Positions 1 to 64,000 of a stretch of 64,000 nt of DNA are shown piece after piece. The number at the start of each line of letters is the position of its first letter. Positions within the stretch are counted from its first letter, which is position 1. The notes beneath the pieces were generated by a model. It worked only from the letters and a program-made list of their open reading frames with translations. It was not told the DNA's origin and ran no database searches. Location of the stretch: NCBI RefSeq assembly GCF_030028105.1, contig NC_092378.1:35148715-35212714 (forward strand), read 5' to 3'. Position numbers and translations under genes: made by a program. The DNA comes from Mobula birostris (Eukaryota).

Positions 1-269
1 AGGTGGGTAGGAAAGATAAAGAGCTGGAGAGGAAAGAATCTGCAAAGAGTCAGAGGACAGCAGATATCACAGAAGGGGAGCAGTGAAAGAGGGTCTCACT
101 AAACTTCCTTCAAAGAGAAAATTTAAACTTCTTCAGGGGAGGCATCCCTCGAAGAGTCTTCACAGTGGAGCAGCAAATCAGTGTTTGGAGAACTGATTTG
201 CTATTTTGTATAGATGTCTGGCAAACTTGCTGGAAATTCTCTCTGTAAATGAGTCTATTTCCTCTTGTG

Positions 270-609
270 TAATGTTCTTTCTAAGTTGTGCGCGTGTGCA
301 TGTGCACACATCTACTAATGCACAAAGGAACTTAAACTGCGCACAAAAGGTTGTCACCCTCTACCTCATTGATGTGTTAAGAATATTTCACAATCTTACA
401 AAATTACTTTTCCTTTTCTGATTTCTGATGCAGACAGTGTTGACAACATGGAGTTTGTGATGATTTGTCTGTAGATTTTAGAACAGCCCGTTTAGACTGT
501 TGTTATTGAAGAAATTATTCCGTGTGCACATGTTGTTGTCACTGGGCAAAGAGTTGCACAGCACAAGATTTTTGCGCACACTGGTCATTACAAGTTAGAG
601 GAAACATTG
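270..609. mobile_element. Non-autonomous hAT DNA transposon (MITE-like)
   Basis: Degenerate 15-bp TIRs taatgttctttctaa (270-284) and ttagaggaaacattg (595-609); 8-bp TSD ctcttgtg (262-269) / gtcttgtg (610-617). Confidence 0.75.
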
Positions 610-2464
610 GTCTTGTGTTGATAACTTGGGTGGGAAATGCAGTGATAAAATTCTGTCAAGCTTAAGTGGGTTGAAAATCCCATTAAGACAATGTGAAATG
701 AAATGCTCAGAACATTAAGGCACAAGCAGCAGATGAGGCAATAAACTAAGGCTCAATCTACCTGGAAATGGGGTGTGGAAAAGTCAATGAATATGTTTGA
801 AAATTAGAATATGCTCCAGATATTTTATCAATACACGTTCAGAAATTATCACAGTAAGAGATTAACTAGTAAATCATAATTAATAGGTAGTTCAGATGAC
901 TTAGGCTTCTTTTATATATGTGTACATGTAATTGGTTATGAAAGGTATTGGATATCCTGCAGTCACTATAAGGTGTGATATACCAAAATTCTTTATTTCA
1001 GTCTTTTTTTTTTATGACTTTGTCTTTCCTGAACCTAATCCTATTGGTTGGAATACAGATCCTGTTCAGCAAAGTACATTGGTTATGAAAGTGTATACAT
1101 TAGTCAGCACCAAATCAGGATATGTTCATTTCTTCAGCCATGTTTTTCCCATTGGTTTCAAAGGCAATAACATGGACCTTTTGGCACCCTGCTGCAAAAA
1201 CATTTAGGGAATCACATCTCTTACTTATGATAGTGAAGTATCTGAGGCACTTATGGATAGATCAGGAGAGGTCAGGTAGGAAACGACCACCATTCCCTGT
1301 TATGTGCATATGTTTAGGTAATACTGGGGCTTGGGTGTGTAGTGGATGTTGGGGAGAAGTAATGAAGGAATTTGAAAAAGTTTTCTGAATGAGGAGAGTA
1401 GTAATTTGTTAAGCAATATGGTTGTTTCCTGTGATTTATTTGCATTATATTCCACATTTGATACCATGACTATTTAATTATGAGATGTAAATGGATATAG
1501 GGCTTGTGGAGAACAATGATCTATAGTTATGCAGCCATGTAAATGACATATTTGATTTCTGGAATGCAACTGCACAATTGTGGTTTGAGCATTCAACCCA
1601 TTACTATTCTTGAAGCCATACTGGAGCCGAGCATCAGTGAACTACACTTTATTATGTTCTTTGCAATACATTCTCAAATTGAATAACGCATACCTGACAT
1701 ACTTGGCATTCGTCGCCCAGGGGCAGATAACAATAAATGTGTACTTGTCTGCTTTTTTTATTTAGCTTGTTCTAGATTGTTGCAAGGATTGGCTGTCTCT
1801 ACTCTGTAAAGGTGTGGAGTTGAATGCACTTCAAACCATCTATATGTAGGACGTGGGGAAAGGAGCAGGTTATTCAGCCCTTCAAGTTTATGTAATTATT
1901 CATTTAGATTGTGGCTGGCCAGTACCTGTAATTTGCATTTATTCGAGGTCCTTTGTAAACCTGATTGAACAAAAGTCTACCTTCATTTTAAATTCAATTG
2001 AAGTGTATCCATTAGTATTTTAAGGAATGGATTTCAACACTTCCAATGCCATTTTGGGAGGAAAAGGATATATCCTGATGTTTCTCTAATCATGTAATCT
2101 TAAAATAGGCTCTGGATTTTTCCATCTACCAATTAACTTCTTAATGGTAAATACTTGATTAAGACCCAGTTGAAATACCAATCCATGTTGTCATGGGAGA
2201 AACCTTAAAGATTTTGTAAAGTTTCGATGAATAGACTTTAACTCTCTCTAAGGCCAATATAGCTTTTCCTAATACATGATTTCTTAAACCAGGCATTTAG
2301 ACACAATCTGTCCCAGGTTTTGTACAACTAAAGCTTCATATCTGCACTTTAGTACTCTAACCCCCTTGATGGGAAGGGAATATTCCTTTCTGTTTATTGA
2401 TTACATTTTAAACCTGGTGACTGGTTTACTGACTCAGTTATATGGATGAATAAATCGATTTGTA

Positions 2465-3390
2465 TCAGGTGTAATATCACTAACATCTTTTGTGGAATTT
2501 GTTGTTTTGCGGCAACAGTACATTGCAATATATAATAAAAACTATAAATTACAATAAGTACAGTATATAAAGAACATAAAATTTAATGAGAGGTGCAAAA
2601 AGAGAGAGAAGAATACTGAAGTAACGTTCATGGGTTCATTGTCCATTCAGAAATCTGATGGCAGCGGGGAAGAAGCTGTTCCTCAAACGTTGAGTGTGTG
2701 CCTTCAGGCTCCTCTACTACCTCCTTGACGGTAGCAATGAGAAGAGGTATCACCTTTTGAAGGTGTCCTGGGTACTGGAGAGGCTCGTGCCGCTGATGGA
2801 GCTGGCTGATTTTACAGCTTTCTGCAGTTTTTTTACGATCCTGTGCTCTCCATGGTGCATCTTTAGAAATTTGCCAGTGCCTTTGGTGATATACCAAGTG
2901 TCCTCAAATTCCAAATAAAATAAAGCCACTGTCATTGCATCAAAATGTTGGGCCCAGGATTGATCCTCAGAGACATTGACACCTAAGGATTTGAAACTGC
3001 TCATCCTTTCCACTGCTGATCCCTCGATGAATACTGGCATGTGTTCTCTCGACTTCCCCTTCCTGAAGTCCATAATCAATTCCTTGGTCTTACTGATGTT
3101 GAATGCAAGGTTGTTACTGCAATAGCACTCAGCCAGCTGACCTATTGCATTTCTGTACGCTTCCTTGTCACCGTCTGAAGTTCTGCCAACTATAGTTGTG
3201 TCTTTGGTAAATTTATAGATAGCATTTGAGCTGTTCTTTGCCACACAATAATGGGTGTAGAGAGAATAGAGCAGTGGGCTAAGCACGCATCCTTGAGGTG
3301 TTCCAGCGTTGATTATCAGCAAAGAGGAGATGTTATTTCCGTTCTCCACAGACTTTGTTCTCCTGGTGAGGAAGTCAAGGATCCAAGTTG
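2465..3390 (-). mobile_element. Rex1/Babar-type LINE, 5'-truncated and decayed
   Basis: ORF 2750..3349: [20 protein letters not shown]...YKFTKDTT...NISKTKELIMDFRK...SFKSLGV (RT domain, FADD motif degenerate). Confidence 0.85.
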
Positions 3391-3684
3391 CAGCTATGCT
3401 TATGATCTTGCATGCAGTGCCTCTTATAATGATTTCTGAATGTCATACAAATGCCATATGGATGACATCTGATTTTCATTTAAGTCTATTCAGTGTGTTA
3501 GTGGCCATCTCCAAATTTCACCTAAATTTATTAGATATGCCCTTCCCTTAAGTCCAAGCTTTACTGCGCTCATAATTGTCCTAGCATTTGGTTTCTCTAT
3601 CCTTGATAATTAATTGCAATGAACATCCTGTAGTCTAATGAGGTCGAGAAAATCTTGACTTGTGAACCTTCAGCTTTTGCCCCT

Positions 3685-3925
3685 TTTGTGCACTCTCACT
3701 GTGAGTACATGGGTTTCCTCTGAGTGCTCTGGTATCTTCACATTTTCCAAAGACCTGTGGTTAGGATTAGTGAATCGTGGGCATGCTACGTTGGTGCCAG
3801 AAGCACAATCATACTTACCGGCTGCCCTGAGCACAAACCTCGTTGATTTGATTTGACGCAGACCACACATTTCATTGCATGTCTAGATATATATGTGACA
3901 AATAAAGTTAATCTTTAAATCACCT
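3685..3925 (+). mobile_element. V-SINE fragment (V-domain plus LINE-derived tail)
   Basis: V-domain-like tgcactctcactgtg...tgggtttcctctgagtgctctggt...ccaaagac; tail gtgacaaataaagttaatcttt. Confidence 0.6.
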
Positions 3926-4635
3926 TTAATAAATAAAGAACAAAAAAATTTAGATAACAAATTTAATGTCTTTAGAAGTTTCTAGTTTGTGTACAGCTAA
4001 TGAAGAACTTTTTTGAAGTGTAGACATAGCCTTGAAGTATGAAATGCATGGACTTGTTTAAGAAATATCAAGATGGCTTATGATCTCTTGCAGCAAATAT
4101 TTTTAAAGTGAAACCTTTGGAATAACAAGAACTCATAGGATTGGCGGGGGAGGGGGTTCAAGATGTTGGTGAGAGTAGAGAGAAGGGAGAGAGGGGTAAT
4201 CCATCTTAATTGTGGATTCAGAGGGAAGGAAATTTTTGAAGTAAATGGACAAAGCAGTTTCAGAGAAGTCTTTTTGTATTTATGTTGATTTCTGTTTATA
4301 CACAAGGTCGTAAGACTTTTGGACATCAGATAATTTAATTTGTGCTGTATGTAACAGATCACTTTAGAAAAATACTTGCTTCACTGGAACTGCAGCTTTG
4401 TATTTTCCTACCTATGGAAGAAAAAGAATGAAGCAATTGAAAATAAATCTTTTACAAATTCTACAAATATGTCAGTACAAGAGGACTTTGGTGTGATCCT
4501 GGAATACTGTTTTTTCCTTGAAGCAGTGAAAGCTGAGTGGGGGATCTGATAATGGTTAACAGAATTATGAGTTCCACAGGGTTAATAGTAGGAAATTTTA
4601 CCCAATGGCACAGGTGTCTAGGATCAGAGGGCAAA

Positions 4636-5130
4636 AAGTTCAAAGGTTCATGTTATTATCAAAGTATGTCTGCAGAATACAACTCTGAGATTCATTTTCT
4701 CCCGATAGCCACAGAACAGAAAAACCATGGAGTCGTTGAAAGAAAATACATCAACGCCCCCACACAAAACAGAAAAAGAAATAGAAACTCGCAAACGACA
4801 GCTAGAACATCAAACACCAATTCTCCAACACCCTCTCTCGCAAAAAAAACTAACATATCACCCACAGGAAAAGAAACAGCAACAATAACATCAGATCCCA
4901 ACCTCCAACATGCCGATCGGCAACAAGAAAGAAAACACAGAAAACTGAAGGAGACCAATATGAACTTAAAGTCAACACCAGTGATCAGATAAATCTTAGG
5001 ATTTTGATAACATCCTCCCTCAGCAACGAGGAGAGTGACCGCTTAAACACAGGCGTTCTGTAGAGAGTGAGAACTTGACACAGCAGTGCAGCCTTCTGTA
5101 GATAGAGAGTGAGTGCCGAACACAGTGGCA
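4636..5130 (-). mobile_element. Unclassified retroposon nested in CR1
   Basis: Interrupts colinear CR1 sequence. The minus strand ends in ...ctttgataataacatgaacctttgaactt, a short-repeat tail typical of LINE 3' ends. Confidence 0.45.
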
Positions 5131-5268
5131 GAGGTTTAATGTGAAGAGTAAGAAGTTTAGACAAGATCTGAGGAAGACTTTTTTTTCACCCAATGAGTGG
5201 TTGCAATCTAGAATGCACTGCCAGAGGAAGTGGTGCAGGCAGGTACCAACACAATATTTATTATTTTA

Positions 5269-5780
5269 GGCTGATTTATACTTCTGTGTCAGCTCGACGC
5301 CGTAAGTACAGCATCACTGCGAACCCTACGCAGAGCCTATGCGGATCCCTACGCTGTAGCCTGTCGCACACCTCTCCCAAAATGTAACTGCGCGTCACAG
5401 CAACGCAGACCGTACAACTGTGATTGGTTCGCTTGGTAGCGTCGCATTTCATCCTACGCTGCAATAGCTTCCCATTGGGCAACTGAAGGGCAGGGAAGGA
5501 ACTCTGGCTGCAATGCTTTCCATAAAGCTTTACAGACCTCCGAAATTATGGAGGACACATTTCGCTTTTACGAAAAAAGACGCTTGCTTTAAACTTGTTT
5601 ACCCCGAGAATAACTACCATGATCATGAAGCCTTGCACGGGCAGGTGTGTGCGCGTGCGCGACGTGCCCGAATTGCAGAGCGATGCAGACACACCAACGT
5701 ACAAGTATAAATGCTCACAACGCACGTAGGCCACTTGCATAGATTACGGCGTCGAGTTGACGCACAAGTCTAAATCAGCC
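5269..5780. mobile_element. PIF/Harbinger-type MITE
   Basis: 37-bp TIRs starting GGCTGATTTA (33/37 identical); 3-bp TTA TSD at 5266-5268 and 5781-5783; CpG-rich. Confidence 0.88.
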
Positions 5781-5989
5781 TTAAGTGTCAAGGCATTGTA
5801 GGCTTTGACAGAATTGGACAAATTGGACAAATATAAAGAGTACATGGTGATAGGTGTGGAAATAGTGAGGCAAAGGGCGTATGGCTCTGACTCAAAAGAA
5901 ACATACCATGTATCATTTTTTTAGTATTATTTGTTGCAAATTTGGTACTGGAATTAAGATTGGAATTGCCATGGCAATCTCTAGGAGGT

Positions 5990-6138
5990 CACAAACACAA
6001 GAAAATCTGCAGATGCTGGAAATTCAAAGCAACACACAGTCCTGATGAAGGGTCTCGGCCCAAAATGTCAACTGTTAACTCTTTTCCATAAATGCTTCCT
6101 GGCCTGCTGAGTTTTTCCAGCATTTTGTGTGTGTTGCT
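5990..6138. mobile_element. Short Penelope-like end element with a decayed + strand hammerhead
   Basis: Family motifs tctgcagatgctggaaattc...cctgatgaagggtctcggccc...ccagcattttgtgtgtgttgc; ggaggt flanks both sides. Confidence 0.7.
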
Positions 6139-9100
6139 GTGGGAGGTAACACCTTATCCCCAGCAATAGTTCTATAACTAGAGTTATAAGTAAGAATTTG
6201 GGAGAAATGTCTTAAAGAAGGGTTAGATTGTGGAATTTACTAAAACAGAAATAATCTTTGTTTATAGTATTATATGAAGTAGGGCGGCAAGAGTCCCATG
6301 GTAAGTTTAATTACCAACAAGTCCTCTAAATTCTGTGGTAACTACTTTTGCTGTGACACCTCCCAAAGTGCAGATGATTGAACCGTCCATCCCTTTTATC
6401 ATTAGTTAGAAGAGGCTGATTATCTCAGTAGCTTTGAACAATTAATTGAAAATGCGCAAGTGGTAGTTAACTGAATTCATTGCTTGTGGTTGAGTGTGTA
6501 TCTGCAGGGAGTGGGGCAGGGGGTGGGAATGTAGGGGTGCCATGTCGCTCTATAGTACATCTGCAATGACTGGTTTGTTAAGCTTCTCACTTGGGGGCAC
6601 TACACCACCGACAGCTGCTGCCTTGTGAAAACAATGAGTGGCATGTTTATATTGACAAATTATTTACTGAGGTTTTGTTAGGGTGAAGAACCTTCCCCCG
6701 CCCCCAGCACTATCTTTGTTTGATAGTACATTGAATATACCCTCACAAGCAGCTACGTAGTGCACTAAAACTGGCCACCAGGCAGAACACATAATCATCA
6801 AAGGGTAAATACTTTGTTGTATTTTAGCTTAATTTTTTTGAAATACCCCATCTTTCTCCATATTAATACTCCTAAATATGACATTTTTGAGGGATTGGAG
6901 TACTGGTCATTGTACTGTGAAACTATTTAAATTACAAATGCGACCACATTTCAGTAATAATTCTTTGGTTGTCAACCACTTCAGGACATCCCAAGCTTAT
7001 GGAAGGTATAAATGTTAAATCTTTATTTATAAGATCACCTGTTGCTATTTTAAGGAAACTGTCACAAAACCATGTTCTTTTATATTGCTGCTAAAATAAA
7101 GGGTTTCCATTGTTTTAGTAAGAAAATACATGGTAAAAATGGAAGGAAGGTAAAAAGCTACAATATGTTTGTTCAGTCATATTTAGAAGACTAAAATAAT
7201 GTTCCTTCTACTAACAAACAACCACTGTTCTTTGCCTGTTCTTTCTGAGCATCGAGATCCTGAGGGCAGGTGAGATGAATTTGCTTTGCAGAAACATCAG
7301 AAATGAAAAGGGGTAAGCTGCTGAGAGCAGTGAAACCTAATTTAAACTGCAGAGAGAGATGGGGAGGATGCACTAACATTATAAAATGGACATTGGGCCA
7401 GCTTTTATCTGATGCAGAAGCTACAAGCTTCCGGGACCACAGAGATCACAAGCAATGGAAGATCCTTGAACAATGCACTGAAGAAGCTCTGTTCTAAAAC
7501 TGAAATGTTGGACTGTTAGTAAAGTTTCACCCACAGCTTTTAACAGCTGTCAGTGCTTTGGTGGTTTTTAAATGTTTCTTAATGACAAATATTTAAAAGC
7601 ATATTTCATTTATAGGTTTTAAAATTTGAATGTAAAAATGAATGAAAACCATAAATTACTAATTTATAAATTACTAAAAACAATAAATTATGCCAGGATA
7701 TCTTTGAAAAAAGGTACAGTATTTGCATTCCACTTCCCTGTGGCCCTTCAATCTACCATTGAAATCAGTTCCAACCTTTTGCATTGATCTGAGTGACTAC
7801 TTCCCCAGAATAAACGCTGAACTCTGTTTTAGGACCACATCCAATGAATGTGTAGTAAGTTCTGAGCTTCCTGGGCACATATACAGCTAGGGAAAGGCCA
7901 ATCAATTTCAGAAAGACTATAGTATAAAGCAAAGTAGAAACTAAATTAAAAAATATGAAACCTAATTGAAACTCAAAATATTTCTGTCATAAAAGTTAAG
8001 AAAGTGGAGGGATAGCATGTAAAAGCAAGCCAGCAAAACATGATTCTTTGACATGGATTCATTCCAGGCTGAAACTTTTTTCACTTTACCAGAGGTGAGG
8101 GTATTTAGGCTAAGTTATATCACCAATCTCTAACCTTATTCACAATTACTACAATACAGTGATTACAGTAACATATGGTGCCTAGTAATAAGAGTATCTA
8201 GTGACGGGAGAAGTCGTGATAAGGTGGAGAATGTTATGAAGTGCTATCTTTGATCCTGAAATATTATCTGTGAGCAATAGTTGAGCAAATTGGAAAGAAA
8301 TTCTGTTCCCCTTATTTTTGTTTCTGCACTTTGGAAATGCCTTTTTGAGGACTGGCATGCCACGCCTCTGATGCAGTTGAGGCTTTCATATTTCAAAAAA
8401 TGAATCCTTAGCTATTCTATCTCTGAGATTTTATTGGCTCCCGTGGATAACATGGAATCAGATTGGTAGAACAAAAACTTAAACTTGATCAGTAGTACTG
8501 AATTTGCATAGGTGATCTCATCCAAAGCTCAAGTCCATTGGTTTTATTGAATCTATTAGCATTGATGTTTTGAAGCTGCTGCTTTGGCCATAGCGGGAAA
8601 GGTTCAGTGGAATCCTCTCAATATCTCCAATGTGTTACCTTCAACAAAGAAAATGTTGTTTCTAACTGGGCTTGTGTGCGTACTGTTATTTACCATGTCA
8701 GGGACAAACTGGGATTGGTAAATATTACACAAATAAGACTGCAACAGAGGATTGTAAAAGTTGACCTCTAGGTCAGTGCAAGACCTCAAAAATGAGCATG
8801 CTTTTATGCACTGTATCTTTCACTTAGCAACCGTCAAAATGCAGAAGCAAAGCAATGAGGCTATATTGGTAAAAGAAACATCCTGTTTTCCCACACACAG
8901 AGAAGAATCTGTCACTGGAGAGGAAGATTGAAAAATTAATCATCCCAGTCATTCATGCTCATCTTTAGTAATCCAGCTGTAGAAAAACACTAGCCTCAGC
9001 TGAAGAATCAAAAGATACCCTGAAGATGAGTGAGCTAAATGTAAGGGGAACCATACCATAGTTGATCTTCATGTTAACATAATTAAGCCAAAAAATAATT

Positions 9101-9211
9101 GCATGGATCTTCAAGTGCTACGCTCAACATTGAAAATGTGTGCTTCAAGATAAAAAGTGCATACAGAATGAAACTGGCGAATGTTCAGTTGGAGGATTTG
9201 ACAAAAGCACA

Positions 9212-9438
9212 TAAAATGCTGGAGATACTCAGCACATCAGGCAGTATCTGTGGAGGGAAATGAACAGTCGATGTTTTGGGCCGAGATCCTAACCATATAT
9301 TCTGGGTTTTGATGAAGAGTCTCAGCCTAAAACATTAACTATTCATTTCCTTCCATAGATGTTGTCTGACCTGCTAAGTTCTTCCAGCTTTTTGTGTGTT
9401 GTTCCAGAATTCCAGCATCTGCAGTCTGCCTTGTTTTC
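9212..9438. mobile_element. Palindromic Penelope-like end element, older subfamily
   Basis: Inverted arms aaaatgctggag...tgaacagtcga / attcatttcc...ccagctttt; 11-bp TSD acaaaagcaca at 9201-9211 and 9439-9449. Confidence 0.75.
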
Positions 9439-10074
9439 ACAAAAGCACAAGTGCTTTTTAATCAAATGGAAGGGTGGTCATCAGGAAGTGGAATGAGATG
9501 GCCCTTAGAGGCTTTCATGCTAAATACCCACACGAGACCTAATGGGTAGCCTGAGTATAGATAGAGAATGGTCACCTCAGGAATAAACCAGATATTACCA
9601 TCCACCGTATGTGTTGATAGGCATTTACAAAGATTAGCAAAGGTGGCTACATAAAGGTTGTCAAAACTGAAATTGCGGATTTCAATGGGCTCAATGAGTT
9701 GATATATTTTTGAAAAGAGATCTTGAAATGGGAGGTGTCAGTCTAGGCAAGGTGAAACGTAGAACAGAGAGCTGGAGGTTAATCTTTTGATCTTAAGATA
9801 GAGTTGGAAGAAATACATAATTACTCTAAATATAATGTGTTGCAAAACCTTAGCAATATAATTTAAATGTTTTGAACTTAGTTGTTGTATCTGTTCCTGG
9901 AAACTAGTCCTCATAATGACCGTTTTAAAATTGCCTGATGTTCTTCGCACTAGTTATAATTAAGTTTATTATATTTTATGTGTCATCAGTGTTTAACCTC
10001 CCTTATCAAAAATGGTGCATATTGTGCATTCTTAATGCTTGCCAACAAACTATAAAATTTTAGCTTGTGATATG

Positions 10075-10610
10075 CACTCAGTGGCCACTTTATTAGGTAC
10101 ATCTGTACACCTGCTCATTAACGCAAATATCTAATCAGCTAATCATGTAGCAGCAACTCAATGCATAAAAGCATGCAGACATGGTCAAGAGTTGTTGTTC
10201 AGAACAAGCATCAGAATGGGGAAGAAATGTGATCTTAGTGACTTTGACTGTGGAATGATTGCTGGTGCCAAATGGGGTGGTTTGAGTGTCTCAGAAACTG
10301 TGATCTGTTGGAGTTTTCACGCTCAACCATCTCTAGTGTTTTTAGAGAATGGTATAAAAAACATCCAGTGAGTAGCAGTTCTGTGGGTGAAAATGCCTTG
10401 TTAAGGAGAGAGGCCAGAGGAAAATGGCCAGACTGGTTCAAGCTGTCAGGAAGGTGACATAAACCATCATTACACAGTGATGTGCAGAATAGCATCTCTG
10501 AACGCAGAACACATCAAATGGGTGGGCTGTAGAAACAGAAGAATGCAAACATATACTCAGTGGCCACTTTATTAATTATCTCTTGTATCTAATAAAGTGG
10601 CCACTGAGTG
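10075..10610 (+). mobile_element. Internally deleted Tc1/mariner element
   Basis: TIRs cactcagtggccactttattag / ctaataaagtggccactgagtg; TG/TA flanks; decayed transposase N-terminal HTH (MGKKCDLSDFDCGMIAGA...RSTISSVFREW). Confidence 0.85.
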
Positions 10611-11780
10611 TATTTTGTGAAATCAGTCTGGCTCATTATGTAATACAGTTGTCCTGTAGCTCATGGTAAAAGGATTTTGGAGTGACACAATTTGAGCAAT
10701 GCAACTCCTCCATATATATTAGTTGTTACTTTGTCTTGAGATTGTTAACTACATAGACATTTTATTTGGCTGTTTTCCATGTCCTTCATGAAAATTCTGA
10801 GTTCACAGGTACTTGGAGAGCACTGCTCATATCTCAACTTCACTTAGGAACAGTGTGGGGATTATCTTAATCTAGGGTTCTATCATCAAACCATATTGAA
10901 TCTTTGTATTATGGGTTTCATGAAAGTGTAATGTATTATGAGGTTCATAAATTATTCCAGTACTCTGTGCTGTCTTTATTCCAATGACGTTATAGGTATT
11001 CCTTGGCCCAAAAAAATGACAATTTTCCTGTATCTGCAGTATTTTTGAATTTTTATTCAGAATCTAAATCAAGACTATTATCACTGACATATGTTTGTAA
11101 CGACACAAAAACAAGATTAATGATTCCTGTCGAAAACGCATGGGCAGATATGGAACTAAGCTAAAGCAAAAGCTCAGCATCTCCAGAAGTATCCTATTGA
11201 CCATCATGAGGCTTGAACTGTTCTGGAGGAGGTTGTTAATACATCCTTAGCTTAAAAAAATGAGAGTGCTCCTCTATTGCATTTTAGTGGCTTTGATCAA
11301 CTAAAGCTCCAGCCTGCCACTGACTGGGTTGCTAGAAGTGGAACAGGAGGTGCTCCATGGACAGCTTCCCCAATCTGCTGAACTCTGAGTTCAGCTGGTC
11401 AAAGGACCTTTCGCTTGAACCTTCTGTCTATACTATTGCCACCATTCTTGATGACAGTAACCATCTGGCTTCAACTAACCACTACCAACAATCGGCAATG
11501 TATATCATCTGACAGAGTCAGAACTGGAGTGCTATACCAGGAACTATCAACAGAAAGTCCTATGTTTCAATGGTTCAGTTATGATTTAAATAACAGTTAA
11601 TTTTAACAATTGACTTTGGTGATCCCTGATGCCTTGGATGCTTGACCATCTCTACTCATGCTCCTGAGAGTTGAGCTTCTACTGGTTAGATGGAAGAAAG
11701 CTGCGACTTTATTGAAGGTAGTTTACATGGCCATGATGTACCATCTCAAGCAACTCCGGGTTTTGAGGTTGCAGTCTGAG

Positions 11781-11965
11781 GTAATGTGGTCCAGGTTACA
11801 ATATGGCACTAGCTGATGTAATGTGGTCCAGGTTACAATGTGGCACTAGCTGATGTAATGTGGTCCAGGTTACAATATGGCACTAGCTGATGTAATGTGG
11901 TCCAGGTTACAATGTGGCACTAGCTGATGTAATGTGGTCCAGGTTACAATGTGGCACTAGCTGAT
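11781..11965. repeat. Minisatellite, 5 x 37 bp
   Basis: Unit gtaatgtggtccaggttacaatRtggcactagctgat; copies start at 11781, 11818, 11855, 11892 and 11929. Confidence 0.95.
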
Positions 11966-14249
11966 GATGTTTGGAGATGTGGCTGTGGGGTGCTGCATGC
12001 ATTGTCCTTGGATGGTTAACATGTAGAGTGTGTATTATAAAGTAGGAGTAAAATGAGGAAGAGAAATCCCTGATGCACAAATTTCATGACAAAGTCTCCT
12101 TCAGTTATATGCATTACTCCCTCTCCATAATACTCAGCTTGGCTTCCTTAAAGTGGGAACAGAGAGAAGACGACTGTTTTTGCATTGTTTGCTGATGTGT
12201 GCAATTAGGGAGAAATGTTGGTTTTCAGAGCTATTTTAAAAATGGTAGAATATATTGTGGGTAATATGTGAGCTGTTGGAAAGTAGGAAGTCCATTGTAC
12301 ATAAGCAGGGAGAAGACAAGTTAAAGTGAAAAGTGATGCTGTGATTTAGGATTAATTTAATGAATCAGTAAGACAACTCGCATGAGTATCCCCTGAGGAA
12401 ATAATGGATTGTTTATGAGACCAGTTTTTAGGAAGTGTTTAGATACAATTCCTATCTTTTTAAATTTGCACCAACAATTTTAAATAATTTAAACACTAAA
12501 ATTATTTCTCTGTAAAAGGTGCATCAGCCTCTCTGTGTTAACTGACAGAAGATGCTGATAATTGCACTCCAATTATTGTATGCTGTAGTTGTGACCTGTG
12601 CAATGGGTTTTATTGTTGCACATGTTTCAAAACAAATTAGATATCTGATTATACTTTTATTTCATGAATAGTTATCTGACTTTTACTAAGATGATTGCAG
12701 CCAGCAAAACTGACTTTATCAAAAATCAAAAACATGATTTTACTTGTCCTTGATTATGGATAATTTCTCGTATTAAATAGGGCCTCATTGATGTTAAATG
12801 TCACAAGTAAGGGATTATTCTGACGTTATTTTAAATACATATTCTCTTACACAAAATAGAGTAGATCCAGTCCTTTTTTTCACTTTTGTTCCTTGCCAAA
12901 CACACCTTTCAACAGCACACAGTTAAGATGGGGAATTCTGGGTGATCAGACTGGTCGCAGGCAACAGTAATGCTTGGCTGGCCGTCATAGGTGACTACTT
13001 CTGTGATCATTCCTTCCCCCCACAGAGTAATGCTGACCTCCTCTTGGTGCCACCCTGTGCAGCACAGATAAGGTCAGGAAATCAGCAGGAGAGGTGATTC
13101 AGCTTGCACCACTTTCCTTTCTGCTCTGTACAGTGCCAATCTGATGTTTACTTGGGCAACAATCTTCACATTGCTCTGTTTTAATGGGAGGAAAAAGAAT
13201 CTAGATTAAACCAATCTATCCTGCACGAGCTTGCCATTTACTTGCAGCTGTATTTTTATTTTGATTAACCTTTTTGCTAATGTACTATGTTTCATCACTC
13301 TCAACTGGTTTTGCAGACAATGTCAAAGTCCATAGGTGTAGTGACTTGCAACTTCATGTTGAGACTTCATTGAAACTTAGCCACTGTGTATGAAGCAGAC
13401 AGCAGATGATTAATAACACAGGTCATAATTATGCTTTACGTAAAATTCTCCTTCAAGGCATGGTTAGGCTCACAGTCCTGTTTTAATAACAAATGGCATC
13501 TCTAGATTAATGTGATTGTGGTGCTTCAGTCAGTGATTTGTACCTGAGATTTAAGCACAACTATTTAAATAACAAAGTTACAAAATTTGTGAAGAGAATT
13601 TTTCACGAATATTATTTTGAGCTTGTGCATTAAGACTTAAACCTGAAGTTTTTAACCTGGAATCTCCATCTGAAAGTTCACATTTGTTTCGAGTGCAATT
13701 ATTTTGAACCTAAAAAGAATAGCTTTTTGTAATATTTCTTCCCTCCATTTAAAATCTTAACTTTAACCACTTACTGCATGGACATGCTAATGTGTGCAAT
13801 GTGTGGCATAAATTTGTATGTGTAGTTGCCTCATTTAGTCAACTGCCAATTTTGATTGAAGTGCTTAGTGGAGCAGTTGCTTCCTAGCCCCCAGGCCAAT
13901 AAGGAGAATGGAGTGGGATTTTTTTCTGTACAAGTCTGTGCAATTGGTGTTGAAGTGTCAATGTGATGAGGCTGTCATTCCTGCGAGGGAGGGAGTATAA
14001 AGAGCAAGACTTGATCAACAAGCCCCTGGCCCCAAGCAGAGCTGACAGGGATCTGGGGTAATAGGTTACCTGCCTGCTTACTCACCCTAGAAGTAATATT
14101 TCCACACCCTTTTGGAGAAGGGGGGGGAATAAATGGAAGATTTATACAATGCCTGATATATTGCTGAGTGCCTTCATTATCATGGGGCACCCTAAATGAT
14201 GTCTGAAAAATTATATTTGAAAAGTACTATTTTTTTATATTCTGTACAG

Positions 14250-14313
14250 GTTCGTCATTTGGGAGGCATTCCGCTCATCTTGGACAACTGCAACATTGAT
14301 GATAATAACCCTT
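14250..14313 (+). CDS. ATXN10: ATXN10 penultimate coding exon (equivalent to human exon 10), VRHLGGIPLILDNCNIDDNNP+T
   Basis: U2-type acceptor tttttttatattctgtacAG at 14230-14249. Translation matches the ataxin-10 C-terminal motif (human VNELDGIPLILDNCNISDSNPF, from memory). Ends in phase 1 at GTATCCTTT. Too short for the ORF track. Confidence 0.95.
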
Positions 14314-14322
14314 GTATCCTTT
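14314..14322 (+). promoter_or_regulatory. U12 5' splice site GTATCCTTT
   Basis: Exact match to the U12 donor consensus RTATCCTTT directly after the exon. Confidence 0.93.
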
Positions 14323-15164
14323 TTCAAAGTATCTACTATGTTGGTTTTCTGTAAAAAGGCCTTTTGCATCACCTGATAACACTTAACCAAGATAAATGGT
14401 TGTGAAATATAATGCCAGCAATTTTATATACTGCATGTCTACACAATATTAAAAAGTGTTGTTTCTTGGTATTGTTGGATCAGCATTTTAGTGAAATTTG
14501 TGATTGCCAAAGATGTGGATGCTTGCATTTTCTGACCTCTTGGGAGCATTTGGTGTTTGCGATCCGGGTTTAGGATGCAAAGTTAAATGGAGTAGCATAT
14601 GCCTAAAATTGCAAAGCAAGTCTGCTTTGTACCTAGAAAAAAGATTTTACCAGTGTATTTTGTCTGTGATTTGACTGACTTGGAGAAACTTGGAGCTCCG
14701 CTTTGGAGGAAGTCTTTTGCCTTGATCTTTAATTCTCCTGAGTGTCATCATTTAAAAACTGCATGATTTCAGAAATATTCTTTCTACTATTCTTGCCAAA
14801 ATGAATCATTTTATAAGTCATCATATTATACTAGCTTTGATTATGCCCACCTATTCAACCTATCAAAAGCCTTAGTTCACATTCTACATTCTCCTCACAG
14901 TTTACTGTCCTAACTACCTTTGTTTCTTGAGTAAATTTGGATATATTGCATCCCATACCTTTAAATTGCTGCCCCAGTACTAATCCCTGGGCCACCCCAA
15001 TTAGCAATGTTGTTTTGAAACCTACTTTCAAGACCTTCAATGAACCACATACCTGGTTTTGTCAATTTTATTGTTCCTGCATAGACCAAAGTTATTGTAT
15101 CCTTTTCCACTCTGCAGCCTTGTGGAGATATCTTTATTCTAACACCAGACAGACAAGTCAGTTA

Positions 15165-15381
15165 CAAGAGAAAATCTGCAGATGCTGGAAGGAAATCTGA
15201 GCAACGTGCTGTAGGGATTCAGCAGGCCAGGCAGCATCTATGGAAAAGAGTACAGTCGACGTTTCGGGCCCAAACCCTTCAGCAGGACAAGCCAGTTATT
15301 TGTCTTCCAATCACAAACAAGAGAAAATCTGCAGATGCAGGAAATCCAGCCTGCTGAGTTCTTCCAGATTTTGTGTGTGTT
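15165..15381. mobile_element. Compound Penelope-like end element (two partial units)
   Basis: Two acaagagaaaatctgcagatgc starts; flanking repeats gacaagYcagtta (15152-15164, 15286-15298) and gccagttatt (15382-15391). Confidence 0.7.
15255..15288 (-). ncRNA. Minimal type I hammerhead-like motif, A6C core variant
   Basis: Minus strand GTC-CTGCTGA-AGGGTTTGGGCCC-GAAAC-GTC-GAC; stems I and II can pair. Confidence 0.5.
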
Positions 15382-17417
15382 GCCAGTTATTCGTTTTAAT
15401 TTGTTCATTGGATTTGTTTTTCAACTCATTGATTTAACCTGTTTACCCTCCTCAAAGTTCCATTTTCACTGGATCCTTGAATTTCTCCACTAATTCCTAA
15501 GAATAAAATTTTAAAAAGAAGAAAATTCTGAAAATACTCAGCAAGCCGTATTACTGACAAAAGAATAGGGATGTCAGCCTTGCTTTGGTCTCTACAGGTA
15601 CTATTTGCTCTGTGGTTTTATTTCAGCATTTTCAGTATTAGTATTTCAGGTTTCCTGCATTTGCTGTATTGCACTTTTGGGTTCTGTTTTTCAAGCATCT
15701 TGTCCATCTTTACCTTAAATATGTTTTCATGTGAAGTTGAATGACCATGAAAGAGCACCACCAAGAGAAAAGGAATGGAATGGTGAAAATCTTTCTTTTA
15801 TTTGTACATGACTTATTACTGATACCCTCTATCCCCGCCCCCCACCTTCTTCACCAGTACCTTCACCTAATGGATCTCACTAAAGTTCACGTAAATCAGT
15901 TTGAAGAAAGGGAGTGAACTGATCTTAAAGCTCTTCTTCGACCATTTGATTATCTGTGAGCTTGTCAATTTACTGCAGTTATCTCCATTGTCTGAAGTGC
16001 CTAAGAATGCCTCAGGGATAAAGTTAGGGGTTAAGGAGAAAGAATTGTTGTGAATCAAAGTTTAATTAAAGGCCAGGACATTGCTGGCCAAGAGGTATAA
16101 TTTAGTTTAAAGAAAATAAAGAGCTAAATAGAGATGTCTGAAAACAAGTATAAAAGGTTTCATTTTATTTTGAGGTTTAGCAAAGAAAATACTTGGGCAA
16201 TGAAAGGAATAGAGTTTTTTTAATGTAGTGATTATTGAAATATATAATGACTAATAGCACTGCTGATTTTCCTCCTCTTTAATTGGGTGGACAACATTTA
16301 AATGGTTTGCAGGGTTGGGAAAATGGTACAATATTGAGGATTGTTGTGTTTATGTCTTCTGCTATATTCTGAGGTTTGATTGTGTTGTTAAATTGGAGGA
16401 GGTATGGTTAGACTATATTTTGCCTGTGATACCTAGGTAACTGTTTACAGACAGCTGGATTGCTTTTGATTTGAGATAGGGGCAATCCAATTAGTCACAC
16501 AGTATTTCAAGATCAGAGGAACTGAGAACAAAGGATAAATTGCATATAGACCAAACTAAATTGATACTGAGAATATTAAATGACGATAAATTGCTTTATG
16601 ATTCAATTTTTTTTCAGCGTAGCCACTGATTAAAAATGTTTTGCCACTTGTAATTACCTTCCTTAAGTAATGACAGAAGTTGAATAAATACTCTGAATGT
16701 TTCCATGATCAGCATCAACTCAGTCTGTTGAAGTTAAATTTGAGTACATCCTAATATATAGTATAATGTTTGACTAGATTATTCTTAGATCAAAGAGAAA
16801 AACAATTAGAATCTAGGATCTGCTGCCCTTGATCACTGCCATACTATTCTGTTGACCTTACCTGGACATACTGCTAAATGGAAGGTGGATAAGAATTAAA
16901 ATCTTGTCCTTCCAAAACCACACCCATCCCACCCCCTGTGCTTCCACTCGTAGCCATTTGCGTAGATCTTTATGCATGGTACTGGTTGACTGTCGATTGT
17001 TTCTTGCTAATAATCCTCAGTTGTTTTCAGTTACAGTTGCTTTGGTCTATGTCAGAGTAATTTGGAATGCTTGATAACTTCAGAGTTCCTGATAGTGCCT
17101 AGTGTACCTTTCTTTTTGACATGCATATGATCCATCCTCATGATAGAATGACGTTATGGACATAGAAGATGGTGCAACATGGAGTTGCTAGTAAAAACTA
17201 CAGTGTTCCAGTCCCCATTGTGGGTTAAACCACTTAGCATAGGCTTTGACTCCCTACTGTTGAAGGATCTACTGTTTTGTGACCTGCCAGGTTGTTGTCC
17301 TGACAGGCTCAATGTAGAGCCAGAGCACTGAGGATGAGAAGGTCAATTTTTCTAAATCAAAATCTATTCCATTTAGCTACAAAAGTAGAAATTAGAGCTG
17401 CATTTTTTTCCAATAAC

Positions 17418-17584
17418 NNNNNNNNNNNNNNNNNNNNNNNNNNNNNNNNNNNNNNNNNNNNNNNNNNNNNNNNNNNNNNNNNNNNNNNNNNNNNNNNNNN
17501 NNNNNNNNNNNNNNNNNNNNNNNNNNNNNNNNNNNNNNNNNNNNNNNNNNNNNNNNNNNNNNNNNNNNNNNNNNNNNNNNNNNN
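17418..17584. other. Assembly gap
   Basis: Run of N. Confidence 1.
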
Positions 17585-17585
17585 T

Positions 17586-19132
17586 GACTTTATTTCTTAC
17601 AACTTTCACATACATGAGAAGTAAAAATCTTTACATTATGTCTCTGTCTAAATGTGCAATGTGCAATCATAGTAATTTATAATAAATAGAACAGTCAATG
17701 TAACATAGAAATACACTCAGATCAGCGTGAGTTAATTGGTCTGATGGCCTGGTGGAAGAAGCTGTTCTGGAGCCTTTTATGCTGCGGTAAAATTTCCAGG
17801 ATGGGATGGCAGCAGCTGGAATAGATTGTGATTGGGTTCACTCGGGTCCCCAATGATACTTCAGGCCCTTTTCTCACACCTGTCTTTGTAAATGTCCTGA
17901 ATCATGGGAAGTTCACAACTACAGGTGTGCTGGGCTGTCCGCGCTACTCTGCAGAACCCTGTGATTAAGGGAGGTACAGTTCCCATACCAGGCAGTGATG
18001 CAGTCAGTCAGGATGCTGTCATTTGTGCCCCTGTAGGAAGTTCATAGGATTTGGGGGCCCATACCAAACTTCCTCAACCGTCTGAGGTGGAAGAGGTGAT
18101 GTTGTGCTTTTTTCGTCACACAGCTGGTGTGTACAGACCACGTGAGGTCCTCAGTGATGTGGATGCCAAGGAACTTAAAGCTGTTTACTCTCTCAACCTC
18201 AGATCCATTGATGTCAATAGGGGTTAGTCCGTCTCCATTCCTCCTGTAATCCACAACCAGCTCCTTTGTTTTTATGACATTGAGAGAGAGGTTGCTTTCT
18301 TGACACCACTGTGTCAGAGAGATGACTTCTTCCCTGTAGGCTACCTTGTTATTGTTTGAGATTAGGTCAATCAATGTAGTGTGGTTGGCAAATGTAATTA
18401 GCAGATTAGAGCTGTGGGTGGCGATACAGTCATGGGTATACAGGGAGTAAAGGAGGGGACTTAGTACACAGCCCTGAGGGGCTCCTGTTTTGAGAGTCAG
18501 GGGGTGGAGGTGAGGGAGCCCACCCTTACCAACCACTGGCGATCTGACAGGAAGTCCAGGATCCAGCTGCACAAGGCAGGGTCAAGGATGAGGTCTCTGA
18601 ACTTCCTGTCAAGCCTGGATAGAATTATGGTGTTGAATGCTGAACTGTAGCAGGCATGTGGGCACGTAGCAAAGTGGTTAAGGCATTGGACTAGCGCCAT
18701 GAAGGTCATGAGTTCGAGCCCCAGCGGAGACAGCGTGTTGTGTCCTTGAGCAAGACCCTTAAGGAGCAAGCGACGTCTGCGATGACACTGGTGCCAAGCT
18801 GTATCGGGCCTTGCCCTTCCCTTGGACAACATCGGTGTCGTAGAGAGGGGAGACTCGCAGCATGGGCAACTGCTGGTCTTCCATACAGAACAAAGACTTT
18901 CCACGCGCAGATCCATGGTCTCGTAAGACTTTCGGGTGCCTTAATTTAATTTAAGCAGGCATGTTGCTTAAACAGAGACAATGGTGGTTAATTTGAAGCA
19001 GGGCACTCTACACTCAGGGAGAGGGAAAGATTAAAAATGTCTGTAAGCACACCTGCCAGTTGTGCTGTGCACATCCTGAGTACCCGCACTGGGAAGCCCG
19101 CAGCCTTGCGGCTGTCCACTTGTTAGAATCAA
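17586..19132 (-). mobile_element. Rex1/Babar-type LINE, decayed, bounded by gaps, with a nested SINE
   Basis: ORF 18042..18572: GAPQGCVLSPLLYSLYTHDC...NVIKTKELVVDYRR...SFKFLGIHIT; YSSAFNTI motif in ORF 18497..18916. Confidence 0.88.
18660..18953 (+). mobile_element. tRNA-derived SINE with CORE-like domain and RTE-like tail
   Basis: Box A gtagcaaagtggttaagg, box B gagttcgagccc, gtgtccttgagcaagacccttaa, (TTAAT)n tail; TSD agcaggcatgt at 18649-18659 and 18954-18964. Confidence 0.85.
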
Positions 19133-19267
19133 NNNNNNNNNNNNNNNNNNNNNNNNNNNNNNNNNNNNNNNNNNNNNNNNNNNNNNNNNNNNNNNNNNNN
19201 NNNNNNNNNNNNNNNNNNNNNNNNNNNNNNNNNNNNNNNNNNNNNNNNNNNNNNNNNNNNNNNNNNN
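19133..19267. other. Assembly gap
   Basis: Run of N. Confidence 1.
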
Positions 19268-22200
19268 CTCTTGTTGGAATTTTAAAACAGTAGCACTAAC
19301 TCACACCCAAATCTGTCACCCACCTGTTTGACATGATTTATCAACACCACAAATTCTGATTATTTTTTCCAGTTGTTCCCTTATAGCTCCAGCAGCAATG
19401 CTGGTTTGATCCTTACTTCATTGTTGTGTGTGTAGACCCTGCACATTTTCCTTGTGACTGCGTGGAGCAACCTCAGGACTTCTAGTTTCCTCCCACATCT
19501 CCAAAAAAATATCCACTAGGTTGTCAGTGGTAATGCTGGTCATTTCTCATTCAATTTTCTCTTATCAAAAGCATGCAGAATTATTCAACATTTTCTTGCA
19601 TCTGATGTATCAGTCATTATCAAAACCAGAAATTCATGTTGATATTCACGCTTCAATTTTTGCATGCCATTTTTGCCTCATCTTACCTAATTACCTGTAT
19701 TTATTTTATACTTGGCATTTGGGTCCCATGCTGACTTAGATCAGGTTATGATCTCAACTACCATGTGATTTGTTGCCATAAGGGATTGGAGAGAAGTACT
19801 GAATGAGTAGAATAACTTGCACAGGGTATTCAAAAATGAAGTCCCATCATCAGAATCCTGCATAATTCTCAGCACCAAAAGATGGGGAGGTTGCAAGGCA
19901 CATGATTCTCAGTGCAGGAACCAAGGATCAAGATTTGAATCATTCACAGTAGAGATCAGGTCCTGGCAATGCCTGCACAGAAATACCAGGGTGGGAGAAC
20001 AGAATCTGGGTAATTCTTAGCACAAAACATTGGAGGTGGTGATCTATGTAACTACCAGTTTACAAATTCCATGTATCGGGTTCTTGAAAATTTCCAGTCC
20101 AAAAACGCAGAGAATAAATTCCTGTGCCTGGTTTCAGAGCTGCTTAAATCCCTGAAGTACTGGATTAGGGACTGAAACTATCCCTGACTTTATTTTCAAA
20201 TCTAATGCAATGTTTGCAGAAATAATGTTAGCTATTCATAATTCTCATGAACATCTACATTGCTCTTAAAATCTTGATCATGTATCAACTGGTTTGTTAA
20301 AAGATTTATATTTCATTCCTGTTTATGCCATAGTTTATAACATTAATGTTGCAGTTACATTTATGATATTAATGTTGTTAATTGGCAAGGAGCTGTTGAG
20401 TGACCAGCAACTCTCATGAGCTTAACATAGAAAAGGTGTTTTAAAAGATCATTCAGTAGTGCAGTTTAAAAAAAATAAGGTGGCAATACCTTACACCTGC
20501 CTGGTTTATTCTCCTTACCTACTACTCTGAGAAATCCTGTGACTGCTGCATCATTCCTGCTCTGAAATTTTATGTTCTACTGAAACTAAATGTCATATCT
20601 GTTTTTCAGGATTGGCAGTGTGCATAGGATAAGATTTGCATGTATATTCAATTCTGCAGAAAATGTTTATGCATTTAAAACTATGTTTTAAGTGCCATTA
20701 AGGATAGCATTTTGCTATTTTTTAAGTCCCCCCCCCCAGATGATTACTTAGGAGTATATTGAATACATTTTGGAATGTAAGTCCATAACATCTGAAAAGT
20801 TAAATTGTATTAGATTATTTAAATGTTTGGATTTATATTTACTTAACCTAAAAGGTCAGACTGACCTTCCCAAATGACTTAACAACATTTTGTTACTTCT
20901 TCCCAAGTTTATGCAATGTTTATTATTTTTCAATTTTAAAATAGGCTTTAGGAGGCTGTATAGATTATGATTTCTCCAACTTACTGAAAATAGGAAGATT
21001 TAGTAATGTAGCTGGGGGTATAGGTGTATCAAATTGAAGCAAATTTTGCCTGTATTCCACATCTATCAGAAGAAATGTTCATATGTGCTATATACGCACT
21101 GCAACTTAAATTTGTATAAGGTTTGAAAGTTAATTTTAAACTACTTTAATATATAATTTTACTTGTGCTGGTCAGTGTCCATCACACTCTTTTAATGGTG
21201 TGTTTATAAATAATAAGGGTTGGTTGGAAGGAAAATTGTTGATTGTAATGGCAATATTCCAAGATTGCCAAAGATCCTGCTGCTTCAGGAAAACCTCAGC
21301 TGAACATTGTCAGTGGCAGGAACTAGAGCTAGCCAACCAGTTAGCAATTTGAAGGGTTTGCTCAAGAGATGTTTCTGCCCAAATACCAGAACTGATTTCT
21401 TGAGGAACTGACCGAGGTTGCCTTTACAGGGAGTGAAGTGCCTTCTAAAAGGTAATGGACTGGAACTGAATAGGCTTGTACTGTAATAACAGTGCTTCTG
21501 AATAGAAATCTTTACACAACAAAAGCATCAGTGTGATTTACACTTCTAAAAAGATGAACCGTAAAGTCAGACTTTAACAGCTTTCTGCACTGTGCTGCTG
21601 TTTACAGCCAGGAAACAAAGACGTGGCGCTGAAAAGGAGCCAAAGTTCACTACTGAGTTGATTCTAATTAGGTTGATGCAGATTAGCAACTGACTGTTTG
21701 TGACCTGCATTGAAATAAGAGGTTAGAAATGCAGCTGAAGAAAATATTTATTATTAGCTAATATTGATCAATGTATAGGGGTATGTGGTACAGGAAATCT
21801 GATTATTTGGATTTGCTGCTTGTGAATTCAGGTGCTAGTTAGGTAGTAGTAGACATTAATTTCTGTCAGGATTGGTTTTATAAAATCTATTGAGGTGGAT
21901 GTGAAGATTGTGAATTTTCAATAACTATGGCATTGCAGACAGAATTGAGAAGAAGTGCAGTATTCAAGTCAGGGAAGGTTCAAATGGGGGTGGAGGTTGA
22001 TAATGAAAATGTCTGAATGGGGTGCAGCTTGCACAGAGACCAAATGATGTGAATTTGGTGATGGTGGAACTTTGGTGTAGAGTGGAAAGTTGATGTTATT
22101 TGTCTAATACTTATAGAGGTTCATGTTCACTTTGGGCTAAAATTAATTAAGCTCTGTGTAGTATAAATCATGGGAAGCATGGATGTTTCATTGAAAGTGT

Positions 22201-22349
22201 ATGGAAGTTTGGAGGGTAATTAAAAGTAGTTTGTGTAACTTTTATGAGATGAACTGAATACTTAAAAATGAACAGGCTTTCAAGTAATTAGAAACCTCAA
22301 CCAACTGAATATACAAATCAAGTTTAGATTAGGAGACAGGACAAGTAAG

Positions 22350-22506
22350 TCTACAATCAATATTTGTATTTCAGCTAATTTATTTATATTTATTATGCTC
22401 TTTATTATTGTGTTCTTTATCTTATTTTTTTTGTGCTGGATTAACACTTAATTCATTCTCCTTTACACTTGTATACTGGTAATGACATTAAACAATCTTG
22501 AATCTT
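22350..22506 (+). mobile_element. Isolated 3' UTR/tail of a Rex1-type LINE
   Basis: ttctcctttacacttgtatactggtaatgacattaaacaatcttgaatctt matches the reverse complement of the element end at about 44050-44110 and of 58945-59000. Confidence 0.65.
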
Positions 22507-23132
22507 AAAACTGTGGTAGCCACAGCTTGGGGGAGTCAATGCAGAGAGAATTCTCCAGTCATACCTGAGTAGAAGTTATAAATATAACAAATGCCCATTA
22601 AGTAAGGGAAGCACATATCCAAAGCTAGCAAACTCTAGTGATGTAAACATGACATCAAATGATTAACAATGTAAATCAGAAATCACCCATTATAAGTCTT
22701 CCAGGAACAAAATAGAAAAGGATGAAGACAAGAAAATCAAAACAATTCTGTACTGCAACTGTTAGAATAGAGAAAGATTTTTTTATAACCTGCAAACCTT
22801 TAGCATTTGTAGAACAGGTTGAAACATATTAACACTGTATTTGTCAAGTCCTGAATCAGACTGTATAGTCATTTATTGTGAATGATTTTATTAAAACAGA
22901 TCCCCTTCTTTTGCTATTTGTAAATGGTCAGTGCAGAGTAATTTCGGTTTTCTGTATTGTACTTATCATTGTTTTTGGCCTTGTTGTAATAAGGAATTTT
23001 TTAACATAATATTTATATTCAGTTAAACATTATACCAGATGACAAAGCAAGAGATTTTATGTAAAAGTCACTTAGCCCATAAAACTAACCTGACTAGTTG
23101 AGTTCCATTTTAGAATGAACCATGTCCATTCC

Positions 23133-23308
23133 TCAAAGTTGCTGGTGAACGCAGCAGGCCAGGCAGCATCTCTAGGAAGAGGTACAGTCGACGTCTCAGC
23201 CCAAAACGTTGACTGTACCTCTTCCTAGAGATGCTGCCTGGCCTGTTGCATTCACCAGCAACTTTGATGTGTGTTTCTTGAATGTCCAGCATCTGCAGAA
23301 TTCCTGTT
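23133..23308. mobile_element. Palindromic Penelope-like end element forming a ~62-bp hairpin
   Basis: Arm 23133-23194 pairs with 23206-23267 around an 11-nt loop; near-identical to the copies at 36173 and 59146. Confidence 0.85.
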
Positions 23309-26179
23309 AATTCATGTCCTGTTAACCACACAAAATGATTCCTGAATCATTTCTTTCTAAAACCTCTTGTAAGCTTTAAGCAGGATAATGGGAGAAATTA
23401 TTTTCTCAAATATGCATCTGTGAAAAGTGCAACTAAACTTACTAAATCTGGACTTGGTTTCCTTTGTGCATTTTTATTTTGTTGTTCGTTTTTCAGCATC
23501 TCACCATGAAATGCAACCTACTGACTAATGCCCATGCATAACTGACATTGAGTTGAGTGGCTAGCTAGGGTACACTCAGAAATACTGCCTGCAGTGATTT
23601 TGAGAATGCCTCGTTGGTTTGGTGTAATTGCTACCTTTCCTATTTCATTGATTTCAAAGAATTTGCACACAATCTCCAGTGCCTTCCTAGTACAATGATT
23701 AGTGTATCTTCATTACTTTGAAACATTTGTTGGGATCACTAAAAATAGTGTATCATTCAATTGCCAATGGGCATAGTTTATTTTGTGCAACTTGAAAACT
23801 GAATTAAACGTTTTCCCCTTTTATATATGGTATTCCTGCTCCTGATTTCTATGCCATCATTCTTGTCTTCACAGTCCCAAAATGAATTTTCATATCTCCA
23901 CTGGAAAAGCTGGCTGAGGGAGGTTAATACTTTCATGCCAAATCCTTCATTTTCTATCAACTAGTCTCAATTGTCTAAATGGTAGAAGTCTGCTCAGGAC
24001 TTGAACATTGCTCCTTTATCTGAGAGTCATAAGTAACACTAAGAACAGTATGTGAGAGTTCATTCTAATCTTCCAAAAAATCATTGTGTTGCAATTCTGC
24101 ATTTTAATTTTATTGCAATTAAGACAAATAGCAATCTCCCTTAGATTCTTATTTCATTGTTTAATTTTAATTTTGATTAAAGTAGTGTTCAATGCCTTGC
24201 TGACCCCAGAATAATGAGACCAAACTTATTTGTTTTGGTCGCTTAAAAGTATCAGATTTCTACAGTCTTCCATCCACTTCTAACATAGTTTTCTTTCTCA
24301 AGCACAATCTTTAATAAATGTAGTTTTCTGTTTACAAGTAGAGGAATATTTCTGAAATCACTTTGATCTGGAACTCCCCAATATACCTCATAACGTGCCG
24401 GACTCTCGTACAACTTTACATAAACACAGAAGACCCACAAGCCATCACTGTTGAGTGCCAGCAATTTCTCCAGCTGCGTTGCAGCATCTGACTCATCAAT
24501 GGAGCATGAACTTCCTTCAATTTCCCAGAAGTTTAATTAAATTATTATAATCAATCTCTAGTGTTTTAAATTGTTGTTTATTTTTGTAAAGTCTTTATTA
24601 GCTTAAATAGCTTTACATGTTTGTGAATATCACAGAACTTCACAATTATCCATCCTTTTTGAAGTGATAATCCAAGAGAGTAGCTCCTGGACTGTGGTTT
24701 AGCAGTCTGTTAAAGCAGGTGGAAGAGCCTTCCAGTTATGGTTGGACTGCCCAGTAATGCCAATTACTCAAAGTCAACTTCAGATACCTAATTACAACTA
24801 GAAAATGTGCTTGAGCAGATGCATGCTTCATTGACAGAGGGATGGTGGTACAAAATAGTTTGCTATTCCCAGGAAATTTTGGGCCCATAGTATGTATTGA
24901 ATTTCCAGGTTTTACACCAAAGAAAACCCTTTAAGCCTTGTAAGACGCTTCAGGATTTAATTATACTTGGGATATTTGAGTTATCAGCAAGACCAGCATT
25001 TAATATCTATTCCTAATTGATTTTGGGAAATTGATGACAAACTGTCCATATAATAAAGGAGCTTTCACTGTGCTGGGTGGAAGTTTAACTTGACTCGACA
25101 GCAACGATGGAGTTGTATTTTCTCATAAGAGCAGTATGTAACTTGGTTTAGGACTCACACATGGTGGTGTTCCCATGCAACTGCAGACCTCATGTTTGCA
25201 GATGTTAGAGTTTATAGGTTATGAATTGCAGTCAAAGAAGCTTTGCCATATTGTTGCAAATGATGATACTACATGGTATGCATTGCAGCTAGGATATAAA
25301 GTAGTGAATCGTTTGTACAGCACTGATAATCCAATCTGTTCCATATTCTGTCATTTAATCCTCATTTTCCATTGTTGCATTTAGGGTCTGGAATTCCCTA
25401 CTTAAAATTCTGTCCTCTGAGACTTAGTATTCTTTTTAAGTAAATCTTTTTTAGAATATTTATCTTCCAGCAGTTCCGCAAGTGGCTGTAAATGGAACCA
25501 AACAGATAGAGTTAAGAGACTGAAAAGAAAACATCTAACATGCTGAAGCTGCTGATGAACTCTGGGATACTACGTAGAACAAGTCAGTTCAGATGCAAAG
25601 TAGTAAAATAAAAGATTTTGAATGCTTCCATTGCTTCCTCAGTGAAACATAACAGTAAAATGTTACCATGCTTCTCTTTGCTTTTCCCTTTGAAACTGTC
25701 CAGGGAATTGTTTTTTTTTAAATTATTAAATGTTGATATAAAATGCAGAGTAATGATCAAGTTGTTTTCCTGGATGAGAAGTATTTGCCATGGAGTGAAC
25801 AAAGTCTTAGTGCTCTTCTTTGCATCTTAATTCTGAGTTCTAAAGGCGGAAGGAAACTGTGACTTCTTGATATTTTTAAAATATTTTTGACATTTTAGCA
25901 TTTGCTACATTCTTATGAAGTAAGCTATCTTTATTTGTGAAACTCATCTAACTAACACTATTATTTTTAATTCTCTTTATTTTATTGCAACAGGATTTTC
26001 AGATTGTTGTTAGCTCTATGGAGTAAAAATAGCATTCCTTTAGAGCTGTACTAGTTTCTGATAGGCCAGTAGAAAATATATCATGAGAAGTAACAGTAAA
26101 TCAGTTGATAGTTCGTAATGGATAGTCATGTCATTGAAGCATTTTTACCATAATATCCCCTTGATGGTGCATGAAAATC

Positions 26180-27260
26180 AAACTCTAGTTTATTATTACT
26201 ATCATACATCATGAAATTTGTTGTTTTGCTGCAGTACAGTGCAATACATAAAATAGCTAGTGTTTTATGGATTGTTCAGAAATCTGATGGCAGAGAGGGA
26301 AAGAAGTGGTTCCTAAAACATTGAGTGTTTTGTCTTCCTCCTCCCTGATATTAGTAATGAGAAGAAGTCTTGTCCTGGGTGATGGGGATTGTTAATAATG
26401 GATGCTACTTATCTGAAGTATCATCTTTTGAATGTTTCCTTGAAAGTGAGAGGCTAGTGCCTATGGTGGAGCTGGCTGAGTTTACAAGCCTTCGCAACTT
26501 TTTCCAGTCCTGTGCATTGGCACCTCCATACTAGATGGTGATACAACCAGACAGAATGTTCTCCACAGTAGATCTGTAGAAATGTTCGATGACGTACAAA
26601 GTCTCCTCAAACTCCTAATGCAAGATAACCACTGTTGTCGCTTCTTTGTAATTGCATCAATATGTTGAGCCCAGCATAGATCTTCAGAGATGTTGATACC
26701 CAGAAACTTGAAACTGTTCACCCTTTCCACTGCTGATTCCTTGATTTCCCCTTTCTGAAATCTACTCTCAATTCCTTGGTCTTATTGATGATGTGACACT
26801 ACTCAACCATTCAATCTATCTCACTTCTGTACGCCTCTTCATCACCATCTGAGATTCTGCCAATAATAGTTGTATCATCGGCAAATTTATAAGAGGCCTT
26901 GGAGATGTGTCTTGCCACACAGTCATGTGACTCTAGGGAGAGTAGAACAACGGGCTAAGAACGCATCCTTGACATGCACCTATATTGATTGTCAGCAAGG
27001 AGGAGGTTATTTCCAATCCTCACTGACTGTGGTCTCCTGATGAAGAAGTAAAGGATCCAGTTGCAGAGGGAGGCATAGAGGCCGAGGTTTAGAAGCTTGT
27101 TGATTAGCACTGAGGTAATTAATCTGTTGAACACTGGTTGAGCTGTAATCAATAAACAGCAGCCTGACATAGGTATTGCTGTTGTCCAGCTGGTCCGAGG
27201 ATGAGTGCAGAGCCAGTGAAGTTGTATAGCCTGTAGACCTATTATGCTGATAGGCAAATT
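26180..27260 (-). mobile_element. Rex1/Babar-type LINE, decayed
   Basis: ORF 26482..26730 ERVNSFKFLGINISEDLCWAQHIDAITKK; ORF 26955 segment LINKLLNLGLYASLCNWILYF. Confidence 0.85.
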
Positions 27261-27291
27261 GTATTGTAATTGTATTAAACTTTCTTGTTTA

Positions 27292-30200
27292 GAACATAGA
27301 ACATAGAATAGTACAGCACAGTACAGGCCCTTCGGCCCACAATGTTGTGCCAACCCTCAAACCCTGCCTCCCATATAAGCCCCCACCTTAAATTCCTCCA
27401 TATACCTGTCTAGTAGTCTCTTAAACTTCACTAGTGTATCTGCCTCCACCACTGACTCAGGCAGTGCATTCCACACACAAACCACTCTCTGAGTAAAAAA
27501 CCTTCCTCTAATATCCCCCTTGAACTTCCCACCCCTTACCTTAAAGCCATGTCCTCTTGTATTGAGCAGTGGTGCCCTGGGAAAGAGGCACTGGCTATCC
27601 ACTCTATCTGTTCCTCTTATTATCTTGTACACCTCTATCATGTCTCCTCTCATCCTCCTTCTCTCCAAAGAGTAAAGCCCTAGCTCCCTTAATCTCTGAT
27701 CATAATATATACTTTCTAAACCAGGCAGCATCCTGGTAAATCTCCTCTGTACCCTTTCCAATGCTTCCACATCCTTCCTATAGTGAGGTGACCAGAACTG
27801 GACACAGTACTCCAAGTGTGGCCTAACCAGAGTTTTATAGAGCTGCATCATTACATCGCGACTCTTAAACTCTATCCCTCGACTTATGAAAGCTAACACC
27901 CCATAAGCTTTCTTAACTACCCTATCTACCTGTGAGGCAACTTTCAGGGATCTGTGGACATGTACCCCGAGATCCCTCTGCTCCTCCACACTACCAAGTA
28001 TCCTGCCATTTACTTTGTACTCTGCCTTGGAGTTTGTGCTTCCAAAGTGTACCACCTCACACTGCTCCGGGTTGATCTCCATCTGCCACTTCTCAGCCCA
28101 CTCCTGCATCCCATCGATGTCTCTCTGCAATCTTTGACAATCCTCTACACTATCTACAACACCACCAACCTTTGTGTTGTCTGCAAACTTGCCAACCCAC
28201 CCTTCTACCCCCACATCCAGGTCGTTAATAAAAATCACGAAAAGTAGAGGTCCCAGAACAGATCCTTGTGGGACACCACTAGTCATAATCCTCCAATCTG
28301 AATATACTTCCTCCACCACCACCCTCTGCCTTCTGCAGGCAAGCCAATTCTGAATCCACCTGGCCAGACTTCCCTGGATCCCATGCCTTCTAACTTTCTG
28401 AATAAGCCTACCGTGTGGAACCTTGTCAAATGCCTTACTAAAATCCATATAGATCACATCCACTGCAATACCCTCATCTATATCCCTGGTCACCTCCTCA
28501 AAGAACTCTATCAGGCTTGATAGACACGATCTGCCCTTCACAAAGCCATGCTGACTGTCCCTGATCAGACCAGGATTCTCTAAATGCCCACGGATCCTAT
28601 CTCTGAGAATCTTTTCCAACAGCTTTCCCACCACAGACGTAAGGCTCACTGGTCTATAATTACCCAGACTATCCCTACTACCTTTTTTGAACAAGGGGAC
28701 AACATTCGCCTCCCTCCAATCCTCCGGTACCATTCCTGTGGACAACGAGGACATAAAGATCCCAGCCAGAGGCTCAGCAATCTCTTCTGTCACCTCGTGG
28801 AGCAGCCTGGGGAATATTCCGTCAGGCCCCAGGGACTTACCTGTCCTAATGTATTTTAACAACTCCAACACCTTCTCTCCCTTAATATCAACATGCTCCA
28901 AAACATCAGCCTCACTCATATTGTCCTCACCATCATCAAGTTCCCTCTCATTGGTGAATACCAAAGAGAAGTATTCATTGAGGACCTCGCTCACTTCCAC
29001 CGCTTCCAGGCACATCTTCCCACCTTTATCTCTAATCGGTCCTACCTTTACTCCTGTCAGCCTTTTTTTCCTTCACATAATTGAAGAATGCCTTGGGGTT
29101 TTCCTTTACCCTACTCGCCAAGGCTTTCTCATGCCCCCTTCTTGCTCTTCTCAGCCCCTTCTTAAGCTCCTTTCTTGCTTCCCTATATTCCTCAATAGAC
29201 CCATCTGATCCTTGCTTCCTAAACCTCATATATGCTGCCTTCTTCCACCTGACTAGATTTTCCACCTCACTTGTCACCCATGGTTCCTTCACCCTACCAT
29301 TCTTTATCTTCCTCACCGGGACAAATTTATCCCTAACATCCTGCAAGAGATCTCTAAACATAGACCACATTTTCATAGTACATTTCCCTGCAAAAACATC
29401 ATCCCAATTCACACCCGCAAGTTCTAGCCTTATAGCCTCATAACTTGCCTTTCCCCAATTAAAAAGTTTCCTGTCCTCTCTGATTCTATCCTTTTCCATC
29501 ATAATGCTAAAGGCCAGGGAGTGGTGGTCACTGTCCCCCAGATGCTCACCCACTGAGAGATCTGTGACCTGACCTGGTTCATTACCTAGTACTAGATCTA
29601 GTATGGCATTCCACCCTGGTTGGCCTGTCCACATACTGTGACAGGAATCCGTCCTGGACACACTTAACAAACTCTGCCCCATCTAAACCCTTGGGACTAA
29701 TCAGGTGCCAATCAATATTAGGGAAGTTAAAGTCCCCCATGATAACAACCCTGTTATTTTTGTACCTTTCCAAAATCTGCCTCCCAATCTGCTCCTCTGT
29801 ATCTCTGCTGCTACCAGGGGGCCTATAGAATACCCCCAATAGAGTAACTGCTCCCTTCCTGTTCCTGACTTCCACCCATATTGACTCAAAAGAGGATCCT
29901 GCTACATTACCCACCCTTTCTGTAGCTGTAATAGTATCCCTGACCAGTAATGCAACCCCTCCTCCCCTTTTTCCGCCCTCTCTATCCCTTTTAAAGCACT
30001 GAAATCCAGGAATATTGAGAATCCATTCCTGCCCTGGTGCCAGTCAAGCCTCTGTAATGGCCACTACATCATAATTCCATGTATATATCCAAGCTCTCAG
30101 TTCATCACCTTTGTTCCTGATGCTTCTTGCATTGAGGTACACCCATTTCAGCCCTTCTACCTTACTGTCTTTACACCATTTATTCTGCTTTCCTTTCCTC

Positions 30201-30604
30201 AAAGCCTGTCTGTATGTTAGATCTGGCTTTACTTCATGCACCTCTTTCACTGCTGTATTGCTCTGGGTCCCATCCCTCTTGCAAATTAGTTTAAACCCTC
30301 CCGAACCATGCTAGCAAACCCACCTGCAAGGATATTGCTCCCCCTCGAGTTCAGGTGCAACCCATCCAATCTGTACAGGTCCCACCTTCCCCAGAAGAAA
30401 TCCCAATGATCTAAAAATCTAAAACCCTGCTCCCTGCACCAACTCCTCAGCCACGCATTCAACTGCCATCTCCTCCAATTCTTACCATTACTGTCACGTA
30501 GCACTGGCAGCAATCCTGAGAAAGCCACCCTTAAGGTCCTGTTCTTCAGCCTTCTGCCTAGTTCCAAAACTCACACTTCAAGGAATCATCCGTCTTCCTG
30601 CCTA
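27292..30604 (-). mobile_element. CR1-clade (HER1-like) LINE: ORF1 esterase remnant plus near-complete, disrupted ORF2 (APE endonuclease and RT)
   Basis: 30286..30567 SGNH-like DGLHLN; EN motifs YLNARSI, DVVAITE, GVFYRPP, MGDFNFP, LDLVL, DSDH; 552-aa RT ORF with NYRPVSLTS, MDFSKAFDKV, GVPQGSVLGP, FADNT; (TTCTATG)n tail; 7-bp TTGTTTA flanks. Confidence 0.95.
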
Positions 30605-33229
30605 TTGTTTATTGCACGCTCTTTCTGGAACAATAGATTGTTCATGTGATATTGCTTAGGTTGGTGTTTCCGACGACCAATATTATAGGTGACGTCATTG
30701 GGTTAGTCAACTAGACATACGGTTGTATTCATCAAAACCAAAAAACAATAATGGACTTGTCATCTGGGTCTTGAATGAGGTAAATTTAATTCAGAAGAAC
30801 ATTCTCCTTTCTGGATAATAATGGATAGCTAGGTTCAGGGGGAATATTGGCATCTTACTTCCAACTTTCCAACCTAGTGTGAATGTTAATGCTTATGTGT
30901 GACTACAAAGTTTTTCTGTTTTATTTATGTAACATGATTATTTCACTGTACTTTCCAGAAAAAAAATGAACATCTACAGAAACCAAGGTAACAAAGCAGG
31001 AAATTCATTTCATCAAATGCATATGTGAAAGGCTCATCAAAGATTTAGAAATAGCATCATACACAGTGGAACTATTTGCCTTCCAGATGAGAATTGTTAA
31101 TATATTTTGAACCAATCAAGATGGCAGTTGATAAGATAACCATCTCAATGAAAATATACTTAACAGATAGAATAACTTTGTCAGTACAATATATCAATCA
31201 TGATAATTAAAAATGTTATGTAAAAAGTTTTTGATCAAATGCCAGTAGCAAAGATTATGATCTTCCCACATGTTGTGGAAATCTTCGTGTTTGCTTTGAC
31301 TTCCATTTTGTTGTCTGGAATATATAGAATTGTGTTGATAGTTGAACTGAATGTTACATTGATGTAAAGGTATTGACCATGAGAAACATTAGGAGAAAGG
31401 AACACACAATCTGTGAAAATACCAAACTGCTCTTCGGCTGTTTCCATCAACACAATGGTGTTGTCCTTCTACCACCTTCCTCATTGATTCTTAATGTCTG
31501 TCACACTTTGAACAAATGAGTCTCCATAATTTTGTTTTAAATTTATGTTTCTATTCATTTCTGCTCAAGGTACAAGTTCCATTCATGGCTGAATTCTTGA
31601 TTTCAAATTAAATTTGCTGATCAGGTTCAGGAGGAATTTAGGGACCTTATTTTTGTGTTGTTATTCTGCTGTGAATACTAATTCCTTTAGTTGACTGGTA
31701 CATGTCTTTGAGTGTTTTAAGGACAGGAACCACCACCATCACCATCTCCTTCATGCATTGGATAATGCCTCCACAGGTGTTATCCACATCTGTGGAAAAG
31801 AAAATGATCTTGTGCTAATGAATCCCTCATTGGCCCAGAAGGATTTATATGTTTTCTTGATTCTCTCTGCTTCCTAATGATAGTAATATTGATCTTATGC
31901 ATTTGGTAAATTCAGGTACTTTTAGATAGCAAGCAAGTATATTTTCTGTTGAATTCTTACAAAACTTCAACAACAATAGTATTATCACTATTAATCCTAC
32001 TAATGTAGAGTATGTCCTCCCCAATATCTTTCAGATACTTTCTGCTGTAACCTGTTTAAATCCCCAATTTGTGCAAATTGGCTCAACTCCCCATAAAAGC
32101 ATTCCTCTGTTACCCTGTGAGAAGCTTATTGCCTTAAGTATAATCTATATTCATGTATTCTTAACAAGGACAAAAAAATGTAATATGATGGTGAGCTGTA
32201 AAGGCCAGCCTGGCTAAAATTTTAGCAAAGCGAAATTCAAACGCTAAACTCAGATTGCTATGCCAAGCCTCATGTTAACATAAACTTAAGCATTAGTCGT
32301 CAAAGACCAGTTTTACAACATTCCCCTAAAACATTGTATAAACCTTCTCACATAGTTGAAAGCATTTGTGAAGGTAGCCTTAAGAAATGCTACCATTTTC
32401 TATAATTGCCTTTCCTCTGGGGAATTCTTGCTTTTCCATAATGTGAAATCTCAGACTGAAAAAAAAGTAGAACCTTTGAAGATTTTAAATTTTGAAAGAA
32501 ATAGTACAAAGGGTGGTGCAAGACATAGAATCTCCAGCACTGATAGTAAGAAAAAAATTATCTACAGCAGTCATTTGTTATTAGTCTTTCTGGTATATAC
32601 AGTATGTTAAGTAGGATTCTTTGTGTTTTCCTATTTTTGCTTAATCCAGTTAAACCTTCTTCCTTTATTTAAGGTGCTCACTGCAAGATGGTACTGTTTG
32701 ATTACATTTTTCTGAATTCATATTATTATTTTGTAAAGCCAAGTCAAACTTTCAGTTTCTTTATAAATGAGTCTTGTAGCATTTCATTTTATTTGACTTG
32801 ATTTTAGTCTAAGTTGTTGTAAGTATTGAACTTACCAAGGACAAGTACACATGGCTGTATTCATTAGGGAGAGTTGTGCATAAAGAGTGTAAGATTTTGG
32901 TTAGTTATTAATCAGTATATAATATTTTTACTGTGGCTGGGGACAAAAAAATTAATCTCTCATTTTACATGTCAGATAAGAGATCAGCTGAGTAATTTAA
33001 AAAGTATCCAATCTTAGTTAAGGTGAACTTTAGCTAAGCTTTTTGGTGTTATCGTGGTGATTACAGAAGATATGCCATTCATGAGGACTTTGGAAAGGCA
33101 ATGTGAAGAATCAGATGTCCATCCCTGGAGTTATCCAAAAATTATGGTTTATAGAGTGTGCTTTTTTTCCATTTTTTGTGCATACAAAAAGAAATGTTTC
33201 CTGTTTAAATTTAATGCAGTGGCATAACG

Positions 33230-34150
33230 CTTAGAACATAGAGCAATAATGTCATAGTGACAGGCCCTTTGGCCTATGATGTGCCAAATTAATGAAACTA
33301 ATGACAATTAATCCCTTTAGCCTGAAGGTGGTACATATCCCTCCATTCTTTGCATGTGCCTACCCAAAAGCCCCTTAAACCTATGCGTCATATATTCCTC
33401 CACTACTGCCCCGTCAGTGCATTCCAGCCACTCACTAATCTTCGTGTAAAATCAACTTGCCCCCACATCTTTTGAACTTACCTCTTCTCACATTAACTGC
33501 ATGTCCTTAAGAATTAGACATTTTGGACCTGGGAAAAAGATAATGGCTGTCTAATCTGTTTGTGTTTCTTGTAATTTTGTAAATTACTATCGGGTCTCCT
33601 CTTTCCTTCTGGCACTCCAGAGAAAACAATCCTTGTTTGTTCCACTTCTCCTTTTAGCCCATGCCCTCTAAACCAGGCAGCGTCCTGGTAAGCCTCTTCT
33701 GCGCTCTCTCCAAAGCCTCCACATCCTTCTTATAATGGGGTGACTAGAAATGAATGTAGTTTTCTAGAAGCAGTTTAACCAGAGTTTTACAAAACTGCAA
33801 CATAACTGTGTACTCTTCATCTTAATGTCTTAATTAATAAAGACAAGCATACTATGTCACCCTGTCGACTTCTGTGGCCTCTTTCAGGAAGCTCTGGACT
33901 TGGACCCCCAGATCCCCCAGTGGAATGCTGCTGAGGACCTGCCATTAGCTATGTACTGTCCCTTTACGTTAGATCTCCTGAAACACAAAACCGCACACTT
34001 CTGTCTGTCTTTTCTCTGCCCATATCCACAACTGATCAATATCCCACTGTATTCTTTTGCAATTTTCTACACAATCAACAATGTCATTGGTCTTTGTATT
34101 TTCTGCAAACCTACTAAGCCACCCATCCACATTTTCACCCAAGTCAAATA
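33230..34150 (-). mobile_element. CR1 LINE 3' fragment, older
   Basis: ORF 33969..34178 DLGENVDGWLSRFAENTK...IQWDIDQL; colinear with 27292-28230; tagaacatagag tail. Confidence 0.85.
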
Positions 34151-35504
34151 TGACATTTATATTCATCTCAATTTGCATGCATTCTAATGTGCAAATGTAT
34201 CCATTGGTATTAAATTTCTTCTACAGAACAAAGAGTATTAGGTAACTGCATCATTTTTGTTGCATCATTCAACCTCTTCCATATTTCATTGGTGTTATAG
34301 CTAGTTTTGTGAGACAAAAGCCAACTGATAAGGTAACTGACAAGACCTGGTCATGTTCTCTTTTAAGCATTCTTGTAATTTTGAGGATACTTTCTTTTAA
34401 TACCTAGTGGTTTTTTTTGCATGAAACCAGTTGTGGTGAACTCACTATTCTATCATCATCATCTGAGTAATTTTGTTTGGCAAAGTAGTTTGTCAACATC
34501 AACATAAAAGTTTGACTGATCACTTCCACTTTAAATCTAATTTATTAATATTCAATGCAGTGCATTACATTGTGGCCACAATAGCAGTTTTCCTATTCTC
34601 TTTTTCTCATATTAACTGAAAATGTTATTAATCTATGAATTTTAGGAAAAATACTGTTTAAAAAAAACTGGAAGTGACAATAAAATGCTTCCTTTGCAGA
34701 ATTTGTCAACACCACTGTGGCTATTTCTGTGTACTTCAATCACATGAAAGGACAAAAAAATACAGACTTTCATAACCCAGTGGCCAGTGTGTGGATTTCA
34801 TACCTATTATCCTTCAGTGCAATTTCACAAGCATCACAATACTCTTAAATAGTGGAATGAGATTGGCCATTGCACTCTAAGTAATTAAGATCATCTAAGA
34901 TAACCACACAATTGTAGTTATGGTTTTATAATGAATTATGTGAGCATGACAACTCAAAGGTTAGCCTTTACTTCAGTTTGCGTACACTACTGAAACTTTG
35001 GAGGGACAATCAGATTCTGTCCATTCAAACTCTCTATTTCTGCTGAGCCATTCACAATGAGTAATTTTAGTTACTTTAGAACGTAGAAGTAAATGGCACA
35101 AGAATAGGCTCTCGGCCAATGATGTCTGTACCAACCGTAAGCTAACCTAAACTAATCCCATCTTCCTCCATCCTCTGCTTGTTCATTTGTTTCTCTAAAT
35201 GCCCCTTAAATGTTGCTATCATATCTGCTTTCACCACTTCCACGGCAGTGTATTGCAGGCACCTCCCACTCTCTGTATAAAAATAAAACTTGCCTTGCAA
35301 GTATCTCTTTTAAACTCTCCCTCTTTCACCTTAAAACTATACCCTCTTTGATATTTCCACCCTGAAGAAAAGACTCTGAACGTCTACCCTTATCAATGCC
35401 TCTCATAATTTCATATACTTATATTAGGTTACACCCCCCCACCCCCTCAGCATCCAACACCACAGAAAAAATAATTCAAGTTTGTCCAACCTCTCCTTGT
35501 AGCT

Positions 35505-35760
35505 ACAAATAAAAAATGCTGGAGGAACTCAGCAGGTCAAGCAAGATGTAAGCAGGGAAATGAACAGTTGACATTTCGGCTCAAAACCCATCATCAGGAT
35601 TGGAAAGAAAGTGGGCAGAAGCCAGAATGCTAGAAGGAGGAAGATGGGGGAGTGATGAGAGAAGGAGGAAGGAGGAAGATGGAGTGATGGGAGAAGCAGT
35701 GAGGTGATAGGTGAAAAAGGTAAAGGGCTGAAGAAGGAATGTGATAGGAGAAGACACTTC
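35505..35760 (-). mobile_element. PLE 3' end fragment (purine-rich tract plus hammerhead-like motif)
   Basis: aaaatgctggaggaactcagcagg...gacatttcggctcaaaacccatcatcagg followed by a purine tract shared with 60537-60700 and 1-60. Confidence 0.7.
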
Positions 35761-36172
35761 CAACTGATTTATATTTTCTGACAACCTTCTTCACTATCCT
35801 CAGCTCTGTCAATTTTTGTAGTATCTGCAAATGTACTAACCAGCCCATCTATGTTTTCATCCAAATCATTTATATATCACAGAGATCCCAGCACTGAACA
35901 CTACTGGTCACAGATCTCCAGTCAGATTAACACTCCTCCACTACCTCCTGTCTTCCATGGCCAAGTAAATTTTGAATCTAATCTATCAAGTCTCTGTGAA
36001 TCCCATGAACATTAATCTTTTGGATCTGCCTACCATATGGGACCTTTCTGAATGCTTTACTAAAGCCCATGTAAGGAATATTCACTGCCTACATTTTCCA
36101 CCACCTTAAAACTCTCAATCAAGTTAGTAAAACATGACTTCCTCGCACAAAGCCAACTATCCCTAATAAGTT

Positions 36173-36358
36173 AACAACAGGAATTCTGCAGATGCTGGAA
36201 ATTCAAGCAACACACATAAAAGTTGCTGGTGAACGCAGCAGGCCGGGCAGCATCTCTAGGAAGAGGTGAACAGTGGACGTTTCAGGCCGAGACCCTTCGT
36301 CAGGACTTCCTAGAGATGCTGCCTGGCCTGCTGCGTTCACCAGCAACTTTTATGTGTG
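36173..36358. mobile_element. Young palindromic Penelope-like end element with a 14-bp TSD
   Basis: Inverted arms; TSD atccctaataagtt (36159-36172) / atccgtaataagtt (36359-36372). Confidence 0.88.
36272..36307 (-). ncRNA. Minimal type I hammerhead ribozyme motif, intact core
   Basis: Minus strand AGTC-CTGACGA-AGGGTCTCGGCCT-GAAAC-GTC-CACT: CUGANGA, stem II, GAAA, palindromic ACGU stem III, GUC site; one stem I mismatch. Confidence 0.65.
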
Positions 36359-39300
36359 ATCCGTAATAAGTTCATGCTTTTCCAGATGTGCGTAAATCAC
36401 ATCTCTAAAAGTCTTCAATGGTTTCCCTACCTCCGACGTAAAGCAAACCGGCCTATAATTTTCTAGTTTGTCTCCATTGTCCTTCTTAAGCAGGGGCCTA
36501 ATATTGGCTATTCTCCGGTTCTCTGGGATCTTGCCTCTATCAATAACCCGGGATAGATCCCATCAGGCCCTGGATATGTATCCACTGTTCTTCAAAAGGC
36601 CCAACAGCACCTCGACCACCTTGATAGCCACATGCTTCAGATCTGAGCAAAATCCTTACTGATCTCACTTTCTTCTGTGTCCTTCATAATGAGTACTGAC
36701 GTGATTAGTCAATTCAGTAATAAATAAATTGAAAGTGAATCCAAGCACTTTGCACATGCCAGATCTCATTAGATTTAACATCTTTGTTTGTGGACTCCGT
36801 AGCTAATTTGTTCATCCTTTTGCATTGTGCCACCTTTACACATGTCGAGGTTTAGTCTTAGAACATAATCCCTCATGTGATAGCTTTCTTTAGTTTCCCA
36901 GATGAAGAATATTGTTATAGACTGGGAGTTACATTTCTTTCCTGATTATCTGCCTTCTCCAACATCACCCTCTCAATGTGCATGTGATACCTTGGGCCCC
37001 CTTTCAGGCACAGTGCATTTGCATGCAATGAATAAAAGAGCTATTTAAGTTGATGTTTAAGAGTTCTTTTATAGTTTTTGCATGTATATGGAATGTAATC
37101 ACCCTAAATAGTATCTCACAGTAACAGAACCAAAGCAAAAAAATTCTCTTCGATGAAGTGACGGTGTGGGGTGGGGGGGAGGGTGAACTTCCTACGTGTA
37201 CTAAATCACAGCTTGCAGAAAGAAACTGCAACCAAATGTGCTCTGAATTGAGGGATTAATTGTTGTGCTTCTGTTAAATTTATCTATTTTTTTGTTGCTA
37301 TGCTACAGACTGGTTTAAATCATTAACAGTATTAGCAGCCAAGGTTTTTTGGCTTTTGAGTGCACCTCCCTCTCTAAGACTGAGAGCAATCTGTTTCCAT
37401 GGTGTTTCATTATCCTAAATTCGTAAGTTGGCTAAAATGTTTCACAAATGGCTTCTAACAAATCAATGAAAATGGAACATTCATTTCCAGTTTTCCTTTA
37501 AACCATTCGTTTCTTGTCATTTGTCTATATTTCTGTTTAAGTTAAAGCTGTTTTTCCTTGGAGAACCTTTGGCTTTCTCTAACCTTTTTTCATACACCTT
37601 TCAAGTATGACTGTTGAATGGCAATCTCACCCATTCTTACCAAAGATCTATTGTAAATAGAATATGACTTGTTTATTTTTTTGAATAAGAGAATTAAGTC
37701 AAACCTAGATCTATATCCTGCCAGCCCGAACTCTTGTGTATTTATTCCATTCTGTAGAGTAGAAACAAACAGGATCATGGCCTAGCTTGCTGTAACCGTG
37801 GAAACATTAGTAGCTTTTCATGAGACTCAGTATACAATCAGGTGTTCAAGTGTCAGAAGGATTAGGGATTTTCTTTACAATGTGCTTTACTTTTTCCCTG
37901 TCAGTGAGCAGATGAACAAGGGGGTAATGTGAATGTTAGCTTGAACTTCCTTTAATCCCTTGTAGCACTTGTGTTCCACTGGTGGTGCTCAGAGTGATCC
38001 AGAGGCCTGCTTAATGCAATGCATTAACCATCAGCCTCATGTCTATTCATGACCTGTTTTGTTGAAACACGGGTGCTTAAAGTGTGAGGAAAATGATGAA
38101 GGTGTTCAGTGTTTGGATTTCTAAATAAAATCAGCTAAAGGCTACAGGAATTGATAAAACATAGCCAGGTTTCTATGCATAATTTCTGCTCTCTTTATAT
38201 TAGTTTGTGTACTGAGTTGCCAATCAGTTGCTATGATTCCACTGGAATGTTTAGTTATTGTTTATGAAGCATTACTGTTTTGTAAAAGGAGAATAAAGCT
38301 ATGAAGATGCAAATTATCTGCAGTGAAAGTTAGGTCAATGCTGGGAAACGGGATCAGTTCCTGCAGTGATCCATTTGTTAAGCATTCAGGAAGAATACTT
38401 GATACACTGGGCTTGGTACTGCTCATTGTTGGTAGTTTCTGTCTAACTAGGTGGTTAAATCAGTGAAATGGTGATAATATCTGTGCTTTCAGATAAAGGA
38501 GTATGTGCATTCTTATTTATTTGCTGACTTGTACACTCATGTCAGTTGAGGAAGACATAATTCACAGATGTACATGCGAGAGTTTTGCCTGACTCTCCCT
38601 TCGAGCTTCTTGCAGAGGATAAAACATCTTGATTTATTACTACACCCTCAGCCCTCTTTCTGTGACTGTCTGCATTAGTCACAGTGCCAGTTAACTTCCG
38701 CAGTTGACCAGAATAAGTACCACTGATTGATTGCACGTTTTGAGAGCACTATCTGCACCATAGAATTTGCTATTCAACCATAACTCAGCCATAAAATGTT
38801 AACATGTAGAGGTACAGCGGTTCAGAAGAACTGAAGGAGAACTTGGACTTTCTGCATTATAAGGAAAAGACAGCAGAGAACTGAGTTCACTCCCTCAGAG
38901 CAATACACATATAGCTTGATGGAAGGTTACTTCAGGGATTTGAGTTTGGCCCAATCTTATTAAAGCTGCTACAGTCCCCTCCCAGGGAGAACTGGGGAAA
39001 TACTTAGGGATTTTGAAAGCTCACGTTCAGCACCCTATATTTAGCAAAATCCAATATCTTTCATATGTTCTGGATTTTCAGCTGCAATTTAGTCTAAGAT
39101 GAGGCAGTCCATCCCATAACATACATTTCATTATATTAATATTTTCCACTATTTACTTCCTCTGAGAAGAAACTCAGTGGCATCTCTTGGATCTGCAGAA
39201 AAGTCTGGTGGATCCTGAGAAGTCAGCTGTGACTTGCTATAGGCATGACGATAAGAAATATAGATATTTCCAAATTGGGGAATGCCCAATCAAAGAGCAA

Positions 39301-39592
39301 CCATGGTATTGCAGATCATCACAATGCTCCTTGTCTCCTGTAAGGCTGTCATAGACAACTGTGCATCTTATAAATCGTGGGGAATTTATTGCATTGTTGC
39401 CTTTGGTTGTTAGTATGTTTGACCTTGTCTGATATGCCACAAGATCAGTGAACCAATGTTGTATCTAGTTCATCTGGTTACATCACTTTAGTTTTTGGAA
39501 CATGTATCAAAATTGTTCTATTGAGTCAATAGTAATAGAATTACCAAAGTAAACAATTTCAAATCTGCATCAAGATGTTGCTTTACTTCATA

Positions 39593-39615
39593 TTCCTTAA
39601 CTCCATGCACCATAG
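39593..39615 (+). promoter_or_regulatory. U12 branch point TTCCTTAAC plus 3' splice site
   Basis: TTCCTTAAC at 39593-39601, then TCCATGCACCATAG; the branch A is about 15 nt from the 3' splice site. Confidence 0.93.
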
Positions 39616-39800
39616 TTGTGAGCCAATGGGCAGTTTTTACGATCCGAATCCTTACAGAAAAGAACACGGAGAATCAAGAAGTGATATCCCAGATGGTACG
39701 TCAAGGTGTAGCGGATAATGCTATGCTAAGCAGCATGGGATTACAGGTGCAAGAAAAAAATGGAAAACTTTACGTCAAGTCGCAGGAGAAGTCTGGATAG
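39616..39800 (+). CDS. ATXN10: ATXN10 last coding exon, (F)VSQWAVFTIRILTEKNTENQEVISQMVRQGVADNAMLSSMGLQVQEKNGKLYVKSQEKSG*
   Basis: ORF 39618..39800 resembles human FLTQWVIYAIRNLTEDNSQNQDLIAKMEEQGLADASLLKKVGFEVEKKGEKL. The phase fits the upstream exon (T|TT = Phe of the NPF motif). Preceded by catAG at 39611-39615. Confidence 0.95.
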
Positions 39801-40384
39801 CTGCATGGAGAGAATCATTTGCTAGAAAATATTTTGACAACGTGGATCCATTTTCCCAGTCATTTGGCACACCAAGAGGAAAATATAAATGAACAAGATG
39901 AAAGCAGTGATGGAAAATGGTTCTGTGTTTAAAATACACAGTGTTATTTATTTCTCCCTCTAGATAGTCAACAATCTGGTATCAAGAGTCTCACAGTACT
40001 ATGATATGCAGGTTAAGTGTGACTGGTGATAAGTATGTTAACTATACACGAGAATAATTATCTTCAACTTAACCGGATTGAAATCTGATTAGACAATAAT
40101 GTTCTGAATTATATATAATTAATCATGGGTATAAAAATTGATTTGAGTTTCTGCAAACCCATGTCAAACAATAGAACATTGAACATTTCACAAAGATGCT
40201 GATTAATGTAGGAAGCTAAATCAGAAGAATTTCTGTAGTTAGTAAGATTTGAACTTGTAGGGAGATGTTAGCATTTTTTCAAATTCACACAAAATATTTT
40301 GTCATTAAAACAATGAAATTGAGTGTGATGATCTCAAGAATTAAACGCTGTTATCATTCATGGAGACTATTTTCATTCATAGTC

Positions 40385-40682
40385 GTCTTGCAAGACCATG
40401 GACCTGCGCCTGGAAAGTCTTCACTCTCCAGGACGCAGGCCTGGGCAAGGTTGTTATGGAAGACCAGCAGTTGCCCATGCTACAAGCCCCCCCTCTCCAC
40501 GACACCGATGTTTTCCAAGGGAAGGGCAAGGGCTGATACAGCTTGGCACCAGTGTCGTCGCAGAGCACTGTGTGGTTAAGTGCCTTGCTCAAGGACACAA
40601 CACGCTGCCTCGGCTGAGGCTCAAACTCACAACCTTCAGATCGCCAGTCGAATGCCTTAACCACTTGGCCACGTGCCTACAC
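40385..40682 (-). mobile_element. tRNA-derived CORE-like SINE (same family as 18660), antisense in the likely ATXN10 3' UTR
   Basis: Reverse complement highly similar to 18660-18930; 9-bp TSD ttcatagtc at 40376-40384 and 40683-40691. Confidence 0.88.
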
Positions 40683-40882
40683 TTCATAGTCAAGATGTGC
40701 TTATAATTATTCAGTATAAATGTATTCACATAAATATTTAATCAGTCTTTCAACTATTCATTATTTACAATAACTGTTGCCATTATTGAAATATTATAAT
40801 ATTGTTGCGCTGAATCCCATATTCTAAACAAAGTTGGAGAAAGGTTTCAGTAGCTCTATCTGCTAATCAGGTTTAGGTGAGT

Positions 40883-40888
40883 AATAAA
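40883..40888 (+). terminator. Candidate ATXN10 polyadenylation signal AATAAA
   Basis: First canonical AATAAA seen after the stop codon, followed by GU/U-rich sequence (ttttgttgtc). ATTAAA variants occur earlier, near 40304. Confidence 0.4.
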
Positions 40889-41359
40889 GCCTTGTTAATT
40901 GGATATTTTGTTGTCGGACAGTTTGAATCATCATGATAGTTAAATATGTTTTCAGGTTTAGGGTTTAAGAGGGTGTCTGTAATTATGCAGTAGAATTATA
41001 AAGGGGGTTTGGACTGAGAACCTGAAATTGCTGAAAATGGTGGAGGCAAAATAGATAAGGTTCTCTCTGGCTATTATAAGAGGATTGAAAAACTGAAAAT
41101 GTCCTGTGTATAAATCATTCCCACACATACACACTCTTCTCTCATTCCATTTCCCACTGGACCCTTCCTTCACTGCTGCCTTTAGCATATACCTCACAGC
41201 AACTTCTGCCTTTGTTCATTTCCACCTCCCCTGCCTGACCTGGTGTTCTTGAGGGAGAGGGACATAAATGATCTGCAGTGCTGTGAATGATATTGCTCAA
41301 TATGAGATAGTGGCCAGGGAGATTAATGAGGGGGAGGAATGGTGAGGGACTAGGACATT

Positions 41360-42115
41360 ACAACGAAAGAATAGGAGCAGAAGGCGACCATCTGGGTCTT
41401 AGAGCACGCTCCACGATTCAGTAAGATCATGGTTAATCTGGCTGTGGGCTCAGCTCCACCTCCCTGCCTTTTCCCCATAACCCTTAATTATTTGGTTATG
41501 TGAAAATCTACCAAACTGAGTCTAAAATGTATTTAATAAGGTGGCCTCTACTGCTTCATCGGGAAGAGAATTCCACAGATCCACTATTCTGTGAAAAAAG
41601 CAGTTTCTCCTCATCTCTATCCTAAATCTGTTCTCCCGAATCTTGATGCTGTGTTCCCCCTAGTTCTAGTCTCACTTACCAGTAAAAACAGCTTTCCTGC
41701 CTCTACCTTATCTATCCTTTTCATAATTGTATTTGTTTCTGTAAAATCCCCTCTCATTGTAATGAATTCCAGTGAGTATAGCCCCAGGTGACTCAATTTC
41801 TCCTCATAGGTTAACCCCCTCATCACTGGAATCAACCTAGTGAACCTCCTCTGTATCCCCTCTGAAGACGGTATGTCTTTCCTCATAAGGAGACTGGAAC
41901 TGTACACAGTGCTCCAGGTGCAGCCTCACCAGTACCCCGTACAGATGCAGCATAACCTTTCAGTTCTTCGGTTCATTCCTCTAGCAAAGAAGAAGAACGT
42001 TCCACTTGCCTTTTTGATAACTGCAAATAAGCCTTTTGCAATTCATACACAAGCACTACCAAGCCCCTTTGCTCAACAGCGTTCTGCAGTCTTGCACCAT
42101 TTTAAATAATAATCT
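41360..42115 (-). mobile_element. CR1 LINE 3' fragment (second family)
   Basis: ORF 41617..41907 EGIQRRFTRLIPVMRGLTYEEKLSHLGLYSLEF...RGD...TRTRGN. Confidence 0.85.
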
Positions 42116-44049
42116 GAAGGATAGAGTGTGAGATGACCATCCTTCTGAAATTCATGGAAGGAATATTTCCATCAGATCCACTGTGTATTACCCAATCTTA
42201 AGACTGAAGACAACTAAGGAAGGTTCCCACTTCAATGTATCATCAATGATACAGATATTAACGCTTGCCTTGTTAAAGCTACTGTTGTTTCTATGTGTTT
42301 AACCAACTGTCTATGAAATGAGCAGAGTGCACTTCTGAAAACGAAAGCTCTCGTTGTATTTGTAGGGTTCTGGATCATTGCTACCGCATTTTAAAACTTG
42401 ATAGACTATTTCATCATTCTCCTGAAGTCTGCTTGTAGGTGGCTTTAAGGTATCAAGCACGTGAGTCAGTCACCACATGATATCCAGCCTCTGACCTGTT
42501 ACTGTAGCACTGTGTTCATGGCTGGTCAGGATGATCAGCGGCACCACCCCTCAAAATCTGGACCATGCAACCAAGTTACAAAAGACAAAGCTACTATCAC
42601 ACAAGCCACATGATTGTTGTCTGATCTTGAGTGACCTTCAGTAGAAGCCATCAGTGAATTAGCCAAAGTTCTGTACCGTCAATGGACAACCAACTGATCT
42701 TTGTGATATTTTTAACCTTATTTGTAGATTACTTGCATCGTACAATAGAATTTGAGATGAATGAAACCCATCATTTAATAGTTCAATCTAGGACTGTTAA
42801 TGCAAAATTTTAAAAGCACATGCAAAACATGCGATGTTTAGTTTCTGTAATTACAATGAATTCAACGTATCGTTGTCCTAAAAATGATTACAACTTTTCA
42901 AGTGCAAAATAATGTTATGAAACAATTTGACATTGGATACTTTCTGAGGAATATTTAAAGCTAGGTTGAGTGGCATTTGGTTTGGCAAAATTGAATAAAT
43001 GAGGAACTAGAAAGCAGGTCAAATTTTACATTTAGGATTTCCATTTAAAGTATACAATTATTTTTAATCTAAAAGTTCCTAATTTCTAGCATCTGTTTAT
43101 TTTCATTAAGATCATAAATTGGTCAATGCTGTTTAATTTGTACCAGGCATCCTTCAAATATTCTTGTGCAAAAATGACATCGAGCTACCACTGTTACAAC
43201 TAACCTTATAAATTAAAATCTTTCTTAAAGGGTTATATTTTAAAATCACACTTTTTAGGATTTTTTTGTTTAAGAAATGAATTACCTTCTGCTATGGGTG
43301 CTGGCTATCTCCTGAAGCCCTGAGGGAGTATACACGCCTTCTGCTATTTGTGTGATAAATTGTCTGAGAAACTCTCACCTTAACTGTGATCCATGGCATG
43401 TTTCTACAATTGGCTCTGCTTTCTATCATGTTTAACGTTGTGAAAATGTTGGGGTTTTTTAATCATCTTTGTTGTGAGTGCTAAGGTGCAGACACCTGAT
43501 AGAAATGCTAGCCATGAAATATTCAGCAGAAAAAAAGGAAAGACTGAAATAAAAGTAAAATATGGTCGAAATTCAGGTCTAGCCACTTTGAAAGACAAAA
43601 CCAAATGTTTTGGGTGTGGAGCTTTGATCAGAACTGAAAACTAAAAGATGAAACCTTTTTCAAAGCTGGTTCAAATGAGTGGTTGTATCTTGTATCCTAT
43701 TCTGAAAAGCTGTTTATCTCATGTCATGTACTTGCAATGTACTCATTAGCCTTGGTGATTAACAATGATTAAGGGTGAAATTACTTCAGCAATGAGGATA
43801 TAAAAGAGGTAAACAAGTGGTAGGTAAGATTAAGGAAAAAGACTTAACACCATAACAGAAATATAGGCTTTAGTGGCTGTGAAATGGTAGAACGTGCAAG
43901 GTCTAAGCAACATGCTGTACATAAAATGGACAGTATTTTGGAGGAAGTTTTAACTTTCACATGGATCTGAATAAGAAGACTAGTGCATCAGAAGTATGAA
44001 TTGTGTAAGTGTTTGGAATAGTTATGTTCCCTAGTTGTTAATGTCAACT

Positions 44050-46015
44050 CAAGGCAAGTTTGTTTAATGTTAGTTCCAGTACACAAGTGTAAAGGAGAAC
44101 AGAATAATTGTTACCCTGGATCCGATACAGCACAAAAAAAACACAATAGGGTAAAGAGCACAATAATAACAATAAAAAGCTACAATAAATATAAATACAT
44201 TAGATAGCTTATGTACATAAGATTGATTGTATGTCCATAAGTGATACCAGACACAGCAGTGTCTGTACATAAGCTGACTGAAAGGAAATGATAAAGTAGT
44301 GGTAGTTAGAGGTGTGGAGGGGTGGAGCAGTTGATCAGCTCTACTGCTTGAGGAAAGTAACTGTTTTTGAGTCTGGTGGTCCTGACGTGGATGTTATGTA
44401 GCCTCCTTCCTGATGGGTGTGAGACAAATAGTCCATGAGCAGAGCGTATGGGATCCTTCATTATGTTCCTGGACCTTTCCCAGCATCTTTCTGTATTTAT
44501 GTCCTTGACTGCAGGTAGGCTGGTGCCGGTGATGTATTGGACAGTTTTAACTACCCGTTGTAGAACCTTCCTGCCCATTGCAGTGTAGTTTCTGTACCAC
44601 GCAGTGATGCAGCTTGTTAGGATGCTCTTATTGCACATCTGCAGAATGATATGGATATACTGTAGATGTGCATAGCCCAGTTCTCTTCAGCCTCCTCTGA
44701 AAGTTGAGGCGTTGGTGAGCTTTCGTGATTGTGTGGAATGTATTCTGGGGCCATGAGAGGTTGTGTGAGATCTGCACTCCCAGGAGTTTGACACTGCTCA
44801 CTGTTTCCACTGCTGTGCCACCGATGTAAAGAGAGGTGTGAGGGTGTGAGTTCTCCTGAGGTTGATAATTATTGCCTTTGTCTTGTTGACATTGAGGGGA
44901 AGTGGTTATTTGCCTGGCACCAGGCCTCAGACTCTTCCAGCTCCTCTCCATAGGCCATCTCATCGTTGTTGGTGATGAGCCCCTCCACTGTTGTGTAATT
45001 GGCAAATTTGATAATGTGATGATTTGGGTATTTGGCCATGCTATCATGTGTGAGCAGAGTATACACCAATGGGCTCAGCACACAGCCCTGGGGAGCACCC
45101 GTTTAAGAATGATGGGGAGGGAAGAGCATCCTGACTATCTGAGGTCTGTTGTTTGGGAAGTCCAACACCCGGTTGGTATTTAGACCAAAGAGTAGGAGTA
45201 TTTACACCAAGGTCTGTGGACAACATGTTGAATGCTAAACTGAAATCTAGAAACAGGATTCTGCCATAAGTGTCCTAGTTTTCTAAGTGTGTCAGGGCCA
45301 CGTGCATGACCGATGCTATGACATCTGTCATAGAACGGTTCTGTCAGTAAGCATAATGGTGATTGTCCAATGTGGCAGGAATGGAGTTTTTGATATGTGC
45401 CTTTACCAGCTGTTCAAAGCACTTCATGATGATTGGCCACAGGTCAGTAGTCATTTAGTTCTAAAGGTGTAGAGTTCTTTGGTAAAGGGGTGAGGGTGAC
45501 TAAGTTTGAAGTATGTGGGGACTGCAGCCTGGATGAGTGAAGTGTTGAAGACATCATTGAGCTTGTGTGCACACTCCCCGAGTACGCGGCTTGCGATGTT
45601 ACCTGGCTGGCCACCTTACAGGAGCTGACTCTCTGCAGAGTCCTTCTCACACCTGCTGCTGTTAGAGACAGTGGCTGCTGACCTTGGGAGGGTGGGGGGC
45701 AGTGTTGTGTTGCGTGCCGCAAAGTGTGTATAAAAATTGTTTAGAGCATCAGGGAGGGAGGCATGCTGTTTCTCCTTGCATAATCAGTAATGCCCTTGAT
45801 GCCAGTCATATATGTCAGGGATTGTTATCGGACAGGTGTTCCTGAATTTTTGAGCGTAGGTGGTCTTTAGCCACTTGATTCCTGAGATGAGGTTTCTCTG
45901 AGCTGTTCTATTACTAAGTTTGAAGGCTTTTAGTAGAGACCCACCTCAGCATTCAGCCAGGGCTTCTGGTTACCCCATGAGATTACTGTTCTTGAGGTGC
46001 CAATGCCGTTGCACA
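44050..46015 (-). mobile_element. Rex1/Babar-type LINE, decayed
   Basis: ORFs 44306..44638 (SILTSCITAWY...SGRRL...RTTRLKNSYFPQAV), 44628..45047, 44869..45081 (LSPLVYTLLTHD...IIKFAN) and 45444..45722. Confidence 0.88.
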
Positions 46016-47659
46016 CTGAAGTGACAAGAAAGCCAGTTGTGTTAGATTGTGTATTGGCTAAAAGTTCACTAATATTCATCGAAGAGAGAATATTTATTTC
46101 TTACCCAAATCTAGACTCTTTGTCACTATTATGAGTTACTCCCTAATTGAACTTCTGCATTAGGCTAAATGTGACTACAGATTTATTTAGTATGGTTGAC
46201 TCTTAAGTTGGCCCCTGAAATGGTTTGCTGATCCAATCTGCTCATGTAGGAATTAGAGACCTACCATATGTTAAAACACTGGCCTTCCCAGTGACGAACA
46301 GATCCCGTGAAGAAAAATCTGGGTTTCATTAATAGTCTAACTCTACAAAGAAATATATCCAAGTTTTTTTCTTCTGTTTGGGAAAAAGAGGAACCTCAAA
46401 AATAATACCAAAATTTTAGATTTTGTTAAATTTGACTTCATCCCACTGAGGCAGAATAAGCAGATGTGTTTAGTGGCTGTTGTTTAAAAAGGGATTCAGT
46501 TTGATGTGGAGCCTATCCCCTAACAAGAAAACTGTATAAATGGGCAACTTGAGGTAGGGAGCAACCAATGAAACTAAAACTAAAAACATTTCAAAGGCAG
46601 AAACCAGCAAAGATTCTGGCAACTAGGCAACAAAGGCTTTTTTGGAAAAGGTATGTGAAAGCTACAGAAAGCTGATCAAAATTGACTTTAAAATATGCAT
46701 TAGGCAACTTGTTCATCAGTGATAGTGTAAATAAAAATACAATGTTGGATATGTTGAATAACCACATTTGGTCAGGAGTTACAGCAGGTGGAGAGCATCT
46801 CAAAGAAAACTGATCTTGAATTGAGGACAGAAATCTTCCATAATAACCAGATAACATTGATTAATACAATAAGCATGCTAAAGAATGATAATCTTCAGAA
46901 CAACATGATTTCCATCTCAAGCTTTTAAATGACTTGATTAAGATCTCCCATGCATTCCAGGATCTGATATTCTAAAAGACCAGACAGACTGATATCTATT
47001 GTCATTAAGCTATTAATCAAGGATCCTCACTAAACACTGAAAATTTTCACTTGATCAAGGTGATTCACCTTGAATTTGTAAGGTGAAGGCAGACTAGAAG
47101 AACCTGATTAGTAATAAGATGATCTCAGTGGTTGGAATGGCAATGGATATGATTTGCAAGAACTTCTATTTGCTCAGTTTGTTTTGGATCTGGCCAGTCA
47201 CAGGCAGGACAGAACTTGTTGCCCATTTTTAGTTGCCCTTGAACTGCGTGGCTTCTGGCAGCTGCGTTTAAGTTGCTGAGCTGCAGTGGTGGGATTTGAA
47301 CTTGGGTCTCTGGATAGTTAGTCTTGGCCTTGGATTGTTAATCGTAAAACCTAACTAAGCCACCATCACCACATTTGATAAAGGTACTTACAAGAGACCA
47401 TCAGCTAAGATATAATTTAATCAAATGAATCCAAATTTTTTACCTGGTTAGGAAAATGGCTGAGCAGCAAGAAACAGGAGGAATCATAGACTGGTACTCA
47501 AATTGTCAGAAACTTATGGTTTGCTTTGGATGATTGCATCAATACAATTGCCTTGAGGTAAACTATGGTGATGATTGATGAAATCTTATCTGCCCTATGG
47601 CAGCTTTTATCCCAGCCCATACAGTGCTTCTTTTCAAATTAAATTAATTAAATATCTTA

Positions 47660-48941
47660 AATATCTTTATCTTTATTGTCATTGTTGTGGAGCAATGAAA
47701 CACAGTTTAGCAGCTCAACGTTTTGCAGCATGACAAAGAATATATACATAAAATAAACTCTAAAACCTCAGGAGTGCAGTCCAAAATTAATAATATATGG
47801 ATGGGGGTGTAGGACTATTGCACACCTGCCATTACTGGAAGTGTGATGCATTTAGCTACCACCGTCTTAGGAGGGGGGCAGGAGAAGGGAAGGGGGTGTT
47901 ATACATTTCATTGCTTGTGGGTAGAAGCTGTTAAGGAGTCTCTTTGTTTTCGTCCTAAAGGCTCTGTATCTCTTCCCAGAAGGTAGAGGGGAAAACAGGT
48001 GATGTCCAGGATGAGTGGGATCCTTTGAAACACAAGTAGCCTTCTTTTGAAGTCTGCCAGTATAAATGTCTCTGAGGGAGGGTAATATTGTGCCAATAAC
48101 CCACTCTGCTACCCTCACCACCCGCTGCAAGTCCTTCCTGTTCTGTCCTGTGCAGCTGGCAAACCACACTGCACAACAGTACATCAGGAGGCTCTCTATA
48201 GTTGTCCGATAGAAGTTGATCAGCAGGTGATGAGGGAGGAGAGCGTACTTTAGCTTCCTTAGGAAATAGAGCCTCTGTTGGGCCTTCCCCACCTGATAAG
48301 AGATATGGGCAGTCCAGGTGAGGTCAGCCGAGATGTGGACGCCAAGGAACTTGAAACTCTCTACTCTCTCCACCTCTTTTCCGTATATGTGCAGAGCAGA
48401 GTGCTCGACGCGCTTTGATTTCCTGAAGTCTACTATCAGCTCCTTGGTTTTTGTGATGTTCGAGTCCAGGTTATTATGACAACACCATTCTGTCAAATGC
48501 TGTACCTCCTCCCTGTAGGCTGTCTCATCACAGTCTGATATGATAATTATTAGGGTGGTATCGTCAGCAAATTTGACAATGGTGTTGGTGGAGTGAATGG
48601 TAGAGTAGTCATGGGAGAAAAGAGAATAGAGGATGAGGCTGAGAACACACCCCTGTGGTGTACCGGTGTTCAGGATGAGAGTAGATGACGTGTGTTCTCC
48701 CATCCTGACACTTTGGGGTCTGTTACTCAGAAAATCCAGTATCCATGAGCACAGTGAACTGCCAAGGCCCAGGTTGCTCAATTTCTGCACCAGTTTGTAG
48801 GGGATGACTGTATTAAAAGCTGAGCTGTAGTCCACAAACAGCATTCTTACATAGGTGTTATCCTGATCCAGGTTTGTAAGGGCTGTGTGGAGAGCTGTGA
48901 TGACTGCATCCTCGGTCGATCTATTTGCATGATATGCAAAT
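47660..48941 (-). mobile_element. Rex1/Babar-type LINE, 5'-truncated, with an uninterrupted RT frame
   Basis: 325-aa ORF 47867..48844 ([29 protein letters not shown]); the frame is open upstream to [13 protein letters not shown] at 48940. Confidence 0.92.
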
Positions 48942-49639
48942 CATCCCATAGTCCCCTTTCTTCCCTCAAATTCTTCTCCCTGATCATACTACACTTGCCC
49001 CCGATCCACGTTCTCGCTCTCCTTGCTTGCTCTCTTTCACATTCTCACTCTCTCTTTTTCAGTTTTCCCATAGTCTTGCACACGGATAGTGCCATCTTTG
49101 AGCATTGCATTGCTCCATTGTATCAGTCTTGCCTCACATCTCTCTTACCTCACTCAAACCTGCTTCTTACATTATCACCTCTAGAAAGAGCTCACTCCAA
49201 ATTTATTGACATCTATATTCTCAAAATCCTATCTACCTCCTTCATGGTCTTATACTTGCTATAACACTTTTGGAGGCCCACCTTCAATGCATTCATTCTC
49301 ACTAAAGTTATTCCTCCAACATTGGATATTTTCCAGTCACAACCGCCATCACCACTTCCTGCAGTCCAAGGGATGTGGAGTGGAATACGATGGACAACTA
49401 GTTTAGTTCTTGCTCTCATGTCCCAAAGCTGTTCACTACTGCAGGATTATCAAAAGGTGCAAAGTTAAGCTCTAGTTTCCTTTGCCTACCATAAGCCTTT
49501 CTCTTAAACTTCTCATCCTATCTCCCCTATCCTGACTACTTTCTCTCTTGTCCTGGTCTCCAAACTGACAGACTGCAGGGTCAATGTACAGCACTTGATG
49601 AACAGAAATTTCCTCCAACAAGTTTTTGGGATAATTTTG

Positions 49640-49900
49640 GAGTAGCACAGTAGTGTAGTTAGTAACATAACGCTATTACAGCTCCAGAAACACGGGTTCC
49701 ATTCCGCACCATTTGTAAGGAGACGATATGTTCTCCCCATGACCGCATGAGTTTCCCCTGGATGCTCCAGTTTTCTCCCACATTCCAAAGCCTTAGGTTA
49801 ACTGGTCACATGGGGATAATTAGGCTGCGAAGGCTCATTGGGCCAGATGGACCTGTGACTGTGTTGTATCTCTAAATAAAATAATATAAAATAAAAATAA
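49640..49900 (+). mobile_element. V-SINE (HE1-like)
   Basis: tRNA-like head (gtagcacagtagtgtag...gggttccattcc), V-domain gttctccccatgaccgcatgagtttcc...ccacattccaaag, (TAAAA)n tail. Confidence 0.8.
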
Positions 49901-51303
49901 ACTTATTTTCTTCAGGCCTCAATGCAAACTCAATCTCGCAGCTACTAAATTTACCCTCACACTCATCTGCATGAAGCTGTAGCAGACTTTCTTTTAAACA
50001 CTGGAGTTGTAGTTAACCCCATGATAAATTTTGGAATTTGTGTCTACTTCACTGCTTCAACACCCACCTCATTTGGAGCCGAAATCTTCCTCCCTGCCTC
50101 ATTCACTCCTGGGCTTTCTTGTGAAATTCTTTGGATGATTTGTCTCATTAAAGTATGCTGTAGGAATGCCGGTTGTTGCACAAGGATCTGACCTGTGCCA
50201 CACTACGTAACATGTTTTAACCACTGAGTAATGGCGCTAAGAGCTACATGCTGAAGGATATAAAGAGAGGCAGCATTGTTAGCAGTTTGGATAAAATCAT
50301 TAGATTAAAACAAGAGATTAATATGAATGGACAGAGCTTGTGCATTTTAGTATAGGTGTGTGTTAACCTCTCCACCTTGGACCTAAAAAATCAGAATACT
50401 TTAGATCCAGTGGGGTGCATTATCAGAGGGGATTGGTGGGGTGTTGGCAGGTGGACAATGTGCTACAATTTTAATAAACTATTGACCACTCCTGGAATGT
50501 AGTGAATAGGTTTAGTGGGAAAGGGTTTACCAGAAGGATACATGGTCAAGGGTTAAATTAAAGTTTTTAAAAAGACATTACATTATGTTACATTTCCTGG
50601 AACATGGAAGATATTAAAATGATTAGTTTGAAGTTCCCAAGATGCTAAAGAGAACAAGCAAACAACCTAGGATTAAGTCTAAAGGCACAATCCGAAAATT
50701 ACAGCTTTATCCTCCAAGACCTGTTCGGAAATATTTCTTTTAAAGGTAGCAGAGCTTTTGGAACACTTCTGCCAAAACAGTTGATGTTTGGTCAATTGTA
50801 AATTTTATATTTGAGGTAAATAGCTAATCAAAACTTTTGCCAGACCCAAACAAAGGTAAATATATGGAGCTGGAAGACGGGTGTTTATAATCTTATTGAA
50901 TAGTGGAACTATTAAATTGTGAGAAGCTGAATGGCCTTAATTCCATTTCTGAGAGTTTTCTTTGAAAATATGGTTTGTTTTACTGCAATTTCCACTGAGA
51001 TTGTCTCAAAAGATTATTCCATTCTCTTAAATAGACAGTAGAAAATAGTAAAACTGGTAATGTACCACATAAGAAATTTCATCTGCACTCAGTATTTGAC
51101 TCCTTAAGGTTCATGTAACAATAGGTTATTTCTTGCATTTTTCAGAGACTCATTGCAAGCTGAATCCTGTCTATAGAGAATTATTTGTCTTCAGATACCC
51201 CAACCGTGACAGATTCCCAACCAAAAACAAGTCTCATGCATGTTATGTTAAGCAGATATATACTGAGCCTAAAACAGCCACAATTGCACTGCAGAAGAAT
51301 CGA

Positions 51304-51839
51304 GACCCCAAATACATTAGATTGTCTTACTGTTGTTAAAAATCATTTGAATAGTTATTTTTCCTATGACTTCATCCTCCTTAATCAGATAGGATAGCTA
51401 GGTCCAAACTCAAAAAGTATAGTTACTAATTTCCACTTCCTCCTCCACCACTGCCTCAACAAATGCTGAATTCCTAATTGTGTTTGTTGAGACGTGGATC
51501 CACTCCAATTTTCCTACCGGTCCATAACAGATGCCATCTCTTTGGCTCTTCATTCAACCCTGAAACATTTGGACCCCAAATACATTAGATTGTTTTACTG
51601 TTGTTAAAAATCATTTGAATAGTTATTTTTCCTATGACTTCATCCTCCTTAATCAGATAGGATAGCTAGGTCCAAACTCAACAAGTATAGTTACTAATTT
51701 CCACTTCCTCCTCCACCACTGCCTCATCAAATGCTGAATTCCTAATTGTGTTTGTTGAGACGTGGATCCACTCCAATTTTCTTACCAGTCCATAACAGAT
51801 GCCATCTCTTTGGCTCTTCATTCAACCTTGAAACATCTG
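51304..51839. repeat. Tandem duplication, 2 x 268 bp
   Basis: Copies start at 51304 and 51572; about 7 substitutions counted by eye. Confidence 0.95.
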
Positions 51840-52295
51840 GACAGCAAAGATACATTACATCAGAATGCTTTTATTGACTACAGCTTGGCATTCAATGCCA
51901 TCATCCTCTCAATTCTAATCAATAAGCTTCAAAACCTTGACCTCAATACCTCTTTGTGCAATTGGATCCTTGATTCCCTCACTTACAGACCCTAGTCAGT
52001 TAGGATTGGCAACAGCATCTTCTCCATGATCTCTGTAAGCACAAGTACGCCACAAGGCTTTGTGCCTTGCCCCCTGCTCTGCTCGCTTTACACATATGAT
52101 TGTCTGGCTAATCACAGCTCCGATGCCATATTCAGATTTGCTGACAACAACCTCTCACTCAACATCAGCAAGATCAGAGAGCTGGTTACTGACTTCTGGA
52201 AGTGGAAACCAGAGGTCCATGAGTCAGTCCTCATTGGAGGATCAGAGGTGGAAACACCAAATTCCTCGGTGTTACAATTTCGGAGGACATCTCAC
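51758..52295 (+). mobile_element. Rex1/Babar-type LINE internal fragment (its first ~80 bp are duplicated at 51490-51571)
   Basis: ORFs 51762 (DPLQFSY...DYSLAFNAI...LCNWILD) and 52026 (TPQGFVPCPLLCSLYTYDC...FRFAD). Confidence 0.85.
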
Positions 52296-52619
52296 ATCTG
52301 AGACACAAATTCCATTCTGGACTCCAGATGGAATCCACTAGACCAGCCTCAGGGCCATTTATCCCATTCATTTAAAGAGGGATTTTCATCATGGAAATTA
52401 GATGAAAAGGTAATCCCGGTGATTTATTTTAAACACATACTTTTTTAAAAGTTTTAATAATCCCTTATTACTTTTATCTTCTGAAATAGTTCCTACTATC
52501 TTACTTTTTTCAAGAAATTTTAATAAATTTGACCTTTTGCAGAATATTGATGCTCGAAAACTTCTTATAAAGTCGTGACAGGTGAGGCCCCAACCCCACC
52601 TTTCAAATTTTATTTTTAT

Positions 52620-52885
52620 TAGCTTTTTGAGCCGCGCCACACCACCCCAGCAACCCCTGACAAACCTGATTAACTCCAACCTAATCGTGGGACAATTTAC
52701 CATGACCAAATAACCTACCGGGTACGCCATTGGACTGTGGGAGGAAAATGGAGGACCGGGGAAATCCCACGTATTCCACAGGGAGGATGTACAGAGAGTC
52801 CTTACAGAATGGCATGAGATTTGAACTCCAATCTCACTTAGCTGTAACAGCATCATGCTACCCACTACACTACCATGACACCCCA
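52620..52885 (-). mobile_element. V-SINE (HE1-like)
   Basis: Reverse complement of the head, V-domain and 3' part (ggacaatttaccatgaccaa) is homologous to 59465-59700. Confidence 0.75.
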
Positions 52886-55800
52886 TGCAACAAGTCTGTT
52901 CTAGGTGTAGGGCCTCAGCGTACCACCTGAGGGTTGCTTGCTGAGACACACGGCCTCACTAGATTCCCCCTTGGTGTGAAGACTGAATTCATTTAACCCA
53001 TGTACGTGCAGGCAGATGAGAGCCATGTGTAGAAAGTCCTGATGATTGAGAGAATCTGCTTGTTTGAACCTATTACATAGTTGATGATTTAAATTAGGTG
53101 CCCGCCAGTATTTGTTCTGTAGTCTTGCAGATCATGACTGGGATAACAACATATTCTGCAACCAGTATTTGTCTACGGAATTGTCAAATATGTGGTAAAT
53201 AAAAGCAAGTCTTCACCTACTGAGAAGGTCATCAGTAAGGAACTTGAAAAAAATTAGTCAAATATCTAAAACATTTTAGGCTCTGTTTCCCCCTCAAAGT
53301 TCATTAGTATGTCTTCTTGGGGTCTGACAAAGTGAGACTTCAATTAATGCCTGTTGTGTAGACACATTTGATTTGGGTACATATCCTGTTATTGTTCCTG
53401 CTCGCCAGGCTTCTGAACTGTAAAAAAGAAAAGGGATGAAAAGTTTCTCACCAAGATTAGTTCTCACAATTTCTACTTGCTGCACTCAGTCTTCCCAAAA
53501 CATTGACATGACTCGTTCCAGCTAATTAATTCAAGAGATGTAGAAGAATGGAAGGCACTACTTCTTCATTTCAGGTGCCCCATTTCTTTCATTTATTTCA
53601 TCTGCTGTGGAATGTGTTGGTGATTTAATTGATAGAAGTAAAGTGCATGCCCTTAATTCTTTTTAGTTCTGCTCCTTTCTTTTCTGTCTCTGAGACTCAT
53701 TTCATTTCCAGCTGTTATTGGTCTCCAACCATACATGTTCTGAACTCTGCATCCAGGCAACTGCATGGCTCAATATATACCAGACCCCTGGAGTGTTTAA
53801 AGATGATCGATTTTGCATTCTTGCCTGCAACAAGTATTTGCCAAGAAGACAAATAGGTAATGCATATCTGAGTAACATGTTTTCTGTCATAAACTTGATT
53901 TAAATCAGCTTTAGAAATTTGGCATCTTGTGTTTGCTTATGCTATTAATAGCCAGTTTATGAAGCTATAATTCATTATAATAATTTTAAAACAACAGACT
54001 CAACTTGTATTAATTTGTGTTCACAATTATTGTTAAAACTTAATTTCCAACAAATTCTCAGTGACAAATTATTCAAATCTTTCATTGTTAATTATTTTGT
54101 TTTCCAACTAATGCTTAATGAAATGCACATTTAAAGCATGTATATAAAACAAACTACTTCATACTTCTATTCTGCCTAAATCAAAGTAAATTGTCAATAC
54201 CAGTCAGCTGTGTTTCGTGTGATTTGGTCATGATTTGTTGGATTTTGCAGCCAAGACAAATTTCCCGGCACCGTAGCCACCATCCAGTTTGTGATCAGAC
54301 ACTCCTAAACCTCATTGCTGTCCAGCCAGTAATGTACCTCACACAAACATGTACTATTCTTACAGTAAGGCAGAAAATGAAAGTGTTTTGTGGGGAGACA
54401 AATCATGATGTGCTTTGGTTTTCAAATGGAAAATGTGGTGCTTTCAGATTAAAATCATGCTGGTTCCTTTATTGTAAGTGGCTTTTGATTCGGTTGGATT
54501 AATTCTCCTGAAAAGCAGGACAACAGCCCTGTCCTCCACACCAGGGATTTAATGTCCAAGAGAGTTGTGCATGCTCATGAATTAAATCGGTCCCTATCAG
54601 TGTTTTGAGAAGAAAAAGAAATGGCCTTGTTAAATTTCTGAGCGTGAAAGTCAGTTGTCATCAGTCTTAGGGCATTCTTTCTGCTTCCTTAGATAAAAAG
54701 GCAAGTTCCTAATTTCTTGTGACAAATAATGTAAGGCTCTAAACGAAGGCAACTGCTTCTCTTTTTGTATCCCCTACCTCCATCACTCCCTCATCACCAT
54801 ATTCATCACTGCTTATCCTTACTAACACATGCATTCATGAGAAACTGGGAGAGAGATTTTCAGAGAAATATACTAGAGTGCTTCATGGTTATTTCAGACA
54901 TTAATTTAAATCAGCCATGGTTTTAAATTTTAGATGGTTGGGTCGAAACAACTTTAAAAACAGAAAAGGATATAAATTTAATAACATACTAAATATGAAA
55001 GCTTCTTATGTTTCCAAGAACTGTGGATACTGCGGAACTATGACCTCCTCCTTCTTAGGCAATCCCCTGGGTTTGAGGATGGCTTGCTTCTATCCAGTAT
55101 GGGCATTGCAAACTTGCCTCATCAATGAGATAGGAGATACCTGACGCACATGAATAGTTTGAGCTAGTACGCTCCTTTTGACATTTATATTTACGTTTGT
55201 AGATATCTCTCCATGTGCACCTGGTACATGGAGTGTACATTCTCAGTGCTGTCCAGAATGTTCCTCCTTCACTTTGAACAATGGTAATCCAGCAATTCAT
55301 GAGTTTGTTGGGATGTTATATTTTTTCAAGGTTTTTAACATATTCTTGAATCTCTACCATGGAATGGAAACAATGATTCATTTGTAAAGTAGTATTTTGA
55401 TGTAAAAAAAATCCCCTCAAAAATATTTATTTGTTTATTTTGAACTTCCAGTATCATGCCTAAGGTGTCAATGCAGTTTATTGTATTGGGACAAGGTGCA
55501 GATATGCATGTTTATTCATAACTTCCAACATTCTCTGCTGCTCATTGTTTTTGGTTACTTACTATGCCAGAGTTTGACTTTCATATAATTCTTCTAATTC
55601 ACCGTCAGAGAGCTAAACTTTACAGCTCACTCTGACTCCATAGTGGAAAATCCTGTTCTAAAACTGGATGACAGAAATCAGGCACAAAAATAGGAAACAA
55701 ATGTCTGTGGTAGCATGGATGCATTAAAATATATGGTTAACTGACTGTGAAATATTGGTAAAATTAAAATATTGTGGAACCTTGGGGAAAGAATAAGGAG

Positions 55801-57921
55801 TTGGAAATTATTGAATTGTTCTTTAGTGCAAAGACACAGCCATGTTGAGCGTTGTTCCATGAAAATACTCCATAGTAGCCGGGGTATTTAAATTTAAGAT
55901 AATTTAAATGTTTTGAACTTTTTTTTTATAAAAGCTAGACTCAGTAGTGGTATCCATGTCTGGATTATTTTAAAATTCCATATGATTAATTCCATGACCT
56001 CCAGTAAAGGCCAAACTCAATCAGTCAAAGTATCCATCAATGCAATTGATGCTTAACTGTCTCCTCAGTTCAGGGGAGATTAGGGTTGGACAACAAGTAC
56101 AGTGAGTGAATAAAGAGTTGATTTGCTGGGCTGGTAAGGACAAGGACCACACAGAAGAGTTAGAAAGTTCTACCTTGCTGTCAGCTTGGTGGCACAATTA
56201 TGGAACTGAGGCAGCAATATGGTTTATGGAGACTTGGCCTGGCATTGGTTGACAATACACAGATTCAGACTGGAAAGTGGAAAATAGTGAAGCAGACACA
56301 CAGCTTCTGCAAGGAGGGTCCAGACCGAGCAACCATCAATCGAACTTTCAGTAACCTATAGTTTGGAAATGGGCAAGATGGATTCTGGTGGCATAGTGTA
56401 TGAGGAAAGAGAGAATACTTACACAGTAAATGTGACAAATAGAGTAGAAAATGCATTGGAATGTGAATAACAAAAAATAAAGGGAAATAGTAAACAAGTC
56501 AAAGTGGATGAAATGTAAAATCAACAAAGGAAATACTAAAGGCTAGAAAACAGAAAATACGAGAAAATAGAATCAAAGTCCAAGCAATACCAAGACTTGT
56601 GTTGTCATCTGTGAGCATAAACAGAAAGTGGAATTGTGGCCATCAGTTAGTGAATGGAATGAGGAAATTCACTTGTATGTGCTTGAGTGACAAAATACTC
56701 TGACTAATCTTAACAAATGAGTGACTCTTTGATTTGGCATTAACTGCATTGTGAATATCACTTAGAGATATTACTCAGTAGTTATTGTCCAAAGTGTTAG
56801 GCAATGACCTGGCAGGAGCTCTTACTGCTGTCCAAGGTTCTGATCTGTATTAACTTATGAAGTCCATAGCTTCCATGAGTGTGCACACTCAAGATGCTGA
56901 TTCATGCTACACATGGTCAGCAAATGAGTTTTGAGATGGAGTACAATTCAGCATGTATGTTTGGAAGTGTCTTGACAGGGATAAATGTGGCTGATTGGCA
57001 AGATGCTGGCTGTCAGACAAAAGTGGATAGAAGAGCACGATTTCCCTTGGCATAAATTAAATGGAAGGATTATTTTTAACAAAGTAACATTAGTATCATT
57101 TATTTTATTGTCAATTACATTTCTTAATTTCAGATAACCAGTAGAAAATAAATAACAAGAAGCATGTTCGTACAAAATCCACACATAATACCAAATTGCA
57201 TTATAACAATTATAACTTATTAGAAAAGGTCAATGACAGGTGAGAAATAATGTAAGTTACTTTTTGTGTCTAAAAAAAGCCTCAAGTTACTTACCCAAAC
57301 AAATGGTGCTCACAAAATATGAATGAGCACACCAATATTATGCTGTATTACCAGATGTAAATACATTTGTACATACACGTGTATATTTGTTATTGTACAT
57401 CTGCTAGCAATTCTTTCCCGGTGGGACATGTGTACAACTGAAAATAATCTTCAAAGGGTACTTAATTGATTGAAAAATTCTTTTGTATGTCCAAAATAAA
57501 TGTTCTTTTTCTGTACAATTATGGAGCATGTTATTTTAAAAAAACATATAGTATAGGGTTGTGGTTACATATAGACCAGTAAGCATTTGTAGATACGCTT
57601 AGTCAATAGTTTAAATCTTAGACATTTCTTTGTTACTTATCTTTAATGGTTCTAGCTTACAAATGCTGGACTTTTATCTCCTTTTCCTAAACATCCATGA
57701 ATCAGTATCCTTAATTTTTGTATATTCTTTTACTTTTAAACAGACATGGTAAGGCTTTGTATTCCCACCAAAGTATAATTTAAGAGAGATAACTGACCTT
57801 TGCAAGAAAACAGGCTAGTAATATAAGGCAACAGCTTTGACCGACCTGACGTATGAAATTAATGATGAAGAAAGGGATAAACTAACACAGAAATTGGATG
57901 GAAAAATAAAGAAAACTCTCT

Positions 57922-58294
57922 CACGGTGGTGTCTGAAAAGAGGATGCTGTCTAAGTTGCATGCCATCTTGGCCAATGTCTCCCATCCGCTACATAATGTA
58001 CTGGGTGGGCACAGGAGTACATTCAGCCAGAGACTCATTCCTCCAAGATGCAGCACAGAGCGTCATAGGATGTCATTCCGGCCTGTGGCCATCAAACTTT
58101 ACAACTCCTCCCTTGGAGGGTCAGACACCCTGTGCCGATAGGCTGGTCCTGGATTTATTTCATAATTTACTGGCATAATTTACATATTACTATTTAACTA
58201 TTTATGGTTCTATGACTATTTATTATTTATGGTGCAACTGTAACGAAAACCAATTTCCCCCTGGGATCAATAAAGTATGACTATGACTATGACT
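57922..58294 (+). mobile_element. Rex1-type LINE 3' end, young
   Basis: ORF 57926 VSEKRMLSKLHAILANVSHPLH...RCSTERHRMSFRPVAIKLYN; aataaag(TATGAC)n tail. Confidence 0.8.
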
Positions 58295-59145
58295 TAACGT
58301 GATTTGCTATAGGAGGGATTCATACCAAGTACAGAATAATGACTGGGAAGTTCTCACAAGTGCTCCGTGAAGTAATCTGCCTGTCTATCCACTGTTCTTG
58401 GCTCCTGGGCCATTTGGTCATAGTTGGTCTTGATAATGCTGAAGAATCTACACATAGTTAACAGTAAATTGCTGGATCTCGAGCAACCACCATCCATCTT
58501 TTCCTAAATTCCACCCACCATCTTTTCCTAAATTCATGGGTTTTCTGTTGAACCTCAGGCTTCAGATGCCTGTGGAGCTATTTCTTTCCTCTTTACGTGT
58601 GGTGGAAATTCCAGTCTACAAATACCTTGTTTTTGCATTTTTTAATACCAGACTTCCATATCAAAGAGCTTGGCTCAAGGGCAATTCTTCCATGTCTGAC
58701 TTGCATTTGCAAGTCTTTTAACATTTCAAAGGCATGAAGGAACTGTGTAATTAGCACGTGAGAATATTCAATTTAAAATCCAACAGCATCCATAGATGTG
58801 CATATGGCCCAAGACAGAATCTGTGCATTGTTTTTCTTCTTTCAAAGGAATGCAGCTAATTTAAATAATATTTTTAAAAATATATAATAGAGTGTAGATC
58901 GTTTCAAATGATACAGAATATTCAAACTTTAACTATAACTAAAGGTTCAAGATTGTTTAATGGCATTTCCAGTACACAAATGTAAAGGAGAACAAAATAA
59001 TTCTTATGATTGTAACATTAAGTATGATTAAAGAAATATATGTATAAAGGTTAAAAAAAATTGTTTAGTTGATTTCAACTCTTATACAGTATGTGCTTTC
59101 GCTATGGTTCCAAGGCAGTAAAGTAAGGTGTTAAAAGCAGTAATG

Positions 59146-59285
59146 CAAACAACAGGAATACTGCAGATGCTGGAAATTCAAGCAACACACATCAAAGTTG
59201 CTGGTGAACGCAGCAGGCCAGGCAGCATCTCTAGGAAGAGGTACAGTCGACGTTTCAGGCCGAGACTCTTCGTCAGGCTGCGATC
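59146..59285 (-). mobile_element. Single-arm Penelope-like end element with a 13-bp TSD
   Basis: Near-identical to 36173-36307; TSD aaaagcagtaatg at 59133-59145 and 59286-59298. Confidence 0.88.
59244..59280 (-). ncRNA. Minimal type I hammerhead ribozyme motif (core intact, stems weakened)
   Basis: Minus strand CAGC-CTGACGA-AGAGTCTCGGCCT-GAAAC-GTC-GACTG. Confidence 0.55.
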
Positions 59286-59464
59286 AAAAGCAGTAATGTA
59301 TGTATTTGTTTTTGAGCAACTATAGATTGTACAATTTTCTTTCTCTATGAACGTTCAATAATGTTTCTCACTCAAAATGCTGAAGGAACTCAGCATGTCA
59401 GGCAGCATCCATGGGAATGGACAGTCAGCATTTCAGGTCACGACCCTTCCTCGGGATTCATGCC

Positions 59465-60535
59465 AGGGGTGGCATGCTAGTGTAGTGGTTAGCTGAACGC
59501 TTTACCGTACCCGCGACCTGGGGTTCAATTCCTGACACTGCCTGGAAGGAGTTGATACATTCTCCCCGTGACCGCGTGGGATTCCTCTGGCTACTCTCGG
59601 TTCGTCCTGCACTCCAAACACGTCCTGGCTGGTGGGTTCATTGGTCATTGTCAGTTGTCCTGTGATTAGGCTAGGTTAATTCGAGGGTCGCTGGGTAGTA
59701 GGTTAATTGGTCATTGTCAGTTGTCCTGTGATTAGGCTAGGTTAATTCGAGGGTCGCTGGGTAGTAGGTTAATTGGTCATTGTCAGTTGTCCTGTGATTA
59801 GGCTAGGTTAATTTGAGGGTCGCTGGGTGGTAGGTTAATTGGTCATTGTCAGTTGTCCTGTGATTAGGGTAGGTTAAATCGAGAGTCACTGAGTAGTAGG
59901 TTAATTGGTCATTGTCAGTTGTCCTGTGATTAGGCTAGGTTAATTAGAGGGTCGCTGGGTAGTAGGTTAATTGGTCATTGTCAGTTGTCCTGTGATTAGG
60001 CTAGGTTAATTCGAGGGTCGCTGGGTAGTAGGTTAATTGGTCATTGTCAGTTGTCCTGTGATTAGGCTAGGTTAATTCGAGGGTCACTGGGTAGTAGATT
60101 AATTGATCATTGTCAGTTGTCCTGTGATTAGGCTAGGTTAAATCGAGGGTCGCTGGGTAGTAGGTTAATTGGTCATTGTCAGTTGTCCTGTGATTAGGCT
60201 AGGTTACTTCGAGGGTCGCTGGGTAGTAGGTTAATTGGTCATTGTCAGTTGTCCTGTGATTAGGCTAGGTTAATTTGAGGGTCGCTGGGTAGTAGGGTAA
60301 TTGGTCATTGTCAGTTGTCCTGCGATTAGGCTAGGTTAATTCGAGGGTCGCTGGGTAGTAGGTTAATTGGTCATTGTCAGTTGTCCTGTGATTAGGCTAG
60401 GTTAATTCGAGGGTCACTGGGTAGTAGGTTAATTGGTCATTGTCGGTTGTCCTGTGATTAGGCTAGGTTAATTCGAGGGTTGCTGAAGGGCTGGAAGGGA
60501 CTACTTTGCACTGCACCTCAATAAATAAATAAATA
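59465..60535 (+). mobile_element. V-SINE with an internally expanded minisatellite, inserted into a PLE
   Basis: Box A gtgtagtggttag, box B gggttcaattcc, V-domain, array, then aagggctggaaggg...(AATA)n tail. Confidence 0.85.
59634..60485. repeat. Minisatellite, ~12.9 x 66 bp
   Basis: Unit aggttaattggtcattgtcagttgtcctgtgattaggctaggttaattcgagggtcgctgggtagt; 66-bp period from 59634 to 60426. Confidence 0.97.
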
Positions 60536-60536
60536 A

Positions 60537-61470
60537 GGTGGGGGATGGAAAGGAGGACACACTAGAGGTGATAGGTAAGGTGAGGTGGGTGGGAAAGGTT
60601 AAAGGGCTGAAGAAGAAGGTATCTGATAGGAGAGGAGAGAGGACCATGGGAGTAAGGGAAGGAGGAGGTGATAGGTAGGTGAGAAGAGGTAAGAGGCCAA
60701 AGTGTGGAATAGAAGAAGGGAGGGAATTTTTTTTTATATAAGCAGAAGGAGAAATCAATATTCATGCCACACAGGTGGAATCGACATTCATGCTACACAG
60801 ATGGAATATAAGATGTTACTCCTCCTCCCTGAGGTTGGCCTCAAGTGGAAGCTATGGAACAACATGTTAGGAAGGGAATGGGAATGTAGAGGAGCCCGCA
60901 TTGGCAGCACTGAATACAGATTCTCAGTGAAGTGTCGCCTCACCTGGAAGGACTGTTTGGGGGCCTGAATGGAGGTGAAGGAGGAAGTGAATGGGCAGGT
61001 GTAGCACTTTGGCTGCTTGCAAGGATAAGTGCTGGGAGGGAGATTAGTGGGGATGGATGAATGGGCAAGGGAATCATGGAGGGAGCGGTCCCTGCGGAAG
61101 CAGAGGGTGGGGGAGGAGGTAAAGATGTGTTTCGTGGTAGGATCACTTTGGAGATGGCAGATGCTTTGTGACAGTGGATGGGAGTTCTCCAGAGTTGATG
61201 AGGTCAGTGATGGTGTCGGAGATATCAGTGATGGTGTGGACTGGGGTCCCCTTTAAGGGGTAGATAAGAGAAGGTGTCTAAGAGTTACCACTTGGCCTCA
61301 GTAAGGTAGAGGTCCATCCACTACCTACAACTGCACCCCCTTTGTTTGCGGGTTTGATGGTAAGATTGGGTTTGGTTTGGAGAGAGTGGAGGGCTATGCA
61401 TTCAGAGGAGGTAAAGTTTGAGGAGGCATGAGAAGTGCTGAAACTGAGACAGTTGGTGTCCTGTAGACAA
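60537..61470 (-). mobile_element. Penelope-like retroelement, decayed (its 3' end continues at 59368-59460)
   Basis: Minus strand encodes PSTYPCKQPKCYTCPFT...PKQSFQVRRHFT (Cys-rich linker before the GIY-YIG domain); homologous to 63930-64000. Confidence 0.75.
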
Positions 61471-63467
61471 TTAGAGAAGAAATATTTATTTATTTTTTCA
61501 CTGAAAAAATTTCAACTTCCTTTTGATGGGATATGACAACCCCTTTACGACATCCAGTGCTTTCTTTGTAACAATGTTTAGCATGAGTGATGAAACACCA
61601 CAGGACAGTCTCATGCTTTTGGAGTCATGGCTGGCAGCCGGCATCCTAAAAGTATAATGTCTGTAATTATTGTTTCCATGATGCTGAGATGTTTTCATTC
61701 CCTCAGCAGAAACAAATGTGTCGTAAACCATAAGCTGATTTTTTAAAAATGTGCCTACAACATCAATGTACAGCATATTGTGATCCTTGAGCCTGGAAAT
61801 AAATGACCAAACCAAATTATTTTTCCAGTTTTGGTATAGATTTTAAATGTTAAAATTTGGAAGAATTAAATGAAGCAGACTCAGCCTAAATTCGTTCAGC
61901 TTTTCTTTGTGACTTTATCTGCTTCCTTTGATTCTGCTGCGTAGGTTTGATCTCAAGTTCCCACAGTGAATATGTGTAAGTTCATTGGAGAACAAGGTTG
62001 CACAAGCCTCATCTGTTGAATATTTGTTTTTTTTTTATTATTATCCATTCAACCCCAGCTGGAATCTTGCTACGTAAGCACTTCAGTCTTCATTTTGCAA
62101 GGATTGTGAAGCTCAGAATTCTGAGTTTGTTCTTGTTATGTTCTGGTTTCTCCTTCAGCTCTGATGTGAGAAGACCAGGTGCACGCATTATATGAAGTCT
62201 TATTTTGTGACTGGCACTGAGATTTCTGCCCTTATGAACTCCTCTTTGCTTTTCCTCCCCCCTCATTTTCACTCGATGAATGATAGCTTTTCACCATCAT
62301 GGGAACATTGCAAGGAAGACAACGCTCAACACCCTGTCAACATTTTGGGGAAAAATTGTTCTTACTGCAGGTACCACCTATATTGATGGATTTTCTTTAC
62401 TGAGCAAATTTTTATCTCCTGCCGTTATTATTCACAAAGTTACTTATTTTGACTTGGCTCTGTATGTCAAATGCACATGCATTTGCATTCACCCATAAAT
62501 CCAATTTGGGCAAAATATAGTCCTGAGATTTGCACTCAACTCCATAAGTTTTATTGTGCGGCAACTGAGCTATCTCAGCCGGCAGTCAATTTAATTGAGT
62601 TTAACTGTCACCAGAAGGGTCTGCTGATTTTCAAAGCTCTTGCTATTAGACCTTAGAAAGAAAGCAAGAATGATAGTTGTAAGAACACTGCAATGGAATA
62701 ATGCCCATCCTTACATACATCACAGTTGAAGGAAATAATGCAAAATTCTTTCTTGAAATATTTGGAGGTGAGAGCTGGAAAGCAGCTCCGTTTCTGGATT
62801 TCATTCTCTTTCACTTTCTATTTTTTAAGCCCTAGCCTGTTCCCTGATGTTGATTACCATAGTGTGCTCATCAGAGATAGTCTCTTTAGTCTCTCAAGAG
62901 TGGGACTCAAAATCTGACAAACAGATGAATCTGGCAAGTCATCACCACCTTATCTGAGTTAGTAGTAAACTCACAGATTTGAACCAAACCACTACATTAT
63001 TACACAAGCTGAGAATGTTCAAAATCTGTCCATTAATTTCCTGCCGTGAACCAATAAATGTGTTTGTGCTAAATATGGAGCTTGACACATTGTAATTGTA
63101 GGGTACAAAACTAAGGATGAGATAAAGTAAATGTGTTTGACTGATTAAAATATCAAAAAAAAATCAAGGCAATATTACATACTTCTAAAACTGATAAAAT
63201 GAATCACTTGAAAGACCCAGAAATACTTTATCTACAAAGTATTATCATTTATTCTGATTTGCTAATGACTTTTGCTATTGAAAAGTCTCACCATTTCCCA
63301 ACAAGAAATTACCTGCATTGGCTGTTACAGAGCTAATTCAGGAGAGCAGGAGAGCTGTACAGCTGCACTACGGCTGGTCACAGTTGTAAACAGAGAGTGA
63401 AGGGCATCATCTCTACAAGCATCAGGTAGAAGGTCTCCAGATTTGAGCATTTGTCAGATCTGTGCAG

Positions 63468-64000
63468 CATCTTGCTTTGCCCTTAAATTCAGTTGGTCCA
63501 TTTCTGACACCTCCCTCCCCTTTCTCAATCTCTCTGTCTCCATTTCTGGGGACAAACTGTTGACCAATATCTTTCATACACCTACCACTTCCAAAGGCTA
63601 TCTTGCCTGTAGATCTTCCCATGCTGTCTCCTGTAAAAATGCTATTCCCTTTTCTCAGTTCCTTTGCCTCTGCCACTTCTGTTCCCAGGATGAGGTTTTC
63701 CTATCCAGGACATCAAAGCTGTGCACCTCCTTCAAAGAAAGGTGTTTCCCGTCCTCCACCATTGATGTTGCATCTGCATCTCCTCTATTTCCCAGACATT
63801 CACCCTCACCCATCTTCCCACTGCCTTAACAGTGATAGAGTTCCTCTTGCCTTACCTACCACCCCGTGAGCCTCCACACCCAGCATATCATTCTCCACAA
63901 CTTCCAGCATCTCCAAAGATGTAAACACATGCTCCGCTTTCTGCAGGGATAGCTCCCTCCATGATTCCCTTATCCATCTGTCCGTCCCCATTAATCTCCC
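63468..64000 (+). mobile_element. Penelope-like retroelement RT C-terminal fragment (runs off the window)
   Basis: ORF 63443..63829 LKFSWSISDTSLPFLNLSVSI...IFHTPTTSKGYL...SSHAVSCKNAIPFSQFL, typical of the PLE RT end/thumb region. Confidence 0.85.

What the first reader, a model, noticed from the sequence alone, without database searches (positions are those of the whole stretch)
5990..59460. Family of short TSD-flanked Penelope-end elements carrying minimal hammerhead ribozyme motifs
Seen: at least eight related 100-260 bp elements (5990, 9212, 15165, 23133, 35505, 36173, 59146, 59368). They share (ACA)GTC-CTGAYGA-AGGGTCTCGGCCY-GAAAC-GTC-GAC(TGT), a type I hammerhead layout with a CUGANGA core, short stem II, GAAA, a palindromic ACGU stem III and a GUC cleavage triplet. 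Several have their own 11-14 bp TSDs, so they inserted as discrete units. Known: PLE terminal repeats carry minimal hammerheads whose palindromic stem III favours cleavage as dimers. Inference: these are either retrozyme-like non-autonomous elements mobilised by the PLEs seen at 60.5-64 kb, or extremely truncated PLE insertions.
Basis: partly seen in the sequence, partly recalled or inferred. Interest (0 to 1): 0.7.

Follow-up and report, generated by a model that had tools for sequence, protein, structure and literature searches.

The report
Penelope transposon stubs with decayed hammerheads
These short repeats are the cut-off tail ends of a very abundant Penelope-like jumping gene and carry its known small hammerhead-ribozyme motif, broken in every copy in this window; they are ordinary in kind, but many copies stop at the front edge of the motif rather than at its predicted cut site, which likely marks where the copying enzyme ran off or stalled on the element's RNA.

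Summary
The repeats are real. They are the 3' ends (pLTR: minimal hammerhead plus optional ~35-nt tail) of a Neptune-type Penelope-like element (PLE), not a separate retrozyme family. The same end follows RT/GIY-YIG coding DNA in long copies, and 12 of 20 young copies chosen without regard to their 5' end run into that coding DNA. One window 'element' (59368) is the displaced end of the PLE at 60.5-61.5 kb. A 1.52-Mb genome sample held 340 such ends (about 0.9 million genome-wide) and 22 intact motifs (about 58,000). None of the window copies is intact, and decay follows CpG context, not the catalytic core. No compensatory stem changes were found. Two regularities bear on mechanism. Head-to-head pairs join a tailed to a tail-less arm (39 of 45). 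5' ends pile up at the motif's first bases (21 of 80, 4.6-fold) and not at the predicted cut (1 of 80). The scan noted such stubs and this pile-up before in other genomes; an 'extra G' proposed there was inconclusive here. Known kind, modest interest.

The parts
5992..6138 (.). Two-arm PLE-end insertion: tail-only arm on minus (5992-6038) joined to a tail-less arm on plus starting at the motif's first base (6038); core broken (G12 to A); weak TSD
9212..9440 (.). Two-arm insertion: tail-less minus arm without CUGANGA, tailed plus arm with broken core; 15-bp TSD with one mismatch (9197-9211 / 9435-9449)
15164..15289 (-). Single tailed arm starting at motif position 2; A6-to-C core as in one subfamily; 13-bp TSD with one mismatch (15152-15164 / 15286-15298)
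15311..15385 (.).
23133..23308 (.). Young head-to-head insertion (tail-less minus arm, tailed plus arm) joined inside stem II/III; no CUGANGA box; weak 7-bp TSD
35501..35756 (-). Older tail-less end continuing into PLE 3' UTR; CUGANGA and GAAA present, stems broken
36173..36358 (.). Young two-arm insertion: tailed minus arm from motif position 1 (core intact, closing pair of stem I broken) and short tail-less plus arm; 14-bp TSD with one mismatch (36159-36172 / 36359-36372)
59146..59285 (-). Young single tailed arm from motif position 4 (5' strand of stem I lost) plus 8 unassigned bases; exact 13-bp TSD (59133-59145 / 59286-59298)
59368..59466 (-). Tail-less end with broken core; inferred 3' end of the PLE body at 60528-61481, displaced by a later insertion
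59467..60527 (.). Later insertion splitting that PLE: dispersed repeat head plus 12.9 copies of a 66-bp unit; no hammerhead core found in it
60528..61481 (-). Decayed older PLE body (3' UTR, endonuclease, linker and RT N-terminal fragments)
63479..63919 (+). Decayed PLE fragment (RT C-terminal region), opposite strand

Best explanation
The repeats are 5'-truncated 3' ends of a high-copy Neptune-type Penelope-like retrotransposon, and they were likely made by its own reverse transcriptase, which would start at one of two sites about 35 nt apart behind the hammerhead motif and often stop after 100-140 bases. Shown here: the end is the one that follows the RT/GIY-YIG ORF; it has two fixed 3' ends (about positions 100 and 135, counted from the motif's first base); TSDs run to 13-15 bp; head-to-head pairs join one tailed and one tail-less arm; 5' ends pile up at positions -3 to +13; copies decay without sparing the core. 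Inferred: both target nicks prime a cDNA, one from each start site, and the two cDNAs are joined, often through short self-complementary words of the motif, which gives the hairpin insertions. Inferred and least certain: the pile-up is run-off at an RNA 5' end at the motif's first base (about 40%), against stalling or annealing on the motif's own palindromes (about 45%) or a block at a splice-acceptor-like site (about 15%). The hammerhead is kept in the active master elements; in the stubs it is a passenger, and its cleavage product is rarely the template.
For: Same end directly behind RT and GIY-YIG coding DNA, stop codon 294 nt before the motif. Full-length pLTR-ORF-pLTR copy L065, where the tail reads on into the ORF region. 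12 of 20 young copies picked on the tail only reach coding DNA; 3 of 20 stop at positions 1-2. Bimodal 3' ends. 60 head-to-head against 11 tail-to-tail pairs; 39 of 45 classifiable pairs tailed/tail-less, 15 pairs unclassified; TSD score of 8 or more in 18 of 44 against 10 of 880 shuffled flanks. 21 of 80 young arms end at -3..+13, rate ratio 4.6 over flanking stretches, p 2e-6, 0 of 5000 simulations reach it; 1 of 80 at positions 30-38 around the cut; 6 of 340 over all subfamilies. Non-CpG divergence core 43/768 against downstream 336/4833, p 0.19; G12-to-A in 32 of 75 CpG against 1 of 53 non-CpG contexts. Literature: two internal RT start sites, both strands cut and extended, hammerhead mutants still insert (PMC11167929); truncation, inverted copy and one-sided tail are typical of PLEs.
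Against: Ordinary truncation does not predict a preferred stop, so a fixed-start short RNA contributing part of the copies is not excluded. Two arms of one insertion are not independent; with tailed arms only the count is 11 of 51. TSDs were not recovered in 26 of 44 pairs. 6 of 45 pairs break the tailed/tail-less rule. The extra G expected from a capped RNA is inconclusive: 15 of 41 (p 0.016) but 17 of 56 (p 0.13). The in vitro work cited is on a Poseidon-clade element, not Neptune. Breakpoints come from local alignment and are uncertain by a few bases.
Confidence: 0.85

Rival explanations
1. The short copies are a SINE-like non-autonomous family: a ~135-nt RNA starting at the motif's first base is transcribed from short copies and mobilised in trans by the PLE protein.
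For: 5' ends cluster at the motif's edge; own TSDs; very high copy number; PLE proteins act in trans on pLTR-flanked DNA (PMC3846280, passages).
Against: Short and long copies share the same subfamily sequence; no shared leader among 67 non-inverted short copies; 5' ends scatter over 17 nt and beyond; two-arm junctions differ from copy to copy.
Confidence: 0.09
2. They are non-LTR retrozymes: monomers cut from tandem transcripts by dimeric hammerheads, circularised and reinserted.
For: Type I minimal motif with palindromic stem III; retrozymes are related to pLTRs and were reported in one cartilaginous fish (bioRxiv 10.64898/2026.07.22.740005).
Against: No regular head-to-tail array among 22 close same-strand pairs; the one near-regular triplet is three unrelated insertions; ends do not map to the cut site; arms meet head to head, and three window pairs are predicted to fold into long hairpins that mask the motif.
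Confidence: 0.04
3. The stubs were full-length insertions later cut down by deletion or recombination (solo pLTRs).
For: Solo pLTRs without TSD are reported in rotifers; internal deletions exist (L065 3' pLTR).
Against: TSDs directly abut short copies that are 98-99% identical to each other; inverted arms and unassigned junction bases point to the insertion step.
Confidence: 0.02

Closest known systems
Minimal hammerheads (min-HHR) in pLTRs of metazoan PLEs (Cervera and De la Pena 2014, PMC4209133; parts 1-2 of 4 read)
   Same: Type I motif, bulged base before stem II, palindromic positions 15.2-16.2, no loop 3, thousands of single motifs ascribed to truncated PLEs, pairs 100-700 bp apart on opposite strands, reported for Neptune elements of fishes.
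   Different: Stem II is 4 bp here (7-8 bp in the Schistosoma examples); no covariation among subfamilies here; about 58,000 intact motifs estimated against about 9,000 in Xenopus (different descriptors, so not like for like).
Insertion units of EN+ PLEs, Neptune type: 5'-truncated copies, adjacent inverted copy, one-sided 30-40-bp tail (Craig et al. 2021, passages; Arkhipova et al. 2013, passages)
   Same: RT with DKG motif, CX4CXXC linker, C-terminal GIY-YIG; partial tandems; head-to-head arms; tail on one end; TSDs.
   Different: TSDs 12-15 bp against 8-10 bp in the rotifer examples; no microsatellite targeting noticed in the flanks read (not tested formally); a preferred 5' stop at the motif is not described in the passages read.
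PAc (Poseidon of Anolis) internal RT initiation (Frangieh et al. 2024, PMC11167929; parts 1-2 of 4 read)
   Same: Two start sites bounding the tail, in an AC-rich stretch downstream of the hammerhead; no sign that the cleaved RNA is the usual template.
   Different: Different clade; in PAc the ORF starts inside the motif, while here an in-frame stop lies between the motif and the long frame of L065.
Animal non-LTR retrozymes (Li et al. 2026 preprint, parts 1-3 of 5 read)
   Same: Non-coding, pLTR-related, type I hammerhead.
   Different: Defined by head-to-tail tandem units each with a hammerhead; not seen here.

Membership tests
EN+ Penelope-like element (parent) | RT followed by C-terminal GIY-YIG endonuclease in one ORF | tested here: met
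   RVT_1 E 2.4e-5 and GIY-YIG E 1.7e-4, both below Pfam's curated cut-off; YIDD, GVAMG, DKG motifs; the long copies read carry frameshifts, so order is shown but no unbroken ORF
EN+ Penelope-like element (parent) | pLTRs in direct or inverted orientation with optional 30-40-bp tail | tested here: met
   L065 pLTR-ORF-pLTR; bimodal 3' ends; 39 of 45 pairs tailed/tail-less
Neptune clade | CX2-5CxxC linker between RT and EN | tested here: met
   CX4CXXC before the GIY-YIG motif; shared with Nematis
Neptune clade | RT phylogeny places it with Neptune | not tested
   No named reference PLE proteins were fetched; clade name rests on the linker motif
min-HHR of PLEs | Conserved core CUGANGA/GAAA/UH with stems I and II and palindromic 15.2-16.2 | tested here: met
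   Met by subfamily majorities and 22 intact copies in 1.52 Mb, 0 in control; not met by any window copy
min-HHR of PLEs | Compensatory changes in stems | tested here: not met
   Six subfamily majorities keep the same stems; departures are CpG decay or one-sided G-C to G-U
min-HHR of PLEs | Self-cleavage as dimer or with protein help | not testable with these tools
   Only folding energies
Non-LTR retrozyme | Head-to-tail tandem units, each with a hammerhead | tested here: not met
   None in the window or among 22 close same-strand pairs in 1.52 Mb; the rest of the genome was not scanned
Non-LTR retrozyme | Unit boundaries at the cleavage site; circular RNA | tested here: inconclusive
   Genomic 5' ends at positions 30-38: 1 of 80 and 6 of 340; circular RNA not testable with contig-only runs

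The most novel reading that the evidence does not exclude
The stubs are a genomic record of a 'strong-stop'-like intermediate: the PLE transcript begins at the first base of the hammerhead (a YYANWYY initiator-like word lies there in all subfamilies; motif recalled), the RT starts only 100 or 135 nt downstream and runs off the 5' end, and these short cDNAs, singly or as tailed/tail-less twins, were inserted hundreds of thousands of times. Full-length copying would then need read-through tandem RNA or a template jump, which would explain why PLEs need partial tandems.
Probability: 0.35. Interest if true: 0.55.

Novelty: new member of a known kind. Interest (0 to 1): 0.27.

Why it matters
In kind this is known. 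The value lies in scale and statistics: roughly 0.7 million insertions and tens of thousands of intact motifs in one genome give a large natural record of how PLEs integrate, a mechanism only partly reconstituted. Two counts are directly useful: the tailed/tail-less pairing supports priming from both target strands at two start sites, and the lack of 5' ends at the cut site argues that ribozyme-cleaved RNA is seldom the template, which agrees with the in vitro result for PAc. If the pile-up marks the RNA start, one 5' RACE experiment would locate a vertebrate PLE promoter.

Tried and rejected
Rfam scan of the window at E up to 1: 4 matches, none a hammerhead family; the motif is too minimal for those models. 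Cleavage-site origin of the stubs: rejected. Spliced template with a shared first exon, by analogy with the D. virilis intron that ends at helix I: a pyrimidine tract and AG lie at the same place here, but 67 non-inverted short copies share no leader and show no intron-less junction to upstream PLE sequence, and many keep the AG and bases before it. Cap-derived extra G: inconclusive. RNA: no RNA holder listed on record; 6 runs with guessed RNA status were laid, all contigs, which cannot show starts or strand; two contig joints land on the motif's first base without GT..AG ends, 50 further joints were not shown; no weight given. L152 triplet as a tandem array: rejected. One own-genome DNA search returned nothing. 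Sequence look-up in earlier findings returned nothing. Literature searches gave no paper on this family or on a 5'-end pile-up at the PLE hammerhead; subscription papers and Repbase are not in that library, and supplements of the papers read were not seen, so absence from print is not shown.
Full report
Observation. All eight listed places hold related sequence, and a ninth stub lies at 15311-15385. Positions below are counted on the sense strand from the first base of the hammerhead's stem I (position 1); the predicted cut lies between 32 and 33. Only three copies keep both CUGANGA and GAAA, and each has a broken stem I; a strict descriptor finds none intact in the window. TSDs are clear at 59146 (13 bp exact), 9212, 15165 and 36173 (13-15 bp, one mismatch), weak at 5990 and 23133, not found at 15311 and 59368. 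Five of the nine are head-to-head pairs of arms.

Parent element. The genome is 4.0 Gb; that it is a shark or ray is recalled and echoed by earlier scan notes, not tested. The 30 best matches to the 59146 copy are 98-100% identical and share the tailed end, but their other ends are ragged, from about 132 to over 1,400 nt. Longer copies continue through a 294-nt 3' UTR into GIY-YIG and RT coding DNA (Pfam hits are below the curated cut-offs). A CX4CXXC linker precedes the endonuclease, the mark of Neptune and Nematis clades. L065 is a pLTR-ORF-pLTR copy whose 5' pLTR reads through the tail into the ORF region and whose 3' pLTR stops before the tail. In the window, the 59368 piece and the body at 60528-61481 are adjacent on 6 other copies, so they are one PLE split by a 1.07-kb insertion; 35505 also continues into 3' UTR.

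Abundance. 153 stretches of 10 kb at round positions of the large contigs (1.52 Mb without N) hold 340 ends; the reversed sequence holds 0. That extrapolates to about 0.9 million ends (bootstrap by stretch 0.76-1.04 million), about 0.74 million insertions and 2.2% of the bases. 22 motifs are intact, 0 in the control, about 58,000 genome-wide (36,000-88,000). Small scaffolds were not sampled.

The ribozyme. Among 139 arms spanning positions 1-100, position 7 of the core is the most variable, as in hammerheads, and the other losses fall on CpG sites. In the six clusters of 6 or more arms, non-CpG divergence is 43 of 768 in the core and 336 of 4833 downstream (p 0.19); G12 is lost in 32 of 75 CpG and 1 of 53 non-CpG contexts. 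So inserted copies are not selected for catalysis, while subfamily majorities keep the motif. One subfamily has A6C in 12 of 16 arms, a natural variant that shifts metal preference (PMC7151607, abstract). Stems show no compensatory change. In an intact copy the minimum-energy fold keeps stems I and II only as a short fragment and not in 195 nt of context; the ACGU self-duplex is -3.1 kcal/mol; three two-arm window copies fold as long hairpins of -95 to -126 kcal/mol. Activity is untested.

Ends. 3' ends are bimodal at about 100 and 135. There are 60 head-to-head and 11 tail-to-tail pairs; of 45 classifiable pairs 39 join a tailed and a tail-less arm, 5 are both tail-less, 1 both tailed; 15 were unclassified. 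TSD scores of 8 or more occur in 18 of 44 pairs against 10 of 880 shuffled flanks. For 5' ends I used only young arms (88% identity or more, reaching position 85, at least 35 nt) from the random sample and from 20 copies picked on the tail alone (every second row, one replaced): 21 of 80 end at -3..+13, 4.6 times the rate of the flanking stretches (p 2e-6; 0 of 5000 uniform simulations give such a 17-nt window); 1 of 80 ends at 30-38; with tailed arms only, 11 of 51 and 0. Over all subfamilies 6 of 340 start at 30-38. Of the 20 tail-picked copies 12 reach coding DNA.

Mechanism. For the Poseidon element PAc, RT starts at two internal sites that bound the tail, both target strands are cut and extended, and hammerhead mutants still insert (PMC11167929, parts 1-2 of 4). 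Applying this here is inference: each nick primes a cDNA, one from each site, and joining of the two gives the hairpin insertions; junctions often sit on the motif's self-complementary words. The pile-up at the motif's edge also appears in single-arm copies with abutting TSDs, so arm annealing alone does not explain it. Run-off at an RNA start fits the edge at -3 and an initiator-like word at position 1 (motif recalled), but the extra G expected from a cap is inconclusive (15 of 41, p 0.016; 17 of 56, p 0.13). In D. virilis an intron ends at this very place and the start lies upstream; no shared first exon or intron-less junction was found among 67 non-inverted short copies. Sequencing runs were contigs only and could not decide.

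Comparison. Minimal hammerheads in PLE pLTRs, mostly as single motifs of truncated copies and as close opposite-strand pairs, are described (PMC4209133, parts 1-2 of 4). Truncation, an inverted copy and a one-sided tail are standard PLE features (passages). Retrozymes are defined by tandem units (preprint, parts 1-3 of 5), which were not seen. Searches found no paper on the 5' pile-up, within the limits of that library; supplements were not seen. Earlier notes of this scan report the same stubs and pile-up in other genomes; they are unchecked and not counted as support.

Verdict. Real, a new member of a known kind, best explained as truncated PLE ends (0.85). Interest 0.27. The boldest open reading, run-off cDNAs marking the PLE's RNA start, has probability about 0.35 and interest 0.55 if true.

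Noticed in passing
window 59467-60527: A dispersed repeat head (related copy at about 52669-52884 and in many other loci) followed by 12.9 copies of a 66-bp unit, inserted into a PLE pLTR; it looks like a tRNA-type SINE whose 3' part was tandemly amplified (recalled resemblance).
   Followed up: partly
window 10072-10615: Short palindromic repeat with arms also at 10072-10101; 10549-10615 scores below threshold to Rfam mir-9256 on both strands, typical of a small inverted-repeat transposon.
   Followed up: no
window 27357-30043 (minus): Nearly intact LINE with a 571-aa open RT frame and upstream endonuclease-like frames (CR1-like, recalled).
   Followed up: no
window 2750-3442, 18042-18581, 44306-45074, 47867-48940, 51996-52301: Several decayed non-LTR RT fragments of another LINE type.
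   Followed up: no
window 18657-18929 and 40385-40681: Two related copies on opposite strands with a tRNA-like stretch (Rfam tRNA just below threshold at 40611-40673); likely a SINE.
   Followed up: no
window 62-166 (minus): 79% match to the 5' ORF region just behind the tail of the full-length PLE copy L065.
   Followed up: no
random-sample cluster of 16 arms, window 15164-15289: A whole subfamily carries A6C in the hammerhead core and still amplified widely.
   Followed up: partly
L051:2641-2863: Local tandem of a 48-nt piece of the pLTR (positions 24-74) at an inverted junction of a long PLE copy.
   Followed up: no
L231:194-261: One young tail-less arm starts exactly at the predicted cleavage site; a possible rare copy of cleaved RNA, single case.
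   Followed up: partly
window 11776-11966 and 51304-51842: Tandem repeats of 37 bp (5.2 copies) and 268 bp (2 copies), unrelated to the finding.
   Followed up: no
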